From Stegostoma tigrinum (Eukaryota): a stretch of 64,000 nt of DNA. The DNA lies in NCBI RefSeq assembly GCF_030684315.1, contig NC_081380.1, positions 3,810,342 to 3,874,341 of the forward strand, read 5' to 3'. The notes under the pieces are model-generated. The model was not told the origin of the DNA. It ran no database searches and was given only the letters and a program-made list of their open reading frames with translations. Numbering within the stretch: the first letter of the stretch is position 1; the number at the start of each line of letters is the position of its first letter. Of the stretch, positions 1 through 64,000 are shown piece by piece. Position numbers and translations under genes: made by a program.

Positions 1-392
1 GGAGGTGAGTTACTCACTGCAGTATTCCCAGCCTCTGATCTGGTCTTGTAGCCACTGTGTTTATGTGGTGGGTCCAGTTGAGTTCCTGGTCAATGGTCAC
101 TCCCAGGGTGTTGAAAGTGGGAGATTCAATGATGGTAACACCATTGAGCACCAAGGGACTGTGGTTAGAGTGTCCATTATTGGTGATGATCATAGCCTGG
201 CATTTGTGTGGCGCAAATATTATGTTCTACTTGTCAGTCCAAGCCTGGATATTGTCCAGATCTTGTTGCATTTGAACACAAACTGCTTCAGTATCTGAGG
301 AGTCATGAATGGTGTTGAACATTGTACAATCATCAGTGAACATCCCCTGACCTTACTCGAACAACACTTCTGACCTTACGATGGAGGGAAGC
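1..392 (-). mobile_element. Degraded non-LTR retrotransposon (CR1/L2-like) RT 3' fragment
   Basis: Homologous to 45706-46085, whose minus frame reads ...QMQQDLDNIQA..., a typical LINE RT segment. Confidence 0.7.
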
Positions 393-393
393 T

Positions 394-802
394 ACTTAAT
401 ATTCCATTAGTATTGCTGGCTAGGTCCCTGTTTATTAGTCATCCATGCCCTGGAGAAGGTGGTGGTAAGCTGTCTCTTGAACTATTGCAGTCCTTGGGAT
501 GTAGGAACACCCACAGTGCTGTTAGACAGGGAGTTCCAAAAACTCTGAAGGAAGGGCAATATATTTCCAAGTCAGGGTTGTGTGTCACTTGGAGAGAACT
601 TGTAGCCAGTGTAGTTCCCATGAATCTGGTGTGCCTTTGTTCTTCTATTGTGTGTTTGGAAGTTGCAATTGAAGGAGCTTTGTGGGTTGATGGAACCATG
701 AGTATAAATTTGGGATGTAAAATTAATTTCACTAATGGTGGCCATTGCTCTATGAAAAATAACTAGCTCACTTTTCATTGGTGAAGGAAATCTCTCATTC
801 TT
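394..802 (+). repeat. 409-bp direct duplication, copy 1
   Basis: Colinear with 2900-3308, about 12 substitutions and no indels by eye. Explains the near-identical ORF pairs 413..766 and 2919..3272. Confidence 0.95.
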
Positions 803-1217
803 GGTGACTGGGCGAATTATGGAGAGAACACGAGTACCGAATTCATGTTTAAAAACTGAGCACTGAACTCTGATGAGTGGAATAATGTAGAATGCAGCTG
901 GCCAAATTAATTAAAACAAAAGTCGGAATGTGAAATGTGATCAGCTGCAGCGACCAAGCCCCCCCCCCCCCCACCCACCCCCACCGAGTAATTTTGTTTT
1001 TAAAAACTCTACCTCTGCAGACCATCAAGATGTCATTGTGGGCTACAATCTGTGCCTGTTCCACTCAAATGCAGAAGTGAATACCATCTGGTAACGTCCT
1101 GGGTGGGCAAGGCAGGCTTTGCAGCTGTAAGTGAGTTAATCCATTTCCAAATGCCAGACGCTTATAGTAAGTGATTCTGACTATCTGTTACTCCAAACCA
1201 TGTATTAAAATGGTACT

Positions 1218-1321
1218 CTCTGATGCTCTCTGATGAAGGGTCTAGGCCCGAAACGTCAGCTTTTGTGCTCCTGAGATGCTGCTTGGCCTGCTGTGTTCAT
1301 CCAGCCTCACATTTTATTATC
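1218..1321 (+). mobile_element. Solo Penelope-like pLTR/3'-end fragment (104 bp) with 15-bp TSD
   Basis: TATTAAAATGGTACT at 1203-1217 and 1322-1336. The insert matches the ends of the GIY-YIG elements at 47029-48054 and 30140-31689. Confidence 0.88.
1228..1260 (+). ncRNA. Minimal hammerhead ribozyme motif (intact core)
   Basis: CTGATGA (1230-1236), A, stem II GGGT-CTAG-GCCC, then GAAA-CGTC (1250-1257). Stem III is a loopless palindromic ACGT with a GUC cleavage triplet, as in Penelope-associated minimal hammerheads. Activity not shown. Confidence 0.72.
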
Positions 1322-1337
1322 TATTAAAATGGTACTG

Positions 1338-2625
1338 CCTTGTGCCAGTTTGGTAATTCTATCACAGACGAGGGCTGTCAGTCACTTCACCTCTGCAATT
1401 CAGCTCTTTTGTACATGTTAGATCCAAGGATCTAATGAGATCAGGAGCTGAGTGGCCCTGGTGGAATCCAAACTGGGCGTCACTGAGCAGATTATTGCTG
1501 AGCAGGTGCTGCTTGATAGTGCTATTGATGGAACCTTCCATCACTTTACTGAAGATCGAAAGGAGACTGATGGGGCGGAATATGGCCAGGTTGGATTTTT
1601 CCCGCTTTTTATGACAGGACATACTTGGGCAATTTTCCTATTGTTGGGTAGATACCCATGTTGTAACTGTATGGGAACAGCTTGGCTACGGGGGCAGCAA
1701 GTTCTAGAGCACAGGTCTTCAGTGCTATTGCTGGAATGTTGTCAGGGCCCGTAGCCTTTGCAGTATGCAGTGTCTCCGACTGTTTCTTGATATCACATGG
1801 AGTGAATTGATTTGGCTGAAGACTGGTATCTGTAATGCTGGGGATCACCGGAGGAGGCCAAGATGGATCATCCACTTGGCACTTCTGGCTGAAGATTGCT
1901 GGGAATTCTTCAGCCTTATCTTTTGCACTGATCTGCCGTGCTCTTCCATCATTGAGGATGGGGATATTTGTGGCACCTCCTCCTCCAGTGAGTTGTTTAA
2001 TTGTCCACCACCATTCACAACTGGAAGTGGCAGGACTGCAGAGCTTAGATCTAATCCGTTGGTTGTGGGGTCACTTAGCTCTGTCTATCACTTGCTGCTT
2101 TTGCTGTTTGGCGTGCAAGTAGTCCTGTTTGGTGGCTTCACCAGGTTGATACCTCATCTTCAGGTAGGCCTGGTGCTGCTCCTGGTAATCAGCAGCGGGT
2201 TCCCTTGCCCATGTTTAACCTGAAGGCATGGGACTTCTTGGGGTCCAGAGTCAACGTTAAGGACTCTGAAGGCAATTCCCTCCTGACTACTTACCCCTGT
2301 GCCTTCTTCTGCTGGGTCTAACCTGTTGGTGAGACAGGGCATATCCAGGGACAGTGATGGTGGTGTCTAGGACAGATAACTATTGCTTAATTAGTCTGTG
2401 AGACAGCTCTCCATATTTTGACACTAGCCTTCCGACATTGGTAAGGAAGAACCTGCAGGATCAACAGGTCTGTTTCTGCCGTGGTGTTTTCTGGTGCCAA
2501 GCTTGCTGCCAGGTGATCCATTTCTTTGGGACTTTGTAATGATTGGTACAACTGAATGGCTTTGTAGGCCATTTCAGAGGGCAATTGAGGGTATCGCTGT
2601 AGGTCTGGAATCATGTGTGGGCCAG
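1338..2625 (-). mobile_element. Degraded non-LTR retrotransposon ORF2 (CR1/L2-like)
   Basis: Frames read KATGPDNIPAIALKTCA.ELAAP.AKLF and RPISLLSIFSKVME...DAQFGFHQGHS, with frameshifts. Confidence 0.85.
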
Positions 2626-2899
2626 ACCGGGTGAGGGCATTAATGAGTTTGAAGGGAGTTCCACCCCACCACCCAATGACAGTTTCATTATCATAATTGT
2701 TTTGGTGACATCCGTATTTCAATTGAATCCAAATTCCACTTTATGCTGTGGTGGGATTTGAACCCGGGTCCCCAGTACAATACCTGGGTCTCTTGACTAA
2801 CAGCCGAGCGAAAACACCACTAGGTCATCACCTTCCTTTCAGTTAATAGTTTGATATGGATTTGAACCCCAAGCTGGCAGTCAGAGGAATTTAAAAGCC

Positions 2900-3308
2900 A
2901 CTTAATATTCCATTAGTATTGCTGACTAGGTCCCTGTTTATTAGTCATCCATGCCCTGGAGAAGGTGGTGGTAAGCTGTCTCTTGAACTATTGCAGTCCT
3001 TGGGATATAGGAACACCCACAGTGCTGTTAGGCAGGGAGTTCCAAAAACTCTGAAGGAAGGGCAATATATTTCCAAGTCAGGGTTGTGTGTAACTTGGAG
3101 GGAACTTGTAGCCAGTGTAGTTCCCATGAATCTGGTGTGCTTTTGTTCTTCTATTGTGTGTTTGGAAGGTGCAATTGAAGGAGCTTTGTGGGTTGATGGA
3201 ACCTTGAGTATAAATTTGGGATATAAAATTAATTTCACTGATGGTGGCCATTGTTCTGTGAAAAATAACTAGCTCACTTTTCATTGGTGAAGGAAATCTC
3301 TCATTCTT
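2900..3308 (+). repeat. 409-bp direct duplication, copy 2 (probable donor)
   Basis: This copy continues into the expected SINE sequence (..ggtctggcctacat..); copy 1 stops abruptly. Confidence 0.95.
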
Positions 3309-6300
3309 CCCCGGTCTGGCCTACATCTGACTTCAGACCCATAGCATTGAGGTGTTTTTATTCATTCATATGATGATTCATAGACCAATATTTATTCCCC
3401 ATCCCTAGTTGCCCAGAGGCCAGCTAAGTGTGAACCATATTGATGTGGGCCTGGAGTCACGTGAAGGTCAGACCAGGTGAGGATGGCAAGTTTCCTTCCC
3501 TAAATAACCTTAGTGAACCAGATGGGTTTTTCCCCAACAATTTTACTGCCATCATTGGATGTTTAATTCCAGATTTCTATTGAATTCACGTCTCACCATC
3601 TGCCATGACTGGATTTGAACCCGTGTCCCCAGAACATCACTTCGGTCCCTGGATTCATAGTCTAGTGAAAATGCCAGTCAGGCATCGCCTCCCCCAACTT
3701 TTAACTGCTCTCCGAAATAGCCGAGCAAGTCGCCCTTGCAAGGACAATGAGGGTGGATAACATAGTTTGGGTAAGTGTGTTTGTGGGGACACAGGCCAGG
3801 AGGGATTGTGGTTGGAAATTTGGAGCAAAGACAGCCTGTGTTAAAATTCTGGAATGAAATCAGGCAGTTGTTTAGGACAGAATCCAAAATTCCCTCAACA
3901 AAGTCTTTGGCCCTGGGTCCTAATTGAAATTTTTGAGATTGAAATTGATAGAATTTTGTAGGTGAGTCTATCACTGCAGGTGGATAAAATTGAATAAATG
4001 CTTCTGTATTTGTAAAGGAATAAAAAAAAGCAGTTGCCCTGGCTGTTCTCATGCACTGAGAGGCTGGAAGAAGGTTAATGCTGGAAGAGTGACTGGTGTG
4101 GAGCACAGAGGATAAAACCAGAAATTGCTGAGCAGGTCACACAGAGCGAAACGGAGTCTGTGTTTCTGACTGGTAGCCTTTCAAGGAGCTGAAATACCAG
4201 CTCTATTTCTCCCTGCAGATTCTGTGTTGACTGTTGAGAATTTCCAGCATTTTGTCATTTTATTTTGGACTTCCAGAAATGGCAGTATTTTGTTTTTGTA
4301 TCACAGAACCGGGCAGACTGCATTCACATTGTGGACCTCCAGCATTGCAGGGGATTTTTTGCCCCCTGAATTCAACAGACGTTTGATCTTGGACAGTTGG
4401 TTTGGCATCCACCTGCAGGAGATATTATGGGAATGTCTTTAGAACCTGCCTATCCTATATCCATGGTATGTTCCTGTATCTAGGAGTAAGAAGGGTATTC
4501 CCAGCCTCTCTCACCCATTTGTTTGCCAGTATTCTGAAATGGCTGTTGTGGAGGTCCAGGGAAAACTAGGACAATTGCTTTCCTTGTTGAGAAGGATCTC
4601 GATGTTGAATTGGCCTTCATCACGATGCTGTGGCCCCCTCCAGGGCCAGGAGCAGGAACTAATACTTCCACGAGTATCCACCTCCAGGAATTGTCGTAAG
4701 GGGAAGATCGAAGTTTGACGAGAAAGTTCGTAGAGAATCACCGGAGAGCACGATCATAATCTCTGGGCTGTTTCCTCAGAGGTTCACTGTTCTCCTGGTG
4801 CAGATCCTCAGTGAGACTAGAAACTCCTAACCACCAACCACCCCGCTCCCCACCTCCCCCCCCCCCCCCCCCCCCCCCCACCCACCGACTCCCACCCCAG
4901 CCTGGAGTTTCAGCACCAAGAAAGTTAGGCAATGTGGGCTTAGGAGAAACTCAGAATTTATTGGGACGTAAGGGGGAATAGTTACATGGAGGACAGTAGG
5001 GATGTAGTGTAAATTCTTTGACTGAACTTGTTGGAATTTTTGATCTCACCAGGCATAATGAGCGGGAAATGCCGGAACAACACTGCAGGAAGCAAGACGT
5101 GTGAAATCTTTGGATGGTGCCCAGTCGAAGATGACAGCGTCGTTTCAAAGTAAGGATTCTTATCTGACTCCCGGCCTGGCAACCTTTGTGTTGTTCATGA
5201 GAGAGACCGATTCTCATGGTCTCTCCGTCAAATCCAGTTCCTTCCTGTTTGCAGAATGCCAAAGACATTTCATACAAAGAGACCATACAGCACAAAATGC
5301 AAAAAGCTCTTGATCCAGTGCTCAGAGAGTTTAGACCCTCACTCCCTCCCTCCATCACTGACAGACAGCAACGTCAGTGCGTATCATTTACACTGCACTG
5401 CATCAACTCAGCAAGGCTCCTGAGAGAGTATCCCTGAACTCTACCATACAGCAGGACAAGGCCAACAGATGCATGGAAGGAATTTCACCTGCAAGTTCCC
5501 TTCCTAGCTACTCACCACCTTCTTTTGGAAATATGTCATCAGTCCTTTGGCGTTGCTGGATTGAAATCCTGGAACTCCCTGTCTAACTGCACTGCAGCTG
5601 TACCTGCACATATAAAAGGCAACTTGGGATAGGTGATAAATCCTGGCCCGGTCAGTGATGCCCTCATTCAGCAAAGAGCAAAAGAGGGATTTAAATAAGC
5701 AGCGTCGGAGTGCAGCCTGTGTTGCCTCGGCCCTCTACACCTCTCTATGGATTGATATGCATGGAGATCAGTGGGAGGAGAAGCATTTGGTGTCCCTGCT
5801 GTTGTAGTACTTCGGGAGACAGCTGGCAGCCAAGGGCCTAGGACAGTCTGGAGGCCAGAGCTGCCCCTTTCATTGAGGAAAAGGTGAATTTTCAGGGTGA
5901 GTTCTGATTGCGTTGATAGACCAGCTGGAGCCCAGCTTTACCTGTGAACATTTAAAGAATTGGCACACTGAGGGACAAACTTCTGAATACTCCGGGCACG
6001 CTCAGCAAGTCAGACAGTGAGTGACCGAGTAGCAATACGCTGTTAGCTGGTCCCTAGAGGATATTGCACTGTAAAATTGCAGAATCTGTGTTCATAGAAG
6101 AAGGGTGTTGGAGAAATTGATTGGAAAGAAGGTTGAAAAACAAACAAAATGGAAAAGCCACCCTCACCTTCGCAGACTCGCACATGGAAATGCACTTACT
6201 TACTGTGCACAAAGCTCACACACATTCACACTCACAAACTCCTCACAGACACAAACACAGACTTGTAGATACCTGCACACACTCTCCACATCAGGTACTG

Positions 6301-7271
6301 TTGTAATGTAACCCACAGTCTCAGGTTAATACTGTGGGGGCATGGGTTTAAATCCCCACAATGGAAAATGGTAGCATTCAAATTCAGTTAATAAAATGGA
6401 ATTCCAATTTGATCTCAATAATGACAACAAAGCAGTTATCACCACCTGTGATAAAAACCCATCCTTTTCCAGTGTGGCCTACACGTAACTCCAGAATCTC
6501 AGCAATGTAGATGAGTCTTAATTGCCCTCTTTAATGACCAAACAGGTCAGTCAGTTCCAGGGCAATTAGGGATGGGCAGCAAATACTGTCCTTGCTCGCC
6601 ACATCCTTTGAAAGCAATAAGAAAGAAAGAGCTATAAATTGATTGACTTGCATTTGGATTTGCACTCCAGCACGTTGCCTTCCCTCACCTCTTGAGATCA
6701 CCGCTCCTGCCGTCAATCTTCTCCATCCCAATCAGTGAAGAGGAGGTGTGCTTGGATAAGGAAGAGACAAAAGAACAAGAGCAATCCCCTTGGGAGCACG
6801 TTGAGGGTGTGGATTTTGAGGTAAGACAGGAGCAGTAACAAAGAGAAGAAGGCAGGACAATGATCCAGGCAGCCCAGAAGGCCAGAGGGAACAATGTTGC
6901 TCCTTGCTTCGGGGATCCCTGAGCTGGCTGGAGACATTGTGTTTGTAAATCCCAATTTCCTTTGTGCTGTTGGAACATGGCTCTCTGCTGAGTGTACGTC
7001 ACATAAGTAACAGTTTAACTTGATCATTACTCTGTTCAATAAAAATTCTCCTTTCTTTCAAAGGCAGTGCTGTAGCCCCCTGCTCTGTGAAAGCTAAATG
7101 TCCTGTGCTAACCTTGCCTGGGCCCAGCATTGGTGATAAAGCAACAATTCCACCTGACAGCACTCTGCCTTGTTGGCGTTCGAGTGGTCTTTGTGCTTCG
7201 ACGTAGGAGTCACTGCAGGAAGTGCACTCCCTCATGAGGATTACCAAACGGTCACTCCACCTGACAATGCT

Positions 7272-7463
7272 TGAGGTTGGTCGGCTGGCTGAACTAGTTC
7301 GCTGTTTTGCGGACATTTCGTTACCGTGCTTGGTAACATCGGAGGTGCTCTGAGGATGTGACCGAGCACAGCAACGAGATGTCCGCAAAACAACAAACTA
7401 GCTCGGCCAGCCGACCAACTTCAACATCCACAACCTGAGCTACAGATCTACTCCAAAACCTTA
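7272..7463. mobile_element. 192-bp fold-back insertion of a second Penelope-like terminus family, 11-bp TSD
   Basis: CTGACAATGCT at 7261-7271 and 7464-7474. Arms ~7272-7340 and ~7355-7423 are reverse complements. The right arm has a degenerate hammerhead (CTGAGGA..GAGATGTC); the left arm (minus) keeps GTTACC/GGTAAC-GAAATGTC. Confidence 0.75.
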
Positions 7464-8852
7464 CTGACAATGCTCCTCTGAGTGTTGCCACGTCACCAAT
7501 CCTTCAATACTTCTCAGTGTCATGAATATTCGCTGAAACCTTGTTATGCCTGAGCAACTTCTCTGACAGTACCACATCTGTAATGGGCCGTGATCTCAGC
7601 ACTAACTTTCTCTTTAGTGCTACACAGCGAGGGAAACTGAACATGGGAGTTATCCAATAGCCATTTCACAACCTTAAATATTACCTTGTCTTGGACACAG
7701 GACAAGGCTTTCCCTCCTGAAAGGTATGGAAGCTCCATAAATTCCGACGTCTCTCCCTTGTGATGAGTGACTGAACTGGAGATACTGGGCTCCAGTTCCT
7801 TACCTTAAGCCTTGCTGCAATTCCAACTTATAGGCACGTGGCCCTCTGACAAATGCAGTCACTCACATTGTTGATAATCAGAGATGAACTGATGTTTGGC
7901 AACGTAGCATATCTATTTGCTGACCGAAGAGTACACACAGGGTGGTGCACATGTAGAATGAACTGTCAAGAGGAAGTGGTAGATGCAGATACAGTTACAA
8001 TATTTGAAAGACATTTGTATAAGTACATGAATAGGAAGGGTTTAGAGGGATATGGACCACACAGGCAAATGGGACTAGTTTTGTTTGAGAAATTTGATCG
8101 CACAGACAAGTTAGACCAAAGGGTCTGCTTCCATGCTGTATAGCTTTATGTTTCATATCTTTAGCTTCATTCTAGTTAACACAATCCTTATGGGATAGTA
8201 AGACTACAAAAGGGATCATCAGCGGAAGTGAACACATATTTACAAAAATGCACAAACTTATCTCAATGCAAATGTGCCACCAATGTGTCCTCAGACTGGT
8301 TTTTACTTTATCTCTGTATCACTATTTGTAGACATTGCCCAGCAGGGCTGGAGGAACTGTACTGTTTGGTAATGCTGTGTCGACTGAGAAGACTTGAGTG
8401 GTTATCCCCTGTAGGATTTTGTCTTTGAAACCCCTGGCCCAGCTGAGAAAGTACCACCCAGATTCAGGCTCACCCCATTCTCCCCAATGGGAGAGGCATT
8501 GTGTCACAGACAGTGGGGAGGGGCTCATAAACGGGCAGGACACCTCTGGAAGGTGCTTTCCTGAAGCTCTGGCAGCGCCCGCCTATGACCGCTAGCACCA
8601 ACCTGGTGACTTGAGTGGAATGGGGCACCCTTGAGACACAGACTGATGACCCTGATGTCCCTGTTGCCTGAGATGACGTGAATGATGGAGAATGGGTCCT
8701 TCAGCAACCGAGCTGTTTCTCCAGCATTGACTGGCACACTTTCCACAGAGGCAGGCAGGTGTACAATTTTCAGAGTCATCACAGCGGTGAGCACGCGGAA
8801 GCACTCATCCATCTCTAGTTCCAGCCTACTCTCTGCTTGGTGGTCTGATGCT

Positions 8853-8876
8853 TCTCTCTCTCTCTCTCTCTCTCTC
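8853..8876. repeat. (TC)n microsatellite
   Basis: Direct reading. Confidence 0.9.
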
Positions 8877-11204
8877 CCTGTCTCAAGGTTGGTCACATCA
8901 ATCTGTAGCTGAGCACAGAGGCACATCTAGTCCACAGACTCTCCGGCTGCACTCTGAGTGTTATGGGCCACAGGCTGTGAAAATGTTGTCAGTGATGTGC
9001 TCCCCAGAATGTGCCTTGCTGAGCCTGGTTTGGCGAGAGTAGCCCCTGACAGTCTTCACACTGCTCGAGGGTATAGCTGTGACGTCATCTTCTGGATTTC
9101 ACAAGTTTCCTCCTCAGAGCCTGAGCTGGTGCAAAGGACTCAGTTGAGGATTCCTGGATACCACTAGTGCCTGTGGAGGTGAAGACAAATAGTGAGCAGA
9201 TGGTCGTGGAGGGAAGCTTACTCAGAGCAGTGTGCCAGCACTGGCGTTCACATTGAGAAGAGCAGAGTGCAATCTCAGGGTGACAGGGATGCTGGCCCAT
9301 TGTTATCTCCCCCCTCACTACAGGACCAAAAACAGCTCTTCTCCAGCTAACTCAATGGTCTTCCCTCACCAACACAAGCTTTGCCAGCACTCCCCACCCC
9401 AGGACTGAACGAGATGGTGACGGGTGCAGCAGCATCAGTTGTGAGGTTGCGAGGGGAGGTGTGGTTTGGTCAGCCGGAGCTCTGGAAAGGTTAGCTGCTT
9501 GAATGGCCAAGCTGGGTGTGAGCCCTTGACTGGACATCACACTCGTGATGACTTTGCAGGCTGTGAGGTTTCGTGGCTGTGCCGTGGCCGAGTTAGAGCA
9601 AGTGTGACCGTGAGGAGGCAGGGTGAAGAGAGTGCCACTCCTCTTCGTGTAGCACAGGAGAGGGGTAACTTTTCTATCAACCTTCGCGCAGGGTCCAACC
9701 GCACTGACCTGTGCCCAGGCTGGTTGAATCTGATACAGGAGACTATCGCAGGGATGATGATGTGCCATCTTTTTCTGACCTTTCAGGACACCTACCCTGT
9801 AGCAGGAACAGGGGGCTTCTTTTCATGAAGCAGGAGCGAGCACCACGTTGTGAAGGCTAATTTCTGGCATGCAGCATTCAAAATGGTGTCCATCTGGTCT
9901 TTAAGTATGACCCAGGGTCTTCGAGCATGGAAGGTCCCATCAAGAGGTGAGTTCAGCTCCTCAATGTGTCCCTCCCCATGCGATTTACTGAGTAACTCCC
10001 ACCACATCTCACTTGCAGCGGAAATGCGCTGAGAAGTTCACAATTGGCTGAGATAATTCTGGCCATGGCAGATATAAGGCCATCCAAAATACTGACCGTC
10101 ACATTCCCACATCAGAAGGAAATATTCCACACTTTGAAAAAATGGTGCATCTTTATGCTTTGTTCACACACTCATTGCATTTGATGGTTTTGTTGTTGTG
10201 CAAAGTGAAGAAGTACATCGAACTGAGTTGCAGAGGAAAATGGACAAAAATAATTCTATCCTCATGCTTATATGAAAATAGAATGAATATAGTCAGGGGC
10301 TATATTCAGCTCACAGCAGATTCTAGGAATTACAGTCGCATTAGATGGATTTTCTCATGAGATCCTGTGTTAAGATTTCCCCAGTTGAGAAGATTTACAA
10401 GAATGCATCATTGCAGAAAGCGTGTATTGAATTTGATTATTAATGTTCACACAGGGATTCTGTATAACAAGGCGTTGTGGGATTGCCCTCCTTCTGGTTA
10501 CACTGTGTCAAAAGCACAGAAAGTAGAGGGTGTACATTTATTTCTCTGCCTGAGCTAAATGTCTCTCACCTGCTGCGGGGACCTGTTGGTTGGACAGCTA
10601 GATATTAGCAACAATAAAAGGATAACTTTGAACATTTCAAATTCCTCAGAAATAGTCAAGGGTCCAGTAGGCTTCACAGAATCTGCTGCCAGCCTGCAAA
10701 TTGAAGCATGGCAAGAGAAACTGCAATGTGCCTTTTAGCAATGGTTAGTGCCGTGCTATCATCCCCTCCGTGTGAGTGACATAGACTGCTCACTGAAATC
10801 GGTCTCTTAATGATTGGCACTTTGTAATGTAATTTAGTTGTTCTGTTATGTTCAACTAACAGTTGACTGGAAACTCCAAAGGTAGACAGATAATAACATT
10901 TAACACCAGACCAATGCTCATAATCATTGGAAACTCCACTTGTGTGGTTTTATTTCTGCTTTTCACTCAGGTGCCCTGCGGGTATTCCATCCACATTGCT
11001 GAAATTAGGTGTTAAGATATCCTCCAGGCTCTCCTAAGATTTAATACCTCGGTCATGTTTGAAGTTCAAATTAGGCAATGGAATTTTAACAATAAAGTAG
11101 CTGTACGTTTGGAAATATACAGGTTGGCTGCTTTCATGGAAATGTCCCGCTTCCCTACGTCACGGGTTTGCTCTCTATCTGCACTTTGTTCTTCCCAGCA
11201 ACTT

Positions 11205-12003
11205 GCTCAGATGGGCCAAAGGGTCGAGGTGTTGCAGTTTGGTAAGACAAGCCAGGGCAGGAGTTACAATGTTAATTGTGGGGACCTAGGGAACGTTGTC
11301 AAGCAGAGAGACTTAGGGGTACAGATATAATTCCTTAAAAGTTATGTCACAGGGACTCTGAGTGGTGAAGAAGGGTTTGGCATGCTTGGCTTTATTGGTC
11401 AGCGCATTGAGTATAGGGGTTGGGTTGTCATGCTGCACAGGACACCAATGAGGCCTCCCTTAGCCGACTGCATTCAGTTCTTGTCTCCCTGCTATGGGAA
11501 AGATGTTTATAAACTTGAAAGGGCTCAGAAAAGATTTAGAAGGATGTTGTTGGGATTGGAGGGTTTGAGCTACTAGGAGAGGCTGAATAGACTGGGTCTA
11601 TTTTCCTTGGAGCATCAGAGGCTGAGGGGTGACCTTATAGGGGTTTACAAAATCATGAGGGGCAGGGATAGGTGAACAGCCAAGGTCTTTCCCCCAGGGT
11701 GGGGGAATCCAAAACTAGAGGGCATAGGTTTAAGGTAAGAGGGGTAAAATTTAAAAAGGACCTGAGGGGCAACATTTTCACGCAGAGGGTGGTGCGTGTA
11801 TGGAGTGTGTTACCAGAGCAATTGATGGAGGTTGGTACAATGACCACATTTAAAAGGCATCTGGAAGGGTATGTAAATAGGAAGGTTTACACAAATATCT
11901 GTCAAATGCTGGCAAATGAGACTACATTAATGCAGAATATTTGGTTGGCATGGACAAGTTGGACTGAAGGGCCTGATTCTGTGCCATACAACACTGTGAT
12001 CTA
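11205..12003 (+). mobile_element. CR1 LINE 3' fragment
   Basis: KLERAQKRFRRMLLGLEGLSY...KTRGHRFKVRG..F..DLRGNIFTQRVVRVW, the CR1 ORF2 C-terminus, followed by 3'UTR. Confidence 0.9.
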
Positions 12004-12969
12004 TATCGACAACAGGGTTGTGTAACTGTTTGCTTGCTTGAGTTGGTAAATAAAGCTAATAAAATTCCAATTGCATTAATATGCTGAGAACACTTTATAC
12101 TTCAAGTCCCACACCCAACATGAATCCTCGATAAACAAGAACACCAGTCATAAGATTCATTCCAACCATGATTACTCACTGCTGATTTGCACCCTGTCTA
12201 ACAAGGTGCAGAGTCATTGAATCTTACTGACATAAATACACAGAAAACCAGAAAGGACCATTCCACCCATCATTTCTGCACTGATTGTTTAAGTGAGCCG
12301 TCCAATTGAATCCTACACTCCACATGTTGACCCATAACCAGTTGTATACTAATTATGCACTTCTTTTATTATTTTACATTTTTATTTTAATGTTTCTTTG
12401 AAACAATATCACATTAAAATTCTTTGATGGATGTGGGCATCATTGGTTTCACCAGCATTTACTGCTGATTCCCAATTGCCTTTGGGAATGTGGTAGGGAG
12501 CTATTCTCTGAAATCAGTGTAATGTGGACGGTGGATGGATAGCCACAGTCCTTTTAGGAAGAGAATTCTAGGATGCTGACTCAGTGACAACGAAGCAACA
12601 GCAATATAATTCCAAACAGAACATTGTGTGGCTTGGATTGTGCTGTCATAGAGTCATACAGATCGGAAACAGACCCTTCAAACCAACTATTCCAAGCCAA
12701 CCATAATCCAAACTAAACTAGTCCCACCTGCCTGCTCCTGGCCCATATCCTTCCAAACCTTTCCCATTCAGGTACTTATTAAAATGCCTTTTAAACTTTG
12801 TAATTGTACACACATTCACCACTTCCTCAGGAAGTTTGTTCCACATTGCCTATCTACAGTCCTGAAAAAAATATTATCGTCAGATAAAAGTTTGATTACT
12901 TTGGGATTTCTTACGAACTTGATTCCAATATGCTTTCAGAGAATGTTTTCAAGTGATGAACAACCCTTT

Positions 12970-15900
12970 ATCATAGAGCCTTTGAGGTCTACAGCACCGA
13001 AAAAGGCCTTTGGGCCCACAGAGGCTGTGCTAGTCATTAATAACCACCTATTCTAATCCATTTTCCAGTGCTTAATCCCTTTCTTTGTATGCCTTGGCAT
13101 CACAAGTGAACATATAAACACTTTTCATATGTTTTTGTGGATTTCTTTCTCTACTACCCTTACAAGTAGTGAGCTCCAGATTCCCACCAGCCTCTCTTCA
13201 TAACTGAATGTCTCCAGCCTGGGCAACATCCTGACAAATCTTCTCTGCACCCCCTCCAGTGCTATCACATTTCCCCTTATAATGTGTTTTCTAGAATTGT
13301 ACACAATACTCTAGCTGTGTGCCCAAACCAACATTTTACGCAGTTCCAGCTTAACCTCCCTGCAGTTGAATCCTGTGCCTCGGTTAATAAAGCCAAGTGT
13401 ATATATGCCTACTTAACTCCTTTATTCACCTGTTCTGATACCTTAAGGGACCTGTGTACATACGAACCAAGGTCCCTGTGATCCCCGGTGCTTCCCAGGA
13501 TCCTACTGTTCATCAAGTATTCCCTTGCCTTTCTTGTCCTGACCAAAGGCATCACCTCACATTTATCTGGATTCAGTTCCATTTGCCACTGATCAGCCCA
13601 CTATCATCCCCCCACCCACACTAATTTTCCTATCATCTGTGAACTTACCAAACAACCCTCCTACATTCAAACATAAATCATTTTTATAAACTGCAAACAG
13701 AAAAAGCCCATAAAACTGATCCCTGTGGGACCCCGCTGGACCATATTTCCAGCCAGATAAGCACCCCTCAACTGTTACTCTCTGCTTCATGCCAGTCAGC
13801 CAATTCTGGGCCCAATTTGCCAAACCTCTTTGGATCCATAGCCTCCTACCTTCATTATCAGTCTCTAATGCAGGACATTATGTAAGGCCTTGCTGAAGTC
13901 CCAATAGACTACACTGAATGTATTGCCCTCATCTACACACTTGGTCACCTCTTTGAAAAATTTAGCCACATTGGTCAGACATGGTCTCCCCTTAACAAGC
14001 CATGCTGTTTGCTCTTGATTAATCCCCTTCTCTCCAAATGCAGATTAATTCTGTTCCTCAGAATTGCTTCCAGCAGGTTACCCCATTGCTGACGTTAGAC
14101 TGACTGGCCTGTAGACTCCTGGTTTATCCTTTGCTGCCTTCTTGAGTTGGCTGTCCTCCAGCCTTCTGCCACTTCTCCTGTGGCCAGAGAGGAGTTGAAA
14201 ATTATTGCCAAAGTTCCTGCTATTTCTTCCCTTGCTTCACTCAACCACCTGAGATATATTTATCTACTTTTAAGTCTGCCAGACACTCAGAACCTCCCCT
14301 ATATACCTTTCTATATCCACATTGTCTCATTCATTAGTTAATACCAAACTAAAGCATTCATTTAGAATGCTACTTATGTCTTCTGGCTCCCTTCACAAAT
14401 TACTGCTGTGGTCCTTAATGGGCTCTAATCTTTCCCGAGTTAATTAACTCATAAAATAATTTAAAATTTTCCTTTATTTTACCTCTTATAAACCTGTGCC
14501 TCCTTTTAGCTATCCTATTTTCCTTTTTTATGTCTCCCCTTGTATATTCTATACTCCTCCAGGGTTTATCTTGTTTTGAGGTCTCAGTATCTGCTGCAAC
14601 GCTCCTTTTTTCTCTTTAACCAGTGCTGCTTATTCCTCCATATCCAGGGTTCACAGGATTTGTTGGTCCCACCCTTTATTTCATTGGAATGTGTTGGTCT
14701 GTACTCTCTATATTTCCTTCTTGAATGCATCCCATTCTTCTGACACAGATATACCTGATAGCATCTGCTGTCAGTCCACTCTGGCTAAATCATATCTGAC
14801 TCTTAAAATTGGCCTTCCCACAGTTTAGAACTTTGATTTCAGGTCCAACTTGTTCTTTTCCAAAACAATCTTAAATCTAAGCGAGCAATGATCACTACCT
14901 GTAAAATGCTCCCCCACTGACATTGCAACCACTGGCCCAACTTTGTTACCTAAAATTAAATCCAGGACCACTCCCTCTCTTAGATAACAAAGTGTGGGGC
15001 TGGATGAACACAGCAGGCCAAGCAGCATCTCAGGAGCACAAAAGCTGACCTTTCGGGCCTAGACCCTTCATCAGAGAGAGGGGGATGGGGAGAGGGAACT
15101 GGAATAAATAGGGAGAGAGGGGGAGGCGGACCGAAGATGGAGAGTAAAGAAGATAGGTGGAGAGGGTGTAGGTGGGGAGAGGATAGGTCAGTCTGGGGAG
15201 GACGGACAGGTCAAGGAGGCGGGATGAGGTTAGTAGATGGGAAGTGGAGGTGCGGCTTGAGGTGGGAGGATGGGATAGGTGAGAGGAAGAAGAGGTTAGG
15301 GAGGTGGGGACAAGCCTGGCTGGTTTTGGGATGCTGTGGGGGGAGGGGACGAGCTGGGCTGATTTTGGGATGCAGTGGGGGGAGGGGACGAGCTGGGCTG
15401 ATTTTGGGATGCAGTGGGGGAAGGGGAGATTTTGAAGCTTGTGAAATCCTCTCACCTCCACCTCCCCTCCTCCCACCTCAAGCCACACCTCCATTTCCCA
15501 CCTACTAACCTCATCCCGCCTGCTTGACCTGTCCATCCTCCCCAGACTGACCTATCCCCTCCCCACCTATACTCTCCTCTCCACCTATCTTCTCTATCCA
15601 TCTTCGGTCCACCTCCCCCTCTCTCCCTATTTATTTCAGAACCCTCTCCCCATCCCCCTCTCTGATGAAGGGTCTAGGCCCAAAACATCAGCTTTTGTGC
15701 TCCCAAGATGCTGCTTGGCCTGCTGTGTTCATCCAGCTTCACACTTTGTTATCTTGGATTCTCCAGCATCCGCAGTCCCCATTATCTCCCCACTCCCTCT
15801 CTTGTTGAACTTTCTATATACTATCTGAAAAAACCGTCCTGGCTGCATTTTAAGAAATCTACTCGCTCGAAGCATTTCACTCTACAAGTCAATATTGGGG

Positions 15901-16250
15901 AAAGAAATCCCCTAGATCACTATCCTATCACCTTTATATTCTTTGCAAAAAATGTTCAACACTTTCTCTGACCTGTAAAAGCCAACTTGAGAGAGAAAAC
16001 ATTTTTTCCTGACTATCTGCATCAACATTGCAGCCATCCCTCCCCTTATAGCTTTCAATATTCTGATTAAATTCAAAGACATTACTGTAAGGAGAACAAT
16101 CCCAATGTCTTCAATCCCTGCAAAGGATCTGAAGGTCCCTAACCCTTGGTACCATTCTGTTGACTGTACCAGCACAATATGTCCTTTTATGGATGTGGTG
16201 TCCTGGATATCTCACATGAGGCTTTTTCAAGGTTCTGCATGATCCTGTTG
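12970..16250 (-). mobile_element. Degraded CR1 LINE ORF2, interrupted by the fold-back insert at 14982-15789
   Basis: Frames read NWAQNWLTGMKQRVTVEG and REGVVLDLILGN....VGEHF.GSDH (endonuclease end). The LINE sequence resumes after the insert. Confidence 0.8.
14982..15789. mobile_element. 808-bp fold-back pair of Penelope pLTR fragments, 14-bp TSD
   Basis: CCACTCCCTCTCTT at 14968-14981 and 15790-15803. Minus arm ~14982-15447, plus arm ~15448-15789. Mutated hammerhead cores at ~15047-15074 (-) and ~15662-15689 (+). About 3 tandem 41-bp units at 15300-15422. Confidence 0.9.
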
Positions 16251-16842
16251 TTTTTGTAAACTCCCAAGCACCCACCCCCAGTTATGGAGATGGAGAAATA
16301 ATCAGTGGCTAACTGACAATAATATGTTTTAAACAGATGCTTAAACCCGTGAGTTTAATGCCTGGCTTCTTCTTAAGTAGTAAAAGAAAGACGAATGTTT
16401 ATTATTCGACACCTTATTATTCAACAAACCCACATGCACTCACTTTAGAAGAGATGGTGATTACACAATAGCATGTCTAAAAGTCTATGATTTTCAGAGT
16501 TTTCTGCAGTACTTGCTTATCCCTGGGCAAGACTGGAAATGGTGTTGATGTCGAATCCTTTCTTTGTGCCTTCCACTGAAGGGAAAATCTCTGGTGACCT
16601 GAAGGACAGGTTCACTGGTGTTTTATGTTCACAGAAGCAGATTTCTTCAGTCAGGATGAGATGTAGTGGTAAAGCTCTGCCGCAGTCCTGTAGTCAGAGG
16701 GATATTAAGAGCTGGATTCCCTGTCTATTGGCGTTCCTCAGGCAGGCACTTTTTGCTAGGTTAGATGTTTCTGCCTTCGTAATCTTCCTTATCAGAAAGC
16801 TCTTGTGATCAGAATATTTCTTTCTGTTGTCTCTGTAGTGAT

Positions 16843-17041
16843 TATAATGAGGCCGTCCAGATGGACATCGTACAATATGAGTTCCCTGACCAGGACTGTA
16901 AACTGGGCCAATCAGGGAGCACTGGCTGACATAAAAGGGTGAGTGTTGGGGATATTTACCCCGCGAATGCCTGAAAGGCTAGGCATTTTCAAATAAAACG
17001 GTGATTAGTGGTGGGATGCCAGCCTTTGAAGAGCTATTTCA
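16843..17041 (+). mobile_element. Short solo-LTR-like repeat
   Basis: Homologous to 63396-63611: CCAAT box, TATA-like element, AATAAA, ends TTTCA. No TSD seen. Confidence 0.55.
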
Positions 17042-19394
17042 GGCCTCATAAACAGTTTTGATGGGTTGGACATTGTCAAACAAAGCAATTTAGGCATCAT
17101 CCACTTGCCCTCTTGATAAAATAATGCTTCTCAGATCCATTTCCTTTTGGAGTCAAAAGGTTGGCATCAGTAAGCTGAAGCCAGCCTTTTTAATTAATTG
17201 GAGAATGGGCACCATTAACCACAAGAGGGTCATTGGTACTTTAATGACTTTTCAAACATATGTCCAGAAAGGGTATTTTCATTTTAGTAACTTAGTCAAG
17301 ATTTGTTCAGATATAAGAAATAGCTCAGGGTTCGCCTGACCTCAACTCTATTTAGTTAACAGACAAGTGTTAATTCATAACTTTATATTTATGACTCATA
17401 AGTTTGTATTGTGTTACTATGACATCCTATTTACACAACTATTTATCCCATAAACTTCTTATCAACGTGCTTTCCCACCGTCCAGATTTGAGAACATTTA
17501 ACCCCATATCCCTCAAAATAATGCTAATCAAGATTATGTAGCTTTGCCATGCTCCTAACTTTTGGCTGTTCACCAAATTGTATCAGCCATACGGCTGCCC
17601 ATCTCACTGCTCTATGTCCTCCTGAAGTTTGCCACTGTCCTGTTCCCTATTTACCAATTGGCACATTTGTATTAACTACAGACTTCAAACTTGTACACAC
17701 AGAGTTTGCAAACATTTTCCCTCTGTGACCCCATTTTGAGGCTTGCAATCCTTCAACGAAACTGACAGTAAGAGAAGACCCGTGAGAGTGGGGCAAGCAG
17801 GCTGGAGCTCCTCATTGACCATTGCTGCCTCAGAGCTTGTGATTCCAGCCTTTCAGCTTACAACCCCAACTGGGGTCCTAACTTCCCACTTTGGGAACCC
17901 CTGTCCTATATCCAAGTTCAGGCCCCTTATGTTTGCCATGAAAAGTAATATTCCTATTACTATGCAAGGTGTCTTCAGTTAGAAAAGTATCTATTCAAAA
18001 TATGTTATCTTAATCTCTTAGTCAGTTATACATCCACGTCACTGCAGACCTTATAATGCCACAATGTATTTGTTTAATCAATCTATTTCGAGGTACTTTA
18101 GCCAAATGTCTTGAAGACTCCACTTATATATTTACTGCTTTACTTTTGTTAAGTTTCTCTGGTACGGTTAGTTAGACTATTTCCATTGTCAAATGCTGTG
18201 CTGATTGCATCTTATCAACAAACATTTCTCCAAGTCAGAATTCACTTCTTCCAGACAATTCTTTCCTGAAGCTTTACACATCAATGACGTGACACTTCCC
18301 ACTCATAGCTATCATGATTATCCTTGTCCCCTATGACAGAACAATGTCTATGCCACTTTAGGGATAGGTGACAAATACTGGCCCAGACAGAGATGCCCGT
18401 GTCTCATGAGCGAACAGACAAAATTTTACAATATTCCTGTCCTCAAGGACCACTCCCATATCTAAGAAGGATCAAAGAATTGTGGTCAGAGCTTCTGTTA
18501 CCTCCACCCTAGCTTCCCTTAGTAACCAAAACATGGCCCATCTGGACTAGGTGGCCAGTTCACTTTGTTTGCTGCCAGCTTCTTAAGCAACCCCTTTCTA
18601 TCTATTTTCATCTTGTCTGCTGTCTCTGCCTGCTCCTCCTGTCTTGTGACATTAACGCTATCCTCTTCCATGTGAAGACCAATGCAAAGTCCCAGTTCCT
18701 TGACAAAGATTACCTTTCCTCTTCCTAATTGACCCTGTTTTTCCTTCGGCACTCTTTACTTTCCTATATTTATAAAAGATGTATATATTTTTAAAATTGC
18801 CTGCTATTCTGTGCCCAGAATCTCTTTGTCCCTTTTCACTTGTACAACTACTTTCTCATTCCACTTGCTTTTTAACTGTATCCTTGACTGATGTCTATCT
18901 ACCTCTTATTTGTGATTCGATTTATTTGAGCTTATTGTTTCCTCTCCTCATCTTACAACCATGGGCTAGCATTTATTGGCCATCCCTAAGATTTTGACCA
19001 CTTTGCTATAGGCATAGGGCCATAGGTAGGCCAGACCAGGTAGGGTCAGCAGATTTTCTTCCCTCAGGGATGTCAGTGAACCCCAATAAGAAGTGACAGT
19101 GTTACATCACCACTATTAGGCCAACTTTTTAATGACTTCAAATTTTACCATGTGCCATCTTGGGATTCAAGCCCATGTCTCCAAAACGCTAGGGTTGGGT
19201 TCTGGACAAATCGCCCAGTGACATTAACAGTACGCCACTAGTGCTCCAATTTTTAAGTAAATCTTTTGCACCTCCAGAATTATCAAAAAGAAAAGACAAA
19301 ATATATTTGATACAGGGCACTCTGGTTGTATTTTGTTCACCCAATGGCTAATCCAGTAAATGCTGCTGAGCTCTAATTGATGATGTGAGTTGGA

Positions 19395-20030
19395 TGGTTG
19401 GCAGCGGGTGGAAGGTGTTAGGTTACAGGAGGATATAGATGGATTGGTTGGATGGACAGAGCAGTAGCTGATGGAGTTTAACTCTGATAAATGTGAAGTG
19501 TTGCAGTTTGGAAGAAGGAACAAGACATGGGAGTACTCAATAAATAATGAGACACTAGGGACCTCAAAGCAACAGAGGTGTTTATCCACAGATCCCTGGA
19601 GGTGGACAGGTTACTAGGATAATTAAGAAGGCATATGGACAGTTGCTTGTCATGCAATAAATTATAAGAGCAGGGAGGTGATGTTGGAGCTGTATAGGAA
19701 TTAGTTAGAGTACTGTGTGCAGTTCTGGCCATCGCTCTATCAGGGAGATGTGATTGTACTTAAAGGTGTGTGAAAGAGATTCACAAGGATGTTACCTGGG
19801 ATGGAGTACTTCAGTGATGAAAAGAGGCTGGATAAGCTCAGGTTGTTTCTTTTGGAGCGGAGAAGGTTGAGAGGTGACTGATAGAGGTGTATAAGATTAT
19901 AAGGGGCATGGCCAGGGCAGGGAGAAAGCATTTGTTCCCCTTAGTTGAAGGGTCAGTAAGAGGAGAATTGAAAAAAACTCTTTTTTTCACCTGGAAACCT
20001 CACAATCTTTAAAAAGTACTTGGATGAGCA
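19395..20030 (+). mobile_element. CR1 LINE 3' fragment, degraded
   Basis: Homologous to other CR1 ORF2 ends here (..gagtttaactctgataaatgtgaagtgttgcagtttgg.., ..gagaggtgactgatagaggt..). Confidence 0.8.
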
Positions 20031-21843
20031 CTAATTTGTAAGCTGCTGTGCCAAAGGTTCATACGCAAAACATTAGCTTCTCTCTACTCTCCACCAATGC
20101 TACGTGGTCTTATTGAACATTCCCAGCAGCTTCTGGGGCAAGAAACTTATTTTTATGCAGCTAGTGGTGGTGTGTGAACTTCCACAAGGGGTTAAGCGTT
20201 CATACTGCTGTGTCTACTTGTTGGTGAAAATAATCTGAAGATGGCAACTTCATGGTTAACTCTAAAAGGGAAAGCGTAGTCAAATCTGAGGATACAGGTA
20301 AGTATTGGGATCATTTATACAAATGGGCAGACGGATGTAACTTAATACCAATAAACGCAAAGTGTTGGAGGAAATGATGAGCAACATTAGTACAGAATCA
20401 GCACAGAGTGGTTTAGGAAAGCACTTGCAATGAATACATGCCCCAGGCAACATTGTTAACAATGAGATTAACGGATTGGTTGTATAAAACCACTACAACA
20501 GCATTAAGTATCAAACGCCATGCTGAATCTCTACAAGTGATTGACTACGCCACAACTGCACAATTGCATTGGACTCAGTGCCAGCTGGTTGTGGGGGGAT
20601 GGCAGTAGACTGGAGATCTCATAATACAGAGGGTAGCATCAAGGCTGTGGGGGGCTTGGGTTCAAATCCCTAGTCCAACAACTGGCGGAATTTTAAAACA
20701 AAATCAATCAGTATATGATCTAGAATTTAACATTAGTTTCAGTAATGGTGACTGTGACTCAATTGTTAAGAAGACCATCATGTTCACTGAGAATGACAGA
20801 ATCCCCACAGTGAGTCCACACCAAATCTCCAAAGAGCATCCCTGTCAGACCCAAATCCCTCCCTGTCCCTGTAACCCTACATTTTCCCATGGCTAATCCA
20901 CCTAGCCTGCACATCCATGGTCCACTTCCTCCTGTCCCACTCTGGAGGCCTGAAATGACACCATGCCAGAGAGTTATCCAACATGAAAACAGACCTTTCG
21001 GTCCACTAGTCCGTGCAGACCATGTTCACTCAAGGGAAGGAAATCTGCCTTCTTTACCTGGTCTGGCCTACACGTGACTCCAAACCCACAGCCATATGGG
21101 TGACTCTTAACTGCCCACTGAAATAGCCTGGAAAGCTATGTAGTTCAAGGGATATTGGGGATGGTACTAATAAATAAATAAGAAAATAAATAAGAAAAAT
21201 CTTCCACAAACTTCAATGGAATTGCCTACAATGGGCAGCCAATCCAATAATGCTTGTAGCCAGACAGTGAAGCAGACATGTATTTGACAGGGTATGTGTT
21301 GAAGCTGACTGGTAGATGAAGAGATTATATGGTCAACCTTGTTGAATATGTCACACCGATACTGCGCCTAAACTGTGACACCAGTGTGATACTGAATTGC
21401 TGGCCTCAGCTCATTCCCCCTGGGATTTCTCGCCATTTCTCCCATTCCCAAGATGCCTGACCAACAGTGAAAACCCATCCTTATATAGGGAATGTAGAGA
21501 CACATAAACTCGATTCAGATGGCAGAAAGAATGCGTTCACATAAGGGATGATTGATGTCAGGAATTATTTACCAGGAAGGTTAGTGCAGATTCAGGGTTT
21601 GAATTTGGACTCAGCGGGAATTACAGACGAAGAAATTTAACATTTGCCCATCACCATTCAACAATGAGAAGTGTCATTTCAGCACTGGAGGTTTCAGTGT
21701 TAGCTTAAGGTCAGTCTAGAAAAAGTCTCATCACTTTTCTTGCAGATAGTGCAGAGATACAAGCCTTTTAATCACATCTGTGGCTCCAAGCCAAACTGAC
21801 ACTCCAAGCCTCAGATTAAAGAGTTAAAGAAACTTACTCTTAC

Positions 21844-21986
21844 CCAATGATGTAAGCAAGCACTCCTAGCTGGATCAATCGAAAAATTAACCCAATTCTT
21901 TTGTTTCTGATGGTCACCATCCGAGGGGTGTCATACTCAAACAAAAAGTCAGAAACATTCGTGAGTAGTCTATCAGTTTCCATCAT
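21844..21986 (-). CDS. P2RX1: Coding exon 1 of a P2X purinoceptor (ATP-gated cation channel), best match P2X1
   Basis: Minus-strand translation is [48 protein letters not shown]. It has the P2X N-terminal YxTx(K/R) motif and TM1, and ends at a canonical phase-2 donor GG|GTAAG (intron starts 21843), where P2X exon 1 normally ends. PRMV..RNK..G.IFRLIQL fits P2X1 better than P2X4 (PRIV..RSRKVGLMNR). No exon 2 found downstream in the window. Confidence 0.93.
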
Positions 21987-22200
21987 TGCAGGGAGAGCCT
22001 GGTTCTAGCCAGAGTGAAAGCTCTGACCCCTTCAACGTGGCTGCAGTCACTGGAACATCTGCAAATGGGTGTCTGTTTGATAACTTGTTTAACCCTGATG
22101 GGAGGAGCCTGTTGACAAAGCTATTTCTTTAGTTAACAATCAGCACTTCCACTTATGGTCTGAGACCATCTGGGAGCTACCGATGTACTGTACATGCAAA
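21987..22200 (-). promoter_or_regulatory. Putative 5'UTR/proximal promoter of the P2X gene
   Basis: Repeat-free sequence directly upstream of the ATG. It contains an ETS core (GGAAGTG on minus, 22144-22150) overlapping a 1-mismatch CArG-like CCACTTATGG (22149-22158), plus TGATAA near 22078. Motifs are short and the TSS is unknown. Confidence 0.35.
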
Positions 22201-22587
22201 AAAAAGATGAGAAGTAAATCGATTTTTGTTAACTCTTTGTTAACTTTTGTGGCATTTCTTCTCCAGAGAGAGCAAGGGATGGGCCCCCAAGCTGCTGGTA
22301 TCATGGAGAATTCACTTGCTGTTTAAAAGCATGAAAGACAATTTAACCTTTTAACCATTTTTGAGCTGCATTTTCAAATGAATTTTCAGCTCCTTGGTGC
22401 AGTCTCTTTAAGGAATGGCAAGTTGAGGTGTCAGAAAACTGGCCATTAGGTCTCTGATGCGAGAGCTTCTGGAGACTTGCATATTGTACTCTCAACTTTA
22501 ATGTCGACAAGAGGAAGAATCCTATACTGTAGCCTTAGACACATTCAAGCAACATGGATGTCCATTTGAAAAGGCATGAAGGAAAAT

Positions 22588-22675
22588 GAAGGGTCTATGC
22601 CCAAAATGTCAGCTTTTGTGCTCCTGAGATGCTGCTTGGCCTGCTGTGTTCGTCCAGCTTCACACTTTGTTATCC
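22588..22675 (+). mobile_element. Solo Penelope pLTR fragment about 600 bp upstream of the P2X ATG
   Basis: Matches 1218-1321. AGGAAAAT at 22580-22587 and 22676-22683. Hammerhead core truncated. Confidence 0.8.
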
Positions 22676-23217
22676 AGGAAAATATTGTATAGCTTTTAAC
22701 ATGAAGTTTCTGCTTTGAGTTTAAAACTCCCATCCTAGTTTACAAATCTCTTCATGGCCAAGTCGTTCCCTATCTCTGTAACCTTCTCCTGCCCCACAAC
22801 CTTTCAGCATTCCTGATTTCAGTCGCTCCATCATTGCCAGCCATATCTTCAGTCGTCCTAAGCCCTAAGCTCTGGAATTCCCTCTTTTAAAACTCTCTTC
22901 CTGTTGACTCCATGATGTTCTTTGCATCTTATGTCTTTGACAAACTCTTCTGCCCAATTTGTTTAATATCTCCTTGTGTAAGCCATTATCAAATTTCATT
23001 CCATAACTGCCCCCTCCAGAGGACCTTGGGACTTTTATTTTACACAAAAGGCCAGCTGTTGTTGTAGATATCTTCATGCCCAGGCAGTAAAGATGTTGCT
23101 GCTCTCCTATTCATTATAGTCTCCAACTCTGACCTCAGTCTAAAGGTTGTGTTTCCAACTCCAAGACAAAAGATGGAGCTTGCGCACATTCTCTCCGTGT
23201 TCCCTCTAGGTGCTCCT

Positions 23218-23524
23218 GTCGAGTTCACACTGACCCTCTGAAGAACATCCCAGCTGCCCCCCCTACCCTTTAACCCCACATTTACCATGGTTAATTCACA
23301 CGGTCTGCACGACCCTGGACACTATGGGCAATTTAGCCCCGGCATCCACCTAACCTGCACATCTTTTGACTGTGGGAGGAAGCCAGACCACCCAGAGGAA
23401 ACCCACGCAGACACATGGAGAGTATGCAAGCTCCACATAGACAGTCACCTGAGGGTGAGAATTGAACCTGGGTCCCTGCTGCTGTGAGGCTGCAGTGCTA
23501 ACCACTGAGCTGGTGTGCTACCCC
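23218..23524 (-). mobile_element. HE1-type V-SINE
   Basis: Reverse complement of the tRNA head plus V-domain seen at 24947-25265. Confidence 0.85.
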
Positions 23525-23944
23525 AGTGTCTATAGTGAGCCAAATTTACAGCAGTGGACGTTATACTTTTACTTTAATACAAAGTTCATCACCTGCCTTG
23601 GGGTAATTTGAACTGATGTCTCTAGAATATTAGGCTTGGGTAGCTGGATTGCTAGTCCAATGACAGTACCATAGCACCATTGCTCCATCAAGTCCCATCT
23701 CAATGTTGACATTATTTCATCCCATCCTGCATTCTTTTCTCAAACAGGGTAGAGATAGTGGGGCAGTGCTTGGCAGTGACAAGTTCTCAGACGAGGGTCT
23801 TTGTTGCTTGTTAAATGTTTTATCAACAACCCAACTCTCCCTCAGGTCACTGTCTTACCAAACTCATCGTAGAAATTCTTCATCAGGAAATCTCGAATTG
23901 GAAACGAGTGCAGATTCAACACAAATACCAGGCACCAGCATGGG

Positions 23945-23946
<2 letters not shown>

Positions 23947-23983
<37 letters not shown>
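23947..23983. repeat. (CA)n microsatellite
   Basis: Direct reading. Confidence 0.95.
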
Positions 23984-23985
<2 letters not shown>

Positions 23986-24236
23986 ATCCACGGACATTTG
24001 CAGTTGACACATGTCAGTCTCGAACAAGTGTCATGGCACATCTCAGGGGAGGTGATGGCCTAGTGGTATTGTTGCTGGACTGTTAATCCAGGGACCCAGA
24101 TAACGTTCTTGGAACTCGGGTTCAAATCCCATCATGGCATTTGAATTCAATAAATGTCTGGAATTAAGAGTGTAATGATGACCATGAATCCAATGTAAAT
24201 TGTGGGGAAGAGCCCATCTGGTTCACTGACGCCCTT

Positions 24237-24886
24237 TAGAACATAGAACATAGAACATTACAGCACAGTACAGGCCCTTCAGCCCTCGATGTTGTGCCGA
24301 CCTGTCATACCGATCTCAAGCCCATCTAACCTACGCTATTCCATGTACGTCCATATGCTTGTCCAATGACGACTTAAATGTACCTGAAGTTGGCAAATCT
24401 ACTACTGTTGCAGGCAAAGTGTTCCATTCCCTTACTACTCTCTGAGTAAAGAAACTACCTCTGACATCTGTCCTATATCTTTCACCCCTCAATTTAAAGC
24501 TATGCCCCCTCATGCTTGCAGTCACTATCCTAGGAAAAAGGCTCTCCTTATCCATCCTATCTAACCCTCTGATTATTTTATATGTTTCAATTAAATCACC
24601 TCTCAACCTTCTTCTCTCTAATGAAAACAGCCTCAAGTCCCTCAGCCTTTCCTCGTAAGACCTTGCCTCCATACCAGGCAACATCCTAGTAAATCTCCTC
24701 TGCACCCTTTCCAAAGCTTCCACATCCTTCTTATAATGCAGTGACCAGAACTGTACGTAATACTCCAAGTGCGGCTGTACCAGAGTTTTGTACAGCTTCA
24801 CCATAACCTCTTGGTTCCGGAACTCGATCCCTCTATTAATAAAAGCTAAAACACTGTATGCCTTCTTAACAGCCCTGTCAACCTGG
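24237..24886 (-). mobile_element. Young 5'-truncated CR1 LINE
   Basis: Uninterrupted ORF 24331-24804 (LYKTLVQPHLEYYVQFWS...FFTQRVVREWN) and a (TTCTATG)n tail. Confidence 0.93.
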
Positions 24887-24946
24887 GAAGGAAACTGCCA
24901 TCCTTACCTGGTCTGGCCCACATGTGACTCCTGACCCATAGCAATG

Positions 24947-25265
24947 GGGTGGCACGGTGGCTCAGTGTTTAGCACTGCAGCCTCACAGCGCCAGGGATCT
25001 AGGTTCAATTCCAGCCTCGGGCAACTGTCTGTGTGGAGTTTGCACATTCTCCCTGTGTCTGCGTGGGTTTCCTCCGGGTGCTCTGATTTCCTCCCACAGT
25101 CCAAAGATGTGTAGGCTAGGTGGATCGGCCATGCTAAATTGCCCGTAGCGTTCAGGGGTGTGTGGGTTACAGGGGAAATGGGCCTGGGTGGGACGCTTCA
25201 AGGGGCAGTGTGGACTTGTTGGGCTGAAGGGCCTGTTTCCACACTGTAGGGAATCTAATCTAATA
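24947..25265 (+). mobile_element. HE1-type V-SINE, near full length
   Basis: A box TGGCTCAGTG, B box GGTTCAATTCC (25002-25012), V-domain (tgtgtggagtttgcacattctccc..gtgggtttcctccggg), and a CR1-like tail. Confidence 0.92.
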
Positions 25266-27564
25266 TAATATAATCAATGTGGTTGACTCTGAACTGCCCC
25301 CTGGGTAATTAGGGATAGGCAATAACTGCTGCTTGGCCAGCAACGCCCTCATCCCATGAATGAATAAAGGAAAAGAAAATCTCAGACCCACTTACAGGAC
25401 GCTCCTACACTTTGATGATGCACCTGAAGCTACAGCAGCAATCCTCACTCTGCATTCTGAGGGAAATGCACTCAGCTGGTGGACTGCCCCAGGCTGTATC
25501 TCGTGGCTCTTCTCTACTGTCACAGCACTCACCCACTCTTAGACTATCTAGATGATCACATCATCCATAGCTTGCCTCTCAGCCGCAGGTACCAAGCTCA
25601 CATTACTGGTAACTAGCCTTCCCATTTAGCACAGACACAAAGCCAGGAAACTTGTTATTGATCTGATAGAAGAGTTTCTCCAGCACTTTCTGTGTTTGTT
25701 TCAGCTTTCCACCATCTGCAGTATTGTCATGGCTGTCAGCAGGCCTCAATCAAACCTTCAGCCAGGGCTCCCAGCACAGCCTAGGCCCTGCTCAGGGCAT
25801 TCACTAACAGGACCAGGCTGGCAAGGGGAAGGAGGGAGTCCCAGCTCTGCACCACCCTGTCTGGTAGAACCTCCAAGATCCTGCCCACAGGGCATAGATC
25901 TGAGCTCCCCTTCTGCTGCATTCAGGGACAAATGTCAGGAACCATGCAGGGCAGCTCCAGAGTGATCGTGCTTGTCCGCATGTACAATGGGCCTTTAAAT
26001 AAGGAGGCAGTGCCAGATAATCCCTATCAATCCCGGGATCTTCGGCGAATTGTCCCGGGAATGATGCGTTGTGAGATAGGGTGGAAATGGGATGTGTTAC
26101 ACCTTCAATGCTGAAACATCAATCACCAATTGCAAGAACGATTTCTGCGGTGAGTTTGGTAAGACATAGAGAGAAAATTCTCTCAGCTTCGAAGCGAGAA
26201 TCACTCCACCGGAAAACATACAATCCATCCCGGTATCTCCAAACCAGCAGCCAGGATTCAAACCTTACCATTGGAGAGGGATACTATAGACTACAGTAGA
26301 TCAGGCAGTGCTGGCCTTTCGGTTAAACCTATCCATCTGGAATGGGAGGCTGGGCCTGGGCCCTGGATCCTCCATTGGGATGTGACCCAGAGTTGGAGAC
26401 ATCTCAACGTAAATGCCACCCACCACCCCCTCCCCACCGGACTCCCCCATCCATGTGCTGCAGATATCTTCTCTATAAGCTGCTGCTACACACTGGCCAC
26501 TTCATCACCTTTGTCCACCACTTGGATAGAACCTGGTGTAATCTTCTGCCCTTAGGTATTGAAGCTCCCAGTGTGGGGTACTCTACTTTTGGGGGGGGGG
26601 GAGGGAGGCGAGTGGCGGGGTGTGGGTGGTGTTCGGTCCCTTTCCCATCAGTGAACAAGATGGAGGGTGATGCATGCAGCTTTCCAGTGTCACAACCAGG
26701 TGCCAGGCCACATGTAGTTTCTGTGGCTCGGTGCAAACAGTTTTCGTATTTATGTTTTCGTTTGCTGTTCTTTTGCAAGGGCTGCTCTTCTATTTCTTCA
26801 ACCCCAAGCTCTGCATCTATGGGAAGCCCGAGCAGGAGCAGATGGGCAGGTCAGAGGGATCTCCCTGGCCTAGGTTAATAGGTGCAGGCAACGTGGAGGG
26901 GCTTGTTATAGCTGACGTCCCCCTTCCTAGGTTTTGCCTGTGCTCCCACATGCATTGAGAGGGACCATAGAGTGTTCGCTGGCATGATCGAGACCAGTGG
27001 GCACCGCAGGAGCTGGGCTGCAGCATTACCCTGGAGAATTTGGATTTGACTAGTTTTCATTGTATTTCTATGAGTTTACATTAACCGTTTGATTCTAGTA
27101 CAGTGTCCCACAAGGGGCACTGATTAACCCATTGAAGTTTGTTACTTTAAGTGGGAGAATAATGGACATGGGCGATCTGGCCAGCTGATGTAAAACCCTG
27201 AAACAGATCATTTCATTCCCCTCTCTGAGTGCAGTTTGAGGTGACTGCTTGGAATCGCATCTTGCTGTCCAGCAAAGGATTACACTGGTTAGGGAGCTTG
27301 ACATTAAAACTGTGCTGTTAAAGCCTTTTGACAGAGGAGGAACCATAATCAGATAATTCCTACAGTATGCAAGCTGGAAGCTGGCCATTCAGCCCATCAA
27401 GTCCACACTGACTCTCCAAACAGCATCCCACCCAGACCTGCCCCTCTAACCTATCCTTGTCATGTCACATTTCCCATGGCTAATCCACTTAACATGTGCA
27501 TGTTTGGATCACGGGAGGAAACTGGAACGCCCAGAGGAAACACCAACAGACACAGGGAGAATGT

Positions 27565-30500
27565 TTCAGAGATAGTAGAAACTGCAGATGTTGGAGAATC
27601 CCCCCTAATCTCTCCTCCCCCTACCGCAACTCAAAACTAGCCCAGCTCGTCCCTGCCTCCCTAACCTGTTCTTCCTCTCACCTATCCCCTCCTCCCACCT
27701 CAAGCCCCAACCCATCTCCTCCCTACCAGCTCATCCCGCCCCCTTGACCTGTCCGTCCTCCCTGGACTGACCTATCTCCTCCCCGCCTCCCCACCTAACA
27801 AGGTGTAGAGCTGGATGAACACAGCAGGCCAAGCAGCATCAGAGGACCAGGAAAGCTGACGATTCGGGCCGAGACCCTTCTTCAGAAGTGGGGGAGGCAA
27901 AGCAGATTTGGAAATAAATAGGGAGAGGCTGGGAGGTGGATAGAAGATGGATAGGTGGGAGGCAGGGAGGGGATAGGTCAGTCCAGAGAGGACGGACAGA
28001 TCAAGGGGGCAGGATGAGCTGGTAGGGAGAAGATGGGGTGGGACTTGTGGTGGGAGGAGGCGATAGGTGAGAGGAAGAACAGGTTAGGGAGGCAGGGACG
28101 AGCTGGGCTAGTTTTGGGATGCAGTAGGGGGAGGGGAGATTTTGAAGCTGATGAAGTCCACATTGATATGATTGTGCTGCAGGGTTCCCAAGCGGAACAT
28201 GAGTTGCTGTTCCTGCAACCTTTGGGTGGCATCATTGTGGCACTGCAGGAGGCCCAGGATGGACATGTCGTCTAAGGAATGGGAGGGGGAGTTGAAATGG
28301 CTCGTGACTGGGAGGTGTAGTTGTTTATTGTGAACCGAGCGGAGGTGTTCCGTAAAGCGGTCCCCAAGCATCCGCTTGGTTTCCCCAATGTAGAGGAAGC
28401 CACAACGACAACAGCAGATGCAGTATACCACATTAGCAGATGTACAGGTGAACATCTGTTTGATGTGGAAGGTCTTCTTGGAGCCTGGGATGGGGTGAGG
28501 GGGGAGTTGTGGGGGCAAGGGTAGCACTTCCTGTGGATCCAGGGAAAAGTGCCAGGTTGGGTGGGGCAGAAGTGTCGAAGGATGATTCGTTGGATCCGGA
28601 GGTTGGAGGAGTGGTATGTGAGGACGAGGGGGATTCTGTTTTGGTTGTTATTGCGGGGTGGGGGTGAGAGGGATGAGTTACGGGAAATGTGGGAGACCCG
28701 ATTGAGGGCTTTCTCGATCACTGAGGGGGGGATGTTGCGGTCCTTGAAAAACGGAGACATCTGAGATGCTCGGGAGTGGAATGCCTCATCCTGGGAGCAG
28801 ATCCAGTGGAGGCGAAGGAATTGCGGAGAGGGGATGGTATTTTTGCAGGAAGGTGGGTGGGAGCAGATGTATCCTAGGTAGCTGTGGGAGTCAGTGGGCT
28901 TGAAACGAATGTCGGTTTCAAGCTGGTTGCCAGAGATGGAAACAGAGAGGTCCAGGAAGGAGAGGGAGGTATTGGAGATGGTCCAGGTGACCTTAAGGCT
29001 GGGTGGAAGGTGTTGGTAAAGTGGATGAAGTGTTCGAGCTCCTTGTGGGAGAATATACAGTCATCAATGTAACGGAGGAAGAGGTGGGGTTTGGGGCCAG
29101 TGTAGGTGCAGATGAGGGACTGTTCCACGTAACCTACAAAGAGGGAGGCATAGCTTGGGCCCATGCATGTACCCATGGCCACCCCCTTTGCCTATAGAAG
29201 TGGGAGGAATTGAAAGAGAATTTGTTGAGGGTGAGGACGACTTCAGCGAGCGGATGAGGGTGTTGGTGGGGGGGCCTGGTCAGGCCTGCGGGACAGGAAG
29301 AAGCAGAGGGCCTTTAGGCCATCTGCATGGGGAATGCAGGTGTATAGGTTCTGGATGTCCATGGTGAAGATAAGATATTAGGAACTGGGGAATTGGAAGT
29401 TTTGGAGTAGGTGGAGGGTGTGGGTGGTGTCACAGACATAGGTAGGGAATCCCTGGATCAAGGGGGATAAAATGGAGTCGAGATAATTGGAGATAAGTTC
29501 GGTGAGGCAGGAGCAGGTGGAGACAATGGTTGACTAGGGCAGTTGGGCTTGTGGATTTTGGGAAGGAGATAGAAGCTGGCAGAGCGGGGTTGGGGAACAA
29601 TGAGGTTGGAGGCTGCGGGTGGGAGGTCACTTGAAGTGATGAGGTTGTGGATGGTTTAGGAGACGATGTTTTGGTGGTCAGCGTGGGGTCATGATCAAGG
29701 GGGCGGTAGGAGGAGGTGTCGGAGAGTTGGTGTCTGGTCTTGGTGATGTAGATGTCAGTGCGCCATACCACAACTGTGCCTCCCTTGTCTGCGGGTTTTT
29801 TGGTGAGTTTGGGATTGGACCGGAGGGAGCGGAGGGCTGCACATTCTGCAGGGGAACGGTTGGAGTGGGTGAGAGAGGTGGAGAGGTTGAGGTGATTGAT
29901 GTCTCAACAACAGTTGGAGATGATGACATCGAAGGAGGGTAGGAGGCCTTGGGGTGGTGACCAGGAGTAGGGTTTGTGTTGGAGGTGGGAGAATGGGTCA
30001 GTGGAGGGAAGGTTAGGCTCACGGTTAGAGAAGTAAGCATTGAGGTGGAGGCGGTGGAAAAACTGTTCAACGTCCAGGCGTGAGCATTATTCATTGATGT
30101 TAGGGTGGAGGGGGATAAAGGTGAGCATTTTACTGAGGAAGCCTGTCTTTCTGTAGGATAAGTGGAACAATCCCTCTTCCAAAGCTACATAGCCCCTAAG
30201 TCTCATCTCTTCCTTCATTACATTGATGACCGTGTCAGCGCCACCTCGTGCTCCCACAAGGAGCACGAACAGTTCATCCACTTCACTATCACCTTCCACC
30301 CCAACCTTAAGTTCACCTGGACTATCTTTGATACCTCTCTCTCCTTCCTGGACCTCTCTGTCTGCATCTCTGGTAACCACCTGGAAACCGATATCTATTT
30401 CGAGCTCCCACAGCTCCCTACAGACTCCCACAGCTACCTAGAATACACCTCCTCTCACCCACTTTCCTGCAAAAATACCATCCCCTATTCCCAATTCCTC

Positions 30501-31689
30501 CGCCTCCGCCGCATCTGCTCCCAGGATGAGACAATCCACTCCTGTACATCCCAGATGTCCTCGTTTTTCAAGGACCGCAACAACGGCCCGCAGTGGTTGA
30601 GAACGCCCTTGACCGTGTCTCCCGCATTTCCCACAGCACATCCTCACACCCTGCCCCCACAATAACCACCCAAACAGAACACCCCTAGTTCTCACATACC
30701 ACCCCACTAACCTCCGGATACAACGCATCATCCTGTGACACTTCCTCCATCTGCTATCCGATCCCACCACCCACCACCCTTATCTGCCTTCCAGAGGGAC
30801 CACTCTCTCTGTGACTCCTTGTCCGCTCCATACTCCCCTCCAGCCCCACCACACCCGGCACTTTTCCCCGCAACCGCAGGAAGTGCTACACCTGCCCCAT
30901 GCTTCCCCCCTCACCCCCATCCCAGGCCCCAAGCAGGCCGCCCACATCAAACAGATGTTCACCTGCACATCTGCTAATGTGGTGTATTGTATCAGCTGTT
31001 CCAGATGTGGCCTCCTCTACATTGGGGAAACCAAGTGGAGGCTTGGGGACTGCTTCGCAGAACACCTACACTCGGTTCGCACTAAACAACTGCACCTCCC
31101 AGTCGTGAACGATTTCAACTGCCCCTCCAATTCCTCAGATGACATGTCCATCATGGGCCTCCTGCAGTGCCATAATGATGCTACCCGAAGGTTCAAGGAG
31201 CAGCACCTCATATTCCGCTTGGGAACCCTGCAGCCCAATGGTATCAATGTGGACATCACAAGCTCCAAAACCTCGCCTCCCTCAACCGCATCCCAAAACC
31301 AGACCAGCTCGTCCCCACCTCCCTAACCTGTCCTTCCTCTCACCTCTCCCCTTCTCCCACCTCACGCCCCACTGCCACCTCCTACCTACCAGCCCCATCC
31401 CACCCCCTTGACTTGTCCATCCTCCCTGGACTGACCTATCCCCTCCCTACCTCCCGACCTACTCTTACCTTTACTGGCTCCATCCCCGCCTCTTTGACCT
31501 GTCTGTCTCCTCTCCATCTATCTTCTCCTCTGTCCATCTTTCATCTGCCTCCCCTTCTCTCCCTATTTATTTCTGAATCCCCTTCACCTCCCCAATTTCT
31601 GAAGAAGGGTCTAGGCCCAAAACATCAGCTTTCCTGGTCCTCTGATGCTGCTTGGCCTGCTGTGTTCATCCAGCTTTATACCCTGTTAT
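27565..31689. mobile_element. 4.1-kb composite Penelope-like retroelement: two divergent arms inserted in an HE1 SINE
   Basis: Minus arm ~30135-27798 has RT (MGTCMGPSYASLFVGYVEQ..FLRYIDD) and GIY-YIG (NVVYCI.C.RCG.LYIGETKR.LGDRF.EH). Plus arm ~30140-31689 repeats the RT end and GIY-YIG. CACAG(G/T)GAGAATGT at 27551-27564 and 31690-31703. The host SINE resumes afterwards. Confidence 0.92.
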
Positions 31690-32581
31690 CACAGTGAGAA
31701 TGTAATAGTTCTATATAGGCACTCAGCCACGGCTAGAATTGAACCTTTGTTCCTAGTGTTATGGTAGCTAACCAAACAGCCAAAAGTTTAAATAGATTAT
31801 TTGGTCTTCATTTGATTGGCTTGTGTGGGTTTTTGGGGAAATCAGTTGCAATGTTCTCTGCATTACAGCAACTAGACTTTGCTCAAACAACAGCAGGCTG
31901 CTATTTTTCTACATCCTGATGTTGTGAAGGCTGCATTTCAAATTCGGCTCTTTCTTTGACTTGCACAGGCTGCCCTACTCTCCTGGAATGTCCAGGGGTT
32001 TCCTGGAATCGAGCATTCCGCTTTTGAGAACTGCTTGCAGCATCCTGTGAGATTAGCATTTTAAATTTCCTGCCTCGCTCGGGAGAATGGCGCTTGAACA
32101 ATAAATACAGTGAGGGACTGCACAGAGCAAGTGGTCATTAGTTTCGTGCTGTCAGCCATAAATCAGCTAAACATCGTTAATTTTAAACAGAGTCCAGTCT
32201 CAGCCATTCCCACGACTTTATTATGGGATATTGCGGGAAAAGAGGGAGAGACTGGGGGAACAAGAGTGCCTTGGGTAAAAGTGACTGGGTCAGAACAGAG
32301 ACAGTCATGAGAAGATTGGCTTTATGTATTCAAAGTCAATGTATATGATCATATGTGCAGCAATCCAATGGGGGGCCCATGTGGCGCAGTGGTATTGTAT
32401 CTACCCCTAAACTAGGAGAGCCAGCTTCACATCACACCTGCTCCAGAGTTGCTTAAGAACAATCTCTGCAACGCTTGACTAGGAAAAAAATAATTGAAAA
32501 AAATATGTGTAGTAAAGTGGTAACATCCCTGCCTCTGAGTCAGGAGACTTGGTGCAAGTCACACCTGCTTCAGAGCTGTGC

Positions 32582-32758
32582 AATAACAGCATGGAACTGG
32601 TTGTTTAGAAAATATCTATGTTTATGAAGCAAACCCATGTCCCAAAAGCATTAACCTGGGTCGTGGGATTATTGGCCAATGACAATGTCACTACCATTAC
32701 TTGTTAGGAGATGTAATCAGGGTGAGGGTCTAGTGAGGGCAGGTTGGTGTCAATGGGA
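32582..32758 (+). repeat. 177-bp inverted duplication, copy 1
   Basis: Reverse complement of 35185-35361 with few mismatches. Confidence 0.93.
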
Positions 32759-33174
32759 GCCAAGGAACTGTGGAAAGTCCAAATTTATTTCCAATAGAGT
32801 GGACAGCAATTGGCCGCTCCTAATCCTGACTCTCCACCTCCTATTATTTAACATCTCCCAGTCAAAGTAGAAAGAAAGTGACAGCAACAGGAAAGATTAA
32901 GAGACAACTGCAAAAAAAGAGTGAGACAAAGAAAAAACTGACAAGTGGAAACATGCTGAAACAGAGGAAAGGAAGTGAGAGTGCATCTTGTGTACGCAAC
33001 TGCATGTAATCTACCATGCCATCTCCTTAACTCTTACTTAATTGAGAAACTACTGGCCTGAAATCCAGTTCTTGGATGAGCAGAAGGTTTGTTCAATTAA
33101 AAAGCCAATTCTTTCATCTCTAGCACAAACAGTTCCTGCTCCCTGACAACTTCCTCAGTTCAAACCAACTCCCC

Positions 33175-33437
33175 GCACTGACCTATACCCTCCCTACTTC
33201 CCCACCTACACTCACTTCTACAGCTCCATCCCCGCCCTTTTAACTTGCCTGTGTCCTCTCCACCTATCTTCTCCTCCACCCATCTTATATCCACCTCCCC
33301 CTCTCTCCCTATTTATTTCAGAACCCTCCACCCCTCCACCTTTTCTGACGAAGGGTCTAGGCCCGAAGCGTCAGCTTTTGTGCTCCTAAAATGCCGCTTG
33401 GCCTGCTGTGTTCATCCAGCTCCATACTGTGTTATCT
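33175..33437 (+). mobile_element. Penelope pLTR fragment with variant hammerhead core
   Basis: CTGACGA-AGGGTCTAGGCCC-GAAGCGTC at ~33345-33372. Confidence 0.85.
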
Positions 33438-34514
33438 CTTTTAATAAAGTTGTTTCATATTTGGCCTAAGATGAGCTTCTGACTACAGATTTTCCCTATC
33501 ACTATGACCATTTATTCCCAGCTCTATAACATGGTCCTATTCCACGTTGTCTTGGGTCATCTGCTGCTGAAGCCTTTATCCATAGCTTTGTTACTTCTAG
33601 ACTATTATGAGGAACTTCAAGCTAGTTTCCTTTCTACGCTCCCTAAACATGAGGCCATTCAACAATCTGCAACCAATTCTGACTCACACTAGCTCCTGAG
33701 CACCCAACACTCCAGTCCTCACTGAACAGTTAGAGAAACATTAAAATTCTCACAATTGTTTTCAAACGCCTTAGCCCTTCCTACATTTGTAACCCCTTTC
33801 GGCCCCACAATCCCTTAAGGCTCTCCGACTCTCTTTAATTCTCGTCTCTCGCAGATGACCGATTTGAATTACTCCACAAGTTTCCCTTTAAACATTCTGC
33901 CTCTGGAAATACCTAGAGCATCTCAGTGCAGTCAAATGTACATGAGCGTGCCTGGCCATTCTTCTCTGATAGCTTTCCACAGTTCCTTAAAGACATGTTC
34001 CACCTCCCTGTCCATACTGTCCACATGTGGGACTAATGTTCACTTCTGACATTCCTTTGCTGGTTTGGTAGCCAGCTCACTGCGATAAGCTTTTTGGTAT
34101 GAGGTTTGTACCAGGATTGAAGACATACTCCATGCTTTCATTCAAAGTTGTAGCGTCGCTACTTACTTGTCAGTGGTTCGTGTCAATTAATTTCCAGCAG
34201 TTTGTGATCAGCGAAATCCTTACTGACCAGATTCAATGTATGGAATCTTTTTGTACTGATTGCTAGGGCAAGTGTTACACTGCTGTGTTTCAGAATAATC
34301 GGACTGTGGCTGTGATGGTGCTTTTGGATCTAACTGCGACTGGTTTGGCAGCTTGAATGATATATACCTTTAGCCCTATTAGAGTTACATCAGCTTTTAA
34401 GGTAGCCCTTTCGCTTGTGCTGTAGTACTGCAGCATACAGGTTTCAGCTGACAGCGCTTGTGTGACTGATTCCATTATGTGCTCATGGTCCTTTCGCCAC
34501 ACATCAGGGAATCA

Positions 34515-34842
34515 ATGGCCTAGTGTATTATCATTGGTCTGTTAATCCAGAGACCCAGAAAATGTTCTGGGGAGCCGGGTTCAAATGCTGCTATGGCAGA
34601 TGGTAGAATTTGAATTCACTTAAAAGCAAAACCTGGAATTAAGATGATCATGAATCCATGGATGATTATCAGGGGGAAAACCCATTTGGTTTACTAATGT
34701 CCTTTACAGAAGGATACAACCATACTTAACTGGTCTGGCCGATACATGATTCCAGGCACTGCAGCGTGGTTAACTCTTAACCACCCAATGGACAAAAAAA
34801 TACTGGCCTGGGCCAGTGATGTCCATGTCCCATGAATGAATA
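34515..34842 (+). mobile_element. tRNA-headed SINE (second family) nested in Gypsy
   Basis: Same head and body as 24050 and 50078. Confidence 0.8.
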
Positions 34843-35184
34843 TTAAAAAATGGGATGTCTCCCTGAAGGAGCTGTTTCCAATTCTTTTATCAGAAAATTT
34901 GGAATGGATGCTGTTAGCAGGTCAAAAAGAAAATCCAAGAATTCTCTGCGGGTCTTCTTGGTCCTGAGGAGAGGGACGTGCTGTTTATCTACAAATTTGC
35001 CAGGATCAGGATGGATCCCATAACCTGAATAGAGATGGCCAAAAGAATTGATGTGACCTACATTCCCCTGGCACTCCTTGCTGTTGCAAACAAGCCCTTG
35101 ACAACGCGCTCCCACCACCAGAGTGTGTAGCTTTGGTTTTCTCCATCACCTTCATATCATCAGAAATACACACCAAGATATCCT

Positions 35185-35361
35185 TCCCATTGACACCAAC
35201 CTGCCCTCACTAGACCCTCACCCCGATTACATCTCCTAACAAGTGGTGGTAGCGACATTGTCATTGGCCAATAATCCCACGACCCAGGTTAATGCTTTTG
35301 GGACAAGGGTTTGATTCATAAACATAGATATTTTCTAAACAACCAGTTCCATGCTGTTATT
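35185..35361 (-). repeat. 177-bp inverted duplication, copy 2, inserted in Gypsy RT
   Basis: Interrupts the Gypsy RT frame. Followed by a re-copied 18-mer TTCTAAACAACCAGTTCC (35333-35350 and 35362-35379). Confidence 0.93.
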
Positions 35362-36381
35362 TTCTAAACAACCAGTTCCTTCAGATCCTGACCTGAAAGA
35401 TTTTCTCTGGAAACAATATTTTCCAAATTGTGATTTCTTGAACTTCCTTTGCTGACTAAATACATCAATAACTATTAGCATAAGCTTGGAAAGCAACAGG
35501 GCTCCTGCGAATTTGGGATTCAATCCCTCCAGCACTGGAATTTTGTGTGGGCATCTCTTTAGAGAACATTTTAAGAAACACACCTTTAATGTGCCATCTT
35601 TCTGTGGCAAACAGGTAAACAAACTGCGCTGGTCTGTGCACTGAGGTTTAAGATGGCTAATACAGTTAAACTTCACATCATCTTGCTCATTCTCACATTT
35701 CTCTTGTGTGTGAGCACTGCACTTGCTGGCAGATTCATGTTTTCTCTGAGGTGTAATGCAACATCCTCTCTGAGAGACCCTATGGGGTTGAATCAGTCTG
35801 GGTGGGCATGTTTGTATACACCTTGGACTGACTCAAAGTGAATATCTTTGACCTGATCTGCTATGATTGGTAACTTTGTAAATGTGTGAAGTCACAAAGT
35901 TGTGTTCTGTACACAATGGTCGCTCAGCTATTGCTCATTCCTCCTGTCTACTGGGTGCTTGTGGCTTTCGTGAAGTATTTTTATAGCCGAATTACATCGG
36001 TGACATTTTAACACTGGGCGTAAGTAGCCCATGATACACAATCAGTTTCGTTGTTGTAGGTTGTATCATTGAATTCTAATGATCCAAATATATATCCCAC
36101 AGGAATCTGACCAGTTGGGTTGTTTGCATGAGCTCCTATGTCGATCTTGTTTTGAGCTTATGTTTCCATTGCAGAATATCATTTTGACTTTGTCCACACA
36201 TTGTGTCACATTCACAAATATAGAATGCCTGTTCTCCTTCTGGTTGAAGTTTCTTCTACCCTGAATCATGATGCTGGTGGTATGGATGCATGTGCATGTG
36301 TTTACACATGTCTCTGGGGCACTCCCTGTTGTTGCTACCAGCATGTTGCACGTGCCTTTTGTTTGGCCACATCCTCTGTAA

Positions 36382-36450
36382 CATACATAGAACGTTACAG
36401 CACAGTACAGGCCCTTCGGCCCTCGATGTTGTGCCGACCTGTCATACCAA
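36382..36450 (-). mobile_element. Extremely truncated CR1 3' tail (~70 bp)
   Basis: Near-identical to 24250-24315. Flanked by TCTGTAAC at ~36374-36381 and 36451-36458. Confidence 0.75.
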
Positions 36451-36865
36451 TCTGTAACTTCTGGTTACGTCCCTGGAATCAAATTTCTTTCATTGGTGAG
36501 CCCTGTATCCTTTGGAATGTATGGCTAACAAAGATGTTGAATCACAGGACAGCTACATGGTGTTTCCATAGACTACTCTTCCATCATAGCTTAATGTGTC
36601 CTGGATACCATGTCAATATTGTTAGCTGTATCTAATGATTGCAGGCTATGATGTCTGCCTGTAACGGTTTCATATTTTCTACCATCTTCTAGTGCAATAT
36701 CGATATTGCGGCCTTTCTCTTGTGCATTAGATCCTTTTGCAAAGATTTGATAGCTGGTGAAGTTATAACCAGCTCTGCTGTGCACTCAGACACCTCAGTC
36801 TCTGAGAAACCACAGCTCTTGTCCTTGTCACAGCTCTGATGGACAAACCAATCAATTGATTCCTG

Positions 36866-36992
36866 TGAGATAGTAAGAACTGCCAATGCTGGAGCCAGAG
36901 ATAACACAGTGTGGAGCTGGAGGAACACAGCATCAGGCAGCATCAGAGGAGCAGGAAAGCTGACGTTTCGATTTGGGACCCTTTTTCAGAAA
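36866..36992 (-). mobile_element. Penelope pLTR fragment
   Basis: Minus strand reads CTGAAAA-AGGGTCCCAAATC-GAAACGTC followed by the shared tail. Confidence 0.75.
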
Positions 36993-39789
36993 AAAAAATG
37001 ATTCCTGTGCCTGTTTCTTGTAAGGCATCAGTTATTTACAACGCATCCTGTAGCTCATTCTTACATGAAGCTGACTGTCCAGCTTTTTCCACAGCTTAGC
37101 AGGATCTCTCTTGTCATCTTCAGCCAGGTGCGAGGGCTATGTGCAATCCCTCATTGACAATGGCTGTTGTTATTTTCACCACTTGTCCATCCTGTTTTGT
37201 AATAGTTAAGTCTGCAAAAAATGCTCAATGCTGTCAAAATCAAAGCTCAAAGCTACTTTTTGAAAGCCTGATTTCAAATAGGAGATCTGTGGCCTTCTAA
37301 TACATGGTGGGGAATTTGATAGTCATCTTTCTGATGTTTGTTGCCTTTTACAAATGCTGTTGATCTGTACGAGGTTTACAGTAGTGAAACTACAAGACTA
37401 ATCCACCTTGGAATTTGGTGATGCAGCAACTAAGGTTCATGCGCTTTGTTTTATTCCACCATGCACCGTTTTCAGGTGACGTTCATGCTATTTGTTTTGC
37501 CCACTTTTTCTTTCTGAGCAGGATTGTCAGCAGAAGTTCTATAGGGCTTCAATATAACCCACAGCAAACTCCCGAACACCACCTCCACCATCCAACCACC
37601 AGCTACAGGACGTTCCCTTCAAACTGAGTGGGAATTTAAACTTGGAAGGCCTGGTGTGTGAATCTGGTGGGCGTTGTCAGTTGTCCTAAGCAAGGGTGAA
37701 GAGGCAGTTTTCATGTGCTGCTCAGTATGGGAGATGTGAAGTAACATGGATGAGAGTGTGAGTGTGTAAGGCTGGATGATGACATTACATCTGGTGGCGT
37801 AGAATGTGTATGGACCACAGGGTGGAGTCCATTTCTTGATTGGTTAGTTATGGAAAGATAGCTTTAAGAAATTGAAGGATGTGCTTGTATAAAATATTGA
37901 CAGGGAATGGGAAGTGTATAATCTATTTTTTTCTTGGTGTGTGGCGATGCTATGGCAATGTCCAAGTTGACGACCTGTGCCAGTGCCAGTGCCAGTACGC
38001 TATTGATGATAATTGTAGATGCTTTGGTGGCACCCATACCTAGGGTTCTGGTTGTCCTGTCCTCAATACACCCAAGGGAATCTGGTGATCTGTATAACTC
38101 AGTGTTCTCTTGTTGCTTTGTTCCCTGCCCTCCAGCCTTTTTATAGCAGATGGCGTGCACCCAACTCCTTATCCATAATCAGTAAAACACAAAACCATCC
38201 GAGACATACATGAAAGATTAAACCCATATTCCAATTTTAATTTGTTGCTCCCGGTTTTCTTTTGTGCCTGCTCAAGAGGCCGGACTTGGTTTAATATCTC
38301 ATCAGAACGTTGGTATCTCAGACAGCACCCCTCCCCACAGGTAGGTGCATGCAGGCAGCCAGTCTACAGAATGGGCCAGAATGCACCTCAGCTCACTTCA
38401 CCTCTCAGCACTTGCGCACTTAGTGCCTACTGCATGCTCACATCAACCTTGCTTTTCCTCCCTGTGTTGACTAGTGCAGACACACAAGCAATCTCACAAG
38501 CTGGTCAGCAGTCCTCAGCCAAGGCAGAGTACGTCAGTAATGTATGTCAGGGGTAGTGGCGGTGGTGATGATAAGGGTGGAGCAGTCCAGGGCCAGGATC
38601 ACACTGTCTTCATAAAGGGCACAGTGAATGACCACACCTGTTATGGCCACCTTAACACACTTTGTGCAATATAACATGTATGCCTCTGTCTAAGTTTTTT
38701 CTTCATCCTATGATTTGTATGCTCTTGCTTACTATGATCTGTCTGAACTGCTCACAAACAAAGCTTTTCACTGTACTTAGGTACACATGACAATAAGTCA
38801 AATCAAAACAAATATGTCAAGGGTTGAATTGGGAAGGTAGGTAGGTGCAGATATGTGTAGATGAGTTGGCTGGGGACCTTGCAAGTTGGGAATGGAGTTT
38901 ATGGCAAGTGTTATTGGAAAGGGAAGGTTGATGTGCAGGGCCTCACTAACATATTGAGGAGGAGGATGTAAGCCCCTGGCCAAGGAATGCTCACCGTTGC
39001 TTTCAATTGTGCTGCCACTCAATTGTGTGCAACGGGAAGGAAAATGGGCACAGCCACACTGACAGTGGGCAGGGTAATGGGCTCAATCTGTGAGGCATGG
39101 AGCTGTAGCATGTTAAAATGGTACCCATGCCCAAGTACTGGACCTGGCACTGATCTGTGCGGCCTGTATTCCCAAGCCATCTCAAGCCTCTATGCTTCAG
39201 GGTACCCGTGTACCGACTGACTGCCTAACTCTCTTCTGGATGTTTTTGCCTGCCTGTGTTTCCTTGGACCCCATCCCTCAGAAATAACATAGCCTTTTCC
39301 CTACATTTCTTTAAAATGATCCAAGTTACCAATTCTAATTTCTTCACTTAAATGGTATAAAACCTAATTCAAATATATGCAAGTAAACAGGCCTCCAGAA
39401 TCTGTTGGGATCAAGCTGACTTTAAAATTAAACAAACCGTGCCTGCCCCACACAAAATACAAAGTGTAAGTCAAATTAAAGTGATACATTGCTCTAACAT
39501 TTATGATTAATTTGATGATTGACAAGCTGCTCAATTACAGTCCTGGGAAGAATCATTTCATTTCTGGTGACCTTGAGACCAGATAATATGGTTCCATGAA
39601 AATATATCCATCAGGGTGTTTACTTAGAAACAAAACAGCATGTAAAGGAGAGCCACTGTCCAGTATCAAGTGGTGATAGAGACCAGATGGTAAAGTAGGA
39701 CGGCAGCCTGAAATATATTCTCCAACCCACGGGAAGAGGAAAGGGATTAATTGTTTCATTTCTCCAAGAATGACAGCTTAAGTGTTGAA

Positions 39790-40250
39790 ATGAAAAGACT
39801 TGTATTTTACAGTGCCTTTCATGATCATAAGATGTACTAAAGAGCTTGAAAGCCAATTAAGTAAATCTGGCGTGTCTTTCCTGTTGTGATGTAGGAAATA
39901 TGGGAGGCAATTTGCTCAAAGAAAGAAGTTTCTTTTCTGATCAGATGTTGCTTGAAGAACAGAAATCAGTTGAGACAGTGAGAGGAGATCCCACCACTGC
40001 ACCCAACCCCAACACCCGACCCCGTTCATCTTCAAAATAGTGTGTTGGAATCTTTTACATTTACCCGAGAGGGCAGATAGGGTCGCGATTTAATGTTTCA
40101 CCTTCGACAGGAGCTTCAACAGTGCAGAGCCCCATCAGCCCTGCAGTAGAATACCATTATGGTACAATACCATATTGTGCTCAAAGCCTGGAGGGACTTG
40201 AACCCACACTTTCAAACCCAACAGCAAAGCGTCTGCCAACTGCACCATGG
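39790..40250 (-). mobile_element. Old Deu-domain SINE (SacSINE1/AmnSINE1-like)
   Basis: The reverse strand resembles the Deu core (..ctgcactgt..ga.acattaaa.cg..ccc..tctgccctctc.ggt.aatgtaaaagat.cca..acactatttt gaaga..) with a tRNA-like head. Recognised from memory. Confidence 0.6.
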
Positions 40251-40309
40251 ATTGATGTGTTTGAACTCACTTGTCTTCCAAGTAGAAACCCATTGCATTA
40301 ATTTCAGTG

Positions 40310-40523
40310 ACAGTAGGAACTGCCGACGCTGGAGAATCTGAGATAACATGGTATGAAGCTGGATGAACACAGCAGGCCACGCAGCATCAGAGGAGGAGGA
40401 AAGCTTCACATTTCGGGTCGGGACCCTTCTGAAGAAGGGTCCCGACCTGAAACGTGAAGCTTTCCTCCTCCTCTGATGCTGCTTGGCCTGCTATGTTCAT
40501 CCAGCTTCACACCATGTTATCTC
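40310..40523. mobile_element. 214-bp near-perfect fold-back of Penelope termini, 15-bp TSD
   Basis: GCATTAATTTCAGTG at 40295-40309 and 40524-40538. Arms 40340-40430 and 40433-40523 are reverse complements that meet at the hammerhead CTGAAGA box. Confidence 0.93.
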
Positions 40524-40544
40524 GCATTAATTTCAGTGTTGCCC

Positions 40545-41190
40545 TCCAAATTATTGCACATCTGAAAGGGGAGAGAGGTAGAATGATGGGAAAGTTCAGG
40601 TTCAGGAGATCTGAAAAGACAGAATACCATGTTTGGATGACTAAAGTGGAGAGTATGTGAGGGCTGGGTGAGTAGAGTGGTGAGGACAAGGTAGGTTTGA
40701 ACAAATCACTGAGAGAGAAGCATTTGCAAACCCAAGCGAATGTAGGTCATCAAGCGCAGGAGCATTGGATAAATGGGGCTTGGCATAGGTTAGAATATGA
40801 TCACCAAAGTACTGGACGTGCTGTGTTATTGGATTTGGGAGGCAGGAGGCTGGCCAGGAATCGATTTGAATTGTGGCATCCTGAGGTAACTGAAGCATAT
40901 AGTCATGCAATTTTTGGCTGAGGCAGGGCCGGGGCCAGCCAATGGAAATCGGGTGTTACTGTTAAAGATTGGAATGTGGGGTAGGGGTCAAAGAGGATGC
41001 CAAGCATGCAAACAGTCTGGTTCAGGCTGAGGCAGTGGCGAAGAAAGGGGACAAAATTGACGGCCAAGGAGTGGACTTTACAGCCAAAAGCAAAATGCAT
41101 TTGTCACATCTTTAATAATCCAGAGGTCAAGAGAAATGTCTGCTATATTCAGAGAAAAAGTTGGCATGTGAAATGTAGGCATGGTAAAAG
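40545..41190 (-). mobile_element. Old L2-like LINE remnant
   Basis: Minus frame includes ..VCMLGILFDP..TF.., typical of L2 ORF2 3' regions. Very degraded. Confidence 0.45.
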
Positions 41191-42174
41191 AGGCATCTTT
41201 GGGATCTATTTGATAACAGATATGATGAGTGTGAAGCAGAGAGACCTTCTAAAAGTGAGTGAACACAGTCTGTACTTGATAAGAAGAGGCATCGTATAGG
41301 AGGCCTGAGTTAAAAGTCTAACGAGCATGTTCCAGCATGGAGACCTCAGAAGTTTTCAAAAGGTAGTGATGGAACAGCCCACTTTGTGGTGAGAACAGGG
41401 AATTTGAATTCCATACACTGCAGGAAAGGAAGGTGGCGAGGAGCGGCTTCATGGAGGTTTTTGTAGGTTGGGAGCACTCTCAGATGAGAAGTAATAGCTA
41501 ACCTTTCAGAAAGATTCATGCATAACTGCAGGAGATTGGAAGGAAACCTGCACTCTCTCTCTGGAGTCCTGTTTCTGAGTCTCTCCTTATTCACAGGATC
41601 GAAATGTGGACACAGGCCCAATGCGGCTGGAGAACCAAAGTAGGACTGGCCACTCCCAAGCCTCTGCTGTCACTTTCTATTCGGTATGAGTGCCTGAGGA
41701 GGAATCCCAGAACATGACAAAAAAGCCCCGCTGAAGGGTGGGGGTTGAAGGTTGGAAGAACCCAAGAAAACACAAAGAGCAATATGTCAGTCAGATAGCC
41801 AACAGTGTCTGACTGCTTCTCTACCTCATTCAGAAAGAGTTACAAATAGAGATTGTTTATTAATTGGTTGGTTAGCTAGTGAATTTGCATCCCTTGCACC
41901 TGATTGTGTGTGGGGAAAGAAATTCCTTCCTGTTGTTTGTACAGTGGGAGAATGTTGAATCTTATCACCTTGTCTTGTGCTGAGCCAGAGCTCGGTTCAC
42001 TACACCCCATATGTACATTTACTGTTGCGGCACAGGATTATTTCCATAACGATTCACATTTTTACCTGCACCTGTCATTGACTTGACTCAGGTGGCCCTA
42101 ACAGGAGGACGGTGTACTCTGCTCAGCTCCTGCTTTTCAACCATTCCAGCTCGGGTGAGCTTAGCTGGAATCAG

Positions 42175-43650
42175 AGACAAACAAAGAACTGCGGATGCTG
42201 AAGGTCTGACAGAGAAACACAAACTGCTGGCAAAACTCAACCGGTTCTGACAGCATCCATGGAGAGAAAGCAGAGTTTATGTTTCAAGTCCAGGGACACT
42301 TCTTCAGAAGTAGGAAAAAAGCACTATTTGTGGTGAAGATGAGGTTGGGGAGGGGGCTTTGGGGGAGGAGAGGTGAGCAGGTACATGGCAATGGAGCCCA
42401 GAGAGAGACAGGTATGAAATGGGGATGCTAATGAGAGGATTGTTGATGCTAGGATAGAAAAGAAGCTGAGTGAGTGATAAACTGAGAGGAGGACTGAAAG
42501 GGCAGATTGGGCTGAGAACAACCCACGCCATGTGATAAATGTCCTGGGGATAGATGAGAATGGGTGACTGTGGTGACAGGACAGGGCATGGGGGTGGGTA
42601 CACCACACATAAAGGATGGAATCAGGCTCTAAACATATTAAACTGATGCTGTGTCCCAGGAGCTGCAGGGCCACCAAGCAGAAAATGAGAAGTTGGTCTT
42701 TGAGCTTGTGCTCAGGATGGTTGGAACACTGCAGTAAGACTGTGACAGATATGTTGGGCCATGGAAACACGGTGATATGTTAAAATGGCAGGCAGCTGGA
42801 AGCTTGGGGCCATTTTTAGGGACAAAATATAGGAGTGGGTGGATGTGGAGAAAATGTTTCCACTAAGTAGGAGGAACTAAGACCAGAGGGCACAGCCTCA
42901 GAGTGAAGGGACAGCCCTTTAGAACTGAGACGAGGAGGAATTTCTTCAGCCAGAGGGTGGTGGCTCTGAGAAACTCATTGCCACAGACAGTTGTGAAGAC
43001 CAAGTCATTGATTATATTTAAGACAGATGTTTAAGATAGGTTCTTGATGGGTAAGGAGATCAAAGGTTATGGGGAGAATGTAGGATATTGGGGATAAGAA
43101 ACATATCAAATGGCGGAGTCAACCTGATGGGCCAAATGGCCCAACTGTGCACCTACATTTTATGGTCTTGTGGAGTTCTGCAAAATAGTCACCCAGCCTG
43201 CACTACCTTTCCCCAATGGAGAGGAACTACCCTGTGAGCAGAGAACGGAGTAGCCCAGACTGTGGGAAATGCAGGTGAAGTGCTGCTTCACCTGGGAGGT
43301 ATATTAGGGCCCTTGCATTCTTTGGAGGGAGGAAGTAAAGAGGCAGGTGTTACACCTTCTGTAATTGCATGGGAAGGTGCCACGGGGTTGTTGGGAGTGG
43401 ACGAGGAGTAGGTCAGGGTGTCCTGGAGGGAATGGTCCCTGCGGAAGGCCGACAGGGAAGGGGAGGGGAATGTGTGTCTGGTGGTGGCATCCTGCTGGAG
43501 GCGGTGAAAATGGCAGCTTTTGGGATGGTAGGTGAAGGCAAGGAGGCCCTGTCAATGTTGTAGGTGGGAAGGGTAGGGGCGAGAGAGGAAACAGCACAAA
43601 TGGAGGAGTGTCATGGCTGAGATAGGAGGTCACAGCTGGTTGATCGTCTG
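42175..43650 (-). mobile_element. Older Penelope-like element 3' part, with nested CR1 tail (42835-43170, +)
   Basis: GTFPCN.RRCNTC motif and ..KL..Q.LIFCL..LQ.. tail. Hammerhead-like CTGAAGA..GAAAC at ~42281-42307. Confidence 0.75.
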
Positions 43651-44785
43651 GAGGGGACACTGGTGAGTGGTTAGGATATGGGCTGTGAAACCAAGCCAGA
43701 AGGAGAGAGATTACTTCAGTTGTGTCACTAGCTCAGACAGCATGTTGGAATCAGGTCCTGAGGTGTAGGCGTGTCTAACAATGGCTGAATAGAAGTGGGT
43801 CAGTGCTGGCAGCAAGAAAACTGCAGGGATTTTTAAAAAATTATTTGTAGCTACGGTTTTTAGTCCCCATCTTTAATTGCCCAGAGGGCAGTTAAGAGTC
43901 AGCCACAATGCTGTGGGTCCGGAGTCACATGTGGGCCAGACCAGGTCAGGACAACAGATTTCCTTTCTTAAAGGGTGTTAGTGAGCTTTGATGCTGAATG
44001 ATTTTTATTGTCAAGTGTATTTTGCATTGAGAAATACAATAAAATGGAGTGAAAAGCTTTCATTTGATAATTTATGATAAGAGAATAACCAGATGGGTTT
44101 TATGACTATGGTTACTATAGTTGCCATTGGGTTAGTTTGTAATTCCAGATTATTTTGATTGAATTGTAATTTCATCATCTGTCATTGTGGATACATAGTT
44201 GTGTTTCCAGAACATTAGTGTGGAGTTCTGGATTACTAGGCCAGTTCTTGCTGCTTCCATATTTTCCTGACAGCGATGTTCATTCGAGTGTGGCATGCAC
44301 TGCTCATTGGCTACATATTTAACATTGAGTGAGATTCCAGCTCATCTCCAGCCTCTAAAGGCTATCAGCCCCTCTTATAGGGAAGCTGCTCTGAACAAAA
44401 GGAAGCTGCTACTGATTGCTAATTGTCAGCAATATTTGAAAGAAAACAAAGCAGGATTTGACAGAGAGAGATTTCTCAGGATAATGGTAGGCTGTCATCT
44501 TAGAATCTGATAGGAGTGGAAATGACATGTTTCTGCAGGGAACCAGTAGATCCTGTCTGAAGTGAATGGGTGGCCAGGGAGGTCAATCATGGATCTGGCA
44601 GAGTTGTCGAATATGGCTCAATGACCTCATGGCAGGGAAATAGATCTTCACAGGGCATTAGCTATCCATTGCATCATAAACCAGTCACAATGCTTAACCA
44701 ACCAGCATGCCACACCCCACTCTCACCAGCCCAATCATTTACCTTGAAGCTGTTCCTGGTTCCAGGGCTCAGAATCTTCAGATGG

Positions 44786-45092
44786 AGATTAGATTCCCTA
44801 CAGTGTGGAAACAGGCCCTTTGGCCCACACTGCCCCTTCGAGCATCCCACCCAAACGCATCCCCCTGTAACCCACACACCCCTGAACACTATGGGCAATT
44901 TAGCATGGCCGATCCACCTAGCCTGCACATCTTTAGACTGTGGGAAGAAACCGGAGCACCTGGAGGAAACCCATGCAGACACAGGGAGAATGTGCAAACT
45001 CTGCACGGACAGTTGCCCGAGGCTGGAATCAAACCTGGGTCTCTAGCGCTTTGAGGCTGCAGTGCTAACCACTGAGCCAACGTGCTGCCCCT
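44786..45092 (-). mobile_element. HE1-type V-SINE
   Basis: Close reverse-complement match to 24947-25265. Confidence 0.92.
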
Positions 45093-45169
45093 CACATCAT
45101 CCAAAGCTACACCCTCAAACCACCACTCTCAGCTTCTGCAAAGATTGCAACCCACTGTCTTCAATCTAG

Positions 45170-46450
45170 TTTTAGTTTCTTTTTTATTCACTTGTGGGAC
45201 TTGGGAGCCTCTGGCAGTGCCATCATTTATTGCCTGTTCTAGTTGCCCTTGAGAAGGTGGTGGTGAGCTGTGTTCTTCAACTGCTGCAGTCCACGTGCTG
45301 TGGGTTGATCCACAAAGTCGTTAGGGAGTGACATCCAGGATTTTTGCCCAGCAACACTGAAGGAATGGTGATATATTTCTAAGTCAAGATGGTGAGTGGC
45401 ATGGAGGGGAACTTGTAAGTAGTTGTGTTGCCATGTATCTGTGCCCTTGCCCTTCTAGAGTAGAAGTTGTGCATTTAGAAGGTGCTGTCAGAGAATCTTT
45501 GATGAATTTCTGCAGTGATTCTTGTGGATAGTACACACTGCTGCGACTGAGCGTCAGTGGTGTAGGAAGTGGATGTCGTGGCAATCAAGCGTGCTGCTTT
45601 CTCCTGGATGGTGTCAGCCTTCTTGAGAGTTGTTGGGGGCTGCAGTCATCCAGGCGAGTGGGGAATATTCCATCATGATCCTGACTGGACAGCCTTTGGG
45701 GAGACAGGAGGTGAGTTACTCGCTGCAGTATTCCTAACATCTGATCTGCTCTCATAGCCACTGTGTTTATGTGATAACTCCAGGTGGATTTCTGATCAAT
45801 GGTAACCCCTTGAATATTGATAGTGAGAGATTCAGTGATGGTAAATCCACTGTGTGTCAAGGGGCAATGATTTGATTTTCCTTTATTGGTGATGTTCATA
45901 GCCTGGCACTTGTGTGGTGCGAATGTCACTTGCCACTTATCAGCCTAAGCCTGGATATTGTCCAGATCTTGTTGCATTTGAACATTGACTGCTTCAGTAT
46001 CAAGGGAGTCATGAATGGTGCTGAGCATTGGGCAAGCATCAGTGAGTACCCCTACTTCTGACCTTACGGTGGTGGGAAGATCATTGGTGAAGCAGCCAGA
46101 GATGGTTGAGCCTAGGACCCTATCCTGAGGGAAGCTTTCATGGTATAGTGGTGAGCTTGGTGTCCTGGGTACAGGTCCCACTTGCTCCAGAGATGTGCAG
46201 TAACATCTCTGGACAAGTCAATTAGAAAGTATCTACCCCGAGGAACTCCTGCAGAGGTGTGCTGGAGCTGGAATGACTGTCCTCCAACAAACTACAACCT
46301 TCTTCTTATGGGTCAGGTATGATTCCAAGCAGTGCAGGGCTTATCCCCAATACCCATTGAGTCCTGTTTTGCGAGGGGTCCTGATGCCACACTTGGTCAA
46401 ATGTGGCCATGATGTTAAGGGTTGTCACTCTCACTTCACCTTGGAATTCA
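45170..46450 (-). mobile_element. CR1/L2-like LINE RT 3' fragment
   Basis: PQDRVLGSTI..CFTNDLP..VRSEVG..DAC, QMQQDLDNIQA and TFAPHKCQAM. Confidence 0.85.
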
Positions 46451-47028
46451 ACTCTTTAACTTTTAAGTCACCTCTTACTCTTCTGAACTCCAACAGTTAC
46501 AAATCTAGCCTGTCTAACCTTTTAGTGAGAAGATAACCCACCCGTTGCAAGTATTAGTCTGGTAAATCCTCCCTAAACTACTTCCAACACACATATCCTC
46601 CCTTAAATAAACCTACCAATACTGTACCAGAAGTGGTCTCATGAATGCCCTGTGTAACTGAAGCATCTGTACTTGTTTACTCAGTTCCCCTCACAATTAT
46701 TATGGTGATTTATACACTGAAATCCCAATGTATTGCTGAGTTCTGCACTCAGGGATCTGACTGCAACACAAGTCTGCCGCATTCAATGTTTCTGAAAACA
46801 TTGGGGATGATGGTCTGTCAGTTCCTTGTGTCCTTTCTCTACTCTCACACCCATCCTCATCCTATTTGCTGCTGTAATGAAGGACTGATGACAGTGTGAG
46901 CACAGACCTCTTGCTTTCTCATGTACTCATCTTTCCCCCAGCTCACCCTGTCCCTTCTGGTTTTCAACTTTCTGACAGCTGAGAGAGAGCATCAGCACAC
47001 CATCGATGATGATGCTCTTTCAATTGAT

Positions 47029-48054
47029 AACAAGGTGTGAAGCTGGATGAACACAGCAGGCCAAGCAGCATCTCAGGAGCACAAAAGCTGACGTTTCGGG
47101 CCTGGACCCTTCATCAGAGAGGGGGATGGGGTGAGGGTTCTGGAATAAATAGGGAGAGAGGGGGAGGCGGACCAAAGATGGATCGAGGAGAAGATAGGTG
47201 GAGAGGAGAGTATAGGTGGGGAGTTAAGGAGGGAACAGGTCAGTCTGGGGAGGAAAGACAGTTCAAGGAGGTGGGATGAGGTTAGTAGGTAGGAAATGGA
47301 GGTGCGGCTTGAGGTGAGAGGAGGGGATAGGTGAGAGGAAGAACAGGTTAGGGAGGCGGGGATGAGCTGGGCTGGTTTTGGGATGCAGTGGGGGGAGGGG
47401 ACGACCTGGTCTGGTTTTGGGATGCTGTGGGGGGAAGGGGAAACTTTGAAGCTTGTGAAGTCCACATTGATACCATTGGGCTGCAGGCTTCCCAAGCGGA
47501 ATATGAGTTGCTGTTCCTACAACTTTCGGGTGGCATCATTGTGGCACTGCAGGAGGCCCATGATGGACATGTCGTCTAAGGAATGGGAGGGGTAAGTTAA
47601 AATGGTTCGCGACTGAAAGGTGCAGTTGTTTGTTGCGAACCGAGCGGAGGTGTTCTGCAAAGCGTTCCCCAAGCCTCTGCTTGGTTTCCCCAATGTAGAG
47701 GAAGCCACAACAGGTACAGTGGATACAGTACACCACATTGGCAGATGTGCAGGTGAACATCTGCTTGATATGAAAAGTCATCTTGGGGCCTGGAATGGGA
47801 GTGAGGGGGGAGGCGTAGGGGCAGTTGTAGCACTTCCTGTGGTTGCAGGGGAAGGTGCCGGGTGTGGTGGGGTTGAAGGGGAGTGTGGAGCGGACAAGGG
47901 AGTCACGGAGAGAGTGGTCTCTCCGGAAGGCAGACAAGGGTGGGGATGGAAAGATGTCTTTAGTGGTGGGGTCGGATTGTAGATGGCGGAAGTGTCGGAG
48001 GATGATGCGTTGTATCGGGAGGTTGGTGGGGTGGTATGTGAGGACTAGGGGGAT
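47029..48054 (-). mobile_element. 5'-truncated Penelope-like element (GIY-YIG end plus pLTR), 16-bp TSD
   Basis: ORF 47536-48087 reads ..FTCTSANVVYCIHCTCCGFLYIGETKQRLGERFAEH... TGCTCT(T/G)TCAATTGAT at 47013-47028 and 48055-48070. Confidence 0.93.
47087..47119 (-). ncRNA. Minimal hammerhead ribozyme motif (intact core)
   Basis: Minus strand reads CTGATGA-A-GGGT-CCAG-GCCC-GAAA-CGTC. Confidence 0.72.
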
Positions 48055-48164
48055 TGCTCTGTCAATTGATCTGATGTTAGCAGCCATCCACTTGGTGACC
48101 AGCTAATGGCCTGCTCTTGCTGCCAGCTCCATGAAACCAGTGCGGGATCCAGTCTGACATCTAT

Positions 48165-48760
48165 TGTGACTATAATATTGGCTTTAAAAGGTGTATTTTC
48201 TCCTGTTTTTTTTTGAAGTGGTTTTGAGCCACAGGTGATGAACTGTCTCCTCCAAGCCAATAAAGTTAACAGCTTGCGAGGACAGGGTTTTTTTTTACAA
48301 GTTGAAAGCCAGTTTCCCACAGAACCGTGGTCTTAGTCTAGCTTTCAGTAGTTGTTGAGGTTTTGAAGCTGGCTATGGAAACTGTTATATCTCTGTCTCT
48401 CTGCTACATGTAAAAGTGGGAATACTCTTCCTGCTGCCAGAATTGCATGAGAGACATTTGTTTTCCTGACTTTGTCTTTGCCAAGGGTGTGTTTATGGGA
48501 TGTTACTATATTGGAACAATTACCGTTTACTAGTGAAATAATCTATCACTCTGTTAAGGCTTCCACTCGAGTTAAAGTTATACCAATTCCTCCTTTTGTT
48601 TGTATATTAAAAACAGGGTAAGAATGAAGTGTGTTTTGCTTAAAGCTGTGTAGTTACGTCTAGAACACAGCACCTGACACATACTTTTAAATGAGGTAAA
48701 ATTTAGGGTCCAGGCTACCCCCTTGATATATTTGAAAGGGGTTTGGCCAGGTCCACAACA
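48165..48760. mobile_element. Solo LTR (596 bp)
   Basis: TG...CA ends with a 4-bp TSD CTAT (48161-48164 and 48761-48764). Confidence 0.6.
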
Positions 48761-49347
48761 CTATCTGTTAATGTCAGTATCTCAATTTCCAACTCAGTAC
48801 AGATAGCAATCATTTAACATCTCAGTGTTATACTTTCACCTATCCAGCAGTCATGAGTATCGAGCTTTCTGTCATGTAGACTGCTCCCATCCCTGCTTTA
48901 GATGCGAACAGGCACATTATCTGCCCTCTAATCAAGCACTAAGATTTCTGAGGTGTCCTGCCAGGGCAGTGACAGTGGCACTAATGTCCAGCCCTATCTC
49001 AGGACTGTGTGCCCGCCTGCTTTCCCTGCTGCCACTCTCCTGGACCATGCTGTTGCCTCTCAGCCAGGCTGCCCAGGTTACGACTGCCCACACTGAGGTA
49101 GTGCAGCCCGAGACTGGGCTATCTCAGATTACAGCTGCTTGAGAGCATTTGACCAGGCCACCCACAGTTGCCCCTCATGGAGGTATTACTGTGTTACAGT
49201 CTCATGGCTGAAACCCTGCAGGAGCACACGGACACACTGAGAGAACTGCCAGCCAATGCTAACAGATACAAAAAGATGTATCATTCATTTGGTTTAAGTA
49301 AGGGGTGTGTTTTTTGTGGAAATGTTAACAGTGGTGCATTCCACTAC

Positions 49348-49438
49348 AGATAACAAAGTGTGGAGCTGGATGAACACAGCAGGCCAAGCAGCATCTTAGG
49401 AGCACAAAAGCTGAAGTTTCGGGCCTAGACCCTTCAAC
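49348..49438 (-). mobile_element. Solo Penelope pLTR fragment
   Basis: Reverse complement of 1218-1321; hammerhead core mutated. Another truncated copy lies at ~62597-62671. Confidence 0.85.
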
Positions 49439-50077
49439 AGAAAAGATAGTGTTTAGTTTGCGCCTGCAGGTAGTTCTGCTGTAATGCGTGTTTCGTTACT
49501 GCAGATTGGCTGTAACATGTTTGTGTGACACTAGCTTTCTGCATTACAGGTACAACGATTTTCAATAACGATTTCCCTATAACACGATTTTCTATAGCAT
49601 GAGGTCACACAAGAATGCAACTATTGTGTTATAGGAGAACCACCTGTACATAGTGAAAGGGGGCCATAGTGGATTCGAAAGGGATGTTCTTTCAAGGGAG
49701 GTGAAATTTGAGCAAGCATTCTCAGACCCACCCATTTGCAATAAGCTGACATCCACTCTGTCTCCTCCTTGTCTCCCTACTGGTATCTCCCAGATCTTCT
49801 CTGTCTCTCCTCTCTGACTACCTTCCTGTCTCCTCTCTGTTGGTTCTGACTCCTCTCTGCTTGTACTTCATTTTCTCACTCTTCCCTTCATGTCTCCTCC
49901 TTGCCTTCTCTTCCTCCCAAAGTGGTGCTGAAGGCCTGCTGACCAGCTCTGCACCCTCCCGGGTGTGAGATTGTGGGCGGTGCACTCAGCCAATTGGCAA
50001 TCGCCAACATAATGGCTCACACAGCAACTGGGCATTGATGGGATGCATAGAATTAAATAGAATAGCAACTAGGGGAG

Positions 50078-50412
50078 CTGATGGCCGAGTGGTATTATCG
50101 CTGGGCTATTAATCCAGATGCCCAGGGAAGCAGGTTCAAATCCTGTCATTGCAGATGGTGGGAATTGAATCTAATAAAAGCTTGGAATCAAAACTGTAAT
50201 GATTACCATGAAATCATTGTTAATTATCAAGGAAAAACCCATCTGGTTCACTAATGTTGTTTAGAGAAGGAAAACTGCCATCGTCACCTGATTTTGCCTA
50301 GGTGTCACTCTAGACCCACAGCAATGCGATTGACTCTTACTTACCCTCTGGGCAATTAGAGATCAGCAACAAATGCTGGTCCAGCTGGGCTGCCCTCTGC
50401 CCATGAATAAAT
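50078..50412 (+). mobile_element. tRNA-headed SINE (second family)
   Basis: TGGCCGAGTGG and GGTTCAAATCC boxes, with the shared body. Confidence 0.8.
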
Positions 50413-50599
50413 TTTTAAAATTTGTAAGTGAAAGGATTTGTAAATTGCCATACCATGGTGCCTAAGTTAATGACTGATAGTATAATGAGAAGAAAAAACA
50501 TAAAAGTTCATCACAATTCAATTAATGGCTCTTGGGTTTGGGGGTACACTGGAAAACTGAGGTGAAACTGCCACACAAGGCTGGGCTGAGACTGTCACG

Positions 50600-51150
50600 C
50601 TGAGACGAGACCTCCACAGTGAGACTAGTCCCTCACACTGGGCTGCTGGAATAGCCAGAAATGGCCGTAGAAGACCTCCATGCCAAGCCGAGACTGCTAC
50701 CCCAGGCAGAGACCTCCACACCAGGCCGGGACCACCACATCAGGTCAAGATCTCCATATCAGGCCAAGATCTCTACGCCAGGCCACGGCCTCCACACTAG
50801 GCTGGGACCTCCACAACAGACCAGGACCTCGACAACAGGCCAAGACCTCTACGCCAGCCAAAACCTCTACGCCAGGCCAGGACCTCCTCATGAGGCCAAG
50901 AACTCCAAGCCAGGCCGAGAGCTTCATGTCAGACCGAGACCTCCAAGCCAAGCCAAGACCTCTAGGCCAGTATAGGGCCTCCACACTAGGCCGACACCTC
51001 CACACCAGGCCAGGACCACTACCTCAGGTGGAGACCTCCACAACAGGCCGATACCTCCACACCAGGCCAAGACCATCCCTCCAGTACCAGAGAGCCACAC
51101 TGAGATATCGCCCCAACAGGTCCCAGGCCTACACCACCATTCCAGGCCAC
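50600..51150. repeat. Degenerate ~19-bp minisatellite (consensus CCAGGCCGAGACCTCCACA)
   Basis: Roughly 25 tandem, diverged units. Confidence 0.9.
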
Positions 51151-52425
51151 GGGAAGCTACCTTGTTGCCAGGCATGTTTTGGGAGAAGACATCTCCTGCC
51201 AAATCCGATAAAAGAAGGTAAGGTGCCATAATATGGAAACATTAAAGAAAAGCATAGAAAGAGAAAGAAAGTAAAGCAGATGAAATAGACAAGCTCTGGC
51301 TGAGGAACTTACACCATGCACTGTTACTTTGCCACCATCTTGGAATTTTGGAACCTCATGGACCTTGTATCTACTTTGATTGACATAGAGTGCTCACAGG
51401 GGACCATGCTGATAGCCAATGGCTTCCTGAACAGCTGACAAGTCCAGAACCAGCTGGAAGTTCATCACAGTTAATCTCTGGGCCAGCGACAGGGCAAGTA
51501 CCAACTGTAATACAGGGCCAACGTTCACAATTATCATCACATTCGTTAAAATCTGCTCTGTTCGATTTGACTGCTGCATTCCTACATTACAACAGCGACC
51601 ACACTTGTAAAGTATATCAGCTGAAAGCATCATGGAACATCTGAGGTCACGGAAGGTGCAGTAGAAATGCAGGTCTTTGCTTTCTGTCATCAGATCAGTC
51701 ATTGACCTGATTTGTCAGCTCTGTTTCTGTCTGTTGAGTGGCTGATTAATCTGCTGAGTGTTTCCAGAATCTTCTGTTTTTATTTCAGGAAACTCTGCCT
51801 TTGTTCGATGCACTCAAGAATCCATCTCAAAGCACTTCACTGAAGAGGACTATGAATGGAATCACCTCAAAGGTTTATTAACTTTCAGACTTGAAAGTGA
51901 GTGCATTCTTTTAGAATATAAAATCCTATTGTACAAAGTGAGTTCAGAGTCTTCTCAGTTGTGTTTATATTGCAGAGAGCTTACAATTTGCAAAGATAGA
52001 TGCAATGTGTCATTGAAAGAGAGTGTCTGGGTTCACAGTGTTTCCTGCATACAGTAGACCATTCGTTGACACCTAGCTTTGCATTGAACCCATATCCTGT
52101 TATGATACCAGGGCACAGAATCTTCAGTAAACCGTTCTTCTTTTTGAGACCCGTGCATGGTACCAGACATGCACAGTGCGCTGTGGACGTGCCCTATGCG
52201 TTCACTGGTGTGGTCTGTACTACTCACTGGCCCAAACGTCTATTTCTAAGAAACTCCAGGTCTCTATTGAAGGGTTTAAAAGTGAGTTTGACAAAACAAG
52301 TGTTAACAAGTCAAAACCATTGGGCGAGTTAACAATGGACAATTAACCCACCACCCTATAGCAAAGAATCTGCATTCTTCACTGGAGCAACACTTTTTTT
52401 TCAGAACACTATACTGAGCACAGGT

Positions 52426-52781
52426 TCATAGAATCCCTACAGTGTGGAAGCAGCCCATTCAGCTCATCAAGTCCACACTGAACCTCTGAAGAGCACTCCA
52501 CCCTCATCCACACCCACCCTATCCCTGTAAACCTGCATTCCCCATGGCTAATCCACCTAGACTGTACACCCCCAGGCACTACGAACAAGTTAGCCTGCCC
52601 AATCCACCCCAACCTGGACATCTTTGGACTGTAGGAGGAAACTGGAGCGCCCAGAGAAAACCCATTCAGACATGGAGAGAATGTGCAAACTCCACATAGA
52701 CAGCCACCCGAGGGTTGATTCATACCGAGGTTCCTGGTGCTGTGAGGCAGCGGTGCTACCCACTGATGCACCATGCCACCC
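52426..52781 (-). mobile_element. HE1-type V-SINE
   Basis: tRNA head plus V-domain, reverse orientation. Confidence 0.88.
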
Positions 52782-53039
52782 TAGCTTGAGTTGCCCTGTC
52801 ATATCCTTCTGTTTGGAGAAATGCAATTGCACTTACTGGCATGCTATAGTCATCTGAGTTCAACTTCAGCTGTAACGGGCTTTGTGTATAGTCTGAGGTA
52901 AACAATAAAACTTCATAACTTGTAATATTCCATCAGAGTGGTATTGCTGAAAATATTTGGATTTTCAGAGACGTAAAAGACCCAGCCACTGGAAAATCAC
53001 TAGCCTGCAAGAAGCAAGAAATGCAGTTGTCTGCATTAC

Positions 53040-56000
53040 TGGATGAGTAAAAATGGTTGTGCAATTTCAATTTCCTGCTGCTGCTGAAATGGAGGAAGGT
53101 ATGAGACAGAACAGTTGTTTTTTCATTCCCAGTGGTGCAACTATGGAATACCTATGGAATTAATTTTGAAAGACTGAGCAAATAAAGGTAGCAGTCGAAC
53201 TATCAGTGCTGGGACAGAGGGCTTCAAGTTGTACTGCAGTCATAGAGTAGAGTCATAGAGTAATACAGCATGGAAAGCCTAGATATCGCTGAGGAGTAGA
53301 AAAACCAGACGCAGAGATATTGTAAGTTCGGAAACTCATTAACATTTCATCTGAATGGTATTTGTTCAATTCAGAGCTGAGGAAAGGGGAAACTATTAAT
53401 CAATATGCAAACTCACTGATACATCGAGCTGAATCCTATGCATTTGGATGGCTGAAAGATGAACTAGTCATACTGTCATTGGCACGAGGTATTTTGCCAT
53501 GAAAGCATGGCTGCTCAGAAAAGAAAGCAATCAGCATTTGCAGAAGCTCTGATGTCGATTATCAGCAAGAACAAATTAATGGGAAATCAGTCAAGGTTTT
53601 GTTTTATGCTGAGGGACTTCCCAGCTGAATGAGAACAACATATTTGATAAAAAGAGGACATATTCCAGAAGAGCCAGCAGGAAGGTGAGGAGCATAAGGA
53701 TGATTGTGAGTGTTGCAGAAGGCATCATGTCAAAGCAAAGGAAGCATGCTCCACTTGGGCTCGTAATGAAAGAAGATCAATCACTTTGCAGTAAGTGTTT
53801 AGCTCAAAACAAGAAAAGCAAGTCTATAAAGATGTCTGCTGGCAACATGGAACAGGTGAGCATCATCAGGCGGCTCGTGGTTTTTGACAGTTAGAATGAT
53901 AACTGCCGAAGAAGCACACCAGGTCAATGTGGAGAGTCAGATAGACATTGATGCTTTGTGCAAAGCCACAAGCTTTGCAGACCTGTCTTAAATATCTGAA
54001 CATGGTGACAACCAAAGAAAGTCCTTTCAAGGTAAAATTGAGAAAATTGATGGAACAAACCTCGTGCGTTCCCAGCTGATAGTGATAGATGGACAATTCA
54101 GATCCGAGACTGATTTGAGAGACTGTAAGTTTTAGTTTTGCTTTTTGTTTACCATAGTGGCCAGTTATTGAAAGTATTCACAAAAGGTTAGCAATGAACT
54201 TTTAACAAAACAATACGAAAGCTTATTACAGAAAAAAGAAAATGAACAATAAATATATTACACTGTACAAGATTGATTTGAAATAGTCTTATTACAAATA
54301 TCAGAAATAAAGATCCTACCCTTTTACCTCCCATAACAACCTTACAGATACTCACGCCATCTTCACTTTAAAGTGCTTTAGAATATAGCACATAGAACAA
54401 CACAGCATAGTACAGGCCCTTCGGCCCACGATGTTGTGCCGAACCTTTACCCTAAACCTAAGGCCTATCTAACCTCCATCCCTACCTTATACCATCATCC
54501 ATATGCCTATCTAATAGCCGCTTAAATGCCCCTAATGAAGCTGACTCCACTACCCTCTCCAGCGATGCATTCCACGCCCCTACCACTCTGAGTAAAGAAC
54601 CTCCCTCTGATGTCTCCCCAATATCTACCTCCACTTACTTTAAAACTATGCCCCCTCATAATAGCTACCTCCACCCTAGAAAAAAGTCTCTGGCTGTCCA
54701 CTCTATCCATACCTCTGATTATTTTGTACACCTCTATCAAGCCACCTCTCATCCTTCGTCGTTCTAAAAAGTAAAGCCCTAGCTTTCTCAACCTTTCGTC
54801 GTAAGACCTTCCCTCCATTCCAGGCAACATCCTGGTAAATCTCTTCTGCACCTTTTTCCAACACTTCCACATCTTGTCTGTAATGAGGTGACCAGAACTG
54901 GACACAATGCTCCAGATGTGGCCGAACCAGGCTTTTGTATAGCTGGAGAATAACTTCACGGCTCTTGAACTCAATCCCTCTATTAATGAAAGCTAACACA
55001 CCATATGCCTTCTTAAAAACTCTATCCACCTGAGTGGCAGCTTTTAGGGAACTGTGGACATGAATCCCAAGATCCCTCAGCTCCTCGAGACTGCCGAGAA
55101 TCGTTCCGTTAACCCTGTATTCTGCTTTCAAGTTTGTCCTTCCAAAATGAATCACCTCACACTTTTCAGAGTTAAACTCCATCTGCCACTTCTCAGCCCA
55201 GCTCTGCATCCTATCAATGTCCCTTTGTAACCTAGAACAGCCCTTCACACTATCCACAACTTGAACCATCTTCGTATCATCACCTTGTTGAGTAAGCATA
55301 GCCGTGGTTGGCTTCTGGAACTTTCTTCCATCCGACGTCAACACAGTTTCTGGGGAAGCAAATGAGATTTCATGTGCGCAGCTTCCAGCAATTTCCGGCC
55401 AGTTTCCTTCCTACCATAGCACTTCAAGCTCTACTGTCATGTATTGAAAGGTAAAGTGCCTCTGGGTGATTTTCTCTCAAGCAATGCAAGATTTTTTAAT
55501 TTTCCCCAGGCTTGACTAAACTAACAGCACCTCCTTTCTCTGACTGAACCTGCACATTGCTGGAGTTTTTGGATAGTTCTGTCTTTCTGTGACATTGGGT
55601 GCCTGTCGCTAGGCAGCAGCATCTATTTTAGTCTATCCTAGCTTCCAACGCACTGAACTATTCACCTTGAAGGTTTTATGTACCTCATTTAGATGCGTAT
55701 TAACAAAACTTCAGACTTATCATTACCACTTAGAGAACTGAAAAATGAAACTGAAACTATATACCCCGCCTTTCTTTCACACAGAATGTAAAAATGCAAT
55801 CAAACTTTAATTGTTCTTCCATGTTAGAACCCTCATTTCCAAATAATAAGAACAAAATGTTATAATTATGCATCACAGTAAATGAAGCTAAAAGCCTAAT
55901 TCAAAGGCAAAGACAAAGATCTTAAGCTCCAGATAGTAGATTTGATACAAAATTTACTCTCTCTGTTGAAGCAAGTTCAGAATATTAATCCTAAACTTCC

Positions 56001-57100
56001 TAAATTCTAAAGCACATGAAAGAGACCAATTTAGCAACTGGCCCTAAGTCCATCCTGAAAGGTGAGGAGCTGGAAATAAATAGAGTAATCAAGAATGGAA
56101 CAACTGCTAAAAACTGGATTAGCAGCATGTGGCAGTGAAAATCTTTGGAAAGCCGAGAGGGTCCAGAGAAACAAATGATCTCAATAGATCTTTGAAGATC
56201 TCTTTGAAGAAATGCTCTTTGGATGGTTGGTGCGGAACCTAGGGAAACTGCCATAGAGAGCTTGCCAGAAGAACCTGAAGCTGAACAAGCAATGAATGTA
56301 AATTGAAAATACCTGAAGTTGAGTACGTAGGTCATGTACAAACAACAAAAGGACTTCACCTGGATCCTGACAGGGTGAGACCTGCAGGAGGGATGCAGCA
56401 CCCAACAGATGTGAAAACAATGCACCAGTTTGCTGGATTAGTGAATAGTTTAGCAAGATTTTTGTTGAATTTGTCCCCAGAGTGTGAATATCTGCTCCAG
56501 TTCAGTGTTAAGAATGTGCAGTGGGACTCGGACATAGAACAAAAAGCAATTTTTGTACCAGAATCAAATAAGTGATGACAACACCAGAGCTGAGGTGTGA
56601 TGATGTCAATGATGAAGTCACCTCGTAGTGTGCTGCCTGTGAGACATGGACTGGGGAATACTACTGTAGCATAGGCAGCCAATTGTGTTTGCATCCAGGA
56701 TGTCAATGCAAACTGAATAATGCCATTCTCAGATTGAGAAAGAGAGCTGAGTTTTTGCATGTGTGAGCATTTTAATCACTAATTGTTTGGTAGAGATAAA
56801 ATGACAGTGTATTTTGACTATAAGCCTTATTAAAAGCACTTTTCCCAAACCACTTCCATCTGCTCCAAGTCATCCAGAAAGAATGTTACTTCGTTTGCAG
56901 AGACGTCACATGGACGTAACATGCACGCAAGGGAAGCAGATGGAAATTTTTGACATATTGTCGGGAGAACATTCCCTATCAGAAAAGTATGGGACGCTAA
57001 GTGCCGAAATCTTCCACATTCAATGAGATGCAATAGCTTCACATGTTCTGGAAGCCATCAAGTCAGTAGAGACATTGAATCTGAAAGACAAGCTTTGTTC
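53040..57100 (+). mobile_element. Degraded Ty3/Gypsy internal region (gag..RT/RNase H), interrupted
   Basis: PEVEYVGHV.T.KGL..DPDRV..GMQHPTD.K.M.QFAGLVNSLARFL.NLS and APSHPERMLLRLQR..MDV...QGKQMEI.DILS. A gag-like relic at 53040-53830 is weaker. Confidence 0.8.
54378..55282 (-). mobile_element. Young CR1 LINE 3' fragment
   Basis: DDTKM..VVDS..GC.RLQRDIDRMQSWAEKWQMEFN.EKCEV.HFG...LYKSLVRPHLEHCVQFWSP, with a frameshift linking ORFs 54703-55344 and 54522-54974. Confidence 0.95.
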
Positions 57101-58740
57101 TGCCTGTACAACATCGCAGTGTGTTCGGCACAAGAACCTCATTGCTGTGTTTAAGATTCTGCCTAGATATTGTGTGGCTCACTGTTAAGGTCACATGACT
57201 ACAGCTGACTATGACAGACATTTGTTCATTGTATTTCAATCCAAACACTTCCCTTTTGATACAAACAAAAAGGCATGGATCATCACGTACATTTTTATTA
57301 ATCTGGTTTACCAACTATGTACAACTCCTGATCTCCTGCCTTAGCAGTGTGCTATTTCCAGCAGGCTGTGTACAAACAGAGGAAATCCTTTTCAATCATG
57401 CATGTCTCTCTATGCTGTTGTCATTGGTTATTCATCTGGGGGTGATGTTGTTTCTCCAGGAAATGTTGTTGCTGTGTCTGTTGTTCCTGTGGTAGGTGCT
57501 GTCGTTCTGTTTCTGTTGCTGGGTTGTTGTGACCTCTGGGCTGGTGTGTGATCCGCGCAGTTCGCCTTTACCTGAGCAGCTGCCTGAGGCTGAGCATTTG
57601 TGCCTGTGGCTGGCAAGAGTCTATATGGTCATTCAGATATCAACTGAGGCAACAACTATGGTGTGCAGATCCCAAGTAACCGCTTGGACTGGCTTTTGCT
57701 GAGATCATTGTTTGTTTGCACCCTGACCAGCTCTCCAATACGTAACTCTGGCGATGGTGTTGCAGTGCCGTCAAAACTGCATTGGGTTTCCATCATTTCA
57801 TTTGGGTTTTGTCACTCACATTAGTTACAACTTCCGGCTTCAGTTGGTTTTAAGCGATTTGAAGAGTAGTTTGTGTGTCATGTGACATTAGTCTTTGTAT
57901 TGGACTACTGCCCAGGTCTTCACTGGGTCTATTACTCCATTTCAAGGATTGCCCTGTGTTGATCTGTGTGGGATTTGCTCAATATCTTTGAGTCCTTTCA
58001 CAATCTTCCTTCCTGCCTCAGCCTTTCTATTTGACTGGGGATAGTGTGGAGAGAACGTGTGCTGTTCACTCGTGAACTAGGGACTAATATCACTTACAAC
58101 AATGTTGGTAATGCCATAACAGCTGAAGTGTGCTTTTAAGCATTCAACAATTTAGCAGTAATCCTTGAAGTCAATTAGTTCATGTCCCAGCAATCTGAAT
58201 TGTAGTCTACTGTGACAAGATAATCAGTTCATGTGAATATGAGGAGGCCTATGCCCAGCTTTATCCATGATCTGTTTGGGATGCTGTGGGTCACCAGGGG
58301 CTCTCTAGCTTGCTTAGCTCAGTACACATTACAAGCACTGCACTGGCTGATGTGCTCCCTAATTTTGTTACTCATGTTTGGCCAGTACAGCACATCTCTT
58401 GCCTTCCTCAGACCTGATTCAATTCTTCGCTGACTTGAAAGAATGCATTTTAGCATTTGTTCTCTCATGATGCCCACATTAATATTCTTCCAGAGCAGCA
58501 GAATTATCAAATGGCACATGCACCCACCTATATCTCCTGAAGGGTGTCCAGAATGTAGTTAGAAACCAGATGCCTTCATTCAGCTTCACTTGCTCTAACC
58601 ATCCTTCCCATGAAGGGTGGTAAAGACTTCGCAAATTGCAGCAAAATTTCTCAGTGGTTGGCATGTAGCAGTGAGATCTCTTCAGGACTTTCTTCAGACC
58701 CCTTGGGTCAATGTGTTCTCTAAGCTTTCCAGGCTGTGTC
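57100..58740 (-). mobile_element. Gypsy integrase and 3' region, opposite in orientation to the adjacent RT/RNase H
   Basis: MREQMLKCI.SSQ..IES.LRKARDVLYWPNMSNKIREHISQCSACN (integrase zinc-binding domain). PPT-like AAAAGGGAAG on minus at ~57248-57257. Confidence 0.85.
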
Positions 58741-60129
58741 CCCGCTACCATGCTGCTAATCAGCAGGAAGTTTCGTTGCCCATGTTTAACTTAAAGCCAT
58801 GAGGCTTCATGGGGTCCAGAGTCAACATCGAGAGCTCTTTGAGCAACTCCCTCCTGACTGTATCCCACTGTGTCACCCGCTCTGCTGTCTGTCCTGCTGG
58901 TGAGACAGGACATATCCAGGGATGGTGATGGTGAGACATTGTTTGTAAGGTGAGTATGAATATGTCAGGCTGTTGCTTGACTAGTCTGTGAGACAGCTCT
59001 CCCAATTTTGGCACGGACCCCCAGATGTTAGTGAGGAGGACTTTGCAGGATCAACAGTGCTGTTTCTGCCGTTGTCTTTTCCAGTGTCTGGGTTGATACT
59101 GTTGTGGAGAATGACCAGGAGACGTAGAGAGTTCTTCAAGGAAGTAAACCTTTATTTGCAAACAATGGCTGTGACAATCAGAAAGTGGTTTTCCGATCGC
59201 CCCCAATCCTCGGGGCTTGTTATCTTTTATACCTTTTCAGTTATTATGCTCTTTCTCAGGTTGTCAGCATAACCGATTGTGTTAATTAGCGTTATCTCAC
59301 CAAGCTATTCATCTGCTGAATCATCTCTGCTACAATTATTTCTCAACTTATTAGACTCTGATTATTTTCTGCTGCAATGGTCTCCCACTGCGCACCTAAT
59401 TAGTGTTATCATGGCCTTCAATATTTGAGATTACATATCACATGATGGTTCTACCTTAATCACACTGAGCTACCATTGCTCCAGTTCCCCTAGTACCACC
59501 TAATGCATTGCCATCTAATACCACCTAATCTATTACATTATGTCATTATGGCCCTCAGCCTGTTTACCTTTATGTCACATGATTTGACTTGACTAACCTA
59601 TTCTTACTGTCTTCCATTCATATATACTTAATTTGTTCCATGTAGCCCCATGTCAATTATCTTATTGCTTTGTATGTTCCATTTTATTTTCCATAATACC
59701 ATGTGATCCACTCAGTCTCATTTCTTGGAGACTTTGTAGCGATTGGTACAAGTAAATGGCTTGCTAAGCCATTTCAGAGGGCAGTTGAGTGTCAACCACA
59801 TAGCTGTGGATCTGGAGTCACATGTGAGGGTGAGGGTGGTAGATTTCCTCCTTCATCAGGACTCAGTGAAGCAGATGGGTTTTTCCGACAATCGGCAATG
59901 ATTTCATGGTGATCAGTAGATCCTTGATTCCAGACTTTTTTTGTGAATTCCAATTCCACCATCCGTCGTGGTGGGATACGAACATGGGTCCCCAGAACAT
60001 CAGCTGGGCTTCTGGATTAATCGTCTACTGATAGTACTGCTAGGCCATCACCTACCCCATGAGAACCTGCAGCTGCTCTCTCTCTCTAATTCACACTATC
60101 ATTTAATTACATAAATTCACCACTTTCAG

Positions 60130-62500
60130 CAAGTCATGGTGACCGGGCCTACATCCTGAAGGACTGCGGCTCAGTGTGGGTATAGTCAGATCCGAGATTC
60201 AGACACTGCAGCACATTTGGGAGATAAAGGGGGAGAGGGAGAGATAGAGAGAGATAGAGAGAGCGAGAGAGCAGAGAAAGAGAGAGAGAGAGTAGAGAAA
60301 GAGAGAGTTACCTTGACTCTGGGTTCCAGCCAGCCAAACCATGTCCTTTAAATATTTCAAACTGGTCAGGGGCAGAGGGATGTGACAATAAGGGAAAGGG
60401 ATCCTGAATGGAGTATTGAAGTTGCCCCAGTCTGGACCTTGTACAACAAAGGCCACAAGGTACTTGCTCCCTGTATGGATGTGGAAGTGTCTGCAGGGAG
60501 AACGGTCAAAATGACCACTGCACCATAGTCCAGGAAGCCATTCGAGCGATGACAGCACAAAGAGAACTGATAGCGCTCGGGGATTCGACAATCAGGGGCA
60601 CAGATCCTGTGTGAGCAAGATCGAGGGTCCCACATGGCGTGTTGTCTTCCTGGAGCCAAGGTGAAGGATACCTCAAGTCATCTCAAAAGGATCCCGGAGA
60701 GCGAGGGGACCAGTTATTATGGCCCATGTTGGCGCCAAAATCATTGGCAAGAGTAGGCCAGGGGTGCTGTTTGAGCAATGTCAGGAATTAGGAACAAAAC
60801 TAAAAAAAAAAGGCCCTCAAAGACTATAATCTCTGCATTAGTATGCGAGTCTCATGCAAACTGGCAAAGAGATAACATATTGGGAAAGTGAACCTGTGGC
60901 TAAAGGAGTGGCATGGGAAAGAGGGCTTTCATTATGCAGTACTGGCACAGGTGAGAACTGTACCTTTAGGATAAGCTCCACCCGAATCTAGGACCAGGAT
61001 CTGAGCGGAAAGGCTAAACAAAATGGTTACAAGGACTTTATTTGAAAGAGGGGAGGGTTCAGCAGAGTTCATTAAAATTCCCAGAACAAGTAATAAGCCA
61101 GGGAGTGTGGAAAAGGGTCAAGAATCTAACTACAGGCACCACAGATAAGGGGACAACTATGAGAAGGACGGCCAGTCAATGCAGGACTGAGGGTGTTGTA
61201 GTTAAATGTGTGCAGTATATGAAACGAGCTTGTTGTGCAAACTGAAACTGGCAGGTATGATGTTGTGGGTATCACAGAAATGTGGCAGGAAGGGGAACGA
61301 AATAAGTGTCCTATCAATAGGATGGGCAGATGGCTAGAGGGAGTAGAGTTGCTTTGCTAGTAAGAAATGAAATTAAATCAATAGCAAGAAGTACTTTAAC
61401 CCCTCAGCCGGGTTCATATGGTAAAACCCTACTGTTTAGCACAAGCACATAGCCAGGAGGCTGATAATGGTAGTCAGCAAACCTCGGTCAAGTTAATGGG
61501 GACAGCCTTTGCTCAAGGGTTCCTGGTTCCTCGAAAACGGCCTCCAGTAACAATCCAGGCCTTGCTCAATACCGACAGCGGAAGATGCTCTCCTCATAAG
61601 GGGCGAGGAGCCAAATTTTGGACAGCACATCAACTGTCCCGGCTCTTTCTGCCTTATTGTGGGCTGCTTTCCTCCTGGAGCTAGAGAGAGAGGGGCAGGT
61701 ACTAAGAAGAGATGAAAGTGGGCTGCACTGTTGGTGCTGATGGGGAGGAGTGAGTGTGTTGGCAATGCAGTGGGCATGCAGGGTCAGGGTCAGGGGAATG
61801 GAAGGGAGTGAGGAAGATGTTTCAGGCATATCAGATAGCAGTAACTATGAGGATCGTGGCAGCCTGGTACAGTAACAGATAGAATGAGTGTGAGGTAGTG
61901 ACAGGAGATGGTGTAACTTACTCTAGCTGAGTATATCAGGTAATAAGGAAGGCATGTGGAATTTGTAAATGGCATATATTGTTAAAAGAATTGAGTATAA
62001 GAATGGGGAAAACATTGCTGCAATTGTACAAGGCATTAGTGAGACTGCATTCGAAGGTATTACATATAACTTGGTTCCCTTTGCTTGAGGAGGAATGTAG
62101 TTGCATCGGAGGCAGTTCAGAGAAGGTTCACTGGACTGGTTCCAGAGATGGAGGGAGAAGGGGTTGGATTTGTCTTATGAAGAGAGATTGGCCAGGTTAG
62201 ACAGATACTCTCAGGAGTTTAGAAGAATGAAAAGTGATCTAACTGAGGCCAATAAGATGCTAAAGAAGATTGCTAAAGTAAAAAGGGTGTTTCCATTTTT
62301 GGGGCAATCTAGACCAAGACAACGCAGTTTTGGGTTAAGGGGTGCCACATTAAAAATAGAGATGAGGAGAAGTTATTTCTCTCCAAGGATCATGATTTTG
62401 CGGAATTCGCTACCACATTGAGTAAATTTATAGAAGTGACCGATTTTTAATTAGTAATGAGTTGAAGGTTTATGGAGAGCGGGCAGGAAAGTGGAGTTTC
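60130..62500 (+). mobile_element. Internally deleted CR1 LINE retaining an ORF1 SGNH-esterase relic
   Basis: 60568-60672 reads ..IALGDSTIRGTD..CEQDRGSHMACCLPGAKVKD (CR1 ORF1 esterase, with a frameshift). Near 61255 YDVVGITEMW (endonuclease). 61979-62421 is the ORF2 C-terminus. Confidence 0.8.
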
Positions 62501-63395
62501 AACGGCCCACTCCTGCCCTGAGCTCTGGTGTTAACGTACTGACATCGAGAGCTGGATTTTCAGACCAGAGTTTGGAGTCAGTATATGGTGTTCAGTATAA
62601 CAAAGTGTGGAGCTGGACGAACACAGCAGGCCAAGCAGCATCTCAGGAGCACTAAAACTGACGTTTCGGGCAGGTTTGCTCATGTGAAGTGAACATGTCC
62701 CTCCCTATGGGATGATGAGTAAATTTGTGTTCAGTGACAGTGCAAAACAGCTGATGGAGAATTATCTGCCCAGTTTACACCCTGACCCAATGTTTCTGAC
62801 TTATTATCATTTGCTTTGCTGACCTCACCTCAAATTTTCAATATAGTCCCCACAGCCTCTTAGAATTACAGCCTGTAAATTCCCACAGACCACACCAGTG
62901 CAGACACAGGCGCCTCCACAGTACACTTTGCATATTTAGTGCCCTGCGTGGCTCTCAAAATGAAGAGCTCCTCATTGAAAGCACTGAGCCCCTGTCTCTT
63001 AACAGGATATGGCTTTAGTGACATTTTCTGGTCTTTATGCTGGGAACATCAGCTCCTCTAGGTTCACACACCATTCTGACTTGCATCCTGTAACTCCTTC
63101 CCCAAACAGCGCTCTGTGGTTTTAAGAGGGTGAAATTGCTGGAAAATATCTGCAGGTCTTCCAGCGGAAATGGAGTCAACATTTTGAATCCAATACGGCT
63201 CTGCTTGCCAACTGAGAAAGAGATGGGATAATGATGGACTTTATGCTGCAGAGAAAGGTGGACAGGAACAAATAGGAATGAAGGGAGACACTGAGTTCAG
63301 CCTTTCCTGGGGTTATTGGTCTGCTCTGAACTCTCTCCTCAACAAATCATGTCTCAAGGTTTTTTAGACAAATCACAGAATATAACTGTTGTGAT

Positions 63396-63611
63396 TGTAA
63401 CAAGGTGAGCCAAGTGAAACCTATAGCATATGAGTTCCCTGACTGGGGTTGCTAATCTGGTCCAATCAGGGAGCCGAGGCTGACAGATATAAACAGGAGT
63501 ATCAGAAGTTCTGCCCACTTTGAGAGCTGGTTCTAAGGGAGGTGGATCATTGTCAGGTGTAAATAAAGGGTGACTTGGTGATGGGATTCCGTCCTCCATG
63601 GAGTTATTTCA
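63396..63611 (+). mobile_element. Short solo-LTR-like repeat
   Basis: TGTAAC...TTTCA ends, CCAATCAG, TATAAA and AATAAA in LTR order. Homologous to 16843-17041. Confidence 0.6.
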
Positions 63612-64000
63612 ATAACAATTCTATGATCTTAAGAAAATTAGATCTTTAATCATTACATTCATCCTGTTAATCTTAATAATCCACAGCTAATAATCCTCAC
63701 AGTGTTATGATCATCCATTTAGCATGGACAACAATAAAAATATATCTTTATATCCTTCCCCACCTCTAGTCCGATGCACCAAAGCCCAATAATGCAGTGT
63801 GCTGTGAAAACAAACACAGGTACAAGTGTTGCAGATTCACAAGGAGCATCACAGTGTTGTGTCTCATTTAATGACCTGTGGCTTTGCAATTTCATGGAAT
63901 ATATAATATCCATTGAATGTTACGAGAGTTTGGAAGGCACGTGGAACAGATGCATCTGCCAAATGGAAAGGAGACAGTGAGATTCGAGGTAAAACACATC

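Follow-up and report, generated by a model that had tools for sequence, protein, structure and literature searches.

Introduction

Penelope-like elements (PLEs) typically insert as head-to-head units in which a single target-site duplication (TSD) encloses two copies whose 3' ends both point outward, one of them bearing a tail (PMC3846280; available text of PMC8557442). Such insertions, with an inverted, 5'-truncated copy on the 5' side, are described for the Pen2a_Av type of Adineta vaga (PMC3846280) and for Penelope of Drosophila virilis (PMC2377424), and appear in the scheme of PMC8557442, whose available text states the origin of tandem and inverted insertions as unresolved. According to the available part of another report (PMC11167929), the protein of the Anolis carolinensis PLE Poseidon cuts and extends both target strands in vitro, from two start sites that bound the tail and give two 3' termini 30-40 nt apart, with no difference in start site between strands; a dimer is predicted, and that part of the text offers no model of inverted units.

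Here we describe four such units in a window of 64,000 nt of Stegostoma tigrinum (NC_081380.1, forward strand), to which all coordinates refer. Their structure is already known, and what they add, of modest mechanistic value, concerns the largest unit, in which each half appears to come from a source copy of its own. The first-pass annotation of the window gave inverted truncated segments as known background, which is true but understates the record: the whole TSD-bounded head-to-head unit with a tail on one arm had already been published. Like those published insertions, the units share a 5'-side inverted, 5'-truncated copy, one TSD round the unit, head-to-head polarity and a 30-40 nt tail at one end, with termini spaced as in Poseidon. 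They differ in lacking a full ORF and a partial tandem, in that two are cut to arms of about 70-100 nt, and in the two apparent source lineages and the extra inverted piece of the largest.

Each unit lies within a single target-site duplication

The annotated spans and sizes were borne out: 7272-7463 (unit 1, 192 bp), 14982-15789 (unit 2, 808 bp), 27565-31689 (unit 3, 4125 bp) and 40310-40523 (unit 4, 214 bp). One TSD surrounds each whole unit, matching at 11/11, 14/14, 13/14 and 15/15 positions, respectively; the lengths (11, 14, 14 and 15 bp) are variable, as in endonuclease-bearing (EN+) PLEs. In sets of 20,000 trials that paired positions at random and allowed 5 nt of slack, comparable direct repeats arose 3 times (11 exact), never (14 exact), twice (14 with one mismatch) and never (15 exact). 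A one-event origin of each unit is therefore likely, resting on its single TSD. Arm-to-arm divergence is 14.5% in unit 1 (10/69), 7.0% in unit 2 (21/301), 15.9% in unit 3 (215/1351, plus large indels) and 5.5% in unit 4 (5/91), so the units are not read chimeras, and the central junctions of all four differ. No paralogous empty target was found within the window for units 1, 2 and 4.

As annotated, 3' ends face outward in all four units, but the proposed plain pair of a minus arm followed by a plus arm fails for unit 3, which reads tail (-), +, -, +. Both arms also retain the 3' terminus, unlike the products of LINE twin priming. In LINE-1 twin priming, both nicks prime, the cDNAs join by microhomology and one TSD results; the second cDNA is primed at an internal site of the RNA already in use, which leaves non-overlapping arms, only one of them with the 3' end. 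The units resemble this in the two putatively primed nicks, the microhomology join and the one TSD. We rejected the L1-type pathway, since the arms here overlap and both keep the 3' end.

What the first-pass annotation overlooked is an asymmetry of tails: a 30-40 nt tail is present on exactly one arm in 4/4 units, and in two of these (units 2 and 4) it sits on the shorter arm. The main family, to which units 2, 3 and 4 belong, has 10 terminus-bearing insertions in the window, three fold-backs and seven single arms. One of the seven single arms carries the tail; four have a TSD (8, 11, 15 and, with one mismatch, 16 bp), and none was found in the other three.

Unit 1 represents a second terminus family, in agreement with the annotated minimum of at least two; no other copy of it, its tail included, was found in the window. 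Its 11-bp TSD copies (7261-7271 and 7464-7474) match exactly. The tail-less left arm (7272-7340, -; 3' end outward) faces a right arm (7341-7423, +; 5' end approximate) of which 7355-7423 aligns to it, followed by a 40-nt tail (7424-7463, +) taken as the stretch from the end of arm homology to the TSD. Unit 1 consists of pLTR plus tail and offers no coding stretch to classify, and its pLTR layout is like that of Poseidon by eye only; the Penelope/Poseidon clade is defined by RT and EN lacking a linker zinc finger. Also by eye, a hammerhead-core-like motif can be read in the right arm from 7350 onward.

Unit 2 is bounded by 14-bp TSD copies (14968-14981 and 15790-15803). Its left arm (14982-15449, -; 468 nt) comprises the ORF end, 3' UTR and pLTR end without tail, and shares 3 nt of microhomology (15447-15449) with the 308-nt right arm (15447-15754, +), which continues into a 35-nt tail (15755-15789, +) that matches the other tails and where loose contig ends fall at 15788. 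Unit 4 lies between 15-bp TSD copies (40295-40309 and 40524-40538), and reads as a 30-nt tail (40310-40339, -), a left arm of 91 nt (40340-40430, -) and a tail-less right arm of 97-98 nt (40427-40523, +), with 4-5 nt of junction microhomology at 40426/40427-40430.

Unit 3 was inserted into a host SINE. Its left TSD copy (27551-27564; 14 bp with one mismatch, 8 bases exact and the rest read directly) is followed by a tail of about 38 nt (27565-27602, -), 27/33 identical to that of unit 2 and detached from its arm. Between them lies an extra inverted piece of left-arm 3' UTR (27603-27797, +; template 27952-28141), which is flanked by microhomologies of 4 nt and 2 nt and whose 191-nt alignable copy (27607-27797, +) stands tail-to-tail with the left arm and differs from the left arm at 14/190 and from the right arm at 26/191 positions. 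The left arm (27796-30139, -; 2.34 kb) contains a broken ORF with N-terminal region, DKG, RT, linker and GIY-YIG, then the 3' UTR and pLTR end. The tail-less right arm (30141-31689, +; 1.55 kb) runs from a broken RT core to GIY-YIG, a longer 3' UTR variant and the pLTR end. One base separates the arms at the central junction, where microhomology is absent. The host SINE resumes beyond the right TSD copy (31690-31703), and excision of unit 3 with one TSD copy leaves an intact SINE, colinear with 4/4 paralogues tested.

The units are remnants of endonuclease-bearing Penelope-like elements

Judged by their domains and termini, the units are dead, 5'-truncated insertions of EN+ PLEs in the known head-to-head form. 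RT is followed by a C-terminal GIY-YIG, the arrangement that distinguishes EN+ PLEs, and translations read by us contain a DKG motif and, within GIY-YIG, cysteines of CCHH type, both given as EN+ features in the available text of PMC8557442. Fragments of unit 3 matched Pfam RVT_1 (E=0.0038) and GIY-YIG (E=0.0018) below cut-off, and are 84% and 79% identical in amino acids to P0001, with domain order obtained by tblastn; P0001 itself matches both domains, GIY-YIG above the Pfam cut-off. The CX2-5CxxC linker motif before GIY-YIG, a mark of Neptune common to Nematis, is intact in the copy at 47026 and in P0001, and its first cysteine is altered in both arms of unit 3. The main family thus resembles Neptune-type PLEs in its GIY-YIG C-terminal to RT, DKG, CxxC in GIY-YIG, CX4CxxC linker motif and putative hammerhead core in the pLTR, an assignment by motifs, with all copies here broken, that leaves Neptune and Nematis together.

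A minimal hammerhead motif is a pLTR feature of EN+ PLEs; its candidate core pattern is exact in two single-arm copies, against 0.02 expected, and appears decayed in the four units. Rfam gave no match at gathering score in the window, hammerhead included, and only chance snoRNA matches around the 47026 copy; none of five pLTR termini had a significant fold (z -0.47 to 0.55). No host exon was recognized: Pfam returned no match in 85 other stop-to-stop frames of at least 95 aa in the window (94 listed, minus 9 overlapping PLE copies or SINE flank). A 28-nt pLTR motif had no match in metagenome, prokaryote and viral contigs.

The arms of unit 3 point to two active source copies

Differences between the arms of unit 3 fall mostly at third codon positions (46/44/74 by position, that is, 74/164 third, over 339 codons; p=0.001). 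The third-position share of 0.45 compares with 0.32+/-0.04 in neutral simulation (maximum 0.41 in 60 runs); the base-stratified odds ratio is about 2 (p=3e-4), with differences at 38/138 four-fold against 85/653 zero-fold sites. Arm-to-arm dN/dS is 0.37, and cross-subfamily controls gave 0.40 and 0.41. The excess is uneven, with 30/57 in the RT third and 23/57 and 21/50 further 3', and when the 3' half is taken separately, the three-way test falls at the margin of significance (28/64, p=0.053). Because of this codon-position pattern, the long arms can be attributed, on statistical grounds, to two different active source copies rather than to one folded cDNA, and both cut strands therefore likely each started their own copy. 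A sequence-only test of the models follows, since self-priming predicts arms identical at birth and dual priming permits different active copies; unit 3 has the signature of the latter.

Proposed priming from both nicked strands and its rivals

Priming from both nicked strands, as the first-pass annotation proposed, is the best fit to these data, and we still infer it, since the basis for one event is the single TSD. We consider it fairly probable that reverse transcription starts from both nicks, each using a different one of two RNA start sites, with the truncated cDNAs joining over 0-5 nt. Staggered nicks 11-15 nt apart would generate the observed TSDs, and cDNA synthesis would begin from each 3'-OH at one of two positions within the RNA, spaced 30-40 nt, with the tailed arm deriving from the farther position and the tail-less one from the nearer; both termini are observed, and their link to start sites comes from the available text of PMC11167929. 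Both cDNAs would halt early, often near the putative hammerhead motif, a hotspot seen in the 190-215 bp units to which it may have given rise, and their ends would be joined at the junctions described above. By the codon statistics, the 4.1-kb unit drew on two source copies; a single lineage would account for the 808 and 214 bp units, and the 191-nt inverted piece of unit 3 likely reflects a template switch during or after insertion. We favour dual priming because in units 2 and 4 the shorter arm bears the tail, an arrangement out of reach for a self-copying cDNA, and because the templates of unit 3 differ, two units have junction microhomology and both strands are cut in vitro (PMC11167929, available text). 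The set comprises n=4 units.

The in vitro system leaves the single tail per unit unexplained, because its start sites showed no strand difference. A tentative proposal, which we put somewhat below even, is that the two nicks are primed by an RNP dimer in a fixed and unequal manner: one subunit would always start at the tail site and the other at the pLTR end, and each could carry RNA from a different locus. If it is true, shark genomes with thousands of fossil units could settle the origin of inverted structures by tail placement and arm-to-arm dN/dS.

A single tail would also arise naturally if a cDNA or antisense RNA folded back and copied itself, the endonuclease then trimming the ends unequally. 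Antisense RNA fold-back has been proposed from palindromes at junctions (PMC3846280); the junction of unit 4 is a near-palindrome (4-bp stem, 4-nt loop), its arms are mutual nearest neighbours over the terminal 65 nt, and the arms of unit 2 have in common an 8-nt deletion absent in five other aligned copies. Substitution counts, however, do not set the two arms of unit 2 apart from the 47026 copy (12, 17 and 12 of 300 among the three). Nor can self-priming yield unit 3, given the purifying selection that acted while its arms diverged, and simple cDNA fold-back was rejected as a general cause on this divergence and on the shorter-arm tails. Self-priming is thus rather unlikely, though its antisense-RNA version may apply to units 1, 2 and 4.

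Two templates, and a rearrangement exactly at the tail boundary in unit 3, would also be accounted for by a second element that targets an older copy where its tail meets the pLTR and deletes the sequence between, with the old TSD and tail staying. In vitro, the protein of the anole element can cleave that element at the ORF-pLTR junction (PMC11167929, available text), and one contig has a new end 9 nt past the pLTR end of another copy. In unit 3, changes at conserved residues (39 in the right arm against 26 in the left, p=0.14; stops 2 against 0) lean towards the right arm being the older. Nucleotide relative rates are equal, however (36 and 37 private changes in 523 columns), the arms have common terminal variants (3/64 differences), and sequential insertion requires loss of a second TSD, none being seen at the central junction. 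It also fails for units 2 and 4, whose arms have rare characters in common. Such a history is doubtful for the 4.1-kb unit taken by itself and improbable as a general account.

Genome-wide termini and joints

Joints and termini were searched genome-wide with the right arm of unit 2 as query (about 166,000 contigs per run), and contig depth was not taken as copy number. The sequencing runs identified, four contig sets from two samples and three bisulfite runs, bear a single organism label. Two discrete termini with mixed flanks emerged, at 15753-15755 and 15788 in unit 2 coordinates.

MITEs and other non-autonomous DNA transposons are short, with symmetric inverted ends and a fixed TSD. The inverted ends and TSDs of the short units recall them, and certain strand-switch joints occur in 2-5 contigs each among the 15 of 109 joints listed, as a fold-back family moved whole or amplifying itself would predict. 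However, the arms here are pLTR ends of an RT and GIY-YIG retroelement, the TSDs vary from 11 to 15 bp, the ends are made asymmetric by the tail and the junctions are unique; among the same 15 of 109, no amplified MITE-like junction was seen, and the best-supported joint was counted in at least 5 contigs, compared with plain termini in their thousands. This origin is largely refuted and very improbable. The mimicry of MITEs noted in the first-pass annotation is therefore superficial, yet in annotation, units of 190-215 bp could pass for DNA transposons; a tail on one side and a TSD of variable length give them away. Assembly chimerism or chance adjacency of two independent copies, conceivable in so abundant a family, has a negligible probability and was rejected on the arm divergence, TSDs far above chance and the SINE restored on removal, and 94-96% of the words in a 9-kb stretch spanning unit 4 are present in two samples.

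The partial-tandem pLTR arrangement, absent in units 1-4, may be represented elsewhere by same-strand joints that go back from the pLTR end, in at most 22 contigs among the matches listed. Among the strand-switch joints listed, three of seven join a pLTR end to a tail end; arm polarities besides head-to-head therefore probably exist in this genome.

Insertion sites and target-site duplications

Sequence inspection confirmed four fold-back inserts, with the sizes originally proposed, at 7272-7463 (unit 1), 14982-15789 (unit 2), 27565-31689 (unit 3) and 40310-40523 (unit 4), each pairing two opposed 5'-truncated Penelope-like (PLE) copies (arms) with their 3' ends outward. The first-pass annotation had enclosed every unit in one 11-15 bp direct repeat (TSD); this is exact for unit 1 (7261/7464, 11 bp), unit 2 (14968/15790, 14 bp) and unit 4 (40295/40524, 15 bp), but the 14-bp repeat of unit 3 (27551/31690), read from the sequence, has one mismatch and was scored by script as eight exact bases. 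Among 20000 random position pairs, allowing 5 nt slack, repeats as good as those of units 1, 2, 4 and 3 occurred by chance 3, 0, 0 and 2 times, respectively. Unit 3 sits in a SINE that, upon removal of the unit and one repeat copy, aligned gapless across the site to 4/4 paralogues tested, indicating a true duplication and a whole block that occupies one site. No paralogous target was found for the same removal test on units 1, 2 and 4. Read chimeras as the origin of the units are excluded by the differences between arms (10/69, 21/301, 215/1351 and 5/91 mismatches in units 1 to 4).

All four units are real, and they belong among the ordinary products of a class already known. PMC3846280 describes the typical Penelope structure as adjacent inverted pLTRs (the terminal element part) within one TSD, with an optional tail on one of them, and head-to-head as the most frequent arrangement; PMC8557442, PMC2377424 and PMC8969392 agree on the typical structure. 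Nothing in the available part of preprint 10.64898/2026.07.22.740005 bears on inverted units, and a search mostly of non-subscription literature found no paper on two-template origin tests or on these units in sharks. Our data add a two-template unit with statistical support, and a rule of one tail per unit that is countable genome-wide.

Element identity

The coding remnants of unit 3, a broken RT and a broken GIY-YIG (Pfam matches weak, below cut-off), share 84% and 79% identity with P0001, a protein of the whale shark that has both domains; such matches suggest a shark as host. The sequences contain DKG, a CxxC within GIY-YIG and a CX4CxxC linker, motifs that, by PMC8557442, would assign the main family (units 2, 3, 4 and single-arm copies) to Neptune or Nematis. 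The hammerhead core pattern occurs exactly in two single-arm copies (0.02 expected), in a pLTR layout that agrees with the description in PMC4209133; Rfam gave no hammerhead match. Unit 1 represents a second family, which bears out the earlier count of at least two terminus families, and by eye it resembles the Poseidon RNA printed in PMC11167929. A scan of 85 frames yielded 0 Pfam matches, hence no host exon. An ORF-end unit of ~39 nt is repeated in tandem at 15290-15430 and 47340-47440, with three copies in the unit 2 left arm, two in another main-family copy at 47026 and one in the unit 3 arms. An older decayed internal PLE fragment, linker plus endonuclease start without terminus, lies at 43172-43589.

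Tails and termini

Exactly one arm in each of the four units bears a 30-40 nt extension beyond the pLTR end (tail), a feature initially overlooked: the right arm in units 1 and 2, the left in units 3 and 4. Main-family tails match one another and that of the single-arm copy at 36868 (36857-37009), a copy flanked by an 11-bp TSD and with a short A-run where its 5' end meets the target; the unit 1 tail is defined from one copy alone. The minus-then-plus layout proposed for every unit fails in unit 3, ordered tail(-), +, -, +, where tail and left arm are separated by 191 nt of plus-strand sequence duplicating the left arm 3' UTR (14/190 mismatches to the left arm vs 26/191 to the right), with microhomologies of 4 and 2 nt at its ends. 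Fold-backs make up 3/10 main-family terminus-bearing insertions in the window and single arms 7/10, one of the latter with a tail and four with a TSD found.

Genome-wide, contigs from 2/7 runs (~166,000 per run, counts incomplete) were placed on the unit 2 right arm and tail. Loose ends with mixed flanks accumulate at 15753-15755 and at 15788, which confirms two termini, and 875/4723 and 891/5670 ends (16-19%) among the matches listed in the two runs are tailed. Under independence of ends, the chance of seeing one tail per unit is 0.005-0.008 for all four units and 0.02-0.03 for the three of the main family; these are rough values, computed from the matches listed and at the main-family rate, which may not be that of the unit 1 family. 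Fifteen of 109 joint rows comprised seven strand switches (2-5 contigs each), seven same-strand returns (up to 22) and one skip. Four listed switches are internal and three join pLTR end to tail end, so that fold-back polarity, with joint direction deduced, is probably not uniform across the genome. A 5' truncation hotspot at ~15658-15667, seen as one listed loose-end row (628 at 15661) and several joints, adjoins the putative hammerhead core; short copies in the window have matching 5' ends, and the hotspot explains why the arms of the small units are of nearly equal length (70-100 nt). The best-supported listed joints (15658-15754, 13-22 contigs) run back on the same strand from the pLTR end to a point ~95 nt upstream, which suggests that short tandems with a hammerhead occur elsewhere in the genome. 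Several joints from elsewhere, among the few rows listed, meet the predicted hammerhead cleavage position (15689-15690) in one direction or the other, a hint that cleaved RNA sometimes serves as template; in anole, PMC11167929 reports no RNA reads ending there.

One template or two

In the terminal 65 nt, each arm of unit 4 is closest to its partner (3/68 differences vs 6-13 to others). The unit 2 arms have in common an 8-nt deletion that five other aligned copies lack, yet substitutions place them no nearer to one another than to the copy at 47026 (12, 17, 12 of 300). In unit 3, with codon phase taken from P0001 and three codons with three differences skipped, arm mismatches fall 46/44/74 by codon position in 339 codons (p=0.001). 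Arm-to-arm dN/dS is 0.37 (0.41 and 0.40 in comparisons with the 47026 copy), and the third-position share reaches 0.45 vs 0.32+/-0.04 in neutral simulation (maximum 0.41 in 60 runs). Base-stratified odds ratios outside CpG are 2.0 and 1.9 (p=3e-4), and four-fold sites differ at 38/138 vs 85/653 zero-fold sites. Since copies identical at insertion would decay evenly, these sequence comparisons lend statistical support to two templates that had diverged under selection before insertion. Against this count the uneven excess (30/57 in the RT third; 23/57 and 21/50 further 3'), a borderline three-way test of the 3' half alone (28/64, p=0.053) and terminal variants common to both arms (3/64 differences). 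Relative rates are equal for nucleotides (36 and 37 of 523), and changes at conserved residues (39 vs 26, p=0.14) tilt towards the right arm being the older.

Mechanism

We favour, with moderate confidence, a mechanism whereby reverse transcription would be primed from both nicks of the target, one cDNA beginning at a far RNA start site, thus yielding the tail, and the other at a near site; both would stop early and their ends would then join over 0-5 nt. The TSDs, the two termini, the junctions of units 2 to 4 (microhomology of 3 nt in unit 2 and 4-5 nt in unit 4; none in unit 3, an old sequence with one base outside both arms) and the two templates of unit 3 are documented here, and we infer the simultaneity of the two primings, the cDNA joining step and the reason for exactly one tailed arm. 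PMC11167929 describes cleavage and extension of both strands, a tail delimited by two start sites, with no difference seen between strands in the start site, and a predicted dimer. Antisense-RNA self-priming, as in PMC3846280, is a possible origin of units 1, 2 and 4; for unit 3, a second element that homed to the tail boundary and left a deletion is a possible, though less likely, origin. A cDNA folding on itself cannot explain units 2, 3 and 4, as it could neither place the tail on the shorter arm, yet this is seen in units 2 and 4, nor yield unit 3.

Other repeats in the window

A 414-nt direct repeat (389-802/2895-3308, 97% alike, 2.5 kb apart) lacks obvious TG..CA ends and has the PLE copy 1218-1321 between its two halves, and a degenerate tandem repeat region spans 50671-51075. 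A 177-nt inverted repeat that is not PLE-like (32582-32758/35185-35361, 97% alike, 2.4 kb apart) encloses the single PLE copy 33169-33437, with a 7-bp direct repeat at 32568 and 35379; its origin may be a DNA transposon, of which it would be a remnant, or an inverted templated duplication.
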